Shown here: in pieces, positions 1-64,000 of the stretch | How the letters are laid out: each line of letters starts with the position of its first letter | Numbering within the stretch: the stretch's first letter is position 1 | Assembly: GCA_030390025.1 (NCBI GenBank) | Contig: CM059432.1 | Coordinates: 94,490,001 to 94,554,000, forward strand | DNA from: Squalus acanthias | Taxonomy: Eukaryota | Reading direction: 5' to 3' | DNA: 64,000 bases | Translations under genes and position numbers: made by a program | The notes under the pieces: model-generated | Database searches by the model: none | Told to the model about the DNA's origin: nothing | The model's input: only the letters and a program-made list of their open reading frames with translations

Positions 1-85
1 CTCATTGCTACAAACTCAACTCGGCCAATCTCCTGAGCAGCAATGTCTTCTCTTGGAAACTTCGCACTTTTGGTTATGGTATTAT

Positions 86-725
86 AACAACAACTTACAT
101 TTATACAGTGCCCTTAACTTAGAAGGAAAAGTACCAAGTGCTTCACAGAAGCACAAGGAAAAAAGTGACACCGAGCCAAAGGAGGAATATTAGGAGGGGA
201 AAGCAAAAGCTTGGTTTTAAGGAGGATCTTGAAGGAGAGGGGAGTGTAGGGATGGAAGGGCTTATGGAGGGAATTCTGGAGCATGGGGCCATGGCAGCTG
301 AAGGCACAGGTTGTGGGGTTGGTGCAGAATACACAGAGTGGAAGAGGCAAGGCCACAAAGGGAATTAAACATGAGGATGAAAGTTTTAAATTTGAGGCAT
401 TGGGGGACCAGCAGCCAATGTCGATCAGCAGGGACAGGGGTGATGAGTGAGCAGGAGTTGGTGCGAGACAGGATACCGGCAGCAGAGTTTAGGTTGAGCT
501 GATGTTTAAGGAAGGTGGTAGATGGGAGGCCAGCCAGGACAGCATTAGAATAGGCAGGTCTGGAAGTGACAAAGACATGGATGAGGGTTTCAACAGCTGA
601 TGGTACAAGGCCAGGAGTGGAAGCGGGCGATGTTTTATAGGTGGATGTAGGCAATCTGTGATGGAGAGAATTTGACTTTGGAAGCTCAGTTCAGGGTTAA
701 ATAGGATGCCAAGGCTGTGAACTCC
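86..725 (-). mobile_element. L2-clade LINE 3' fragment
   Basis: Reverse L2-type tail (AACAACTTACATTTATACAGTGCC) and degenerate L2 ORF2 C-terminal peptides (AVLAGLP, SAAGILSRT, HWL) on the minus strand. Confidence 0.65.
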
Positions 726-726
726 A

Positions 727-3046
727 TGGGCTAACTGTAGAAGTTAAGGATAATATTAGATTAAAAGAAGAGGCTTCTAATGTTGCAAAGAATAGTAGTA
801 AGCCTGAGGATTGGGAGAGCTTTAGAGCTTTAGAAACCAGCAAAGGATGACCAAAAAATTGATAAAAAGGGAGAAAATAGAATGAGAGTAAACTAGCAAC
901 ATATAAAAACAGATTGTAAGAGCTTCTACAAGTATGTAAAAAGGAAGAAAGTAGCAAAAGTTGGTCCATTAGGGCTGAGACCGGTGAAATTATAATGGGG
1001 AATAAGGAAATGGCAGAGACTTTAAACAAATATTTTGTATCTGTCTTCACAGTAGAAGACACAAGAAGCATACCAAAAATAGTGGGGAACCAAGGGGCTA
1101 ATGAGACTGAGGAACTTAAAGTAATTAAGATCAGTAGAGAAAAAGTACTTGAGAAACTAATGGGACGAAAAGCCGACAAATCCCCTGGACCTGAGGCCTA
1201 CATCCTCGGGTTCTGAAAGAGATGGCTGCAGAGATAGTGGATGCATTGGTTGTGATCTTCCAAAATTCTCTACATTCTAGAACAGTCCCAGCAGGTTGGA
1301 AGGTAGCAAATGTAACCCCACTATTCAAGAAAGGAGGGAGAGAGAAAACAGGGAACTACAGGCCAGTTAGCCTCACATTTGTTGTCGGGAGAATGCTGGA
1401 ATCCATTATTAAGGAAGTGGTAACAGGGCATTTAGAAAATCTTCATATGATTAGGCAGAGTCAACATGGTTATAAGAAAGGGAAATCGTGTTTAACAAAT
1501 TTATTAGAGTTTTTTGAGGATGTAACTAGCAGGGTAGATAAAGGGGAACCAGTGGATGTAGTATATTTGGATTTCCAAAAGGCATTTGATAAGGTGCCAC
1601 ATAAAAGGTTGTTACGCAAGATAAGGGGTCATGGGGTTGGGGGTAATATATTAGCATGGATATGGGATTGGTTAATGGACAGAAAACCAAGAGTAGGGAT
1701 AAACGGGTCATTTTTAGGTTGGCAGGCTGTAACTAGTGGGGAGCCACAAGGATCAGTGCTTGGGCCTCAGCTATTTACAATTCATATTATTGACTTAGAT
1801 GAAGGGACTGAGTGTAATGATTCCAAGTTTGCTGATGATACAAAGCTAGATGGGAAAGTAAGCTGTGAGAAGGACACAAAGGGCAGGATTTTGAATGACC
1901 CGTGGAGTCGGGTTTGGAGGCGTGTGGGGGGTTAAAGTTGCAGATTCGGGGGTCCCGACCCCATCCCGCCTCCACGCAATTTTGATAAAATCGTGTGCGG
2001 TATTCCTGACTCCGTCCCGCCTCCAAGAGGCGGGAGAGGCCATTAAAGCCCTAAATTGGCTCTGAAATGCCATTTTGAAACGTTTTAGCTAGTTTAACCC
2101 TTTTCTGATGTGAAGCACACCTGATGTGAAACATGGCAGTGAAACCTGGCGGGAGCACTACTATCAGCTGCAGGTCCACTATTACAACGGAGATGTGATG
2201 AAGGTAGTAGTAGTATTAGGTCTGAAAGTCGCCTCTGATGCTGCTGCATTGAATGTCTTCAGAGACTGCCAGGGCCTTTGGAGGACCTGGATGGAAAACA
2301 AAATTCTCTCTCTCTCTCTCTCTCTGCTGAGATGCTGCTCTTGCATCCAGGTCCTCTCACAGCAAAGGACCAGACCAGGCAGTCTCTGACCTACAATGAT
2401 GACATCATCAGAGGCGACTTTCAGACTGAAAGCTCTAATTGGTTCATGGGTTCCCACATGCTGGAACTCAATTGCCCAATTAAGTGAAAATTGCGTCAAT
2501 CTCCCACATCCAATTTCAGGCGGGTGGATAACACGAAATGCGGATGACACGACCCCCAAGACAAAATCCAGCCCAAAGAGACTGCAAAGGGATATAGACA
2601 GGTTAAGTGACTGGCAATAAGGTGGCAGATGGAATATAATGTGGGGAACTATACAGGGCTTTGGTGAGACCACACTTGGAGTACTGTGCACAGTTTTGGT
2701 CTCCTTATTTAAGGAAGAATATACTTGCCTTAGAGGTGGTGCAACGAAGGTTTACTAGATTGATTCCTGGGATGAGAGGGTTGTCCTATGAGGAGAGTTT
2801 GAGTAGATTGGGCCTATACTCTCTGGAGTTTAGAAGAATGAGAGGTGATCTTATTGAAACATGTAAGATTCTGAGGGGGATTGACAGGGCAGATGCTGAG
2901 AGGTTGTTTCCCATGGCTGGAGAGTCCAGAACTACGGGGCATAGTCTCAGGATAAGGGGTTGGCCATTTAAGACTGTGATGAGGAGGAATTTCTTCACTC
3001 AGAGGGTTGTGAATCTTTGAAATTCTCTACCTCAAAAGGCTGTGGA
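727..3046 (+). mobile_element. CR1 LINE ORF2 fragment, interrupted by MITE 1881-2574
   Basis: RT motifs [28 protein letters not shown] and FADDTKL; C-terminal RPHLEYC and RRNFFTQRVVNL. Confidence 0.95.
1881..2574. mobile_element. PIF/Harbinger-type MITE, family A
   Basis: TIRs GGGCAGGATTTT...AAAATCCAGCCC and TSD AAA. The CR1 reads through after removal. A related copy lies inverted at 19957-20625. Confidence 0.9.
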
Positions 3047-3551
3047 TCAGTTGGTAGCACTCTCGCCTTCTGAGTTAGAAGATTGTGGGTTCATAGTCCC
3101 ACTCCAGAGACTTGAGTGCAAAAATCTAGGCTGACACTGCAGTGCAGTGCTGAGGGAGTGCTGCACTGTCAGGGGTGCTGTCCTTCAGATGAGACGTTAA
3201 ACCGAGGCCCTGAGGTCAGGTGGACGTAAATGATCCCATGACACTATTTTGAAGAAGAGCAGTGGAGTTATCCCCGGTGTCCTGGTCAATATTTATCCCT
3301 CAATCAACATAACAAAAAAAACAGATAACAACAAAAATGCTGGAATCACTCAACAGGCCAGGCAGCATCCGTGGAGGCACTCAGCAGGCCATTATCACAT
3401 TGCTGTTCGTGAGAACTTGCTGTGTGCAAACTGATCGCTGCGTTTCCTACATTACAACAGTTACTACATTTCAAAAGCATTCATTGTAAAGCGCTTTGGG
3501 ACGTCCTTAGGTCGTGAAAGGTGCTATATAAATGCAAGTCTTTCTTTTTTT
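3047..3551 (+). mobile_element. tRNA-derived Deu-domain SINE (SacSINE1/AmnSINE1-like)
   Basis: tRNA-like head, Deu-type core (CATTATCACATTGCTG...TTTCCTACATTACAACAG) and L2-like tail GCTATATAAATGCAAGTCTTTC. Confidence 0.85.
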
Positions 3552-4509
3552 TACCAGGGTTACACAACATTTCCAGACGACATCACATGAGTAAGCCATT
3601 TTCTTTTCCTTTTGGACACCTTACAATTTTCTTCAAAATAAAAAAAATGACAAAGATACAGTGAAATGAATGAACTTTATTAATTTGCATTGTGGTATAT
3701 GTGTTTAATATGTCTCTGGCTGTTCTTAGCTCTTCTATGTCATTAAATTTTCTGTTCTAGTAAACAAGATTTTCATCTCTCTTCCAGAGAAATAACGCTG
3801 GCAAAGCGAGAACAGCACCGAGGCATTTCCCAGTCATAGTTTTCCTTTCAGCAAAAGTTACTTCAAATTTACAACTGCAGATTTAAGGAGCTTTGCATAT
3901 AACATCATAAAACTCAAGACATTGTAGCTAGAAGCTTCACTTCAGTGTCTATCTGCTGTTACTATAAAGCAGCTCTGACCGTCTGTCCAATAAGAAATCA
4001 GCTTGCAGTGGCCACATAAACAGACTAATAGATGATCTGTCCTTTTGAGCTCCAACAACAAGTCAATTTAATTTCAAACAGCACTTCAGACAACACTTCA
4101 ATAATATGACTTTATATTAATAGTTGGCCTATTTAAGTGTAATCAAATTCTGCCATTAAACTGTGACATAAATAAATAAGAAATAAATGTGATCGATGTC
4201 CTTTCAGCTACTTGTGCCTAAGAATTGAATTGCATGGAGAAAAGCTGCCATGGTTTACTCCAATGATTATCAACAAGATGAAAATTTGACCTGCCCTTCA
4301 TAGCGTAAAGTGACAATGGTGTAGCTCAGAGAAGGAGATGACCACCATCTAGGATGCAAAAGCTCATTGAAGCCTGAAAGATGAAACTGCATCATGAAAT
4401 CCATTTTATATTGGGCTGAAAGCATAGTAATGGTTGCAGTGGACTTGAAGTCATTTCTTTCAGGGAAAAAACAGCATTCAATCCACAGTTCCATGGGTGA
4501 GCATTTCAG

Positions 4510-5250
4510 CTGTGTCAGCCGTGGCTCAGTTGGTAGCACTCTCGCCTCCAAGTCATTAAGGTTGTTGAACACAAAAATCTAGGCTGACACTCCACTGCAG
4601 TGCTAAGGGAGTGCTGCACTGTCAGAGGTGCCGTCTTTCGGATGAGACGTTAAACCGAGGCCCTGTCTGCTCTCTCAGGTGGATGTAAAAGATCCTATGG
4701 GACTATTTTGAAGAAGAGCAGGAGTTATCTCTGGTTTCCTGGCAAATATTTATCCCTCAATCAACATCACAAAAACAGATTATTTTGTCATTATCACATT
4801 GCTGTTTGTGGGAGCTTGCTGAGCGCAAATTGGCTGCAACGTTTCCTACATTACAAGATAAGGGGTCGGCCATTTAAGACCGAGATGAGGAGGAATTTCT
4901 TCACTCAGAAGGTTGTGAATCTTTGGAATTCTCTTCCCCAGAGGGCTGTGAATGCTGAGTCTTTGAGTATATTCAAGGCTGAGCTAGATAGATTTTTTGA
5001 CTCTAGGGGAATCAAGGGACATGGAGATCGGGCAGGAAAGTGGAGTTCAGGTCGCTGATCAGCCATGATCTTATTGAATGGCGGAGCAGGCTCGAGAGGC
5101 CGTATGGCCTACTCCTGCTCTTACTTCTTATGTTCTTCTTATGTTCTTATTACAACAGTGACTGCACTTCAAAAGTACTTAATTGGATGTAAAGCACTTT
5201 GGGACATCCTGTGGTCGTGAAAGGTGCTATATAAATGCAAGTCTTTCTTT
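4510..5250 (+). mobile_element. Deu-domain SINE with nested CR1 tail
   Basis: Same SINE family as 3047-3551, split by a CR1 3' end. Confidence 0.85.
4857..5148 (+). mobile_element. 5'-truncated CR1 3' end
   Basis: RRNFFTQKVVNLWNSLP, CR1 3'UTR with TTCTTATG repeats, and 7-bp TSD ATTACAA (4850-4856 / 5149-5155). Confidence 0.9.
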
Positions 5251-5318
5251 ACTACAGCCTGAGACAGCAGCCAGCAGATGGCTTGGGACGGACTTTTGTG
5301 ATGTGGGCCGAAGACAAT

Positions 5319-5925
5319 GGCCTTGATATTAACCACCCCCCACAACGGGCGGGAAAAGGCGAGGGGGTTAAAGAGTTAAATACGAGGATACAACCCCAAC
5401 GAGTCACACATACGTCTGCCTCCTTTTTTACAGCGGTGGATATTGGAGCATCCGGGTGTCCCGCCGTGGAGAAGTGGGACACTTCATTAACATATTTAAA
5501 TTAGGCTCCCACAGTGCAATTGCGAGCCTGATTTAAAATTTACTGCTGCTGCACAGGTTTCCCAGCGGTCGGGAAACCCAGCAGTGAAAAGGAGGCGGGA
5601 GCTGCCGGTTCTACAAGGTATGTGCCTCTTTCAGCACACCTTTTGGGCCAGGAGGAGCAGGAGTTCTCCCCTCATTCCCTCAAGTAAGTCTTCGGCCTCC
5701 CCCCTCCGATTGCTGGGTACCGTTCCCACGGGTCCCCACCTGCGGCCTCCTGCTGCTGGTGTTCCCTCCCACCCACTGGCCAGGCTGTCCACGTGGCCGG
5801 TTGCTGGGTGAGAAGCAGCTAAAAAGTGCTAATGAGGTCCTGCCGTTAAGTTCAGCAGGACTTCCGCATCCCCAGCCTTGCCGAGTTCGTCGGCTGTTTT
5901 CAGCCTCCCCGTAAACATCGGGGCC
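5319..5925. mobile_element. Harbinger-type MITE, family D, inserted in an L2 fragment
   Basis: TIRs GGCCTTGATATT...AACATCGGGGCC and TSD AAT. The flanks join into a minus-strand L2-like RT fragment (~5255-6000). Confidence 0.8.
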
Positions 5926-7569
5926 AATGGCTTTGGTCTTCCCAATGTTTAGTTGGAGAAAATTTCTGCTCAGCCAGTGGAAATTAGTTTCTAAATCCAA
6001 GGATAAGATTTTTCACAAGTTCTGATTTCTAGGTTACGTCTCTCACAGCTCATGATGTGATTTGATCTTACACAGCATATATTTGCTGTTGAGATATGAC
6101 AAACTTGTAAAATTCAGAACAATGCTTGAAAATTGAGACAACTAATCAATGATTCCAAACTGACACTTCCAAAATGAGTTACAATAGATTTCCCTGTAAT
6201 TCAGGTGAGAACATGTTACATAATACAGGAGATAAGACGTGTTCTGAATTTCAGAGGAATAGCTGTCAATGTATACAGGACAATAAACAGAACCACTGAG
6301 TAATTAGAGATGTAATAATACAACTACTGAAAACTGATAATTAGTGTCATAAAAAGATGCTCTAGTAAGCATCATTCAGCAGTATGATGATTACTTTATT
6401 CTTATACAAGTGTCATATCCCCGAAATAACTTTTCTGTGACAGTCAGATGAGTTACACGCCATTCTACAGACTCCATATAATTTACAATATTCAATTATG
6501 CTACTTATTGAGCAATAAAATCATTAACAGGGATATAAATTATAACACTAGACACTTGCTCTCATTCTACCATCATTTATCAACAGATACAAGCCCTAGA
6601 ATCAGCACAAAAATAGTGAGGCTTTCTCAATAAGACAAGAAGAGTATAAATTATAAGTATGTGAATTTTACCACATTTTATCATTGGGGGATGCTGCTTA
6701 CCACAGATGGGGGACAATAATGTCATGGAATAAGAAAAAAAATTGAAGTTCCATTCTTTGCTACATTTGCAACTAGTTTAGGACACTACAAACTGAACCT
6801 CTTTATCCTATCTGAATTTGGGGAAAAGTGTGTTGAAAATTGCATATACCGGAGCTATGCCAAGGTAGAAATTGGTTATTTCCTATTTAGGCAGTAGCAC
6901 GCTGACAGCATGTGCCCCAACCGGGAGGCTCAAGGCCTGCCTGAAATTGGTCCCTGGGGCCTCAATAACTGACACCGACATTTACAAAATGAATAAAATG
7001 GGTTACATAAGACATAAGCCTAAAAATGACCGTTTGTGATATTAGTAGACTAACACTTAGCACATATGGATGAGATTTTTCTGTCCTCTATTTTAGCAGA
7101 GGCATTGTCCCATTTAAAATAAATGGGTTAATACCTGTGTTTAAATAGCAGCAAAAGGAATGTCACATGAATGCTTTATGTGTTCGCTAGTAATATCACC
7201 AATAGTAACTTCTAGGTTACAAGCTCATGACAACAGTGCTTCATTTTTTTTAAATTACATTGTAGTCAAAAACTGCAGCATAGTAAAAAATTAACCACAA
7301 GGAGCTGACATGACAAATCTGTTGAAATTGGCTGCAAAGTTTCCACTGTAAATATTATTAGAGGAACACAGTGCACTTGTTTATGTCATAATGAGCATTA
7401 AACAGTGTGAGGGGAACATACTTCAAGTGATTACTTTCATAAAATGTCTTTTCCTGTGTACATGATACAAAATATCAATGAACAATTTCACGGCAGGTAA
7501 CCACATCGCAAACCTAGTATCAGCCTGTGATAAGATGGTGGCTCCGTGTCTTTATCAATGATCAATCAC

Positions 7570-8054
7570 TGTGCTCGCACCAAGTCCCATTCACCCATCT
7601 CCCCTGTGCTCGCTGACCTACATTGGCTCCTGGTTAAGCAACGCCTCGATTTTAAAATTCTCATCCTTGTTTTCAAATCCCTCCATGGCCTCGCCCCTTC
7701 CTATCTCTGTAATCTCATCCAACACAACCCCCGAGATATCTGCGCTCCTCTAATTCTGGCCTCTTAAGGATCCCTGATTTTAATCGCTCAACCATTGGTG
7801 GCCGTGCCTTCAGCTGCTTAGGCCCGAAGCTCTAGAATTCCCTCCTGAAACCTCTCCGCCCCTCTCTCTCTCTTTCTTCCTTTAAGACGCTCCTTAAAAC
7901 CTACCTCTTTGACCAAACTTTTGGTCATCTGTCCTAATTTCTACTTATGTGGCTCGATGTCAAATTTTGTTTTATAACACTCCTGTGAAGCGCCTTGGGA
8001 CGTTTTACTACGTTAAAGGGGCTATATAAATACAAGTTGTTATTGTTGTTGTTG
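7570..8054 (+). mobile_element. L2 LINE 3' end
   Basis: PVLADLHWL..QRLDFKILILVFKSLHGLAPSYL peptide, followed by tail GCTATATAAATACAAG(TTG)n. Confidence 0.9.
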
Positions 8055-9308
8055 TGGCAAGTGTCCGCCCCACAGCCTTATTACAAATTTCTACTATCTA
8101 GTAGACATAGGAATTCCTGCAGCACATTCTCATAACAGTGGAGACAGATATACTTATATATTCATAGATGTTGATGAACTGGTTGTTTGAACAGAAGACT
8201 GGAGTTATGAAATAATATTTTTCATTTCATTATCACTTGATCATCAATACAGGCTAAGTGTTACATATAAAAATGAATAGTTTGATGAGTGCACGAGGAG
8301 GTGACGGCTATTAGAAGTGTGCAGACTAATTGAGAAAATGTACTGGAATTGGAATGCTACGTAAAGCTTATTCCTGTAAAGAAAAATGAGCAAACAGTTT
8401 AATGGAAACACAATGTCAGTACAGGAGAATGGAGTATTTCCCAGCTTCTCTTCTTAGTAACACTCCCAGGTTAGTCAGAAGGAAGAACTCCCTTTACAGT
8501 CACTCAACAATATGCCTCAACTCCAACCTCCAAAGAACACCCTTCACCCCACAGTGTGATATTTCTGTTCTGTTTCCCTCAGCTGACATGATTGTCAGCT
8601 CTCTGAATACGACTGGCAATTAAGTACCTGTCACTGACAGTTTATGGGCTGCATCTTCTAGGACTGTGTTGAGACTTCCCAAACTAATTTTACTGCCTGC
8701 TGGCAGATGCTTTCATCTGATCAGCCTGGGTTATATTCAAGCACATGTCCTTGCAGTAAAACAACAGCATTTGTTTTTCTTGCCAATTTTCTCCCCCACA
8801 CCCAAAGCCATTAACTCCTTGCTGGGATATAATAGACTTTATAAAGGTCAATTTCTGTGCAAGCCCAACCAAATGCTGCACCAGGAGAATGTAGATTCTG
8901 CAGCTGTTGTCAGGAATGCAGAGCCCAGTGCCCCAATAAGTAGCAAAAATAAATTATGACAATGTTACTGTATATTCCGAGCTTTTAAATGTATCACAGT
9001 CACTTACATCAAGGACAAATTATTGCTTCTATTGTTTTTCAATAGTGTTGAAAATAACTTCTGTATCTTTGTAATTGATCAAGTGGGACCCTAGACAAAA
9101 TACAAAATTTCCATCCTTCGTTAAGTAAAATGTTTTGTTTCAATTGGCCAAGTTAATTTTAAGATTAGAATAAACTGTCCAGTCTCACAATCTCAGAATC
9201 TGCTAAGATCAGCCCACTTTTGTCGATGAGAAGGAAAAATAGATCTTAGTGTTTAGCTCTCATTTAGTGCGCTCGCCAACTGTACCTGAGATTGGCAGCT
9301 GTAATGGT

Positions 9309-10117
9309 CACAAGGTTATCCACTTTGGCAGCAAAAACAGGAAGACAGATTATTATCTGAACGGCAATAGATTGGGAAAAGGGGAAGTGCAACGAGACCT
9401 GGGTGTCCTTGTGCACCAGTCGCTGAAGGTAAGTATGCAGGTGCAGCAGGCGGTTAAGAAGGCAAATGGTATGTTGGCCTTCATAGCGAGAGGATTCGAG
9501 TACAGGAGCAAGGATGTCTTGCTGCAGTTGTACAGGGCCTTGGTGAGACCACACCTTGAGTATTGTGTGCAGTTTTGGTTGCCTTATCTGAGAAAGGATG
9601 TTCTTGCCATGGAGGGAGTGCAGCGAAGATTCACCAGACTGATACCTGGGATGGCAGGAATGACGTATGAAGAGAGATTGGGTCGATTAGGCTTATATTC
9701 GCTAGAGTTTAGAAGAATGAGAGGGGATCTCATTGAAACTTATAAAATTCTAACAGGACTAGACAGACTAGATGCAGGAAGGATGTTCCCGATGGCAGGG
9801 GGAGTCCAGAACCAGAGGTCACAGTCTAAGGATAAGGGGTAAGCCATTTAGGACTGAGATGAGGAGGAATTTCTTCACCCAGAGAGTGGTGAACCTGTGG
9901 AATTCTCTACCACAGAAGGCAGTTGAGGCCAATTCATTAAATATATTCAAGAAGGAGTTAGATATATTTCTTAAGGCTAAAGGGACCAAACGATATGGGG
10001 AGAAAGCAGGGACAGGGTACAGAATTTGGATGATCAGCCATGATCGCATTGAATGGCGGAGCAGGCTCGAGGGGCCGAATGGCCTGCTCCTGCTCCTATC
10101 TTCTATGTTTCTATGTT
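9309..10117 (+). mobile_element. CR1 3' fragment (same young subfamily as 31090, 46094 and 60552)
   Basis: ORF2 C-terminus near-identical to 50640-51440, with TTCTATGT tail repeats. Confidence 0.95.
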
Positions 10118-10399
10118 AAGTATAGTCGGCAAGCGCAGGCACAGTAAGCATCACAGCTACAGCAAGCACATTAAGCATGACCCAAAAACAGATCAAGTCC
10201 CAGCCATAGCACCTGCAGCACAATAAGGAGTAAACTAACAGGAGAGAACAGCAGTGGAGAAATTCTGCAACAGTTTCTATGGACAGAGAATTGGGTAATA
10301 CTAGGGGTCTCTGGTATAGTTCCACAGGCATCCTCTGGTATCTCTCCCAAATGACGATTTTAATCATGCATCAGCCTAGACAGTGAACATCAGCGGGTT

Positions 10400-10660
10400 T
10401 TTCAACCTCAGGAGCTAAGCCCAGTTCTGTCCTCAACTGAAGAACAAACACAGTATTTCAGCCGGGACGCTGGTTAGTAAATAGGAGTGAGTACCTTGGT
10501 TGATTTTTCCCTCTGTAACCCAGGGATGTTGAGGTCAATTGCAGTAATCCCACCTGACTTGGCTGAGATCAAGTAACTCATGACTGAGGATCAAGCCCAA
10601 CTTCTTGCTGGTTTGTATAGATCAGTTACTTGGATAAATTCACTGAGCTATCGGGGAGCC
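10400..10660 (-). mobile_element. Old degenerate tRNA-derived SINE (possible)
   Basis: Minus strand begins with A-box-like GATAGCTCAGTG and has a weak B-box-like segment. Heavily decayed. Confidence 0.35.
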
Positions 10661-11459
10661 CAAGGAAAATGTCCTAATCCATTCTACAACTCAGATCCAC
10701 CAAATGTTCATCAGTACTTTCACAGACTAAATAATCGTAGAGGCAAATGTCATCAGGTCTGAGGAAAACCACTTACTTTAACTAACTATAACAAGCTTTG
10801 ATATGATGTACAAGACAGCACATTTTTCTAATTGTGTGATGATACAGCAGAGCTGCAGCAATTCTAATTAATTAGCTCTACTATTAACACACTTGAAAAT
10901 GATGAATGCCTTTTACAGGCCATCTGTTCTGCTTGCTAAATTTGCACATTCCCTGAAGACATCACTAATGTCTTCCTGTGCCTCAATCACAAAAAAAATC
11001 TGTTCTGTTTGAATATTATTAAGCTCTCCTGATTTTACAACTTCTTTTTTTCAGCTGGCCACTAAGAATTGACCATGGTTCTCACTATTAGTATTCATAA
11101 GCTCACAGTGAAGTGCAGTGATTCACTTTTGCTCTTATTCTAAGATTCACAAAGATAATCATGGATGCAGGAAGCCATTCAACTGATCGAGCTCATCTTC
11201 CCACAGAAACCCACAGTTCCAACACACCATCTAACTGCCTCTTTAACAATTCCACAGTTTTGTTACTGCCACCATCCTACACAGAAGACCATTCCAGGTA
11301 TTAACCACTCTCTGCATGGAGAATTACTTCCTGACATGAGTTCTCAACTTGCCTTTTAGCAATTTGTATCTATATCGCCTTGTCCTGCAGTTGTGATTCA
11401 ACTTGAAGTAGGACTATGGATTCACCTTATCTATCCCACTTAGTACCATAAACTTTTAT

Positions 11460-11657
11460 AAAGCCCCCTCTCATTTAGCTCCTTTCAAGGTTGAGGAGCT
11501 TTTCTTCGTAACTCAGTCCCCTGACACTGGGGATCAACCATGTGGCTTTTCTCTGCACCCCTTCCAGGGCTTGGATGTTTCTATTGTCCCTTGATGATGA
11601 AAACTGAATACAGTATTCAAGGTGCAGCCTGACCAGAGCACTATACAGCTTCAGCAG
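11460..11657 (-). mobile_element. Old CR1 fragment
   Basis: Peptide LLKLYSALVRLHLEYCIQF...LEGVQRKATWLIP..RGLSYEE. Confidence 0.8.
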
Positions 11658-12629
11658 CATTGAAGCCAATGGAAAAGAAAATCGAGCGGGGTGTAAAACA
11701 GGCTGCCAAGTCGCTATCACCTGCTTTGTATTACCGTCCAAGACCAATTTTACCCCTGTGTCCATACAGAGAGGAAGCTCTGCAGCTAACAGGCAGGCAG
11801 ACAGACAGGGGAAGCTGCGAGAGATGGCGAGGCTGGAGGCAAGAGAAGGCTGTTAAAGGTTCGTGATTGGATTACTAACCTCCACAATAAAATGAAACAC
11901 TTGTCACCCAAGGGGAGCCTCTGCATGTGCAAAACGGTTTCAAATGTAATATGTTTTGTTGAAGGTTCTTACTTCCACTTTCATAGTTTTTATCTCGGCT
12001 TTTTCAACTAACTTCAGAGCACCAGTCAAGCTATTTATTACAACTTGGCAGCAAACTGGGGAAAAAATCTGAATGTCCAAAGAAACATAAAAATCAAGAG
12101 AATGAAAATAGGGTGGGTTCTATAAGGAGCGGTCAATCCACTCCGCCAGATTACCACAAATGGGATCTGAATCACCAGCTGCTGCTTAATAAAATATAAC
12201 AATTATGCACAATGATATTTTACATGTCAAATTGATATTGAAATGGAAGGTGATTCTTTTTGGGATTTGTGTTTAATTTACTTTTTGTTACAGTACACTA
12301 TTAATACCTACATTAAAAATATCTTGTGATTAGTAGACCTGTGGTTCTAGTGGTGCAGCATTAGACCCTCAATCATAGGGTTGGGTTTGAATCCCATTGT
12401 AAACTGAAATTCCAGCTTGACAGACCTCACTGAGCTTAATGCTCGGTAACTAGTGGGAATTTTATCAGTTTTGCACTGAGCCACTAGATGAAAGGTTCCA
12501 AAGTGGGGAAGTGCTCCTTTGTGAAGAAAGGAGGAGGAGATTTCCACAAGTCTCCGTGAGTGACGATGTTTGGGGTAGAAGACTGATTACAGACTGCCCT
12601 GAAGAAAATTGTTGTGGTGAAAAGCATTA

Positions 12630-13020
12630 TAATACACTAGATGATTTGGATAATTGCTCCTGGAGGAAAAAGTAATACAACTGGAGTGGGTAATGGGGAA
12701 GAATCCAAAGCCTATCTTCATGATATTCTACTTGGGATTACCAGAATCTCCAAAGCTGAAAGTTGAGCAGGTACATAGTTCACTGGAATTGTGGCCAAAC
12801 CCATAAGAGATCAAATGCGATCATCTTTAAAATGCTCAGGTTCCAAGATAAACTGAAGATCCTTGGGGACGTGAAGAACAACAGTGATCTAAGGATGGAA
12901 AGCGATCATTTAAAGATCTTTCGGAGCAACCTACAGCTGCAAAACCACTGGGTTCTTTAACAGAATCAAGAGAATTCTTTGTGCCGATGGCATTCAATAT
13001 GACCCCCTCTGTCCTGCCCT
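12630..13020 (+). mobile_element. Decayed L1/Tx1-type ORF1 remnant
   Basis: KVEQVHSSL and AIIFKMLRFQDKLKIL resemble the IERAHR and II.R.L.FQDKE.IL motifs of L1-clade ORF1p. Confidence 0.45.
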
Positions 13021-13861
13021 TTGGACGGTTGCCTGAGCCTTACTGTGTCATGTGCATGCACAATATGAGAAGGTTTTCTCTAAATGCCGGATGGAAAAAT
13101 CAACCCACATTAGTTGGGTGATTTCATTGTCCAGCAGGAATTCAGATGTTGAATTCCTAAATCAATTCCTCTATTTGTGCCCATACTAATGAGATATTAA
13201 ACTAGCAATGTAACTACAAATTAGCTGTGTAAATTTACAACAAATACAAATTAACAGCTACAGTGTAAATGGAAAATGATACTCCTGTGGAGCTTCAGTA
13301 TCTCTCTTTGCGAGATCGCATCAAGAAATTAAACTACTCCATAAAACATATCCACATTGGCACAAATATGAGACCGAATTTCTGTCGTTCTCCCAGTAGC
13401 TTATCTCACCAAAGATTAAACACAACTAAGGTAATAGCAGCAAATTGTATAAGTACGGATAGAAAATCAATATTCTATGAGGCATAATTTGTCTCACCAG
13501 TGCAGCATGTCAAAATAAATTGCATAGAATTATGTAGACTCTTCATCAGACAGAAATCATCATGAATATTTAAAATGCATGTTAATGAATGACCCAAAGC
13601 TGTTGTTTTTAATTTGTTGACTTGTTGACATCTGGATTCAATAACAGAACCAAGAGAAGCCTCCACTAAAAACTCATAAAAATTCAAATCTATGCACAAT
13701 GAAACACAATTAAATGATTAATAAGCTGCAGGTAAGAAATTAATGCATGCTTCAAGGCCCTGATACTAACTCGGAGACGTGTTGGGAGCGGGGGTGGGGG
13801 GTCCAATATCGCGTGGGAAACCGGGAAATAAGTTCTGAAAGACTGTGGCTTTTTTAATACA

Positions 13862-14028
13862 TGATGCAGAGATGCCGGTGTTGGACTGGGGTGGACAAAA
13901 TTGAGAGGTCGCACAACACCAGGTTATAGTCCAACTTCACCTGAGGAAGGGGCAATCGATAGCTCCGAAAGCTTGTGATTTCAAATAAAACTGTTGGACT
14001 ATAACCTGGTGTTGTGCGACCTCTCAAT
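13862..14028. mobile_element. Penelope-like element terminal-repeat fragment in inverted arrangement
   Basis: Perfect 39-bp inverted repeat (13897-13935 / 13993-14031), AATAAA at 13984, and flanking direct repeat TTTTTTAATACA. Confidence 0.75.
13938..13977 (+). ncRNA. Minimal type I hammerhead ribozyme motif (Penelope-type)
   Basis: CAC-CTGAGGA-A-GGGGC-loop-GCTCC-GAAA-GCTT-GTG. This gives the CUGANGA and GAAA core, helix II GGGGC/GCTCC, helix I CAC/GTG, and palindromic AAGCTT in place of helix III. Confidence 0.7.
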
Positions 14029-14955
14029 TTTTTTAATACAGCCACCTCATTACCATTTTACTTCCGTGTTTGGCATTGATTGCGCAGCAGCCGGCGTGAT
14101 GAGGACCCGCATAACGCGAACTCAACTCGAGTATTTAAAGGGCCAATCCAAAGATGGAATTTGCAGGAGCTTGGTGTTGGAAGCAACAGAGGAAAAACTC
14201 TCAGTATGGAAGTAGGATGATCAAAGGCTGCACCCCACTTTAATGACGCCTCGCTTGATGAGCTGGTGGGGGCTGTGAGGGGCTCGAGAGAGAGATACTC
14301 TTTCCCAGCAACGGGAGGAAGAAACTTGCTGCTGACACAAATAAGTCATGGCTGGAGGTAGCCCAGGTCACCAGCATTGTGCCATGCTCCTGGATTCAGT
14401 GCAGGAAGCGCTATAATGACCTAACTAGGCTAGGAAAGGTGAGTACAGTTTGCAGATTCACCTAAATCCTGCTGTGCGCATCACCCTACCCACCCTCTGC
14501 CTTGTCAAGCCTACTTCATTACATCACTCGTCACACCCACTCACCCATCCTTCTCTTTCTATGCACTTCCTTACATCCCCATCTATCCATCCACCACTGC
14601 CACTCACCCTGATCTTTATGCAATATCATGCCTTTCCCTGATAGTCACCCTCACCAAATGCACTGCATCCATTGGGTGAACACATGCCATTACAGTCACT
14701 CATAGGTCTGTTCTTTCCCGCGTTGCAGAGAAGAGAGCAGAAAACACGAGGGAGAGAACCGGAGGTGGGTTTCCACAGATCTCACAGCTCACAACTGCAG
14801 AGGAGGAGGTGCTGGAGATCAGTGGCGTTTCGGCCTCCCTGGCCGTCGGAGATGGGAAGACGGTGACCTCCCAGCTACCTGGTGACACAATTAAATATCA
14901 ACGACCCACATGTCATACAGCACTCAGACTTGATTTCATCAGCGAATGAAATAAT

Positions 14956-15701
14956 GGGCCAAAAATTCGGCACTTGCCGGGTGAGTACACAAGGCCTCCT
15001 GAAGTGCCGGTTTCCTGCATGCACTGCGCAGGCGTGGGAAACCGGAACTTCCGGTCTGGTGAAGGGAGCGGTTCAGAGGTGAACCGCGTGCGCGGGAGAG
15101 GCTGCGCGCACGCAGCGAACTTAGGGTTCTTTTCAGGTTTCTCCGGGAAGGTAAGTATGGAAGAAGCTGCGCTTTTAAAAAGGAGGCGCAAGACCCGTTA
15201 TTAACAAGGTAAGTGGTTAATTAATTACAATTTAAAAAATTTTTCAACAGGTTTATCTTTTTTAGATACTTTAAAGAAAGGTAAGTTTATTTTTAGCACT
15301 GTTAAAAAGTATTTTAATTTTTTCAAAAATTTAAATTTTTGTTTAAAGTAATTAATTTATTTAACTTACAGTTATTTTAAAAATGTGATGTTTTTTTTTT
15401 AAATTTATTTGAAGTTTAGGTGTTGTTTTGGGGCCGATTTCAATTCATAGATTTGACAGGTCCTGTCAAATCTATGAATGAAAGATGGTCTGCTGCCATT
15501 GGCTCTCCATGGCCCACGCGATCCCAGGGGACGCATCGCACTAACTACGCCCCTGGGATACACAGGCACTGCACGCCGGCACTTGGAGCAGGCCCAGGAG
15601 CTGAAGTCCCCGTGGGCCCAGAGGTCAATGGCAGGCACGGTAGGTAGGTGCGCGCGGGATCCTTGCACCCGCGGGAAGCCAGGGAGCCTAATTTCTGGGC
15701 C
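14956..15701. mobile_element. Harbinger-type MITE, family C
   Basis: TIRs GGGCCAAAAATT...AATTTCTGGGCC. Colinear homologue at 38825-39568. TSD ambiguous (possibly ATG). Confidence 0.8.
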
Positions 15702-16702
15702 ATGATCATTTTCATAATGATAAGTTACAACATTCTTATCTTGCTAGTACGAATTCATATCTTTTCTCTCCTCCAGGGCCTTACGCATGCTGCAGCAGTA
15801 GCTGGATGTCACAAACAACGATTCCTCAGAGGAGCTCAATTGTTCTGAGGGTGCACCGTCACAGGACTCATGCTTACCATGCAGCAACTCAGATAGTCGC
15901 ACTTTGGTAAAACCAGTAAGACAGATAGTTGGGTTTTTACCTGGTGAGTCACACTTCACAAGTGAGCAAGAGCAAATGGTGGTGGCAGGGACAGCTGTGG
16001 AGAGTCTGCATCGAAGCTCTGCTCAACTGGACACAGATGCTGTACCCCGGGAGGCCATCAATGAAAAGGATAATCATTGAGCAGCAGCAGAGGAGAATAT
16101 GCAATGTACTGACAGACCTTCCAGCACACTGACCACGAATGCAGAGAGAATGGAGGAGTCCGCCTAAAGCATGAGTGTATTGATGTCACAGAGCATTGCG
16201 ATGCTGTCTTGTATGGATAAAGTGGCCAAATCCATGGAACATCAAGCGCGGCAATCACAAGGCCATGTAGGCCTTGAGCACGGCCATGCAGACTCTGGAT
16301 GCCAACATGTCTGCCGCCTTAAACACGGTGACAGAAACCTTAGCCTTGTCCTTACAGTGCCGCACTGATCTGCACCAAAGTGCTCTCCAGCAGAGTGGTA
16401 GCAGTGAAGTGCGGCTGAGCCAAGAGAGGGATGATGGCGAAAGAGGACATGGAAAAGGGAACGCCACTGAAAGCACTTCCACTTCTCACCCGTTGCCCCC
16501 CCTCTCAGTCAGTACCCCACATGCTGCCTCGTGCCCCGATAGCCAAGTCTGCCCCTGCACACGGGCTCCAAAACCCAGAGGACATCGGCCAAGAGCATCA
16601 CAGCAGTCAGAACAGGGATCTGAGCAGCTAGCCTCTACCTCTGCTGAAGCCACAGGGGTTGCACCATGTAGGAGTAGTAGGAAAAGGAAGAGTAAAGCTT
16701 TG

Positions 16703-17376
16703 GGGCTAAAAATTGAGTATGGGGCGCTAACTTCGCCGGTGCGCTACTTTTTAGTGCCCCAGAAAAATCAGCACCCCCGTGCTGGAAATTGAGAGGTTGC
16801 GCCCCGAGAGGGAAGCGGGGCATTACTGGAAGCGCCTCGTATCCCTCTTGGGGCGCTGCGAGTCAATATCGCAGCGCTATGTGGCGCTGCGGCACGTCGC
16901 ACCGCGGTATTGCAGGCCTTGCTCCCCTTCTTAAAGGGGAGGGGCCATGCGCAGCGCGACCCGGGGCCCAGCTGGGCTCCCGGGAATCGGGAGTGCCAGC
17001 AAAAGAGCCCGGCACTCAAGCACAGGCAGGTGCTGGCAGGCGGCCAGCAACAAAAATGGCCGCCCCACACCGCGCCTTTAAATTGCGCCTCCCCGGCCGC
17101 AGGTAGGCCCCCCTGACCCCGTCGGACATAGCGTCCGGCGCTAAGTCAGGGGGCGCTCCCGAAGATCGCGGCCGGGGTGCGAGCGGGGCGCTGTGCACAG
17201 CAATGATGCCATCGCCGGCGGCGCAGCGCTGCTACCGGTTAGCGCTGCCGCTAACCTCCCGCTGAATTTCACGGGAGGCATGGGCGGCGCCATGTCCGGG
17301 CGCTAGTTGCTTTGCGCCCCATTAGTGCCCTCTTTGGGCGCTAATGGGAGGCACAAAGCAACCCAATTTTTCCCCC
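16703..17376. mobile_element. GC-rich Harbinger-type MITE, family B
   Basis: TIRs GGGCTAAAAATTG...CAATTTTTCCCCC, TSD TTG, and many GGCGCT/AGCGCC subterminal motifs. Inverted homologue at 40899-41531. Confidence 0.9.
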
Positions 17377-17715
17377 TTGTAGTTGCACAAGTGTATGCAC
17401 ATGGGTGTAGGAGAACATGTTACGTTGTAAAGTTTCTGCCCTTCAGTTCAATCACATAAATTTTTATCTTTTGCACAGCTTTCCCATCTTGCTCATTCTT
17501 GTTTGATAATGAATGGGAAGACATGAATTGACGGTGACCAATGGGAGGATGTGTAAGGGGTGGTTGGTTGTTTGAACGGCTGCTTTGTGTTAGTGGCATT
17601 GGGGGCAGGAAGAGTGGCCATTGCATGTGCTTCTGACACCGGTCCACTGGTGCAATCTAAGTGAAACGTGCATAATAATGGCATCCATAGCAGCATAGTG
17701 GTTATTTACTGGACT

Positions 17716-18306
17716 TGTGAAAGGGTTAAAAGAGCTAAAATATAAAAAGAGTGGTTATGAACAAGTTTAAAAGAGGGAAATATGATGTAACGTGGTCAAG
17801 ACTATACACTACAAATCACTAATTGAGTAAAATATTAGAAATAACCTTGGAGTCCCGGTTGCTATGGTGAAATCTTTCAAAGCAATTTTAATTGAATTTA
17901 CTTGAATTTAACCTTGGAGTTGCCAGATTAACGTGCACACGAACTGCAAGAAGTTGCACCCGAGACCAATTATTTTGCACCCGAGACCAATTATTTTGCA
18001 CCCGAGACCAATTATTTTGCACCCGAAACCAACTATTTTACACTCGGAACCAACTGTATGTAACGTAAATAATTGTGGGACAATAGCCACGACTTAGAAC
18101 AGAAACTGTATATAAGGTAGAGGAGTTTTAACGATCGGGGAGCATTCGTCCCTGGATGAGTGACTCCCCTGTCGGCTTGTATTAAAGTTGATTTACTGAA
18201 TGAATCTCCGGACTCCGAGCGATTGATTGGGAATAAGGCGGACGTCGACCCTTTATATCAGAGGGTCCGTCTCGGGGAGAAGAAGCTCTCCCGGTTTACC
18301 CTTACA
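17716..18306 (+). mobile_element. Solo LTR (Gypsy/ERV-type)
   Basis: Ends TGTGAAAGGG...CCCTTACA, with ACT(T) duplicated at the flanks. TATATAAG near 18109 and ATTAAA at 18181. The host SINE-like head rejoins after removal. Confidence 0.75.
17954..18056 (+). repeat. 21-bp tandem repeat (TTTTGCACCCGAGACCAATTA, ~5 copies) in LTR U3
   Basis: Directly visible; the last two units are degenerate. Confidence 0.9.
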
Positions 18307-19956
18307 ACTTGTAATCCAGAGGCTTGGACTAATAATCTGGAAACATGAGTTCAAATCCCAACATGGCAGCTGGAGAATTTGAATTTAATTAAGTAAATAA
18401 ATCTGGAATAAAAAGCTAATATCAGTAATGGTGACCATGAACCTACCGGATAATCGTAAAAACCCATTTTGTTCACTAATGTCCTTTAGGAAAGGAAATC
18501 TTCCATCCTTACCCGGTCTGGCCGATATGCAACTCCAGACCCACAGCAATGTGGTTGACTGCTCTCTGCAATGGCCTAGCAAGCCACTCAATTGTATCAA
18601 ACCGCAACGAAAAGCAATAAGAATAAAACATGACAAAGGCACACTCAGCCCAGTCGACCCGTCAAACTCCTCCTCACTAACATCTGGGGACTTGTGCCAA
18701 AATTGGGAGAGCTGTCCCACAGACTAGTCTAGCAACAGCCTGACATAGTCATACTCACAGAATCATAGCTTTCAGCCAATGTCCCATACTCATCCATCAC
18801 CATCCCTGGGTATGCCCTGTCCCACCAGCAGGACAGACCCACCTGAGTTGGCGGCACAGTGGCATACAGTCAGGAGTGAGTGGCCCTGGGAGTCCTCAAC
18901 ATTGACTCCGGATTCCATAAAGTCTCATGGCATCAAGTCAAAAATGGGCAAGGAAACCTCCTGTTAATTACCAGCTACCGCCCTCCCCTCAGCAGATGAA
19001 TCAGTACTCCTCCAGTGCATCTTCTAGATGGTACACACTGCAGACATGGTGCACCGGTGGTGGAGGGAGTGAATGTTTAAGGTGGTGGATAGGGTGCAAT
19101 CAAGTGGGCTGCTTTGTCCTGGATGGTGTCGAGCTTCTTGAGTGTTGTTGGAGCTGCACTCAACTAAGGAAGTGGAGAGTATTTTATCCAGGACGAGGGA
19201 AAACCTACTTGACCTCGTCCTCACCAATCTACCTGTCGCAGATGCATGACAGTATTGGTAGGAGTGACCACCACGCAGTCCTTGTGTGAAGACGGGACTT
19301 TGTCTCCACAAGGACTGTGTGGTGGTCACTCCTACCAATACTGTCATGCATCTGCGACAGGTGGATTGGTGAGGATGAGGTCAAGTAGGTTTTTCCCTCG
19401 TCTTGGTTCTCTCAACATCTGCTGCAGGCCCAGTCTGGCAGCTATGTCCTTCAGGACTTGGCCAGCTTGGACAGTAGTGGTGCTACCGAGCCACTCTTGG
19501 TGATGGACATTGAAGTCCCCCACTCAGAGTACATTCTGTGCCCTTGCTACTTCTAATGCTTCTTGCAACTGCATTGGTTCAAGAAGGCGGCTCACCACCA
19601 ACTTCTCAAGGGCAATTAGGGATGGGCAATAAAATGCTGGCCTTGCCAGCTATGCCCACATCCCGTGAATGAATTAAAAAAGAAGCAATGTGAGCAGCTG
19701 GTGGTGCATTGCCCTCATCATCTTCTTCCTCCTCGTCTACCTCCTCATCCTCGGAATTGTCTGAAGAGGATCTGCGCTCTGCGCCTTGTTCCTCCTGCAG
19801 GTCCAACCTCGCTGCTACGCAATGCTGTGCAGAGCGCAGAACACCACAACAAATCTGGGCATTCTGGCTGGTGTGTACTGAAGGGCGCCTCCAGATCTGT
19901 CTAGGCACCTGAAGCGAATTTTCAGCATGCCGAACGCTTGTTCGATCACACATCTA

Positions 19957-20625
19957 GGGCTGTATTTTGATACTGGGGCGGGTTGGGGTCGTGTCATCCG
20001 CATTTTGTGTTATCCACCCGACTGCAATTGGATGTGAGAGATTGATGCAATTTTCACCTAATTGGGCAATTGAGTTCCAGCATGTGGGAACCCATGAACC
20101 AATTAGTGGTTTCAGCCTGAAAGTCGCCTCTGATGATGTCAGCATTGATGCTGCATTGAAGGTCAGAGACTGTGAGAGGACCTGGATGCAAAATGAGCAG
20201 CAGCTCTAAGTCTGCAGAGAGAGAGAGAGAGAAGAGAGAGAATTTTTTTTTGCTCCACCACTCCCAGATGCCAGCCAGCCACTCACTGATAGTCAGCGCA
20301 GCCACTGATATTCAGCTATCCACATGTGCTCCCGCCAGGTTTCACAATCGTGTTTCAGAACAGGCGTGCTTCACGTAGACCAAAGGTTAAAATCACAAAG
20401 GCCTTTCAAAATGGCATTATAGAGCCAATTTAGTGCTTGTTAAGGGCCTTAACAGCCTATCCCGTCTCTTAAAGGTGGGACGCAGGCGGGACCAGCAGAC
20501 ACGATTTCATCAAAATTGCGTGGAGGCGGGATGGAGGCGGACTTGTGCCCGCCCGCCACTTTTCACAATTTTAACCCCCCACACGCCTCCAAACCCGCCT
20601 CCACGGGTCAATGAAAATCCAGCCC
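19957..20625. mobile_element. Harbinger-type MITE, family A (inverted relative to 1881-2574)
   Basis: TIRs GGGCTGTATTTT...AAAATCCAGCCC and TSD CTA. Splits the transposase at T-R-C. Confidence 0.9.
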
Positions 20626-22590
20626 CTAGTGTTCATATGGCATTCACCGTAACTCTGTTGGGCTTCATTGGTCGGATTTCTGACGGGTCACATCAGCCAA
20701 GTTTGAAGTAGGTATCCCTCGTCTCTTAGCAGCCACCCCTTAAGTGAGCTTCCAGGTCCTAAGACGTCAGGGAGCTTGGACTGCCGCAGGACAAAAGCAG
20801 CTCTCCAGGAATCTTACGCACACCTGCAGAAATATCTTTTTGTGGTTGCACAGCAGCTGCACATTGATGGAGTGGAAGCCCTTGAGGTTCATGAATACTC
20901 CTGGTTAATCTGGGGGTGCCCGGATAGGCACGTATGTGCAGTCGATAATGCCCTGCACCTGTGGGAAGCCAGCCAGAGCTGCAAAGCGAGCGCCCACTCA
21001 TTCTGACTGGTGTCAGCGCAGGCAAAGTTCTCATAATTGCCGGCCCTGGCAAACAACCCACCAGTCTTATGCATTTGTGAGCCACTGACTGGGAGATCCT
21101 GCATATGTCTCCGGCAGAGCCCTAGAAGGATCCAGAGGCAAAAAAATTGAGGGCGGTGGTGAATTTGACAGCCACTGGTAACGCGTGGCCACCAGGTCCA
21201 GCAGACAGCAGGTCTTCTTCTAGCAGGCTGCATATATCTGCAGATATAGCCTCCTGAAGCACTGCTGTTCCGATATGTCAAGGAAACTCAGCCTCTGCCT
21301 GTAGACCCTGTGTCACAGATAGTGCCTCCTGCGTGCTGCACCCCTCTGTTGCTCCCCTCCTGCTGTCCAGCTACAGGTCTCTCAACAGCAGGCTGCTATT
21401 ACTGCTGGTCCCCTCTCTGATATCCAGCTACAGGTCTCTCAACAGCAGGCTGCTGCTGGTGCTGGTCATATTGCTCCTCGTCTGAAGTCCAATCTAAGGC
21501 AACTAAAGCGCCACCCATCTTGATGTGATTCAAAAAACCTTCAAAGTGTAGAGAGCAAACTCTGAGCAAAAATGCAGTGAACAATCCCTTTCCCACTAGC
21601 ACTTAAGAATACAGCTGTGAGTACTGAGTATTTTATGCAGTATTTCCATGAGATTGACTCAGATCCCACAATTGTCGTTGTATTCTCGCCTTGCTTTCAC
21701 TGGCGAGTTTCAGGAAGCCCGGGAAACTCATGGATGCGCCGCTAAATTTGAAAGTCAGTTGAATTATCGCTCCAATTGAGTGATTAGCATATGTCAACAG
21801 ACAATCCGCCTCTTCTAAGGCGTTTGCGCACAGGCAGCCTAACACGCTCCAGTTAAACGCAGAAGTCAGTGGGTTGGAGCCGGCTTCCTGATGCGCTTGC
21901 ATTTTTCCCTGTTTTCACCCCCCCGACATACACACCCAAAACCACGTGCTCCTCGAGGTTCAAATTTCCCAAGTTTCAGAGTCACATCACTTAGGCAACT
22001 AGTACAGGTATGGGCTTGAACCAGCCCCACAACAATAGTAATGTCCTAACTATCCACTGTACTGGTATTAATTACTACCAGCGCAGTGCAATAGCGGTGT
22101 TGAAATGCCAGCATTCATGGTGGCATACAAGCCAACCATTCAATCATCTATATTAAATGTTTTTTGTGTGGAGTGCACTTTCTGTAAGATTCAAGCGTAC
22201 TTCTTATAACACTTGCCCTGTCACATTCTATTCATTTTATAGAACAACATTTTACTTATTCAGTCACCATAAGTCAGTGGCCTTGATAATGACACAACAC
22301 TGTTATTGTTATGAAGAAGCATATTCTCTGACTCATGCCATGGGAGATTTATTGCTCGTAATATATTAAAAGTGATTACATACAGCACGCACTTCCTGTA
22401 AATGTAACATTTCCTCTCAAGTTTTACTGTCACACGTTTTTCATCATGTCTGTCTGTCACACTAAAACTTGTTATTTCTATGCCTATTTGATTGGCTCAT
22501 TCTTCCCACATGCCTAGTTCCAGCACTGAGTCCTCCGAGTACTTGATTTGCATCTCCAAGGCTGATGGCACTGTTCTTCGCAGCATCACA

Positions 22591-24693
22591 TGTCTAAGGG
22601 CTGTAAAAGTCTGGCCAATGAAATTGAAGAGGAAACAGTTTGGGTACAGTTGAGGTACATTCCCACTAGGGGGAAAGGCAGGGCAACTAACGTTAGAGCT
22701 CCCTGGATGACAAAAGAGATAGAGAATAAGATGAAGCAGAAAAAGAGCGCATATGACAGATGTCAGGTTGAGAATACATCTGAGAATCAGGCTAAATATC
22801 GAAATTTCAGAGGAGAAGTGAAAAAGAAAATAAGAGGGGCAAAGAGAGGGTATGAGAATAGAATGGCAGCTAACATAAAAGGTAATCCAAAAGTCTTCTG
22901 TAGGCATATAAATAGTAAACGGGTAGTAAGAGGAGGGGTGGGGCCGATTAGGGACCAAAAGGGAGACCTACACATGGAGGCAGAGGGTATAGGTGCTAAA
23001 TGAGTACTTTGCATCTGTCTTCACCAAGGAAGAAGATGCTGTCACAGATATAGTGAAGGAGGAGGTAGAGGAGCTACTGGATGGGATAAAAATTGATAAA
23101 GAGGAGGTACTAGAAAGGCTGGCTGTACTTAAAGTAGATAAGTCACCAGGACCGGATGGGATGCATCTTTGGACACTGAAGGAAGAAATCGTGGAGGTAC
23201 TGACCATAATCTTCCAATCCTCCTTAGAAACGGGGGTGGTGCCAGAGGACTGGAGAATTGCAAATGTTACACCCTTGTTCAGAAAAGGGTGTAAAGATAA
23301 ATCCAGCAACTACAGGCCAGTCAGTTTAACCTCAGTAGTGGGGAAGCTTTTAGAAACAATAATCAGTTACAAAGTTAACAGTCACTTGGACAAGTGTGGA
23401 TTAATTAAGGAAAGCCAGCACGGATTTGTTAAAGGCAAATCGTGTTTAATCAACTTGATCGAGTTTTTTGATGAGGTAACAGAGAGGGTTGATGAGGGCA
23501 ATGCGGTTGATGTAGTGTACATGGATTTCCAAAAGACGTTCGACAAAGTGCCACATAATAGGCTTGCCAGCAAAGTTGAAGCCCATGGAATAAAAGGAAC
23601 AGTGGCAGCATGGATACGAAATTGGCTAAGTGACAGGAAACAGATAGTAGCGGTGAACGGTTGTTTTTCAGACTGGAGGAAGATATTCAGTGGTGTTCCC
23701 CAGGGGTCGGTTCTAGGACCACTGCTTTTCTTGATATATATTAATGACTTGGACGTGGGTGTACAGGGCACAATTTCAAAATGTGCAGATGACACAAAAC
23801 TTGGAAGTATAATTAACAGTGAAGACGATAATGATAGACTTCAAGAGGCTGGTGGAATGGGCGGACACATGGTAGATGAAATTTAATGCAGAAAAGTGCG
23901 AAGTGATACATTTTGGTAGAAAGAATGAAGAGAGGAAATATAAACTAAAGAGTACAATCCTAAAGGGGGTGTTTGAACAGAGAGACCTGGGGGTATATGT
24001 GCACAAAGCGTTGAAGGTGGCCGGGCAGGTTGAGAAAGCAGTTAAAAAAGCTTACGGGATCCTGGGCTTCATGAATAGAGGTATAGAGTACAAAAGTGTG
24101 GAAATTATTATGAACCTGTATAAAACACTGGTTCGGCCTCAATTGGAGTATTGCGTCCAATTCTGGGCACCGCACTTTAGCAAGGATGTGAAGGCCTTAG
24201 AGAGGGTGCAGAAAAGATTTACAAGAATGATTTCAGAAATGAGGGACTTCAGTTACGTGGATAGACTGGAGAAGCTGGGGTTGTTCTCCTTAGAGCAGAG
24301 AAGATTCAGAGGAGATTTGATAGAGGTGTTCAAAATCATGAGGGGTCTGGACAGAGTAGATAGAGAGAAACTGTTCCCATTGGCAGAAGGGTCGAGAACC
24401 AGAGGACACAGATTTAAGGTGATTGGCAGAAGAACCAAAGGCGACATGAGTAAAATCTTTTTTACTCAGTGTGTGGTTAGCATCTGGAATGCACTGCCTG
24501 AGAGGGTGATGGAAGCAGACTCAATCACGGCTTTCAAAAGGGAGTTGGATAAGTACCTAAAGGATAAAAAATTGCAGGGCTACGGGGAAAGGGCAGGGGA
24601 GTGGGACTAGCTGAAGTGCTCTTGCAGAGAGTCGGCACGGGCTCGACGGGCCGAATGGCCTTCTTTCGTGCTGTAACCATTCTATGATTCTAT
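22591..24693 (+). mobile_element. CR1 ORF2 3' half (subfamily with KGCKDK.SNYRP)
   Basis: Frameshifted RT ORFs 22993-23886 and 23876-24610, with ATTCTATG tail repeats. Confidence 0.95.
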
Positions 24694-25565
24694 GAAGCAA
24701 ACTCCTGCTGCCTGCCACCACTGGCTCCTAGTGCCTCACCCTGCTCCTGGCCTGCCCTCCCTGCCACCTCTTGCTGCTCCTGCCCTGCCTCTATATATCC
24801 CCAGCACCCTAGCTTTCCTCCTCTTCCACTTCGTCCTGTTGCCTGGCTCGCTAAACCCAACCACTGGTGCTCTTTCCCTCCTCTCTGCAGGTGAGCTGCT
24901 CCTACAACCAGAAATAGAGCACTGCCATGAGCTTCCAGAACATCACTCCTAGTAGTTCCAGACCATGGAATCTGCTGCTCCCAAATAAAGAAACCCTATC
25001 GTTCCCAATAGTCCCAGATCTCAACACCCTGTGCCACCACCACCCCGCTTTTTTCACACCTCACCCCACAGCACCCATAACTGTGGAGTACTTCCCCAAA
25101 ACTGCCAAATCATGCCAGAAAAGAAAAACTGGGGGTGATGTTCAACTGCCCGCTGCCCATTTCTCACCCAAAAAATGGCAACCAGCATTTGAAAATGGGG
25201 TGGGGGGAGGGGGAACGGGTGAAGAGGGACGGGTAGGGGAGAGGCACCTCAGCCTCACTGACACAGTTTTCATATGGGCCTGTAAATGGGTGAGCAGCCC
25301 GCTGACCTGTTTCCGGCAGGGGGCTGCTTAAATATGCAAATTGGGGTGCTACACCAGTTCATCATTTTGGTTTACACAGTAAGGGAAATTGGGTCTTGGC
25401 GTTTGGACGCAATCTGCAAACAGCTGTACCTAGTCGGCAGCCATGCCAATGTTAATCCAGTGTAAAAGGAGGAACACTGCTAATTTGCACACTATTTTGA
25501 AAACATCAAGAAGCATTCAAAATGCTGTCCCATGTCTGAAAGAGCTGAAGGCAGTTATCACTCAC

Positions 25566-25668
25566 CTATGATGACCTGTGTATCGGGCACCTTTGATGTG
25601 TCCAACACCTTTGCATCCAGGTGTTGGACATCGTCCCGGACTCGGAGCTGCAACAAGGACTTGTGAAG
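25566..25668 (-). CDS. L3MBTL1: L3MBTL-family coding exon, linker plus first part of CCHHC/C2HC zinc finger ((T)SQVLVAAPSPGRCPTPGCKGVGHIKGARYTGHH)
   Basis: 103 bp, phase 1/2, matching the phase-1 donor of the previous exon. Acceptor CCTTTTCAG, donor AG|GTGAG. CPTPGC.G.GH....HH motif. This frame is not in the ORF track. Confidence 0.9.
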
Positions 25669-26009
25669 CTGAAAAGGAAAAATAAAGGCATAAAAACCAC
25701 AGCTGATGCAAAAGCATTGTAACTTACGGAACAAATATTAATCTCCTGGAAATTCAGGCCATATAATAAACCAGTAAGGCTTGGATGGTTTCTAACTGTC
25801 AAGATTAGACCACAGCCTTGAAATTGTTGCCTGGTAACTTTTAAAAAAATATAGATACAGTTTTAATTTTGTGGGGGGGATTAATTTGGTTTTCTGACTG
25901 AGTGTACGTTAGGAATGAATGTCAGGAAATTCTAAAGTCTGTTAAGTAAATGTAAGCACAATGATGTAGAGCAACTGCAGGATAGTAATCATAGCAAGGG
26001 CTTCTGATG

Positions 26010-27679
26010 GCATCTTCAGCCAGAAGTGCCGAGTGGATGATCCATATTGTCCTCCTCCTGAGATCCCCACCATCACAGAAGCCAGTCTTCAGCCAATTCA
26101 ATTCACTCCACGTGATATCAAGAAATGGCTGAGCGCACTGGATACAGCAAAGGCTATGGCCCCCGACAACATCCCGGCTATCGTGCTGAAGACTTGTGCT
26201 CCAGAACTAGCCGCGCCTCTAGCCAAGCTGTTCCAGTACAGCTACAACACTGGCATCTATCCGACAATGTGGAAAACTGCCCACGTATGTCCTGTCCACA
26301 AAAAGCAGGACAAATCCAATCCGGCCAATTACTGCCCCATCAGTCTACTCTCAATCATCAGCAAAGTGATGGAAGGTGTCATCCACGGTGCTATTAAGCA
26401 GCACTTACTCACCAATAACCTGCTCACTGATGCCCATTTTGGGTTCCGCCAAGACCACTTGGCTCCCGACCTCATTACAGCCTTGGTCCAAACATGGACA
26501 AAGGAGCTGAATTCCAGAGGTGAGGTGAGAGTGACTGCCCTTGACATCAAGGCAGCATTTGACCGAGTGTGACATCAAGGAGCCCTTGTAAAATTGAAGT
26601 CAATGGAAATCAGGGGAAAACTCTCCACTGGCTGGAGTCATACCTAGCACAAAGGAAGATGGTTGTGCTGGTTGAAGGTCAATCATCACAGCCCCAGGGC
26701 AGTGTCCTGGGCCCAACCATCTTCAGCTGCTTCATCAATGACCTTCCCTCCAACATAAGGTCAGAAATGGGGATGTTCGCTGATGACTGCAGTGTTCAGT
26801 GCCATTCACAACTCCTCAGATAATGAAGCAGTCCATGCCCGCATGCAACAAGACCTGGATGACGTTCAGGCTTGGGCTGAAAAGTGGCAGGTAACATTCG
26901 CGCCACAGAAGTGCCAGGCAATGACTATCTCCAACCAGCTAGAGTCTAACCACCGCCCCTTGACATTCAACGACAATCGCCGAATCCCCCACCATCAACA
27001 TCCTGGGGGTCATCATTGACCAGAAACTTAACTGGACCAGCCACATCAATACTGTGGCAACAAGAGCAGGTCAGAGGCTAGGTATTCTGTGGCGAGTGTC
27101 TCACCTCCTGACTCCACAAAGCCTTTCCACCATCTACAAGGCACAAGTAAGGAGTGTGATGGAATATTCTCCACTTACCTGGATGAGTGCAGCTCCAACA
27201 ACACTCAAAAAGCTCGACACCATCCAGGACAAAGCACCCCGCTTGATTGGCACCCCATCCACCACCTTAAACATTCACTTCCTCCACCACCGGCGTACCG
27301 TGGCTGCAGTGTGAACCATCTACAAGATGCACTGCAGCAACTCGCCAAGGCTTCTTCGACAGCACCTCCCAAACCCGTAACCTCTTCCACCTAGAATGAC
27401 AAGGGCAGCAGGCGATTGGGAACACCACCACCTCCAAGTTCCCCTCCAAGTCACACACCATCCTGATTTAGAAATATATCGCCGATCTTTCATCATCGCT
27501 GGGTCAAAATCCTGGAACTCCCTACCTAACAGCACTGTGGGAGTACCTTCACCACACGGACTGCAGCGGTTGAAGAAGGTGGCTCACCACCACCTTCTCA
27601 AGGGCAATTAGGGCTCTGCAATAAATGCTGACCTTGCCAGCGACACCCACATCGTGTAAACAATTAAAAAAAAAAAAAA
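26010..27679 (+). mobile_element. LINE-B (CR1/L2-group non-LTR) 3' half
   Basis: [39 protein letters not shown] and FADD motifs; 3' tail ending in poly(A). Confidence 0.92.
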
Positions 27680-28214
27680 TCACAAAATGGAAAGAGCTGA
27701 GCACTTGCCAACATCTGAACTTCGGGATTAAAGCCTGAAATCCATCCCGTGCATCTATTATTTTTGATAATGCTTAATGGGAACTTTATTGCTTTTTGGT
27801 TTCTTTTTCTCAACTGCTGCAGGTGTCATGACAGACAGAGATGCATAGTTTATTATGATTAGTCGATGCACACTGATGTGCCCACACTAAGGATTTAATG
27901 ATTGTGGTTTAGGCCTGAAAAATCCTGGGTCCCCAATCCAGCACCGTAAGTGTGGGGGAGAAGGATGACCCCATCAGAAATCCCATGGTAAGCTACTTTA
28001 AATAATGTTGGCGTGGCAGGGGTGGGACTCTCGCCTGCAGGGGCCCAGACACCCCAGGGGAGCCTGGAAAATTCGGAGAGAGTAGCAGAAGGGAGCAACT
28101 TCCATATTTACAAAACTCCATGCATTGGATGATCTTGGGTGTCTTACCATGAAGAGAACAATGCTAGCAGAGCATCAGACACAGATGGAGTTTCAGAATG
28201 TCATTTCCCAAAAT

Positions 28215-28945
28215 AAGAATCTAAGTGGGGTAGAGGAGCAAAGGGATCTCAGAGGGCAAATACACAAATCACTAAAAGTATTGATGCAGGTTAACAAGGC
28301 CAAAAAAAAACCAAACCAAGCTCTAGGGTTTATTTCTAGAGGGATAGAAATGAAAAGTAGTGAAGTTATGCTAAACTTGTATTGAACCTTGGAGTACTGC
28401 ATACAATTCTGGTCGCCATATTATAAAAAGGATATAGAGGCACTGGAGAGGGTGCAGAGAAGATTTATAAGGATGATGCTAGAAAGGCGAGGGTATACCT
28501 ATCAGGAAAGGATGAACAGGCTGTGTCTCTTCTCTCTGGAAAAGAGAAGGCTGAGGGGTGACCTAATAGAGGTCTTCAAAATCAAGAGAGGTTTTGATAG
28601 AGTAGATAGAGAGTGTTTCCACTTGTGGGGAAGAGAAAAACTAGAGGCCATCAATATAAGATAGTTACCAAGAAATCAAATAAGGAATTCAGAAGAAACT
28701 TCTTTACCCAGAGAGTGGTGAGAATGGGGAACTCGCTACCACAGGGAGTGGTTGAAGCGAATAGTATAGATGCATTTAAAGGTCGGTTAGATAAGCATAT
28801 GAGGGAGAAGGGAATAGAGGGTTATGCTGATAGAGTTAGATGAGGAAAGATGGGAGGAGGCTCGAGTTGAGCATAAACGCTGGCATGGACTGGTTGAGCC
28901 GAATGGCCTGTTTCTGTGCTGTATATCCTATGTAATGTAATCCTA
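28215..28945 (+). mobile_element. CR1 3' fragment
   Basis: LEYCIQFWSP and RRNFFTQRVVR peptides, followed by a CR1 3'UTR. Confidence 0.9.
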
Positions 28946-29871
28946 TGAGGCAAAAGGCTGGGATAGCGGTGCAGTCCACTGCCATGCTGTGCACGAACAT
29001 CCTAGAGGAGTTCAACTCATTGCAGGGCAGCCTGGAGAAAGTGGCAGCTGCAGGAGCATCTACAAATTTTCTCCTGCTTCATGAGAGCTCCAAGCACGTC
29101 AGTGAACTCCATGCGAAGGCACTGAATAACGGACTGCAGGACTTGGGGGACCATCTGGCAAAGTTGGTGTCAACTGGATTGCAAAGTATACAGGGCAGCA
29201 TCTCAAAGGGACTGAAGGATATTTGATGGAATCACCCTCAAGGATTTAATGATATTCATGATTCCGTGGGGTCCGTTCTCCCACTGATTGCCAGCAACCG
29301 GAAACCTGTTCCTAGTCAAATTGAGAAGCTGGTTGACGTGCCTCAGAGGCTGCTTCCCCTCGTGCCAGCAGGAAAGAGGAGCAGAAGTTTCCCGCAGAAA
29401 TCTTCATCTTTACAGAACCAAGATGTTAAGGAGCCTATTTCCATCACAGGACTTGGTGCCTTGACAAGAGGGTCACCTCCATCCCAAGAGGCTCATAATA
29501 TTTTGCAGCAGGCATCTATATCTCAGACAGCAGGTCCTCAGGTGACATGTAGATGAAGTATTAGAATAAGGTGCGAACAAAGCCGAAATTTATTGCCATT
29601 CCCTGGTAATGTGCCACACGGTGCCATTTGCTGGCAGGGATGCCAAGGCAGATAGTGATGGGTCATCAGCTCCCATGGTTGAATCATGCAATTTGACAAT
29701 GGCGATGTTATATCACTTGATGTGGTATTGTACCTTCTTAACTAACAAGTTGAGATTTATTTAAACTGAATGGTACAGGCAACCATCATATCTTTTGTAG
29801 AATGCAAAGCATATTTGTTCCTCTAAATATGAAATGAAATGTAATCTGAAGATATTTTTAAATTCCCTTAC

Positions 29872-29986
29872 TAAGTGGTGGCTGCAGTGGGTGATTTGTC
29901 TTGGCACACCATCCAGCAGGGTGAATGTCATGGTGATCTGCGTCTAACCAGTAATCGTAATTGTGACTCCACCCATCAAAATGGAT
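29872..29986 (-). CDS. L3MBTL1: L3MBTL-family coding exon, second half of MBT repeat (IHFDGWSHNYDYWLDADHHDIHPAGWCAKTNHPLQPPL)
   Basis: 115 bp, phase 0/1. Acceptor TTTCAG, donor A|GTAAGG. MBT motif HFDGW...YDYW....DIHP.GWC....HPLQPP. In frame with the upstream exon. WSH, DH and PAGW resemble L3MBTL1 as I recall it. Confidence 0.92.
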
Positions 29987-30214
29987 CTGAAAGGAAACAA
30001 GGAAAATGCATTCAATATTTACTTTTACTATACTTTTGAAAACCCAAAGTAGAGGCATAAAAGTTTTAAAATCCCTAATTATTTAAAGGAGGAAATCTCA
30101 CCATCACTAACCCACTTAATGATCAACAGTTGAAAAGAATTTATTGGGACTGAAATCCGGTACCACACCTGCCAGTTTAGATCCTGACAGATATTGCAGT
30201 CAGTAGGAAAGTAC

Positions 30215-30563
30215 TTTTTTTATTCGTTCCTGGGATGTGGGCGTCACTGGCAAGGCCAGCATTTATTGCCCATCCCTAACTGCCCTTGAGAAGGTGGTGG
30301 TGAGCTGCCTTCTTGAACCGCTGCAGTCCGTGTGGTGAAGGTACTCCCACAGACTAGTCAAGCAACAGCCTGACATAGTCATGCTCACAGAATCATACCT
30401 TTCAGCCAATGTCCCAGACTCATCCATCACCATCCCTGGGTATATCCTATCCCACCGGCAGGACAGACCCACCAGAGGTGGTGGCACAGTGGTATACAGT
30501 CAAGAAGGAGTGGCCCTGGGAGTCCTCAACATTGATGTTGGATCCCATGAAGTCTCCTGGCAT
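30215..30563. mobile_element. LINE-B chimera: minus-strand 3' tail joined to plus-strand endonuclease fragment
   Basis: Junction falls in shared TCCCACAG at 30345-30352. Confidence 0.8.
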
Positions 30564-30719
30564 TCAACAATTAGAGGCCTAATTTATACCTGTACTGTGT
30601 GCTCTATGGATGTGCATCGGCAGTGATGAAAGAGCTGGTGAGTGCTTGGCATGTGCCAGCAGTATATATGCAACAGCTTGCCCTGCAACATCTTGTTATT
30701 CATAAATCAGTTATACCTG

Positions 30720-30960
30720 ATAAATGGAAAGAACTGTACTCTTGCCTTATCAGATCTTTAAGATGCGCCATCTTATACATTTTTTGTTTCCAGGTCTTAC
30801 AAGTAGTGCAGGTAGCATTGAATTTGCCTGCCACCTCCTGCCAGGCATGTCCGCCATGGAGGTTACCCGGGTAAACAGGGCAACCCTCCAGTATCCACCT
30901 CATGCAGCAGCACGTCTACTCACCAGCCATGAAACAGTATTCGGGGGCTGCACCACTCCA
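30720..30960 (-). pseudogene. Second Harbinger Myb/SANT-like remnant
   Basis: AWQEVAGKFNATCTTCKTWKQ fits the W..VA...NA....RT..Q pattern. Confidence 0.55.
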
Positions 30961-31089
30961 TCTCTAGCCCTCAGACCCCATTGCCAGCCACCTCTTGGAC
31001 TCAAACAGCCTTTGGTGAGATTAAAAGGCCCAGCAGATACTTCCAGCCTTTTTAAAGGTTAAACCAATTTAAAAGCTGCTGATGCATGA

Positions 31090-32940
31090 TTTCTATGATA
31101 GAATTCTTCATTGAGATGGAGAGTGAAGTAGTTGACTCAGAGACTTGGGTCCTGAATTTAAATAAAGGAAACTACGATGGTATGAGGCGCGAGTTGGCTA
31201 GGATGGATTGGGGAACGTTACTTAAAGGATTGACAGGGGATAGGCAATGGCAAACATTTAAGATCACATGGATGAACTAATGAGAGGGAGGAACTGAATG
31301 AAATCAGTATTTGTAGGGAAATGGTGTTTGGGAAATTGACGGGATTGAAGGCCGATAAATCCCCAGGGCCTGATAATCTACATCCTAGGATACTTAAGGA
31401 AGTGGCCCTAGAAATAGTAGATGCATTGCTGGTTATCTTCCAAAATTCTATAGACTCTGGAACAGTTCCCATGGATTGGAGGTGGCTAATGTAGCCCCAC
31501 TATTTAAAAAAGGTGGTAGAGAGAAAACGGGGAATTATAGACCGGTAAGCCTAACATCGGTAGTGGGGAAAATGCTAGAGTCCATTATAAAAGATGTACT
31601 GTAATAGCAGAGCACTTGGAAAACAGTGACAGGATTGGACAAAGTCAACATGGATTTACAAAAGGTAAATCATGCTTGACTAATCTACTGGAATTTTTTG
31701 AGCATGTAACTGGTAGAATAGATAAGGGAGAACCAGTGGATGTGGTGTATTTGGACTTTCAGAAGGCTTTCGATAAGGTCCCGCATAAGAGATTAGCGTG
31801 CAAAGTTAAAGCACATGGGATTGGGGGTAAGGTACTGACTTGGATAGAGAACTGGCTGGCAGACAGGAAGCAAAGAGTTGGAATAAAAGGGTCTTTTTCC
31901 GAGTGGCAGGCAGTGTCTAGTGGGGTACCGCAGGGATCGGTGCTAGGACCCCAGTTATTCACAATATATATTAATGATCTAGACGAGGGAACTAGATGTA
32001 ATATCTCCAAGTTTGCAGATGATACAAAGCTGGGTGGGCGTGTGTGCTGTGAGGAGGATGCAGAGAAACTCCAGTATGATTTGGACAGGTTGGGTGATTG
32101 GGCAGATGCATGGCAGATGCAGTATAATGTGGATAAATGCGAGGTTATCCACTTTGGTGGCAAAAACAGGAAGGCAGATTATTATCTGAACGGCAATAGA
32201 TTGGGAAAAGGGGGAGTGCAACGAGACCTGGGTGTCCTTGTGCACCAGTCGCTGAAGGTAAGCATGCAGGTGCAGCAGGCGGTTAAGAAGGCAAATGGTA
32301 TGTTGGCCTTCATAGCGAGAGGATTCGAGTACAGGAGCAAGGAGGTCTTGCTGCAGTTGTACAGGGCTTTGGTGAGACCACACCTTGAGTATTGTGTGCA
32401 GTTTTGGTCGCCTTATCTGAGGAAGGATGTTCTTGCCATGGAGGGAGTGCAGCGAAGATTCACCAGACTGATACCTGGGATGGCAGGAATGACGTATGAA
32501 GAGAGATTGGGTCGATTGGGCTTGTATTCGCTAGAGTTTAGAAGAATGAGAGGGGATCTCATTGAAACTTATAAAATTCTAACAGGACTAGACAGACTAG
32601 ATGCAGGAAGGATGTTCCCGATGGTGGGGGAGTCCAGAACCAGGGGTCACAGTCTAAAGATAAGGGGTAAGCCATTTAGGACTGAGATGAGGAGGGATTT
32701 ATTCATCCAGAGAGTGGTGAACCTGTGGAATTCTCTATCACAGAAGACAGTTGAGTCCAATTCATTAAATATATTCAAGAAGGAGTTAGATATATTTCTT
32801 AAGACTAAGGGGATCTAGGGATATGGGGAGAAAGCAGGGACTGGGTACTGAATTTGGATGATCAGCCAAGATCGGATTGAATGGCGGAGCAGGCTCGAGG
32901 GGCCGAATGGCCTACTCCTGCTCCTATCTTCTATGTTTCT
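31090..32940 (+). mobile_element. CR1 with internal deletion; 400-aa RT ORF at 31616-32818
   Basis: Near-identical to the 46094 and 60552 subfamily. A jump at ~31279 removes several hundred bp. Confidence 0.95.
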
Positions 32941-33459
32941 CACCCCCTTGTGGTGAGCTCTGACCATCAGACCAATGTAAAATTAAACTGACCCTGGAAA
33001 TTTCTACAGCAGCGGCACTCTTGCAATCAGGCAGACGGAAATCCTGCCATGCATACTTCTGGTGGGTCCACTCTTGGACCCACAAATCAGGGCTAGTGTT
33101 TCCTCACAATCAGTTTCCTAATGTTACCTATATTCATAGGGGTAGATTTTAACTATTGGGTGGCCTACCAGAGGCTCGGTCCATTTTGAGAGTAGGGCCT
33201 CATTACCATACAGCCAGTGGGCTGTGGCTGCTAAATGAGCCTCCCACTACAGCTCACCAGCACCCGGCTGGCGCAATATCAGGCAACCCAGAAGCCAATC
33301 TGATTGGCACCAAGTTAGGTCCGGGAGAGCCGTTCGCAGAAGGGGGAGGAACCCAGGGCAGCAGCAGCCCGCATTATTTTTGTGGAGTCCAGAAGAGCAC
33401 CTCTGCTCCTCCTGGCTGCACAAAAATAATTAACAACTTTCCTTTTTGGCTCTCTTTCA

Positions 33460-34866
33460 GAATGAAAGATGCATTTGGGCAGAGGGTGCGTGAAGGAATA
33501 TGCCATATTCAGAAAAATACACCATCCTATGAAATATTCTAGCCTTTAAAACATGACAAACTAGGCTTGAAAATCTGGAAGCCTCAACAATGAAAAGCTA
33601 TAAACAGAATACAGGCTTTTGAGATAAGATAAGTTGTTGACACTGAAACAAAAGCCCTATTGAAGCAGAGGGTTAGAGGTTCCCAAAAGTCTGCAGCTTG
33701 GAAAGAACACAATACCATACCCAGTTAAAGGTGTCTTAAACCAACACTTTGAAATGAAACACAGAACATTAAAGAAACATGTGCCTTTGTAAAAATGACA
33801 TCAAGTAAAAGGAACACCTGCCGTCAAATCGTTTTTATGTTAAACTTAGAACACGGAGACAGGAGTCTGTGGTACAACCAGTTGAGGTAGCTAGGGGGAC
33901 AATGGTGTACCCGGTTGAAGTGTTTTTAATTTACATGTTGTAAAAAGATACAAACAGAAGGCTTTCGTAAATATGACATCAATAGATGCAACAGCCATCA
34001 CATTGTTTTTGTGTTAACTTGGAACACCTAGGAGACACGAAGTCTGCTTACAACCAGCTACGGTGACTTAAGAATTGAATAGAAGACCTTCGTGAGAATG
34101 ACATCAAATAGATACATCTGTTACAACCGTTTTTTATGATGAACTTGAAACACCTAAAGGAGAGACACGAGTCTGAAAGCTACAAGCTGAACTAACTGTA
34201 AGAATAGAAGGGGTCAACAGAAAAATGACTAGAGATAATTAGCTTACATCAGCAGAAAACTTCAAAGGATATATCACTGAGAAAGAGTATAAATATAGAA
34301 CTTTCAAATGGGAAGACCGAATTCGCTGGAAGGGGCAAAGTGATTCTCAGCTTCAGAGGCAATCTCTAAGTTTTCAACTCTTTGAGTCTCGGGGATCAAG
34401 GTATTTGATTTTGGTGGATGTCCTGGAATAAGACTAAGTAAGAAATGTAAAAATGTAACGAAGTTAAGATTTGAGAATAAGGATCGCTGATAATAAGAAT
34501 TGCAAGCTTTTTGTTTTTGGAATTGTTAAAGTTGCGATTGAATCACCAACTGTAAATTACATGTCGGTTCTTTAATAAATCTATATTTTTTTAGAATTGT
34601 CTCAAATAGTACTTCTGTATCAAACTCGCGAACTCAATCTCTGTGTACTCTTTGGTGAGGAGTTGCAGAATTCTGGGGGAGTTTTCCGGACCCTCATAAT
34701 ATCCGGAAGGTTACAGTCTAGCTAAACTTATTAAAAGTGCTATCTGGAGGACGGTAACGTCTTCAGGCTGTTCCTTTCCTTTCGGGAGAGATAGTCTGGA
34801 CCTTTAGACCCAATTGAGCGTCTTTTGGATCCGGCTACCTCTAACTTTAGTTAAAGGTGAACGTCT
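33460..34866 (+). mobile_element. Putative long solo LTR (retrovirus-like)
   Basis: Three ~100-bp degenerate direct repeats starting ATGACATCAA, TATAAATA near 34288 and AATAAA at 34574. Ends and TSD not resolved. Confidence 0.45.
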
Positions 34867-35451
34867 GGGGAATACGCCTGATCCGGGGTAGCCCGAAAAG
34901 GGCTAGGACTAGTACTAATCCTTTCAGGTGCATGGTGCGGGCTTCGCCCAGCTGTGTTCCAAAATGGCAATCGGGGTCCTACTTACGTCATAGAACGCCG
35001 ATTTGCATAGTACCGGCTGAATCAGGAGTGCACGCCGACCTTTCCAAAGATGGCGTCGGCCAGATCGGGACTGAGAATGGGGCACAGCGCTTTCCCCCAC
35101 CATTTTAGGGCACTAAAATTACCATCCAGAAAATCTCCTCCCTAATTTCCAGAATAAGTAAGAAAAAAAAATTATATCTGGACATTTTAATGGTTTGTTT
35201 TTTAAATGGGGAGAGATGATGAGATTATTATTTCAGATTGATTAACTAACATCTACACAAGGAGCAACATGATATAACTTGTTAAAACAACTGAGAAAAT
35301 CTTACTGCTCAAACAGAGTCAGTGATTAAATGTCAGCAGGTGGAATCTCATAGCAATTCTCAATTCTCCACTGCAGCAAGGTGAAGCTTTGCAAACTTAA
35401 TTAACTGTAAAGAAGTTCATTTGTGTTCCCTGGCTTATTTTAGATGAGTTT

Positions 35452-36235
35452 GGGGGCGATTTTGCCAGCCCTGGGGAGGCGGGTTTGGAGGCGGGACTGC
35501 CAGGAAAATGGCAGAATCTGGGGGCGGGTACCCATCCCGCCCCCAACCCTCCTCTGTACCATCTTCCCAGGAGGCGGGTACCACACCCACGCCAGGTCCC
35601 GTCTCCTGGAGGCGGGAAGGGGATTACAGCCACTTAACTGCCTGTTAACGTCGTCGGGAAACCCTGCCAGGGTCAGCGAGGCAAGCAGTGGGTCTGTGGG
35701 GGTCGGAGGGGTCCAAAATTGCGCTGTGGAGGTGAGTGATGGGTGCAAGTGTGGAGAGGTAAGTATGGGAGGTGAGTGAAAAGTGTTAGAAAATGTTTAC
35801 TTACCTTTGTTTCTTCCTGCAGGCTTCAATCATTGGGGATCCGGAGGCTCCAGCATCTCAATGGCAGAGATGACAGAATGGCTGCTGCATTCTCCGATGC
35901 AACAGCCATCTGCTTTCTGCTCAGAAAATAGGTTTGGTGAGCCTTGAGTACAAGAACTCACCAAACAACAGAGATTGTCAGTGTTTGACAGCTTCTCAAA
36001 GCTGTCAAACGATGACAATTCATCTGTCAAAAATTTTTGACAGATGAAACGTCATACACTGACGTTCTCTGTCACCGGCTTCCCCTTAATTGGCCTGCTA
36101 AACCCACTGGGCGGGCTTAATAAGGTCAATCAAGGGAAAATAGCGTGGGTTGGCCACAAGTCGATGGAGGCGGGACTAAAACCCGACAAGCAGCAGTCCC
36201 GCCTCCAACGCGCTCCCATTGGCAAAATCATCCCC
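35452..36235. mobile_element. Harbinger-type MITE
   Basis: 16-bp TIRs GGGGGCGATTTTGCCA...TGGCAAAATCATCCCC and TSD TTT. Confidence 0.85.
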
Positions 36236-36447
36236 TTTATTTCAGTAAGTTTTGTCCGAATATATAAAATTCTAACATTTGAAAATCCAACTCAACTGCC
36301 ATATTTAAACTCATTAAAACAAATATACAGAATTCTTGGCAAGTGGAGCCACAGTGTCCCGAAATAAACTGTGGCTGAGATTTGACTAAGGCATACAACG
36401 CTCTGATAGAAGAAACTTCTTAAAAAGTCTTGTGATTTCCAAATAAT

Positions 36448-37048
36448 GGGGGAGAAACTGGCCTGTGTTGTGCCTGATTTCTGGGCTTTAATGTGTGTTT
36501 AGAGGATGTATTTTGGGTGGCGGTATCCCACGGCCTCCTCCCCTCCCCGCCCCCTGGAAGTGCAGCAAAATGGCAGGTGTCAACTTCCGAGTGTCCAGGG
36601 CGCTCACCTGAAACAGGCGTTGGGTGTCTTGAGTATGCTAAGCCGGGGCCTAATACCTGCTTTAGGAGCACGCTCCCAAATTCAGCAGAAATTGGGCGGA
36701 GCATGCGCTTAAAGTGACCGCTAGAGGCCGCCAACGAAAAGACTAGTAATTTTTTTTAAACTTACCTTAATGTGGAGCCAGGAGGAACAGGAGTGCTCCT
36801 CCTGGCTCCACAGCAGGACTGTGGGCTGCTGCCAGCCCGGATCAGCACTGTTCCTGTTCACCTCCCCCAGCCCTTCCAGGACTTACCTGTGGGCCGCCTC
36901 AGTGTCAAGTCGATTGATTTTGCAAAAGCCTCAACTGGTGTCCACAGCTCACCAGTTTTACGGAAATGAGGCCCGAGGAGCAAGCCTCGACCATCTTCAG
37001 GTGTGCGTTCCAGGTTTGCCAAACTGGTGCAAAACCAATTTCTCGGCC
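36448..37048. mobile_element. Harbinger-type MITE
   Basis: TIRs GGGGGAGAAACTGG...CCAATTTCTCGGCC and TSD AAT. Confidence 0.8.
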
Positions 37049-37514
37049 AATGATTACTGAGTCCCAGTTTCAAACTTTTCTCAGAATTCTGGAACATCTG
37101 TTTGTTAATTAGGTAACAGCTAAGGGTTATAAGATTATTTAGTTTTGCACTTTGAGTTTGTGTCATGTCTTATTCAACAGTCGAGGCTCCTATTTGTACC
37201 ACTATGCACTATATGAAGCAAAACAAAGGAGAATAACATTTGAGCAGTATATATTGTGTGACCTCAACTGTTCAGAGCCTGAGTATGGGATCCAATAAAT
37301 AAAACAAAGAAAGACTTGCATTTATATAGCGCCTTTCACAGCCTCAAGACATCCCAAAGCGCTTAACAGCTCATGAAGTACTTATAATGTAGGATAGCAA
37401 ATATTGCTTTAGTTCCCTTGAAGTTTCTGCATGAGTTACATATATTCCTTGAGCAAAGCAAGAATGGGTTGATGTCTTTCCCTGTGAGATAAATTTAATG
37501 CAGAGATGACAGGT

Positions 37515-37890
37515 AACAGTCTCGCCTCTGAATCAGAAGGTTGTGGGTTCAAGTTCCACTCCAGAGACTTGAGCACAAAATCTAGGCTGACACCTCAGTG
37601 CTGTGCCGACTTTCGGATGAGACCCATCTGCCCTCTCAGGTGGACATAAAAGATCCCATGGCACTATTCAAAGAGCAGGGGAGTTCTCCTCCATGTCGTG
37701 GCCAACATTTATCCCTCAACTAACATCAGCTTATCTGGTAATTAACTTGTTGCTGTTTGTGGGTCCTTGTGCTGCCACGTTTCCTAAATTACAACGTGAC
37801 AACACTTAAAAAAAGTACTTCATTGGCTGTAAAGAGCTTTGCGACGTCCTGAGGTCGTGAAAATTGCGATATAAATACAAGTCTTTCTTT
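37515..37890 (+). mobile_element. Deu-domain SINE (older, with deletions)
   Basis: Homologous to 4510-5250. An inverted tail fragment lies at 37307-37392. Confidence 0.85.
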
Positions 37891-38824
37891 CATATGACTT
37901 TGGATTTTTCTCTTTATTGATACAACTTGTAGCTTAAACAACAAATTCAGATTTCACATAAGGGAAAAAATGCAATTTTCTTTCTTCGCTGAGTGCTTTT
38001 AGTGGAATGCAAATAAGCATATGGTACAGAAGTGCTCGCTGCCAAATTAGAAGCCTGGAGGGCTAAAATTAGAATCTTTCTACATTTTTTAAATATGCAT
38101 TTTGGCAAAAAAAACCTTGATTTTAAATCTTAAAAGCATGAATCACAGCATCACACTGTTTTTTATGACCTTCAAACCTTTGGGATAATTTGTGCATCAG
38201 GATAGGATGAGGGACCTTTTTCAGCTCAGCATGCTTGATATGAATATCATGCAAGAATAGAATTGATTCTAGCATACTTGTATATCTAGATTCCAGTCCA
38301 CTAGAACTAGGTGCACAGCTGGTTGGATTAAAAATGGTAGCACTCCATTGTGGTACAATATGCCACCGTATGCAGTGATAGAACAGGAGTTTGTTCCTAA
38401 AACTTCACAATTAGCAAGGTCATACACTCAGTTGCACTGACAGGGGCCCACAATGAAAAGAGGCTGTGTATTTCTTCACAAGGTGAATGGTACAATTAAT
38501 GGTAAGTCACCAACGCTGTCCAACTCCCTGAAGCCAATTACGGAGTGGCATTGATAGAGGCTGGGACAAGGTCCCCTGACCAGAGTTTTAATAAAATGGT
38601 GCATATAAAGATGGGGTCGGGGCGGGGCGAGATAATAAGTCCGTACTCCCTTTATTTTCCTTGATTTTTTTCAGCAATGTACTTGTATTTATCCCATTCA
38701 AGTATATCTATCGTATTTTAAAGAAAACACAATGGTGCGATATTCAAAGCACTTAATACTTTTGATGTGAACCAACTTACCCTATGCCCTGCCAATCACT
38801 TCTTACGATCAGCAAGAACATATT

Positions 38825-39568
38825 GGGCCGAAAATTGATCCCGGGACGCGAGAGTACGCACTGCATACTCTCGCGTATTCCCACTCCAATTGCCGGTTTT
38901 CTGCATGCCCTGCGCATGCGCTGAAAACCGGCAATTGCTCTTCCGAAAAGGGGGCGGGGCCTGGGTGCATCGCGTGCGCGCTACAGGCTGCGCGCACGCT
39001 GTGCACTTCATGCTTTGGACGCGCAGGTAAGTAGGGAAGATTTTGGAAATGTAAAAAGGAGGAGTAAGACCCGCTTTTAAGAAGGTAAGTAGTGAATTAA
39101 GTATTTTTTTGAATTTTTTTTTACAGGTATATCTTTTTTATAGACTTTAAAGACAGGTAAGTTTATTTTTATAACTTTTTAAAAGATTTTAAATTTTTTC
39201 AAAAATTTAATTTTTTATTTAAAATGGTTAATTTAATTAACTATACTTATTTTATTAATGTGATGGTTTTTTTTTTAAATTTAATTGAGGTTTAGCTGTT
39301 ATTTTGGGGGGGTGTAAGATTCATAGATTTCACAGCCATGCTGTGAGACTTATGAATGGAAGATGGTGTGCTGCCATTGGCTCTAACTGAGTCACGTGAT
39401 CCCACAGCTCGCACGAATTAACTACGCCGCTGGGATACGCAAGCCCAGCACAGCTGATGTCTGGAACATCAAGTTCGTGCGAGCTGGATCAGAAAAAGCA
39501 TAAGCGAGGTGAGACCACGCGGGGAAGGCTTACCCCCGCGGGAACAGAGCGAGATCAATTTCTGGGCC
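38825..39568. mobile_element. Harbinger-type MITE, family C
   Basis: TIRs GGGCCGAAAATTGATC...GATCAATTTCTGGGCC. Homologous to 14956-15701. TSD not clean. Confidence 0.85.
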
Positions 39569-39814
39569 AAGAATTAGGAGCAGGAGGAGGCCATATGGCC
39601 CCTTGAGCCTGCTCTGCCATTCAATAAGATCATGTCTGATCTTCGACCTCAACTCCACTTTCCTGCCTGATCCACATATCCCTTGATTCCCCAAGGGTCC
39701 AAAAATCTATCGATCTCAGCCTTGAATATACTCAACGACTCAGCATCCACAGGTAGAGAATTCCAAAGATTTACAACCCTCCGAGTGAAGAAATTCCTCC
39801 TCATCTCAGTCCTA

Positions 39815-40286
39815 GCGTCTAGTGTCAGCTGTGGCTCAGTTGGCAGCACACTCGCCTCAGAGTCAGAAGGTTGTGGGTTCAAGTCTCATTCCAGGAACTT
39901 GAGCACATAAAGCTAGGCTGACACTCCAGTGCAGGGCTGAGGGAGTGCTGCACTGTCCAAGGTGCCGTCTTTCAAATGAGATGTTAAACTGAAGCCTCGT
40001 CTGCTCTCTCAGGTGAACGTAAAAGGTCCCATGGTACTATTTTGAAGAAGAGCAGGGGAGTTATCCCTGGTGTCCTGGCCAATATTTATCCCTCAACCAA
40101 CATAACAATAACAGATTATCTGGTCATTATCACATTGCTGTTTGTGGGATCTTGCTGTGTGCAAAATGGCTGTCGCGTTTCCTACATTACAACAGTGACT
40201 CTGCTTCATTGGCTGTAAAACGCTTTGAGACGTCCGGCGGTCATGCAAGGCGCTATGTGAATGCAAGACTTTCTTTTCTTTCTTTC
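39815..40286 (+). mobile_element. Full-length Deu-domain SINE
   Basis: A box TGGCTCAGTTGG, B box GGTTCAAGTC, Deu core and (CTTT)n tail. Confidence 0.9.
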
Positions 40287-40898
40287 TAAATGGCTGACAG
40301 CGTATCCTGAGAATATGCCCCTAGTTCTAGACTCTGCAGCCAGGGGAAACAGCCTCTCAGCATCTACCTGTCAAGCCCTCTCAGAATCTTATGTTGCAAT
40401 GAGATCGCCTCTCATTCTTCTAAACTCCAGAGAGTATAGGCCCATTCTACTCAATCTGTCCTTAAAGGACAACCCTCTCATCCCAGTAATCAATCTAGTG
40501 AACCTTCATTGCACCCCCTCTAAGGCAAGTATATCCTTCTTTAGGTACAGAGAGCACAACTGTACACAGTACTCCAGGTGTGGTCTCACCAGAGCTCAGT
40601 ACAACTGTAGCAAGACTTCCTTACTCTTGTACTCCAACCCCCTTGCAATAAAGGCCAACATGCCATTTGCCTTTGTAACTACTTGCTGGACCTGCATGTT
40701 AACTCTCTGTGTTTCGTGTACAAGGACACCCAAATCCCTCTGAACAGCAACATTTCATAGCTTCTCATCATTTCAAAATATTCTGTTTTTCTATTCATCC
40801 TACCAAAGTAAATAAACTCACATTTCCCCACATTATACTCCATCTGCCACCTTATTGCCCACTCACTTAACCTGTCCATATCCCTTTGCAGACTCTTT

Positions 40899-41531
40899 GG
40901 GGGCTAAATTCAGTTGATTTGCGCCTCCCGTTAGAGCCCTAAGAGGGCGCAAATCAACTAACACCTGGACACGGCGCCGCTAACGCCTCCTGTGAAATTC
41001 AGCCCCGCTCGCGCCCCGGCTGTAATATTGGGTGGCGCTCCCTGACTTACCGCTGGACGCTATGTCCGCCAGGGTCAGGGGGGCCTACCTGCGGCAGGGG
41101 CGGCGCTAGTTAAAGGGGAGGTGGCGGGCGGCCATTTTTGTTGCTGGCCGCCTGCCAGCACCTGCCCCCGTTGCTGTCCCCGGCCCCGATGAAGCCCCCC
41201 CGCGGGGTGCCGGCTGCTTTCCGTGAGCCCGGCACTCCTCTTAAGTGCCGGGCTCATTTGCCGGCACTCCCAATCCCTGGTGGCCCAGCTTTAATAAGGC
41301 GAGGAAGGCCTGCAGTACCGCGGCGCGATGTGCCTTAGCGCCATGTAGCGCGGCGATATTGGCTCGCAGTGCCCCAAGAGGGACACGGGGCGCTTCCAGT
41401 AGCGCCCCTCCTCCCTCTCGGGGCGCTACCTGGGAAAATCGGCCGCGGGGGCACTAACTTTTTCAGGGCACTAAAATTAGCGCCCCGGCGAAGGTAGCAC
41501 CCCAAAGGGGCCGCGACCCAATTTTTACCCC
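40899..41531. mobile_element. GC-rich Harbinger-type MITE, family B
   Basis: TIRs GGGGGCTAAATTC...CAATTTTTACCCC and TSD TTT. Confidence 0.9.
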
Positions 41532-42808
41532 TTTGTCTCCTCCTCACAGCTTACTTTCCCATCTAGCTTTGTATTGTCAGCAAACTTGGATACATTACAC
41601 TCGGCCCCTTCATCTAAGTCATTAATATAGATTGTAAATAGCTGAGGCCCCAGCACTGATCCTTGCGGCACCCCACTAGTAACAGCCCATCAGCCTGAAA
41701 ATGAGCCGTTTATTCCTACTCTCTGTTTTCTGTCCTTTAACCAATCCTTTATCCATGCTAATATATTACCCCCAACCCCATGAGCCCATCAGTACTTAAC
41801 AAGAGATTAGTAAAGTGAAACTTTAAAGTTAATTTTAACCAGACGACACCAGAGCATTTTACATTGCTACAACCAATTTTGACTTTAATGTTCAATTGTG
41901 GTTGATCTTCTAATTGGGCCCACAACTGCAAATAATAGCTGAAACAACTATGTATTAATGGTGTGGGTTGCAGTAAGTGCTATTAAGTGCATACAGCTTT
42001 TTTGTTTCACTATTGATGGCATTTTTTGTTAATGCTTATGACGATTATTAAATGTGTCAATTAATTTGCAAAATTTTACTATCCGAGGTCGTGCCAATTT
42101 GACCTGAAATTGCTTTTGCCTTTTGAACATTTTGTGTAAAATAATTGAAAGGTTGATGATTAAAATGCTACATGGGCCTCAAAAGCATGCTTACAAAAGC
42201 TGTATTTTCTATTCCATCTAATTAGGCCAGCTGAACTGCTGTCATTTATAACTTATGTGTAGTAATGTGTAGTTTAGATCTTGAGTTCTGTACTTTGATT
42301 ATTGAATTGTGATTCCAATTTTAATGTTTAATAATACAAACACATATGTCAGGCCAGGTGTTAAAACTTGCTCCCGTAATGACAGCAGACGATACTACCT
42401 GTGACTGCTCAACGCCGAGTGTTGGGATGCTGTTCAATAAACTGGCCACCTCCAGAAATTGCCAACGGTTTTGGGTGGCTGAGCACCTGGAGGAGGATAG
42501 TGATGGAGGAATTGCCATCAAAAGGCAAATGAGCTGATCCTTGAATTAGCCAATGGCACCCCAAGCTACAAGCCATGACACAGCTGCAGTACAGAACAAG
42601 TCAATGTTCCCCCTGTGATGCTGTTCCAGAAGTGTACATAATAATCAAGGTGGGGGAGAATCAATGCTTTATACAAATTAACTATCATATTCTAGGACCT
42701 GCACTCTAGAACCTATAAAGTAATCTCCTATGTGGAGCTGCATCAAAAGCTTTGCTAAATTCTAGGTATATTAAACCTGCCAAGTTCCCTTGCCAACTAA
42801 CTCCATTA

Positions 42809-43912
42809 TCATAGAATCATAGTATGATATAGCACAGAAGGAGGCCATTCAGCCCATTGTGACTGTTCCAGCTCTTTGAAAGAGCTATCCAATCATCCCC
42901 ACTCCCCTGCTCTTTCCCCATAATCCTGTGAATTGTTTCCTTTCAAGTATTTATCCAAATCCGTTTTGAAAGTTACTACTGAATCTGCTTCCACCACCCT
43001 TCCAGACAGTGCATTCCAGATCACAACAACTCATAAAAAATGTTTCCTCACGTCACCTCTGGTTCTTTTGCCAATCACCTTAAATCTGTGTCCTCCGGTT
43101 ACCAGCCCTTCTGCCACTGGAAACAGTTTCTCTTATTTACTCTATCAAAACCGTTCATGATTTTGAACACCTCTGTTGAATCTCCTCTTAACCTTCTCTG
43201 CTCTAAGGAGAACAACCCCAGCTTTGCCAGTCTCTCCATATGACTGTAGTCCCTCATCCATGGTACCAATCTAATAAATCTCTTCTGCACCCTCTCTAAG
43301 GCATTGATATCTTTCCGAAAGTGTGGTAGCCAAAATGGAACACAATACTCCAGCTGAGGCCTAACCAGTGTTTGATAAAGGTTTAGCATAACTTCCTTGC
43401 TTTTGTATTCCCTGCCTCTATTAATAAAGCCAAGAATCCCATATGCTTAATTTTAAACAGCCTTCTCAACTTGTCCTGCCACTTTACGAGACTTGTGTAC
43501 GTACACCCCCAAGTCTCTCTGTTCCTGCACCCACTTATATTGCCTCTTATTCTTCCTACCAATATGTATCACTTCTCTGCGTTAAATTTAATCTGCCATG
43601 TGTCTGCCTTTTTTACCAGTCTGTCTTTTCCCTCCTGAAATCTGTTGCTATCCTCCACATTGTTTACTACATTTCTAAGTTTCGTGCCATCTGCAAACTT
43701 TTAAATTATTCCCTGTATACCCAAGTCCAGGTCATTAATATACATCAAAAAGAGCAGTGGTCTTAATACTGACCTCTGGGGTAAACCACTGTATACTTCA
43801 CTCCAGTCTGAAAAACAACCGTTCACCACTACTCTCTATTTTCTGTCCCTTAGCCAATTTGGCACCCACGCTGCCACTGTCTCTCTAATCCCATGGGCTT
43901 TAATTTTGTTAA
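42809..43912 (-). mobile_element. CR1 3' fragment
   Basis: Reverse tail CATAGAATCATAG and peptide LVRPQLEYCVPFW. Confidence 0.9.
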
Positions 43913-46093
43913 CTATAAAGAATGTCAGTAGATGTATTAGACCTACCATCTGTAAAGTCATGTAACTCTGGGAAGGTAGCAGAAAAAAGGCCCCAGAAAG
44001 AGGGACAGACCTCTGCATGGGAAGTTGGTGCAAGGAATTCTAAAGTACAATGAGCTTGTTGCATGACTTTTAAGCTTTATGTAATTTTTAATCTATTTTA
44101 TTATGTTACAAATTTAATTGTTAGCTGTATAAATTGCAATGGGTCAGAAAGCAACATGCTGTTGAAACAACTTTGATTTTTTCCAGGGCTTTAGCATTGT
44201 TGAAGGGGGGGGGTGCGGAATGCTTGCAAACAGCAAGACCTGCCATGCTCTGTGAGTGCCCAGTTTCGCTGTCAGTCATTAAAATAAATCTTAGTATATT
44301 ACGTGCCGCATCAAACTTTAAAATGTGATGTTCGTTACATTAAGTAAGGAGGCAACAATAATTGCATCCTGGGATTTGTTAGTATAAGATTGACTGCAGA
44401 GACACTGCAGAGACTCTGCAGACTGCAGAGACACTGATATGTTCTGGCAGTTTTGCCCAGAGTACTGACGCAGACTCACAGTGGTGCATTGAGGGAGATG
44501 CATTCGCTACCTGGTTAAGCCTCTTACAATGACGTTCTTTCAGTTTCCCACCGTAACTCTGGCACAAGACTGGCAGAACTCCCAGGGAAACAGCACAAAT
44601 GGTCATTTAAAGTTAATTATGCCAATTCTTTGTGGGTGGGGTTCTTCAATTCTCTCGCCAAGATATGGCAGGAGACCGGGAGAACCTCCATGCAATTTCA
44701 GGACTAGAGTGAAATTTAGGAAGCCCCATAAATTTGAGGCCCAGGCTTTTCACAAAGGAACGTTATTTTCAGTATGGAGTACGCAATTTAGTAAAAAAGC
44801 AAGATGGTGGTCGAAAGGATTTTTAAGAAGTATTTGAACTGATTAATTTGGTTTCTTCTTTTGCTACTGCTATGGGTATATGTTTGCTCATATTGGTATT
44901 TGTTTTATGATTGTCCATTTTTGATTAGTAGCTTTTTAACTTGGTGTTTTTGTTCCCACTTGTGAACTGGTATGTTTTGACTTTTTCAGTCCTGACTTCT
45001 TGGCCCCTATATTTACGGGAAGGTGGGAAGGGAGCGTGGGTGGGGGCGGGGAGGAGTTCTGGATGGGAAACCCGGAAGTATGGGTTTTCCGGGCGCCCTG
45101 CTGAAATTAACAGCAGGACGTATTTAAAATTTATCAGCAAGTTTCCCGCCCGACAGCCAGCCTGATTGACAGGGAGCCTGGGAAAGCCTGTGGCACAAGG
45201 CCACAGCCAGGGGGCAGGGAAGAAGAAGGAAGAGAGGGAGAGATTGTGGGGAGGGAGAGATCGTGGGGAGGGAGAGGTCGCAGGGAGAGAGTGATCGGGG
45301 GTGATGGGGGGGGAGGGGGAGAGGGTGGAGGTCAGGAGGAAGTTGTAGATTGCGGGGGAGGGGGTAATTTAAAAAAAAAATTGTTCCTGGGATGTGGGCG
45401 TCACTGGCAAGGCCAGCATTTATTGCCCATCCCTAATTGCCCTTGCGAAGGTGGTGGTGAGTCGCCTTCTTGAACCGCTGCAGTCCTTGTGGTGAAGGTA
45501 CTCCCACAATGCTGTTAGGAAGGGAGTTCCAGAATTTTGACCCAGCAACGATGAAGGATCGGCGATATATTTCCAAGTCAGGATGGTGTGTGACTTGGAG
45601 GGGAACTTGGAGGTGATGGTGTTCCCATGCACCTGCTGCCTTTGTCCATCTAGGTGGTAGAGGTCAGGGGTTTGGGAGGTGCTGTCAAAGAAGCCTTGGC
45701 GAGTTGCTACAGTGCATCTTGTAGATGGTACACACTGCAGCCACGGTGCGCCGGTGGTGGAGGGAGTGAATGTTTAAGGTGGTGGATGGGGTGCCAATCA
45801 AGCAGTCTGCTTTGTCCTGGATGGTGTCAAGCTTCTTGAGTGTTGTTGGAGCTGCACTCATCCAGGCAAGTGGGGAGTATTCCATCACACTCCTGACTTG
45901 TGCCTTGTAGATGGTGAAAAGGCTTTGTGGAGTCAGGAGGTGAGACACTCGCCGCAGAATATCCAGCCTCTGACCTGCACTTGTAGCCACAGTATTTCTG
46001 TGGCTGGTCCAGTTAAGTTTCTGGTCAATGGTGATCCCTCAGGATGTTGATGTTGAGAGATCCGGTGATGGTAATGCCGTTGAATGTCAAGGG

Positions 46094-49000
46094 TGCTGTG
46101 AGTTGGGTGAGTCAGGTAGTTAAGTGAGGAGTGGAAGGAGGATCTCCCTTGCTTCGCCTTTGTTTTTCCTAACTTTTCACCCTGTAGGAAGAGGCCGGTG
46201 TCGGGAGCAGCAGGAGAGTACAGTGAGTATTTAAACTCACTTTCGCGGGTTTTTTCAGAGGCTTACCAATCTCACAGACCAGCAGTGGTGTTCCAGAGTC
46301 ACGTCACGATTCAAAGTGACACAGCCAAGAGGAAGCAGCTGATTGGGTGAGTACGGCCAGGTGAGTATTTATACTAATCTATAGTTTGACAGTTAAGGTT
46401 AATAGTTTATAAAGTTTAGAAGGTCTTAATTTTTGTGGTTATAATTTCTAAGGTCTCTGTTGTGTAGCGGGGAGTGCTAGTAAACAAGGGCTCGAGTATA
46501 TCATTTAATTGTAGTGTAATTAGTGGAATTGATTTAATTTAATTTGAATTAATTAAAGGGTAAGTCATGGCAGCACAGCTCGGCCCAGTGGCATGCTCAT
46601 CCTGCACTATGTGGGAAATCAGGGACACTTCCTGTGTCCCTGACGACCATGTGTGCGGGAAGTGTATCCAGCTGCAGCTACTGGCAGACCGCATTGCGGT
46701 GCTGGAGCTGTGAATGGATACATACTGGAGCATTCGCGATGCTGAGGACGTCGTGGATAGAACGTTTGATCAGTTGGTCACACCGCAGGTAAAGGCTGCA
46801 CAGGCAGGAAGGGAATGGGTGACCGCCAGGCAGAGTAGTAGGCGCAAGCAGATAGTGCAGGGGTCCCCTGTGGTCATCCTCCTCTCAAACAGATATACCG
46901 CTTTGGATATTGTTGGGGGAGATGGCTTATCGGGGGAAGGCAGCAGCGGCCAACTTCTTGGCACCATGGGTGGTTCTGCTGCACATGACGGGAGGAAAAA
47001 GAGCGGGAGAGCTATAGTGATAGGGGATTCCATTGTAAGGGGAATAAATAGGCGTTTCTGCGGCCGCAAACGAGACTCCAGGATGGTATGTTGCCTCCCT
47101 GGTGCAAGGGTCAAGGATGTCTCGGAGCGGCTGCAGGGCATTCTGGAGGGGGAGGGTGAACAGCCAGTTGTAGTGGTGCATGTAGGTACCAACGATATAG
47201 GTAAAAACCGGGATGAGGTCCTAAAAGCTGAATATAGGGAGTTAGGAGGTAAATTAAAAAATAGGACCTAAAAGGTAGTAATCTCAGGATTGCTACCAGT
47301 GCCACGTGCTAGTCAGAGTAGAAATAGAAGGATATTTCAGATGAATACGTGGCTAGAGGAATGGTACAAGGGGGAGGGATTCAAATTCCTGGGACATTGG
47401 AACCGGTTCTGGGGGAGGTGGGACGAGTACAAACTGGGCGGTTTGCACCTGGGCAGGACGGGACTGATGTCCCAGGGGGAGTGTTTGCTAGTGCTGTTGG
47501 GGAGGGTTTAAACTAAAATGGCAGGGGGTTGGGAACCTGTGCAGGGAGACAGAGGAAAGGGAAGCAAGGATAGAAGCAAAAGACAGGAAGGAGATAAGCA
47601 AAAGTGGCAGTCAGAGAAATCAAGGGTGTAAATCAAACATGGCCACAGTAAATAATAATTCTAAAAGGTCTAAGAGTGTTAAAAAAAAAGCCTGAGGCTT
47701 TGTGTCTTAATGCGAGGAGCATTCGTAATAAGGTGGATGATTTAGCTGCGCAAATAGATGTAAACGGATATGATATCATTGGGATTACGGAGACATGGCT
47801 CCAGGGTGACCAAGGCTGGGAATTCAACATTCAGGAAAGACAGGCAAAAAGGAAAAGGAGCTTGGGTAGCATTGCTGGTTAAAGAGGAGATTAACACAAT
47901 AGTAAGGAAGGATATTAGCTCTGATGATTTGGAACCTGTATGGGTAGAGCTGAGAAATACCAAGGGGCAGAAAACGTTAGTGGGAGTTGTATACAGACTC
48001 CCAAACAGTAATGCTGAGGTTGGAGATGGCATTAAACGGGAAATTAGAGACACGTGCAATAAGGGCACAGCAGTTATCATGGGTGACTTTAATCTACATA
48101 TAGATTGGGCTAACCAAATTAGTAACAATACTGTGGAGGAGGAATTCCTAGAGTGTATACGGGATGGTTTCCTGGACCAATATGTCAAGAAAACAACTAG
48201 AGATCAGGCCATCTTAGACTGGGTATTATGTAATGAGAAAGGATTAATTAGCAACCCCTTGGGGAGGAGCGATCATAATATGATAGAATTCTTCATTAAG
48301 ATGGAGAGTGAAGTAGTTGACTCAGAGACTAGGGTCCTGAATTTAAATAAAGGAAACTACGATGGTATGAGGCGCAAGTTGGCTAGGATGGATTGGGGAA
48401 CGTTACTTAAAGGGTTGACGGTGGATAGGCAATGGCAAACATTTAAAGATTGCATGGATGAACTACAGAATTTGTTCATCCCTGTTTGGCATAAAAATAA
48501 AACAAATAAGGTGACTCAACTGTGGCTAACAAGGGAAATTAGGGATAGCATAAGTTCCAAGGAGAGGACATAAAAAGTGGCCAGAAAAAGCAGAAAACCT
48601 AAGGATTGGGAGCTGTTTAGGATTCAGCAAAGGAGGACAAAGGGATTAATTAAGAGGGGGAAAATAGAGTATGAGAGTAAGCTTGCAGGGAACATAAAAA
48701 CTGACTGTAAAAGCTTCTAGAGATATGTGAAGAGAAAAAGATTGGTGAAGTCAAGCGTAGGTCCCTTGCAGTCAGAATCAGGGGGATTTATAATGGGGAA
48801 CAAAGAAATGGCTGACCAATTAAATACATACTTTGGTTCTGTCTTCACAAATAAGGACACAAATAACCTCCCAGAGATGTCGGGGAACATAGGATCTAAT
48901 GAGAGGGAGGAACTGAATGAAATCAGTATTTGTAGGGAAATGGTGTTAGAGAAATTGATGGGATTGAAGGCCGATAAATCCCCAGGGCCTGATAATCTAC

Positions 49001-51440
49001 ATCCTAGGGTACTTATGGAAGTGGCCTTAGAAATAGTAGATGCATTGCTGGTCATCTTCCAAAATTCTATAGACATGGATTGGAGGGTAGCTAATGTAAC
49101 CCCACTATTTAAAAAAGGTGGTAGAGAGAAAACGGGGAATTATAGACCGGTAAGCCTGACATCGGTGGTGGGGAAAATGCTAGAGTCCATTATAAAAGAT
49201 GTAATAGCAGAGCACTTGGAAAACAGTGACAGGATTGGACAAAGTCAACATGGATTTACAAAAGGTAAGTCATGCTTGACTAATCTACTGGAATTTTTTG
49301 AGGATGTAACTGGTAGAATAGATAAGGGAGAACCAGTGGATGTGGTGTATTTGGACTTTCAGAAGGCTTTCGATAAGGTCCCGCATAAGAGATTAGCGTG
49401 CAAAGTTAAAGCACATGGGATTGGGGGTAAGGTACTGACTTGGATAGAGAACTGGTTGGCAGACAGGAAGCAAAGGGGGAAAAATTAGGTCGCGCCCCAT
49501 TTGGGGCGCAAATATCGTCTGGACGCAAATATTAGCGCCTGGCGCTAATTATCGGCACTGACTGGAAACTTCACTTTTACCGCCCCGGGAGGTGAGTGGA
49601 GCGCTAAATCAGGCGCTGCACACCTGTCTTAAGGCGCAAAGGCCAAGGAGTGAGGCGCTAACTCAGAGCGCTGGCGAAGCTCATGTAATGTCAGTCAGCA
49701 ATGGAACACACACACAATGGCACGGGCCAGTTCTTAAAGGGGATGGTTAATCTTGCTTTCCATCCACATCCTGTTCATTGCAGCCTTGAATCTCGGCCTG
49801 GAGAGACTTGCACATCAAATGTGCTGGAAAGAACAATGGAGAGTACCAGGCAAAGAGCTCAGAGTGCAGCTCCCACAGTCTTTGCGAAATCGATACAAGG
49901 AATGGCAAATCAAAATGAACCTGCAAAGTGCTGCTCAGTACCCAAAACTCCTTCACACAATGTTGAATCTCTCCAGAAGTCTCTCCCTCTCTCTCTCAGA
50001 ATGCGTAGTTCAAAAATGCCACCAACAATAAAAGACAGGAAGAGGCCCCCTTTAAATAGCGCCCCCCCCCAGCCCCACAGCGATTGATAGCGTTCCAGTC
50101 TTCTGGTCGTTGGATGCGCCAGGCGGTAAGGCAGGGGGCGCCACTCAATTTCCGCTCCGGGGCGCCACAAGGGCGTTGCACCATGGAATGACGTCACAAT
50201 CTGCGCGCGCAGGTGGTCGCAGCGGTAAAGTTTAGCGCCGGGCACAATCTCTAGTTAAGTTCCCGAGCGGCGCAAACATCGCTGCGCCCGGGCGTTAGCG
50301 GCTTTGCGCCCCATTAGCGCCCTCTTAAGGCGCTAACGGGAGGCGCAACCAACTGAATTTTTACCCCAAAGAGTTGGAATAAACGGGTCTTTTTCCGAGT
50401 GGCAGGCAGTGACTAGTGGGGTACCGCAGGGATCGGTGCAAGGACCCCAGTTATTCACAATATATATTAATGATCTAGACGAGGGAACTAGATGTAATAT
50501 CTCCAAGTTTGCAGACGACACAAAGCTGGGTGGGCGTGTGTGCTGTGAGGAGGATGCAGAGAAACTCCAGTATGATTTGGACAGGTTGGGTGATTGGGCA
50601 GATGCATGGCAGATGCAGTATAATGTGGATAAATGCGAGGTTATCCACTTTGGTGGCAAAAACAGGAAGGCAGATTATTATCTGAACGGCAATAGATTGG
50701 GAAAAGGGGAAGTGCAACGAGACCTGGGTGTCCTTGTGCACCAGTCGCTGAAGGTAAGCATGCAGGTGCAGCAGGCGGTTAAGAAGGCAAATGGTATGTT
50801 GGCCTTCATAGCGAGAGGATTCGAGTACAGGAGCAAGGACGTCTTGCTGCAGTTGGACAGGGCTTTGGTGAGACCACACCTTGAGTATTGTGTGCAGTTT
50901 TGGTCGCCTTATCTGAGGAAGGATGTTCTTGCCATGGAGGGAGTGCAGCGAAGATTCACCAGACTGATACCTGGGATGGCAGGAATGACGTATGAAGAGA
51001 GATTGGGTCGATTGGGCTTGTATTCACTAGAGTTTAGAAGAATGAGAGGGGATCTCATTGAAACTTATAAAATTCTAACAGGACTAGACAGACTAGATGC
51101 AGGAAGGATGTTCCCGATGGCGGGGGAGTCCAGAACCAGGGGTCACAGTCTAAGGATAAGGGGTAGGCCATTTAGGACTGAGATGAGGAGGAATTTCCTC
51201 ACCCAGAGAGTGGTGAACCTGTGGAATTCTCTACCACAGAAGGCAGTTCAGGCCAATTCATTAAATATATTCAAGAAGGAGTTAGATATATTACTTAAGG
51301 CTAAAGGGATCAAGGGATATGGGGAGAAAGCAGGGACAGGGTACTGAATTTAGATGATGAGCCATGATCTCATTAAATGGTGGAACAGGCTCGAGGGGCC
51401 GAATGGCCTACTCCTGCTCCTATCTTCTATGTTTCTATGT
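46094..51440 (+). mobile_element. Near full-length CR1: 5'UTR, ORF1 (zinc finger, coiled coil, SGNH esterase), ORF2 (APE and RT); disabled
   Basis: ORF1 from ATG 46567 with CSSC..CGKC, IVIGDS and HVGTND. ORF2 has NARSI, ITETW, MGDFN, SDH and RT motifs. Contains stops and frameshifts. Confidence 0.95.
49475..50367. mobile_element. Harbinger-type non-autonomous element related to family B
   Basis: TIRs GGGGGAAAAATT...AATTTTTACCCC and TSD AAA. The empty site GAAGCAAAGAGTT is visible in sister CR1s at ~31867 and ~63952. Confidence 0.92.
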
Positions 51441-53295
51441 TAGACGCTCTCTTGTTCGAGATAGTCATTGCCTGGCACTTGGGTGGCGCGAATGTTACTT
51501 GCCACTTATCAGCCCAAGCCTGAATGTCGTCCAGGTCTTGCTGCATGTGGGCATAGACTGCTTCATTATCTGAGGAGTTGCGAATGGAACTGAATAGTGT
51601 GCAATCATCAGTGAACATCCACTATTCTGATATTATAATGGAGGGAAGGTCATTGATGAAGCAGCTGAAGATGGTTGGGCCTAGGACACTGCCGTGAGGA
51701 ACTCCTGCAGCGATGTCCTGGGGCTGAGGGGATTGGCCACCAACAACCACAACCTTCATCCGTTGGGTGATGGTATCCGTTGGCTAGTTTTGACTCCAGC
51801 CAGTGGAGAGTTTTCCCCTGATTCCCATTGACTTCAATTTTACTTGGGCTCCTTGATGCCACACTCGGTCAAATACTGCCTTGATGTCAAGGGCAGTCAC
51901 TCTCACCTCACCTCTGGAATTTAGCTCTTTTGTCCATATTTGGACCAAGGCTGTAATGAGGTCTGGAGCGGAGTGGTCCTGGCGGAACCCAAACTGAGCA
52001 TCGGTGAGCAGGTTATTGGTAAGTGTCGCTTGATAGCACTGTTGACGACACCTTCCATCACTTTGCTGATGATTGAGAGTAGACTGATAGAGCAGTAATT
52101 GGGCGGATTGGATTTGTCCTACTTTTTGTGGACAGGACATATCTGGGCAGTTTTCCAAATTGTCGGGTAGATGCCAGTGTTGTAGCTGTACTGGAACAGC
52201 TTGGCTAGAGGCGCAGCTAGTTCTGGACCACAAGTCTTCAGCGCAACAGCTGGGATATTTTCGGGGCCCATAGCCTTTGCTGTATCCAGTGCGCTCAGCC
52301 GTTTCTTGATATCAAGTGGAGTGAATTTAATTGGCTGAAGAATGGCTTCTGTGATGGTGGGGACCACTCGGCACTTCTGGCTGAAGATGGTTACAAACGC
52401 TTCACCCTTGTTTTTTGCACTCATCTGCTGGGCTCCGTCATCACTGAGGATGGGGATGTTCATGGATCCCCCTCCTCCCGTCAGTTGTTTAATGTCCCAC
52501 CACCATTCATGACTGGCTGTGGCAGGACTGCAGAGCTTTGATCTGATCCATTGGTTGTGGGATTGCTTAGATTTGTCTATAGCATGCTGCTTCCGTTGTT
52601 TAGCATGCATGTAGTCCTGAGTTGCAGCTTCCCTAGATTGGCACCTCATTTTTAGGTACATCTGGTGCTGCTCCTGGCATGCACTCTACACTCCTCGTCG
52701 AACCAGGGTTGGTCGCCTGGCTTGATGTTAATGGTAGAGTGAGGGATATGCTGGGCCATGAGGTTACAGATTGTGGTGGAATACAATTCTGCTGCTGCTG
52801 ATGGCCCACAGCACCTCATGGATGCCCAGTTTTGAGATGCTAGATCTGTTCTGAATCTATTCCATTTAGCACGGTGGTAGTGTCACACAACACGATGGAG
52901 GGTGTCCTCAGTGTGAAGACAGGACTTCGTCTCCACAAGGACTGTGCGGTGGTCACTGCTACCAATACGGTCATGGACAGATGCATCGGCGACAGGTAGA
53001 TTGGTGAGGACGAGGTCAAGTAGGTTTTTTCCTCATGTTGGTTCTCTCAGCACCTTCTGCAGGCCCAGACTGGCAGTTATGTCCTTCAAAAGTGCTTCTT
53101 CCAATTGGTGTTCAACATGGAGGAGTACTGATTCATCAGCTGAGTGAAGGCGTTATGTGGTAATCAGCAGGAGATTTCCTTGCCCATGTTTGACCTGATA
53201 CCATGAGACTTCATGGGGTCCGGAGTCAATGTTGCAGACTCCCAGGGCCACTCCCTCCTGACTGTATACCACTGTGCCGTCACCCCTGGTGTGTC

Positions 53296-53830
53296 AACAT
53301 GGGGCAACACGGTGGCATAGTGGTTAGCACTGGTGCCTCACAGCGCCAGGGACCCGGGTTCGAATCTGACCTCGGGTGACTGTCTGTGTGGAGTTTGCAA
53401 TGGGGCAACACGGTGGCATAGTGGTTAGCACTGGTGCCTCACAGCGCCAGGGACCCAGGTTCGAATCTGACCTCGGGTAACTGTCTGTGTGGAGTTTGCA
53501 CATTCTCCCCGTGTCTGCGTGGGTTTCCTCCGGGTGCTCCGGTTTCCTCCCACAGTCCAAAAATGTGCGGGTTAGGTTGATTTGGCTATGATAAATTGAC
53601 CCTTAGTGTTAGGGGCGGATTAAATATGTGGGGTTATGGGGATAGGATGGGATATGTTAGGGGGAATTAAATACGTGGGGTTACGGGGGTAGGGTGGGAT
53701 ATGTGTACTGTGGGGATTAAAGCAGGGACAGGGTACTGGATTTGGATGATCAGCCATGATCGTATTGAATGGTGGAGCAGGCTCGACGGGCCTGAATGGC
53801 CTACTCCTGCTCCTAGATTCTATGTTTCTA
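53296..53830 (+). mobile_element. HE1-like V-SINE with duplicated head
   Basis: tRNA head, V-domain (GTGGAGTTTGCACATTCTCCCCGTGTCTGCGTGGGTTTCCTCCGGGTGCTCCGGTTTCCTCCCAC), CR1-derived tail and TSD TGTGTC. Confidence 0.9.
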
Positions 53831-55836
53831 TGTGTCTGTCCTGCCGGTGAGACAGGACATATCCAGGAATCGTGATGGAGAAGTCTGGGACATGGGCTGA
53901 AAGGGGCAGATCAGGGAGGTGGAGGGGGGTCGGTGATTACAGGGGTGTGGGGGGAAGGTGGGGGGAAGGTGGGGGGGCGGACTATTGCGGGAAGGGAAGT
54001 AGGTAAACTTGTTGGGCCTGGAGAAAACACTCCTGCTCGTCCTGACCCACAAGCAGTACTGCAAATGCACTTACCTTATGGATCCGGCCCTTCTCGTCTC
54101 CTTTTACCTGCCTGGTTTCCCCAAGTCAAAATGGGTAAAAAATAAAATGCCTGTTAACATGGAGGCATGCAGCCCCCTTAAAAGATGTTGACGCCCGACC
54201 CGTCTCCTGAGAGCGGATTGGTCGCCTGCCCCCTGACCTGCCTCCGTTCAAACAGGAAGTCAGGTTGGGGTTCAGTTTGAGTTAAAAAATGTTTACTTCT
54301 CACCCATGCCCAATGACCACCTCCCCCACCCCCCCACCCCCATTCTTGAGGGGTTAAAACTTCCCCCTTTTTCATAAACATGGCCTTTGAACTTGTCAGG
54401 TGTGACACATATCAAGTACAATACCTTAGTGTGACAGACACAGGCTAAATGCACAATGAATGGAAGACTTTTATACATTTATATATAAATTTATATAAAG
54501 GTGTTTCTTATTATAACAAAAGGACAACTGGAGAATTCCCACCTGCTACTTTTAGGTCAGTAACTTTGGCAATAAAATTCCAAAAAAATGGTAGTGAAAC
54601 AACAAGGTGACAACTCAAAGTTCACTGGCACAAAGGCAGATAAAAGATTATTCTGAATATAGATACGGTTTGATGAAATTAAATAGCTGACGGTTTGGTT
54701 AAATTTCAGGAGAAGATTAAGTTATGAAACTGAGCAGATAGTCTCCAATAATCCACCGACAGGCAAGCTCACAGCATGCCTGCTGCGCTTTTGAAAAGAG
54801 TATTCAGAGAATATCACCTAATTACTGGTGAAAATTTGATCAACAATTTAAAAAATTACGACAAACCGAGATAGAACACCACCATAATAAAACTTCTGTG
54901 CTTTTTGCGACATGAAGGATTGAAAGAAACACTAAGGCGGTGAAGTAATAAAATGAAAATTAAGGAGGCTTAGAATTAAAGATCAGCACAGTGGAACAGT
55001 TTCGAGGAACACCAATAGACTGAAACATGGAGGGGTCCCATACAAGTTCCATCTCTCACTTCACAATCCATTCACAACATTATATGGAAGAAAGATCAGT
55101 GGAAGAATTGTCCCCAGGTTACTCCTGCATATCTCTTCCCTGTTGCTTTAAAGAGTGATATCTGCTCACAAGTACAGCTGCAATTTGAATAAAGGAGATT
55201 GAGAAAAACTGGGAAAAATAGAGACTTATCGGGGTTGAAAAAGAATGAAATCAGAGGAGTTGTGTTATCTAGGAACAAGTACGCTGACGCATAAATGCTT
55301 ACTCCTGTGTTGTGCTGAAGTATTTTTTGAAGAAATTCAGTTCATTTTATCTACATAGCCCCTGCTGCTCAGCTTCTCTATTTGTCCGTGACCCTGGTGC
55401 ACTGTTAATCTATGCATTTGAGTTCCTTGGTGCTCCAGTTTGTCTATTCTGTGGAGTTTATGCTGCTCTATGGAGGTTTATTTTGCTCATCTACTAGCTG
55501 TGATGGAATTCAACTTTGGAAAAAGGAGAAGGAGGGAGAAGAGATTCCAAACTGAATTGACTGAAACATTTTATCTCTCACTTATATTACTAAATTTCAA
55601 CCTAGTTTTGAGAATAGTTAGCAAACCAATGATGTTAATAGCCAAGGCTTCTGACTGAGCTAAACGCCATCAACAAAAATGAATTTTTGTAAGGATTACA
55701 TTGCTTAGAGAATGGGATGAGCCTGAAAACTCCAGCGAAGGCTAACGGTGTCAAAAGAATGAATGACCTTAGAAATACAGCAAAAGTGTGTGAATGTTCC
55801 AATACAGTATGTTAGAAGCTGCAACAAAAACAGTAC

Positions 55837-55947
55837 CTTTATCCTTTGATCGTCAATATCTACAGTTGTGGCAACACGAATCAACATTGGGTTACGTTTG
55901 TCCACAGCTTCAAGTTTCATATTCACCTGGAACCCATGCGGTGGCCT
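55837..55947 (-). CDS. L3MBTL1: L3MBTL-family coding exon, first half of third MBT repeat (RPPHGFQVNMKLEAVDKRNPMLIRVATTVDIDDQRIK)
   Basis: 111 bp, phase 0/0. Acceptor TTCCACAG, donor AAG|GTACTG. MBT signature F..NMKLEAVD.RNP.LIRVAT. Paralogue assignment (1 vs 3/4) is tentative. Confidence 0.9.
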
Positions 55948-56094
55948 CTGTGGAATGTAAAATTCAAGAGAAATGACAACTTACCCTCAGGAACGTATTG
56001 ACCAAACTTAGTGGCCAGAATGTTCTGCCTGCCACTAGAAAATGTTGTGAACATTTTTAAGGTACTTTTAGCAAAACATGCTCACTAATTGTAG

Positions 56095-58260
56095 TCCACT
56101 CAGTGGGATGAGAACAGATCTGGCCCAGGTAAACTGGAATCAAAGATTGGCAGGCAAAACTGTAGTGGAACGATGGGCCGCCTTTAACGAGGAAATAGTT
56201 CGGGTCCAGTCGAGGTACATTCCCACTAGGGGGAAAGGCAGGGCAACTAAAGTCAGGGCTCCCTGGATAAAGAAACAGATAGCCAATATGATGAAGCAGA
56301 AAAAGAGCGCATATGACAGATGTCAGGTTGCAAATACAGCTGAGAATCAGGCTATATATGGAAAGGTCAGAGAAGTGAAAAAGAAAATAAGAGGGGCAAA
56401 GAGAGGGTATGAGAATAGAATGGCAGCCAACATAAAAGGTAATCCAAAAGTCTTCTATAGGCATATAAATAGTAAAAGAGTAGTAAGAGGAGGGGTGGGG
56501 CCAATTAGGGACCAAAAAGGAGACCTACGCATGGCGGCAGAGGGTGTGGCTGAGGTACTAAATGAGTATTTTGCATCTGTCTTTACCAAGGAAGAGGATG
56601 CTGCCATAGACATAGTGAAAGAGGAGGTAGTGGAGACACTTGATAGATTAAAAATTGATAGAGGTATTAGAAAGGCTGGCTGTACTTAAAGTAGATAAGT
56701 CACCAGGAATGGATGGGATGCATCCTAGGATGCTTAGGGAATTGAGGGCGGAAATCGTGGAGGTCCTGGCCATAATATTCCAATCCTCCATAGATACGGG
56801 AGTGGTGCCAGAGGACTGGAGAATTGCAAATGTTACACCATTGTTCAAAAAAGGGTGTAAAGATAAACCCAGCAACTACAGGCCAGTCAGTTTAACCTTG
56901 GTAGTGAGGAAGCTTTTAGAAACAGTAATCAGGGATAAAATTAACAGTCAATTGGATAGGTGTGGGTTAATTAAGGAAAGCCAGCACGGATTTGTTAAAG
57001 GCAAATCGTGTTTAACCAACTTTATCGAGTTTTTTGATGAGGTAACAGAGAGGGTTGATGAGGGTAATGCAGTTGACGTAGTGTACATGGATTTTCAAAA
57101 GGCGTTCGACAAAGTGCCACATAATAGGCTTGCCAGCAAAGTTGAAGCCTATGGAATAAAAGGGACAGTGGCAGAATGGAAACAGAATTGGCCAAGTGAC
57201 AGGAAACAGAGTAGTGGTGAAAGGTTGTTTTTCTGACTGGAGGAAGGTATACAGTGGTGTTCCCCAGGGGTCGGTTCTAGCAACACTGCTTTTCCTGATA
57301 TATATTAATGAGTTGGATGTACAGGGCACAATTTCAAAATTTGCAGATGACACAAAACTTGGAAGTATAGTGAACAGTGAGGAGGAGAGTGATAAACTTC
57401 AGGAAGACATAAACAGGCTGGTGAAATGGGCGGACACGTGGCAGATGAAATTCAACGCAGAAAAGTGTGAAGTGATACCATTTGGTAGAAAGAATGAGGA
57501 GAGGACATATAAACTAAATGGTACAATCCTAAAGGGGGTGCACGAACAGAGAGACCTGGGGGTATGTGTACACAAATTGTTGAAAGTGGCAGGGCAGGTT
57601 GAGAAAGCAGTTAAAAAGGCTTATGAGATTCTGGGCTTCATAAATAGAGGTATAGAGTACAAAAGTGTGGAAATTATGATGAACCTGTATAAAACACTAG
57701 TTCGGCCCCAACTAGAGTACTGTGTCCAATTCTGGGCACCACACTTTAGGAAGGATGTGAAGGCCTTAGAGAAGGTGCAGAAAAGACTTACGAGAATAAT
57801 TCCAGGAATGAGGGACTTCAGTTGTGTGGATAGACTGGAGAGGCTGGGGTTGTTCTCCTTGGAGCAGAGAAGATTGAGAGCAGATTTGATAGAGGTGTTC
57901 AAAATCATGAGGGGTCTGGACAGAGTAGATAGAGAGAAACTGTTCCCATTGGCAGAAGGGTGGAGAACCAGAGGACACAGATTTAAGGTGATTGGCAAAA
58001 GAACCAAAGGCGACGTAAGAAAAAACCTTTTTACGCAGCGAGTGGTTAAGATCTGGAATGCACTGCCTGAAAGGGTGGTGGAGGCAGATTCAATCTTATC
58101 TTTCAAAAGGGAGTTGAATAAGTATCTGAAGGAAAAATATTTGCAGGGCTACGGGGAAAGGGCAGGGGAGTGGGACTAGCTGAGAGTCGGCACGGGCTCG
58201 ACGGGCCGAATGGCTTTCTTCCGTGCTGCAACCATTATATGATTCTACCATTCTATGATA
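56095..58260 (+). mobile_element. CR1 ORF2 3' portion (same subfamily as 22591)
   Basis: RT ORFs 56655-57236 and 57196-58179, with ATTCTA tail repeats. Confidence 0.95.
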
Positions 58261-58314
58261 ATTGTAGCCCTATATTGTGTTACTCCATGAGGCATGTAAT
58301 TGTTGTGGGTAATA

Positions 58315-59828
58315 CACATATGTTGAATAATTACTTTGCGTCAGTATTTACAGTAGAGGAAGAGGAAAGCATGCCGGAAATCCCAAGGAAATCAATACTG
58401 AATCAGTTACGGAGACTCAATAAAATTAACGTAAGTAAAATAACAGTAATGAAGTAAATAATGGAACTAAAGAGTGACAAATCCCCAGGACCAGATGTTT
58501 TCCATTCCAGGGTTTTAAAGGGAGTAGGTGAGCACATTGCAGATGCCCTAACTATAATCTTCCAAAGTTCTCTAGATTCAGGAACCGTTCCTTTAGATTG
58601 GAAAGTTGCGCATGTCACTCCACTATTTAAGAATGGCGAGAGAGGGAAATCAGGGAATTATAGACCGGTTAGCCTAACATCGGTTGTCGGGAAATTACTA
58701 GAGTCTATATTTAAGGATAGGGTGACTGAACATCTCAAATATTCAGTTGATCAGAGAGAGCCAGCATATATTTGTGAAAGGCAGGTCATGCATGACAAAC
58801 CTGATTGAATTTTTTGAGGAGGTGACTAAAGAGGAATGTCTATGGATGTTATTTATATGGACTTCCAGAAGGCATTTGATAAAGTCTCACATAAGAGACT
58901 GTTAACTAAGGTAGAAGCCCAGGAAATTGAAGGCAAATTACTGACCTGGTTAGGAAATTGGATGAGCGGTAGGAGACTGAGAGTAAGGATAATGGGTAGC
59001 TACTCTAATTGGCAGAATGTGACTAGTGGTGTCCCACAGGGATCTGTGTTGGGGCCTCAACTATTCAAAGTATTTATTAACAACTTAGATGATGGCATAG
59101 AAAGCCATATATCCAAATTTGCCGATGACACAAAGATAGGTGGCATTGCAGGCAGTGTAGATGAAAGCATAAAATTACAAAGGGATATTGATAGATTAAG
59201 TGAATGGGCAAAACTGTGGCAAATGGATTTCACTGTAGGCAAATGTGAGGTCATCCACTTTGGACCTAAAAAAGATAGAACAGGGTACTTTCTAAATAGT
59301 GAAAATCTAAAAACAGTGGAGGTCCAAAGAGACTTAGGGGTCCAGGTAAAAAGATCAGTAAAATGTCATGAACAGGTACAGAAAACAATCAAAAAGGTTA
59401 ATGGAACACCAGCCTTTATATCTAGAGGACTAGAATACAAGGGGGTAGAAGTTATGCTGCAGCTATACAAACCCCTGGTTAGACCACACCTGGAGTACTG
59501 TGAGCAGTTCTGGGCACCACACCTTAGGAAGGATATACTGGCCTTGGAGGGAGTGCAGCACAGGTTTACCAGAATGATAACCGGACTTCAAGGGTTAAAT
59601 TACGACGAGAAATCACACATATTAGGGTTGTATTCCACAGAATTTAGAAGGTTAAGGGGTGATCTGATTGAAGTTTTCAAGACATTAAGGGGAACAGATA
59701 GCGTAGATAGAGAGAAAATATTTCCACTGATAGGGGATTCTAGGACTAGGGGGCATAGTCCAAAGACTAGAGCCAGACCTTGCAGGAGTGAAATTAAGAA
59801 ACACTTCAACACACAAAGGATGGTAAAA
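58315..59828 (+). mobile_element. CR1 RT fragment, another subfamily, cut at its 3' end by LINE-B
   Basis: ORFs 58461-58808 and 58836 onwards carry RT motifs. Confidence 0.9.
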
Positions 59829-59829
59829 G

Positions 59830-60551
59830 TTTTCTTTATTCATTCCTGGGATGGGGACGTCGCTGGCAAGACCAGCTTTTATTACCCACCCTTATTTGCC
59901 CTTGAGAAGGTGGTGGTGAGCCACCTTCTTGAACCGCTGCAGTCTTGTGGTGAAGGTACTCCCACAGTGCTGTTAGGAAGGGAGTTCCAGAATTTTGACC
60001 CAGCAACGATGAAAGATCGGCGATATATTTCCAAGTCAGGATGGTGTGTGACTTGGAGGGGAACTTGGAGGTGATGGTGTTCCCATGCGTCTGCTGCCTT
60101 TGTCCATCTAGGTGGTAGAGGTCAGGGGTTTGGGAGGTGCTGTCAAAGAAGCCTTGGCGAGTTGCTACAGTGCATCTTGTAGATGGTACACACTGCAGCC
60201 ACGGTGCACCGGTGGTGGAGGGAGTGAATGTTTAAGGTGGTGGATGGGGTGCCAATCAAGCAGTCTGCTTTGTCCTGGATGGTGTCAAGCTTCTTGAGTG
60301 TTGTTGGAGCTGCACTCATCCAGGCAAGTGGGGAGTATTCCATCACACTCCTGACTTGTGCCTTGTAGATGGTGGAAAGGCTTTGTGGAGTCAGGAGGCG
60401 AGACACTCGCCGCAGAATATCCAGCCTCTGACCTGCTCTTGTAGCCACAGTATTTATGTGGCTGGTCCAGTTTAGTTTCTGGTCAATGGTGATCCCTCAG
60501 GATGTTGATGTTGAGAGATCCGGTGATGGTAATGCCGTTGAATGTCAAGGG
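59830..60551 (-). mobile_element. LINE-B 3' end
   Basis: Near-identical to 45381-46093. Confidence 0.9.
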
Positions 60552-63500
60552 TGCTGTGAGTTGGGTGAGTCAGAGTGCTGTGAGGTGTGGAAGGAGGATC
60601 TCCCTTGCTTCGCCTTTGTTTTTCCTAACTTTTCACCCTGTAGGAAGAGGCCGGTGTCGGGAGCAGCAGGAGAGTACAGTGAGTATTTAAACTCACTTTC
60701 GCGGATTTTTTCAGAGGCTTACTAATCTCACAGACCAGCAGTGGTGTTCCAGAGTCACGTCACAATTCAAAGTGACGCGGCCAAGAGGAAGCAGCTGATT
60801 GGGTGAGTACGGCCAGGTGAGTATTTATTCTAATCTATAGTTTGACAGTTAAGGTTAATAGTTTATAAAGTTTAGAAGGTCTTAATTTTTGTGGTTATAA
60901 TTTCTAAGGTCTCTGTTGTGTAGCGGGGAGTGCTAGTAAACAAGGGCCCTTGAGTATATCATTTAATTGTAGTGTAATTAGTGGTATTGGTTTGATTTAA
61001 TTTAATTTGAATTAATTAAAGGGTAAGTCTTGGCAGCACAGCTCGGCCCCGTGGCATGCTCCTCCTGCACTATGTGGGAAATCAGGGACGCTTCCTGTGT
61101 CCATGACGACCATGTGTGCGGGAAGTGTATCCAGCTGCAGCTGCTGGCAGACCGCATTGCGGCGCTGGAGCTGCGAATGGATACATACTGGAGCATTCGC
61201 GTTGCTGAGGACATCGTGGATAGCACGTTTAGGGAGTTGGTCACACCGCAGGTAAAGGATGCACAGGCAGGAAGGGAATGGGTGACCGCCAGGCAGAGTA
61301 GCAGGCGCAGGCAGGAGTCCTCTGTGGCCATTCCCCTCTCAAACAGATATACCACTTTGGATATTGTTGAGGGAGATGGCTTATCGGGGGAAGGCAGCAG
61401 CAGCCAACTTCCTGGCACCATGGGTGGTTCTGCTGCACAGGACGGGAGGAAAAAGAGCAGGAGAGCTATAGTGATAGGGGATACTATTGTAAGGGGAATA
61501 GATAGGCATTTCTGCGGCCACAAACGAGACTCCAGGATGGGATGTTGCCTCCCTGGTGCAAGGGTCAAGGATGTCTCTGAGCGGCTGCAGGGCATTCTGA
61601 AGGGGGAGGGTGAACAGCCAGTTGTAGTGGTGCATGTAGGTACCAACGATATAGGTAAAAACCGGGATGAGGTCCTAAAAGCTGAATATAGGGAGTTAGC
61701 AGGTAAATTAAAAAATAGGACCTAAAAGGTAGTAACCTCAGGATTGCTACCAGTGCCACGTGCTAGTCAGAGTAGAAATAGAAGGATATTTCAGCTGAAT
61801 ACGTGGCTAGAGGAATGGTACAAGGGGGAGGGATTCAAATTCCTGGGACATTGGAACCGGTTCTGGGGGAGGTGGGACGAGTACAAACTGGACGGTTTGC
61901 ACCTGGGCAGGACCGGGACTGATGTCCCAGGGGGAGTGTTTGCTAGTGCTGTTGGGGAGGGTTTAAACTAAAATGGCAGGGGGTTGGAACCTGTGCAGGG
62001 AGACAGAGGAAAGGGAAGCAAGGATAGAAGCAAAAGACAGGAAGGAGATAAGCAAAAGTGGCAGTCAGAGAAATCAAGGGTGTAAATCAAACATGGCCAC
62101 AGTAAATAATAATTCTAAAAGGTCTAAGAGTGTTAAAAAAACAAGCCTGAGGCTTTGTGTCTTAATGCGAGGAGCATTCGTAATAAGGTGGATGATTTAG
62201 CTGCACAAATAGATGTAAACGGATATGATATCATTGGGATTACGGAGACATGGCTCCAGGGTGACCAAGGCTGGGAATTCAACATTCAGGAAAGACAGGC
62301 AAAAAGGAAAAGGAGGTGGGGTAGCATTGCTGGTTAAAGAGGAGATTAACACAATAGTAAGGAAGGATATTAGCTCTGATGATTTGGAACCTGTATGGGT
62401 AGAGCTGAGAAATACCAAGGGGCAGAAAACGTTAGTGGGAGTTGTAAACAGACCCCCAAACAGTAATGCTGAGGTTGGGGATGGCATTAAACGGGAAATT
62501 AGAGACACGTGCAATAAGGGAACAGCAGTTATCATGGGTGACTTTAATCTACATATAGATTGGGCTAACCAAATTAGTAACAATACTGTGGAGGAGGAAT
62601 TCCTAGAGTGTATACGAGATGGTTTCCTGGACCAATATGTCGAGAAAACAGCTAGAGATCAGGCCATCTTAGACTGGGTATTATGTAATGAGAAAGGATT
62701 AATTAGCAATCTTGTTGTGCGAGGCCCCTTGGGGAGGAGCGATCATAATATGATAGAATTCTTCATTAAGATGGAGAGTGAAGTAGTTGACTCAGAGACT
62801 AGGGTCCTGAATTTAAATAAAGGAAACTACGATGGTATGAGGCGCAAGTTGGCTAGGATGGATTGGGGAACTTTACTTAAAGGGTTGACGGTGGATAGGC
62901 AATGGCAAACATTTAAAGATCGCATGGATGAACGACAGAATTTGTTCATCCCTGTCTGGCATAAAAATAAAACAAAAAAGGTGGCGCAACCGTGGCTAAC
63001 AAGGGAAATTAGGGATAGCATAAGATCCAAGGAGAGGACATATAAATTGGCCAGAAAAAGCAGCAAACCTGAGGATTGGGAGCAGTTTAGGATTCAGCAA
63101 AGGAGGTCAAAGGGATTAATTAAGAGGGGGAAAATAGAGTATGAGAGTAAGCTTTCAGGGAACATAAAAACTGACTGTAAAAGCTTCTAGAGATATGTGA
63201 AGAGAAAAAGATTGGTGAAGTCAAGCGTAGGTCCCTTGCAGTCAGAATCAGGGGAATTTATAATGGGGAACAAAGAAATGGCTGACCAATTAAATACATA
63301 CTTTGGTTCTGTCTTCACAAAGGAGGACACAAATAACCTCCCAGAGATGTCGGGGAACATAGGGTCTAATGAGAGGGAGGAATTGAATGAAATCAGTATT
63401 TGTAGGGAAATGGTGTTAGGGAAATTGACGGGATTGAAGGCCGATAAATCCCCATGGCCTGATAATCTACAGCCTAGGGTACTTAAGGAAGTGGCCCTAG

Positions 63501-64000
63501 AAATAGTAGATGCATTGCTGGTCATCTTCCAAAATTCTATAGACTCTGGCACAGTTCCCATGGATTGGAGGGTAGCTAATGTAACCCCACTATTTAAAAA
63601 AGGTGGTAGAGAGAAAACGGGGAATTATAGACCGGTAAGCCTGACATCGGTGGTGGGGAAAATGCTAGAGTCCATTATAAAAGATGTAATAGCAGAGCAC
63701 TTGGAAAACAGTGACAGGATCGGACAAAGTCAACATGGATTTACAAAAGGTAAATCGTGCTTGACTAATCTACTGGAATTTTTTGAGGATGTAACTGGTA
63801 GAATAGATAAGGGAGAACCAGTGGATGTGGTGTATTTGGACTTTCAGAAGGCTTTCGATAAGGTCCCGCATAAGAGATTAGCGTGCAAAGTTAAAGCACA
63901 TGGGATTGGGGGTAAGGTGCTGACTTGGATAGAGAACTGGTTGGCAGACAGGAAGCAAAGAGTTGGAATAAACGGGTCTTTTTCCGAGTGGCAGGCAGTG
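60552..64000 (+). mobile_element. CR1 5'UTR, esterase ORF1 and ORF2 (runs off the window); disabled
   Basis: ORF 61030-61725 has the zinc finger and HVGTND; ORF 62225-63190 is the APE endonuclease. Sister of 46094-51440. Confidence 0.95.

Follow-up and report, generated by a model that had tools for sequence, protein, structure and literature searches.

The 64-kb window, by which the whole stretch of DNA analysed is meant, contains two CR1-type LINE copies, A and B, each of which is interrupted by a MITE at the same AAA of the reverse transcriptase (RT) frame, together with a third MITE that lies elsewhere. By position in the window, the features are:

729..3047, + strand: CR1-type LINE copy A, 5'-truncated (88-92% by blastn against a natural reference copy)
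1336..1880, + strand: RT frame of copy A up to the insertion, with QGSVLGP and FADDTKL, the latter at 1828-1848 (RVT_1, E 1.5e-21; translation)
1872..1880, + strand: left target arm GGACAC and left AAA of MITE A (sequence)
1878-1880 and 2575-2577, + strand: target site duplication AAA of MITE A (sequence)
1881-2574, + strand: MITE A, Harbinger MITE family A, 694 bp, TIRs GGGCAGGATTTTG / GGGCTGGATTTTG
2575..2583, + strand: right AAA of MITE A and right target arm GAGACT (sequence; site score 8.1 bits)
39569..41787, - strand: CR1-type LINE copy B, 5'-truncated (comparison to the reference copy)
40890..40898, - strand: right AAA of MITE B and right target arm GAGTCT, the best allele (score 11.6 bits)
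40899-41531, - strand: MITE B, Harbinger-type MITE family B, 633 bp, TIRs GGGGTAAAAATT / GGGGGCTAAATT
41534-41532 and 40898-40896, - strand: target site duplication AAA of MITE B (sequence)
41532..41540, - strand: left target arm GGAGAC and left AAA of MITE B (sequence)
49475..50367, + strand: third MITE, 893 bp, with AAA duplication, in another CR1 subfamily and at a different position (-190)

The host element, labelled a CR1 by its motifs and missing its 5' portion in the two copies of the window, carries a LINE-type RT domain (RVT_1, E 1.5e-21), and the insertion site falls inside this frame, 10 codons past FADDTKL (FADNTKL in copy B). The CR1 flanks of the two MITEs align with zero offset, at 89% upstream (256 nt) and 93% downstream (76 nt), and the comparison of MITE A with MITE B returned nothing above chance-level words (best E 0.64). 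The original prediction of two differing MITEs at the same AAA in two CR1 copies is confirmed, and its coordinates are exact. Its further proposal that the insertions inactivated the RT is unsupported, as both copies are 5'-truncated. Copy A begins 1142 nt ahead of the site and has an internal deletion of ~220 nt after MITE A; copy B begins 252 nt ahead of it, so that over half of its RT domain is missing. Both copies were likely already dead on arrival. A second insert, of ~500 nt, interrupts copy B at 39815-40321. Among 90 anchored CR1 copies, 21 reached at least 1300 nt upstream, 30 of the 90 being covered to 1.5 kb only. Six other CR1 copies in the window, recovered by a motif scan, were all empty at the homologous place, where the best score within a 7-nt neighbourhood ranged from -0.8 to 5.6 bits. 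A pair of filled sites within 64 kb is estimated to be uncommon (~0.001 per window) yet expected in some tens of the genome's windows. A regular expression for MITE ends gave one window pair only, and a BLAST end library, by which some families are still missed, was used instead.

The elements at the site belong to PIF/Harbinger, because it is shared by complete 4.3-kb elements that encode a DDE transposase and, in one case, also a Myb/SANT open reading frame. L355 contains a 410-aa open frame (DDE_Tnp_4, E 6e-38) and, on the opposite strand, a Myb/SANT-like second ORF (Myb_DNA-bind_5, E 7e-9). The DDE_Tnp_4 domain was likewise detected in L356 and L357, and in L359 by tblastn; the five single-frame pieces of L356, L357, L359 and L360 yielded no Myb match, where an exon may be missed. 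Both ends of MITE A are 72-82% like those of the transposase-bearing L356 and L357, and both ends of the third MITE are 85-90% like those of the autonomous L355, with which MITE B shares its 49 terminal nucleotides only (86%); the parent element of MITE B itself was not found in the comparison with coding elements. The 20 best DDE_Tnp_4 loci were considered as parents of MITEs A and B and rejected, being a related family with different ends. MITEs A and B lie between the two copies of a 3-bp AAA duplication, and so do most of the inserts there for which both flanks were available. The GG-ended TIRs are common to MITEs and coding elements, and their perfect part of ~12-13 bp is shorter than the usual 25-50 bp given in the consulted part of PMC9179366. 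With their DDE transposase, Myb/SANT ORF and shared ends in coding relatives, the assignment to Harbinger that had been read from the MITEs is borne out.

An extended target preference of 9-15 bp is described as a superfamily trait in the consulted part of PMC2836001, and one was recovered here from insertion flanks outside CR1 as the 15-bp palindrome ARASWC-WWW-GWSTYT (in full W-W-A-R-A-S-W-C, WWW, then the mirror image). The same motif emerged from 229 ends off the CR1 reference and, in a set of 350 ends, from the 124 whose flanks look unique, and its centre is mostly WWW (ATA, AAA, AAT, TAA). Scored against it, the CR1 site holds rank 1 of 1780 in each of the two T-allele copies examined and rank 4 of 1780 in the single C-allele copy, the two alleles being the synonymous serine codons AGT and AGC, which differ at the most informative position, the A four bases out.

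Occupancy of the site was tallied by eye in the first 100 listed matches, all from the start of contig C1. With the right arm GAGTCT (5025 matches in total), 31 of the 100 matches listed were filled with clean MITE ends, or 33 including two degraded ones, versus 2 of 100 listed with the synonymous GAGCCT (2309 in total; Fisher p 1e-8). Junctions of the form CC-AAA numbered 1380, and 98 of 100 among those listed were MITE ends (92 T, 5 C, 1 A), the whole counts giving occupancies of about 25% (T) and 3% (C). Occupancy is thus 25-33% in the GAGTCT subfamilies and 2-3% in the GAGCCT subfamily. A first estimate of about 5-6% (6 of 100 listed; ~72 of 100 listed scaled to 143/2318) was discarded; it understated the T subfamilies because the left anchor favoured the C subfamily. 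As a control, an AAA lying 36 nt upstream of the site in comparable copies, whose arms score poorly (-0.3 to -3.3 bits), was examined at all of its 54 CC-AAA matches, and none of these was a MITE end. Set against a background of ~5e-5 elements per base (74 ends in 720 kb), which is a lower bound, the site lies far above chance and stands out as a strong hot spot.

The single base is associated with a roughly tenfold difference in occupancy, in which allele and subfamily are largely confounded. Within one left-anchored set, the T allele was carried by 5 of 17 filled copies versus 7 of 75 empty ones (p 0.04), in what is a small test. Age was ruled out as the cause of the allele effect because the AAC/T subfamily, with a divergence of 0.024 versus 0.047 for the C subfamily, is nonetheless more filled. 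The occupancies predicted from the motif are 0.16-0.19 (T) and 0.015-0.029 (C), so that the T value observed is 1.5-2 times the prediction; this gap may be a model error stemming from the lower-bound background, and a real excess is also possible.

The main site is one among several CR1 hot spots. Its share was 3-4 ends in the unbiased sample of 249 and a single end among 200 listed, which amounts to only about 1-2% of insertions, ~98% lying elsewhere. A second CR1 site, at -834, scores 6.3 bits in one reference copy and accounted for 7 of the 38 mapped ends of the unbiased sample versus 3 for the main site; the notion that it is the hotter of the two did not hold for the subfamilies examined, as it was filled in 3 of 100 listed copies of the subfamilies caught by the pattern. 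The discrepancy indicates that behaviour varies among subfamilies or families and that a single motif does not fit all. The original claim of a high-affinity Harbinger target within the LINE holds for the GAGTCT subfamilies, the target being weak in the GAGCCT subfamily, with the added qualification of the other hot spots and of the insertions elsewhere.

That the insertions arose independently, as had been proposed from two unrelated MITEs, was upheld. The 43 inserts at the site, counted where both flanks were available, fall into 21 families by the 80/80 rule and range from 236 bp to 4.3 kb, and five of the six multi-member families occur there in both orientations. In a CR1 tree from which 13 of 92 flanks had been dropped because they aligned over too short a length, along with one duplicate, filled and empty copies intermingle within three CR1 subfamilies, and the filled state needs 16 label changes, of which at least 7 are forced by well-supported branches. 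L097 and L105 are a likely segmental duplicate pair among the fetched loci. An 11-bp deletion also occurs at the site and could be an excision scar.

The reading judged highly probable is that many PIF/Harbinger elements and their MITEs hit one AAA of CR1 independently, where the codons happen to match a palindrome of ~15 bp that is preferred genome-wide. The transposase/Myb complex would read the palindromic motif directly; retrotransposition of CR1 would first have multiplied the target into thousands of copies, of which successive Harbinger bursts would then have filled a quarter to a third. The overlap would be passive, the host LINE copies presumably being mostly truncated and already dead, and the "low-cost landing sites" of the original prediction may be true as a by-product. 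It is rather unlikely that CR1 context beyond the motif (a longer sequence, DNA shape, chromatin or a bound protein) or the preferential retention of harmless insertions is responsible. The 1.5- to 2-fold excess over the motif prediction points that way, as may the repeated flanks at 226 of 350 ends, a share that need not exceed the repeat content of the genome; however, the neighbouring AAA shares the context and has a MITE end at none of its 54 junction matches, a single base goes with the tenfold difference, and the background behind the prediction is a lower bound.

Dedicated targeting, by which Harbingers would have acquired a specific preference for this LINE position, comparable to that of Dada for small-RNA genes or of R2 for rDNA, might be suspected from the very high occupancy and from a site common to many families and autonomous elements. 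It is largely refuted by the small share of insertions that the site takes (about 1-2%, from the 249 unbiased and the 200 listed ends), and the palindromic motif, identical in unique DNA, and the insertion in both orientations also speak against it, leaving it very improbable. Least credible of all is a single ancestral insertion that was copied with the LINE by retrotransposition or segmental duplication, its inserts later diverging or being replaced: the shared nucleotide in related CR1 copies and the pair L097/L105 would agree with it, but it was ruled out by the unrelated MITEs A and B, by the 21 families in both orientations and of such different sizes, and by the label changes on the tree. 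A further proposition, that the Harbinger load (up to a third of copies) is heavy enough to reach active CR1 masters and to exert selection on a synonymous base, AGC then being the allele by which CR1 escapes in an arms race between transposons, is improbable, somewhat less so than dedicated targeting; it is weakened because the least diverged CR1 subfamily lies inside the C-allele clade (midpoint root only) yet has the T allele, an apparent gain of the target.

The mechanism favoured here is already known in its elements, namely the long target preference of Harbinger and the nested hot spots described in human. According to the parts of the cited accounts drawn on here, the zebrafish Harbinger3_DR has the target consensus AAACACCWGGTCTTT (PMC3016246), again a 15-bp palindrome with a 3-bp centre, whose AAACAC/AAAGAC arms fit ARASWC, whereas its centre is CWG and that found here is mostly WWW (PMC3016246); two-ORF elements likewise mobilise short non-autonomous copies (PMC2836001). 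Harbinger3_DR is a reconstructed element, in contrast to the natural insertions of many families studied here, whose best target was multiplied by a LINE. Levy, Schwartz and Ast described human TE-in-TE hot spots of MER1/hAT in MIR3, in which fixed positions of an older retroelement are likewise reused, in both orientations and by related families (PMC2836564). The elements there are hAT and here Harbinger, and the occupancy per site and the allele effect measured here have no counterpart in the consulted part of that account. Dada is similarly a DDE transposon that recurs at a single position of a multicopy sequence, but it is described as strictly target-specific with a TSD of 6-7 bp (PMC3706591), unlike the 3-bp TSD, short palindrome and ~98% of insertions elsewhere observed here, where most copies do not lie at one position of one multicopy target. 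McGurk and Barbash reported more frequent reuse of sites that lie nearer to the consensus, for tandem dimers in Drosophila and not for occupancy of a LINE position (PMC5932611); side-by-side MITEs also occur here, at L143. A literature search that covered few subscription journals and Repbase reports brought up no account of Harbinger elements with a hot spot in the CR1 RT.

The useful part lies in the effect size and in the natural experiment, as more than 7,000 exact-match copies with natural point changes record the use of each variant by the Harbinger families. This record could support a quantitative model of how Harbinger chooses its targets in vivo and could date CR1 subfamilies against Harbinger bursts. 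It could also serve repeat annotators as a warning that CR1 consensus models for this genome will be split or chimeric at the site. One element at the site, L355, retains both its open 410-aa transposase frame and its Myb ORF.

Two Harbinger-type MITEs of the window were found to occupy one AAA, termed here the hot spot, in the reverse transcriptase (RT) frame of two CR1 copies, A and B respectively:

1881-2574, plus strand, MITE A, GG-ended inverted repeats of 12-13 bp, AAA duplication
40899-41531, minus strand, MITE B, GG-ended inverted repeats of 12-13 bp, AAA duplication

Their flanks are homologous with zero offset (89% over 256 nt and 93% over 76 nt), and alignment of MITE A with MITE B revealed no similarity above chance words, which upholds the original prediction that two different MITE families had entered the same nucleotide of the CR1 RT. 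The flank is an RT frame open up to the insertion point (RVT_1, E 1.5e-21, and translation), in which the duplicated AAA spans Thr and Lys codons and is followed in most copies by a Ser codon, either AGT (right arm GAGTCT, the T allele) or the synonymous AGC (GAGCCT, the C allele).

Across the 3.7 Gb genome holding the window, a 35-letter left flank followed by GGG occurred at 11 places, all 11 continuing as a MITE-type end. A 19-letter left anchor occurred at 2318 places, with a MITE end in 6/100 among the matches listed; with GGG appended it occurred at 143, and of the 100 listed about 72 were judged by eye to be MITE ends, the others being point variants (13) and short deletions (15). Such left-anchored counts underestimate the effect, because anchoring on the right flank, CC-AAA-GAG(H)CTGCAAAGGGATAT, gave higher fill. 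This anchor retrieved 1380 junctions, and 98/100 among the matches listed were MITE ends (92 T, 5 C, and 1 A). Under the same filter the T denominator was 5025 places, with 31/100 of those listed filled (Wilson interval 23-41%; 33/100 with two degraded ends), and the C denominator 2309 places, with 2/100 of those listed filled. These junction counts and denominators, tallied by eye on rows from the start of contig C1, therefore put the filled fraction at 25-33% for the T allele and 2-3% for the C allele (Fisher p 1e-8). Within one left-anchored set, the T allele was present in 5/17 filled versus 7/75 empty copies (p 0.04).

At the hot spot, roughly 1% of left-anchored copies have lost 11 bp between two CAAAG direct repeats (about 15 of the 100 rows listed for the left anchor plus GGG, e.g. 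L016 and L020). The loss may stem from slippage or be the scar of an excision repaired by microhomology; 2 bp immediately 5' of the AAA are also missing in 3/100 among the T matches listed.

The target motif was derived from MITE ends chosen irrespective of what flanked them (two end types, with 15,782 and 14,516 exact occurrences), whose loci were fetched. The 229 ends lying off the CR1 reference yielded a half-site W W A R A S W C, a WWW centre, and then the mirror image, and an identical matrix was obtained from the 124/350 ends with unique-looking flanks. The T allele scores about 12 bits, ranking 1/1780 in both T copies scored, versus 8-9 bits for the C allele (rank 4/1780, and 3/2201 in the reference copy); the most informative position, an A four bases out, is provided on the other strand by the T allele. 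Predicted occupancy was 0.13-0.19 (T) and 0.015-0.029 (C) versus the observed 0.25-0.33 and 0.02-0.03, so that the allele ratio is matched while the absolute prediction is 1.5-2 times low, the background used being an underestimate. The allele effect is not one of age, because the AAC/T subfamily is less diverged from its group majority (0.024) than the C subfamily (0.047). A second T group, which is internally structured, lies at 0.053. The hot spot is real, strong, and likely set by sequence. The proposal that CR1 carries a high-affinity Harbinger target thus stands for the T allele, top-ranked by motif and filled in 25-33% of copies; in the C allele the target is weak.

That the insertions are independent, as had been proposed, is supported by 43 inserts with both flanks that fall into 21 families (80/80 rule), by both orientations in 5/6 multi-member families, and by a tree built from 78 CR1 flanks downstream of the site, in which filled and empty copies are intermixed in three subfamilies. 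The filled-T label changes 16 times on this tree, at least 7 being forced by well-supported branches, with the bootstrap not fully settled.

The insertion peak is sharp, yet one among others. In the same kind of copies, 0/54 CC-AAA matches at an AAA 36 nt upstream were MITE ends, and another recurrent CR1 site, lying 834 nt upstream, was occupied in 3/100 of the listed rows of 4191; the background density is at least 5.1e-5 per base (74 ends in 720 kb). Among 90 left-anchored copies a MITE lay at the hot spot in 5; roughly a dozen further positions were also hit, of which -834 (3), +190 (2), +278 (2), and -90 (2) more than once. The expected sharp peak shared by several MITE families was accordingly recovered, though not as the sole recurrent position. 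More MITE ends are received by the CR1 octamer tail and other repeats than by the hot spot, whose share is 1/200 among listed ends and only 3-4/249 among unbiased ends; on both counts Dada-type targeting (PMC3706591) was rejected.

Regarding these other landing places, the 3' octamer tail repeats accounted, by eye, for about a fifth of one end type's listed rows (examples L138, L143, L153, L160, and L161; L143 holds two MITEs next to each other). In another CR1 subfamily a separate site recurs, near +262 on the reference (at least 6/100 listed rows), and an unassigned repeat recurs in about 4/100 and 3/100 of listed rows in two end samples; L232, L233, L238, and L177 are example loci for these two landing places.

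The suggestion that the MITEs inactivated the RT fails for both copies in the window. CR1 copy A starts 1142 nt upstream of the site and has a further deletion of about 220 nt; copy B starts 252 nt upstream and thus lacks most of the RT domain, which begins about 545 nt upstream. Since LINE 5' truncation arises at integration, both were probably already dead when the MITEs arrived. Selection by Harbinger load on CR1 master copies is an unlikely reading, as the better target is carried by the least diverged CR1 subfamily.

Elements of 4282, 4275, 3486, and 4213 bp occupy the same hot spot, with a clean AAA duplication in three. The longest is as follows:

L355:1952-6233, Harbinger of 4282 bp at the hot spot, uninterrupted 410-aa transposase frame and Myb/SANT ORF

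Its open frame contains DDE_Tnp_4 (E 6e-38), with the Myb/SANT ORF on the opposite strand (E 7e-9), and it has in common with PIF/Harbinger the two-gene plan of transposase plus Myb/SANT described in PMC2836001 and PMC9179366. Both ends of the window's third MITE (in another CR1 subfamily) match L355 at 85-90%, and L355 is likely the parent of the abundant family of about 893 bp. Both ends of MITE A match L356/L357 (72-82%), and the match of MITE B to L355 is limited to 49 terminal bases. DDE_Tnp_4 is very abundant in the genome (63,885 first-look candidates, 150 of them scored). A young Harbinger family (L335-L354), with many intact 391-aa transposase frames, copies 93-99% identical, and flanking triplets mostly ATT/AAT, may have been recently active.

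Target selection by Harbinger3_DR works alike; the arms of its published target, AAACACCWGGTCTTT (PMC3016246), fit the present motif, whereas the centre differs. The nested hot spots described in human (PMC2836564), for example that of MER1, inserted in either orientation, in MIR3, behave likewise. A literature search of incomplete coverage returned no report of this CR1 site, and PMC13343379 does not mention Harbinger. The hot spot is a fresh instance of an already known phenomenon, and it is of value for its quantified strength (as many as about one copy in three filled) and for the tenfold occupancy difference associated with a single silent base.

Further elements were noted in the window:

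38825-39568, 744-bp element with ends of a second Harbinger type (GGCCCAGAAATT), located at the CR1 copy B 3' end, flanking triplets mismatched
14956-15701, element similar to the 744-bp one
16702-17376, MITE of family B
about 19956-20625, MITE of family A
35452-36235, MITE of a third type
19800-19961 and 20616-21291, Harbinger transposase remnants either side of the family-A copy
45486-48554 and 59944-63024, two long LINE-like copies, 95-99% identical, 14.5 kb apart

The flanking transposase remnants suggest that this family-A copy is nested in a decayed autonomous element. Elsewhere, L097 and L105, 9 Mb apart, aligned across the entire 6-kb stretch compared and are likely a segmental duplication.
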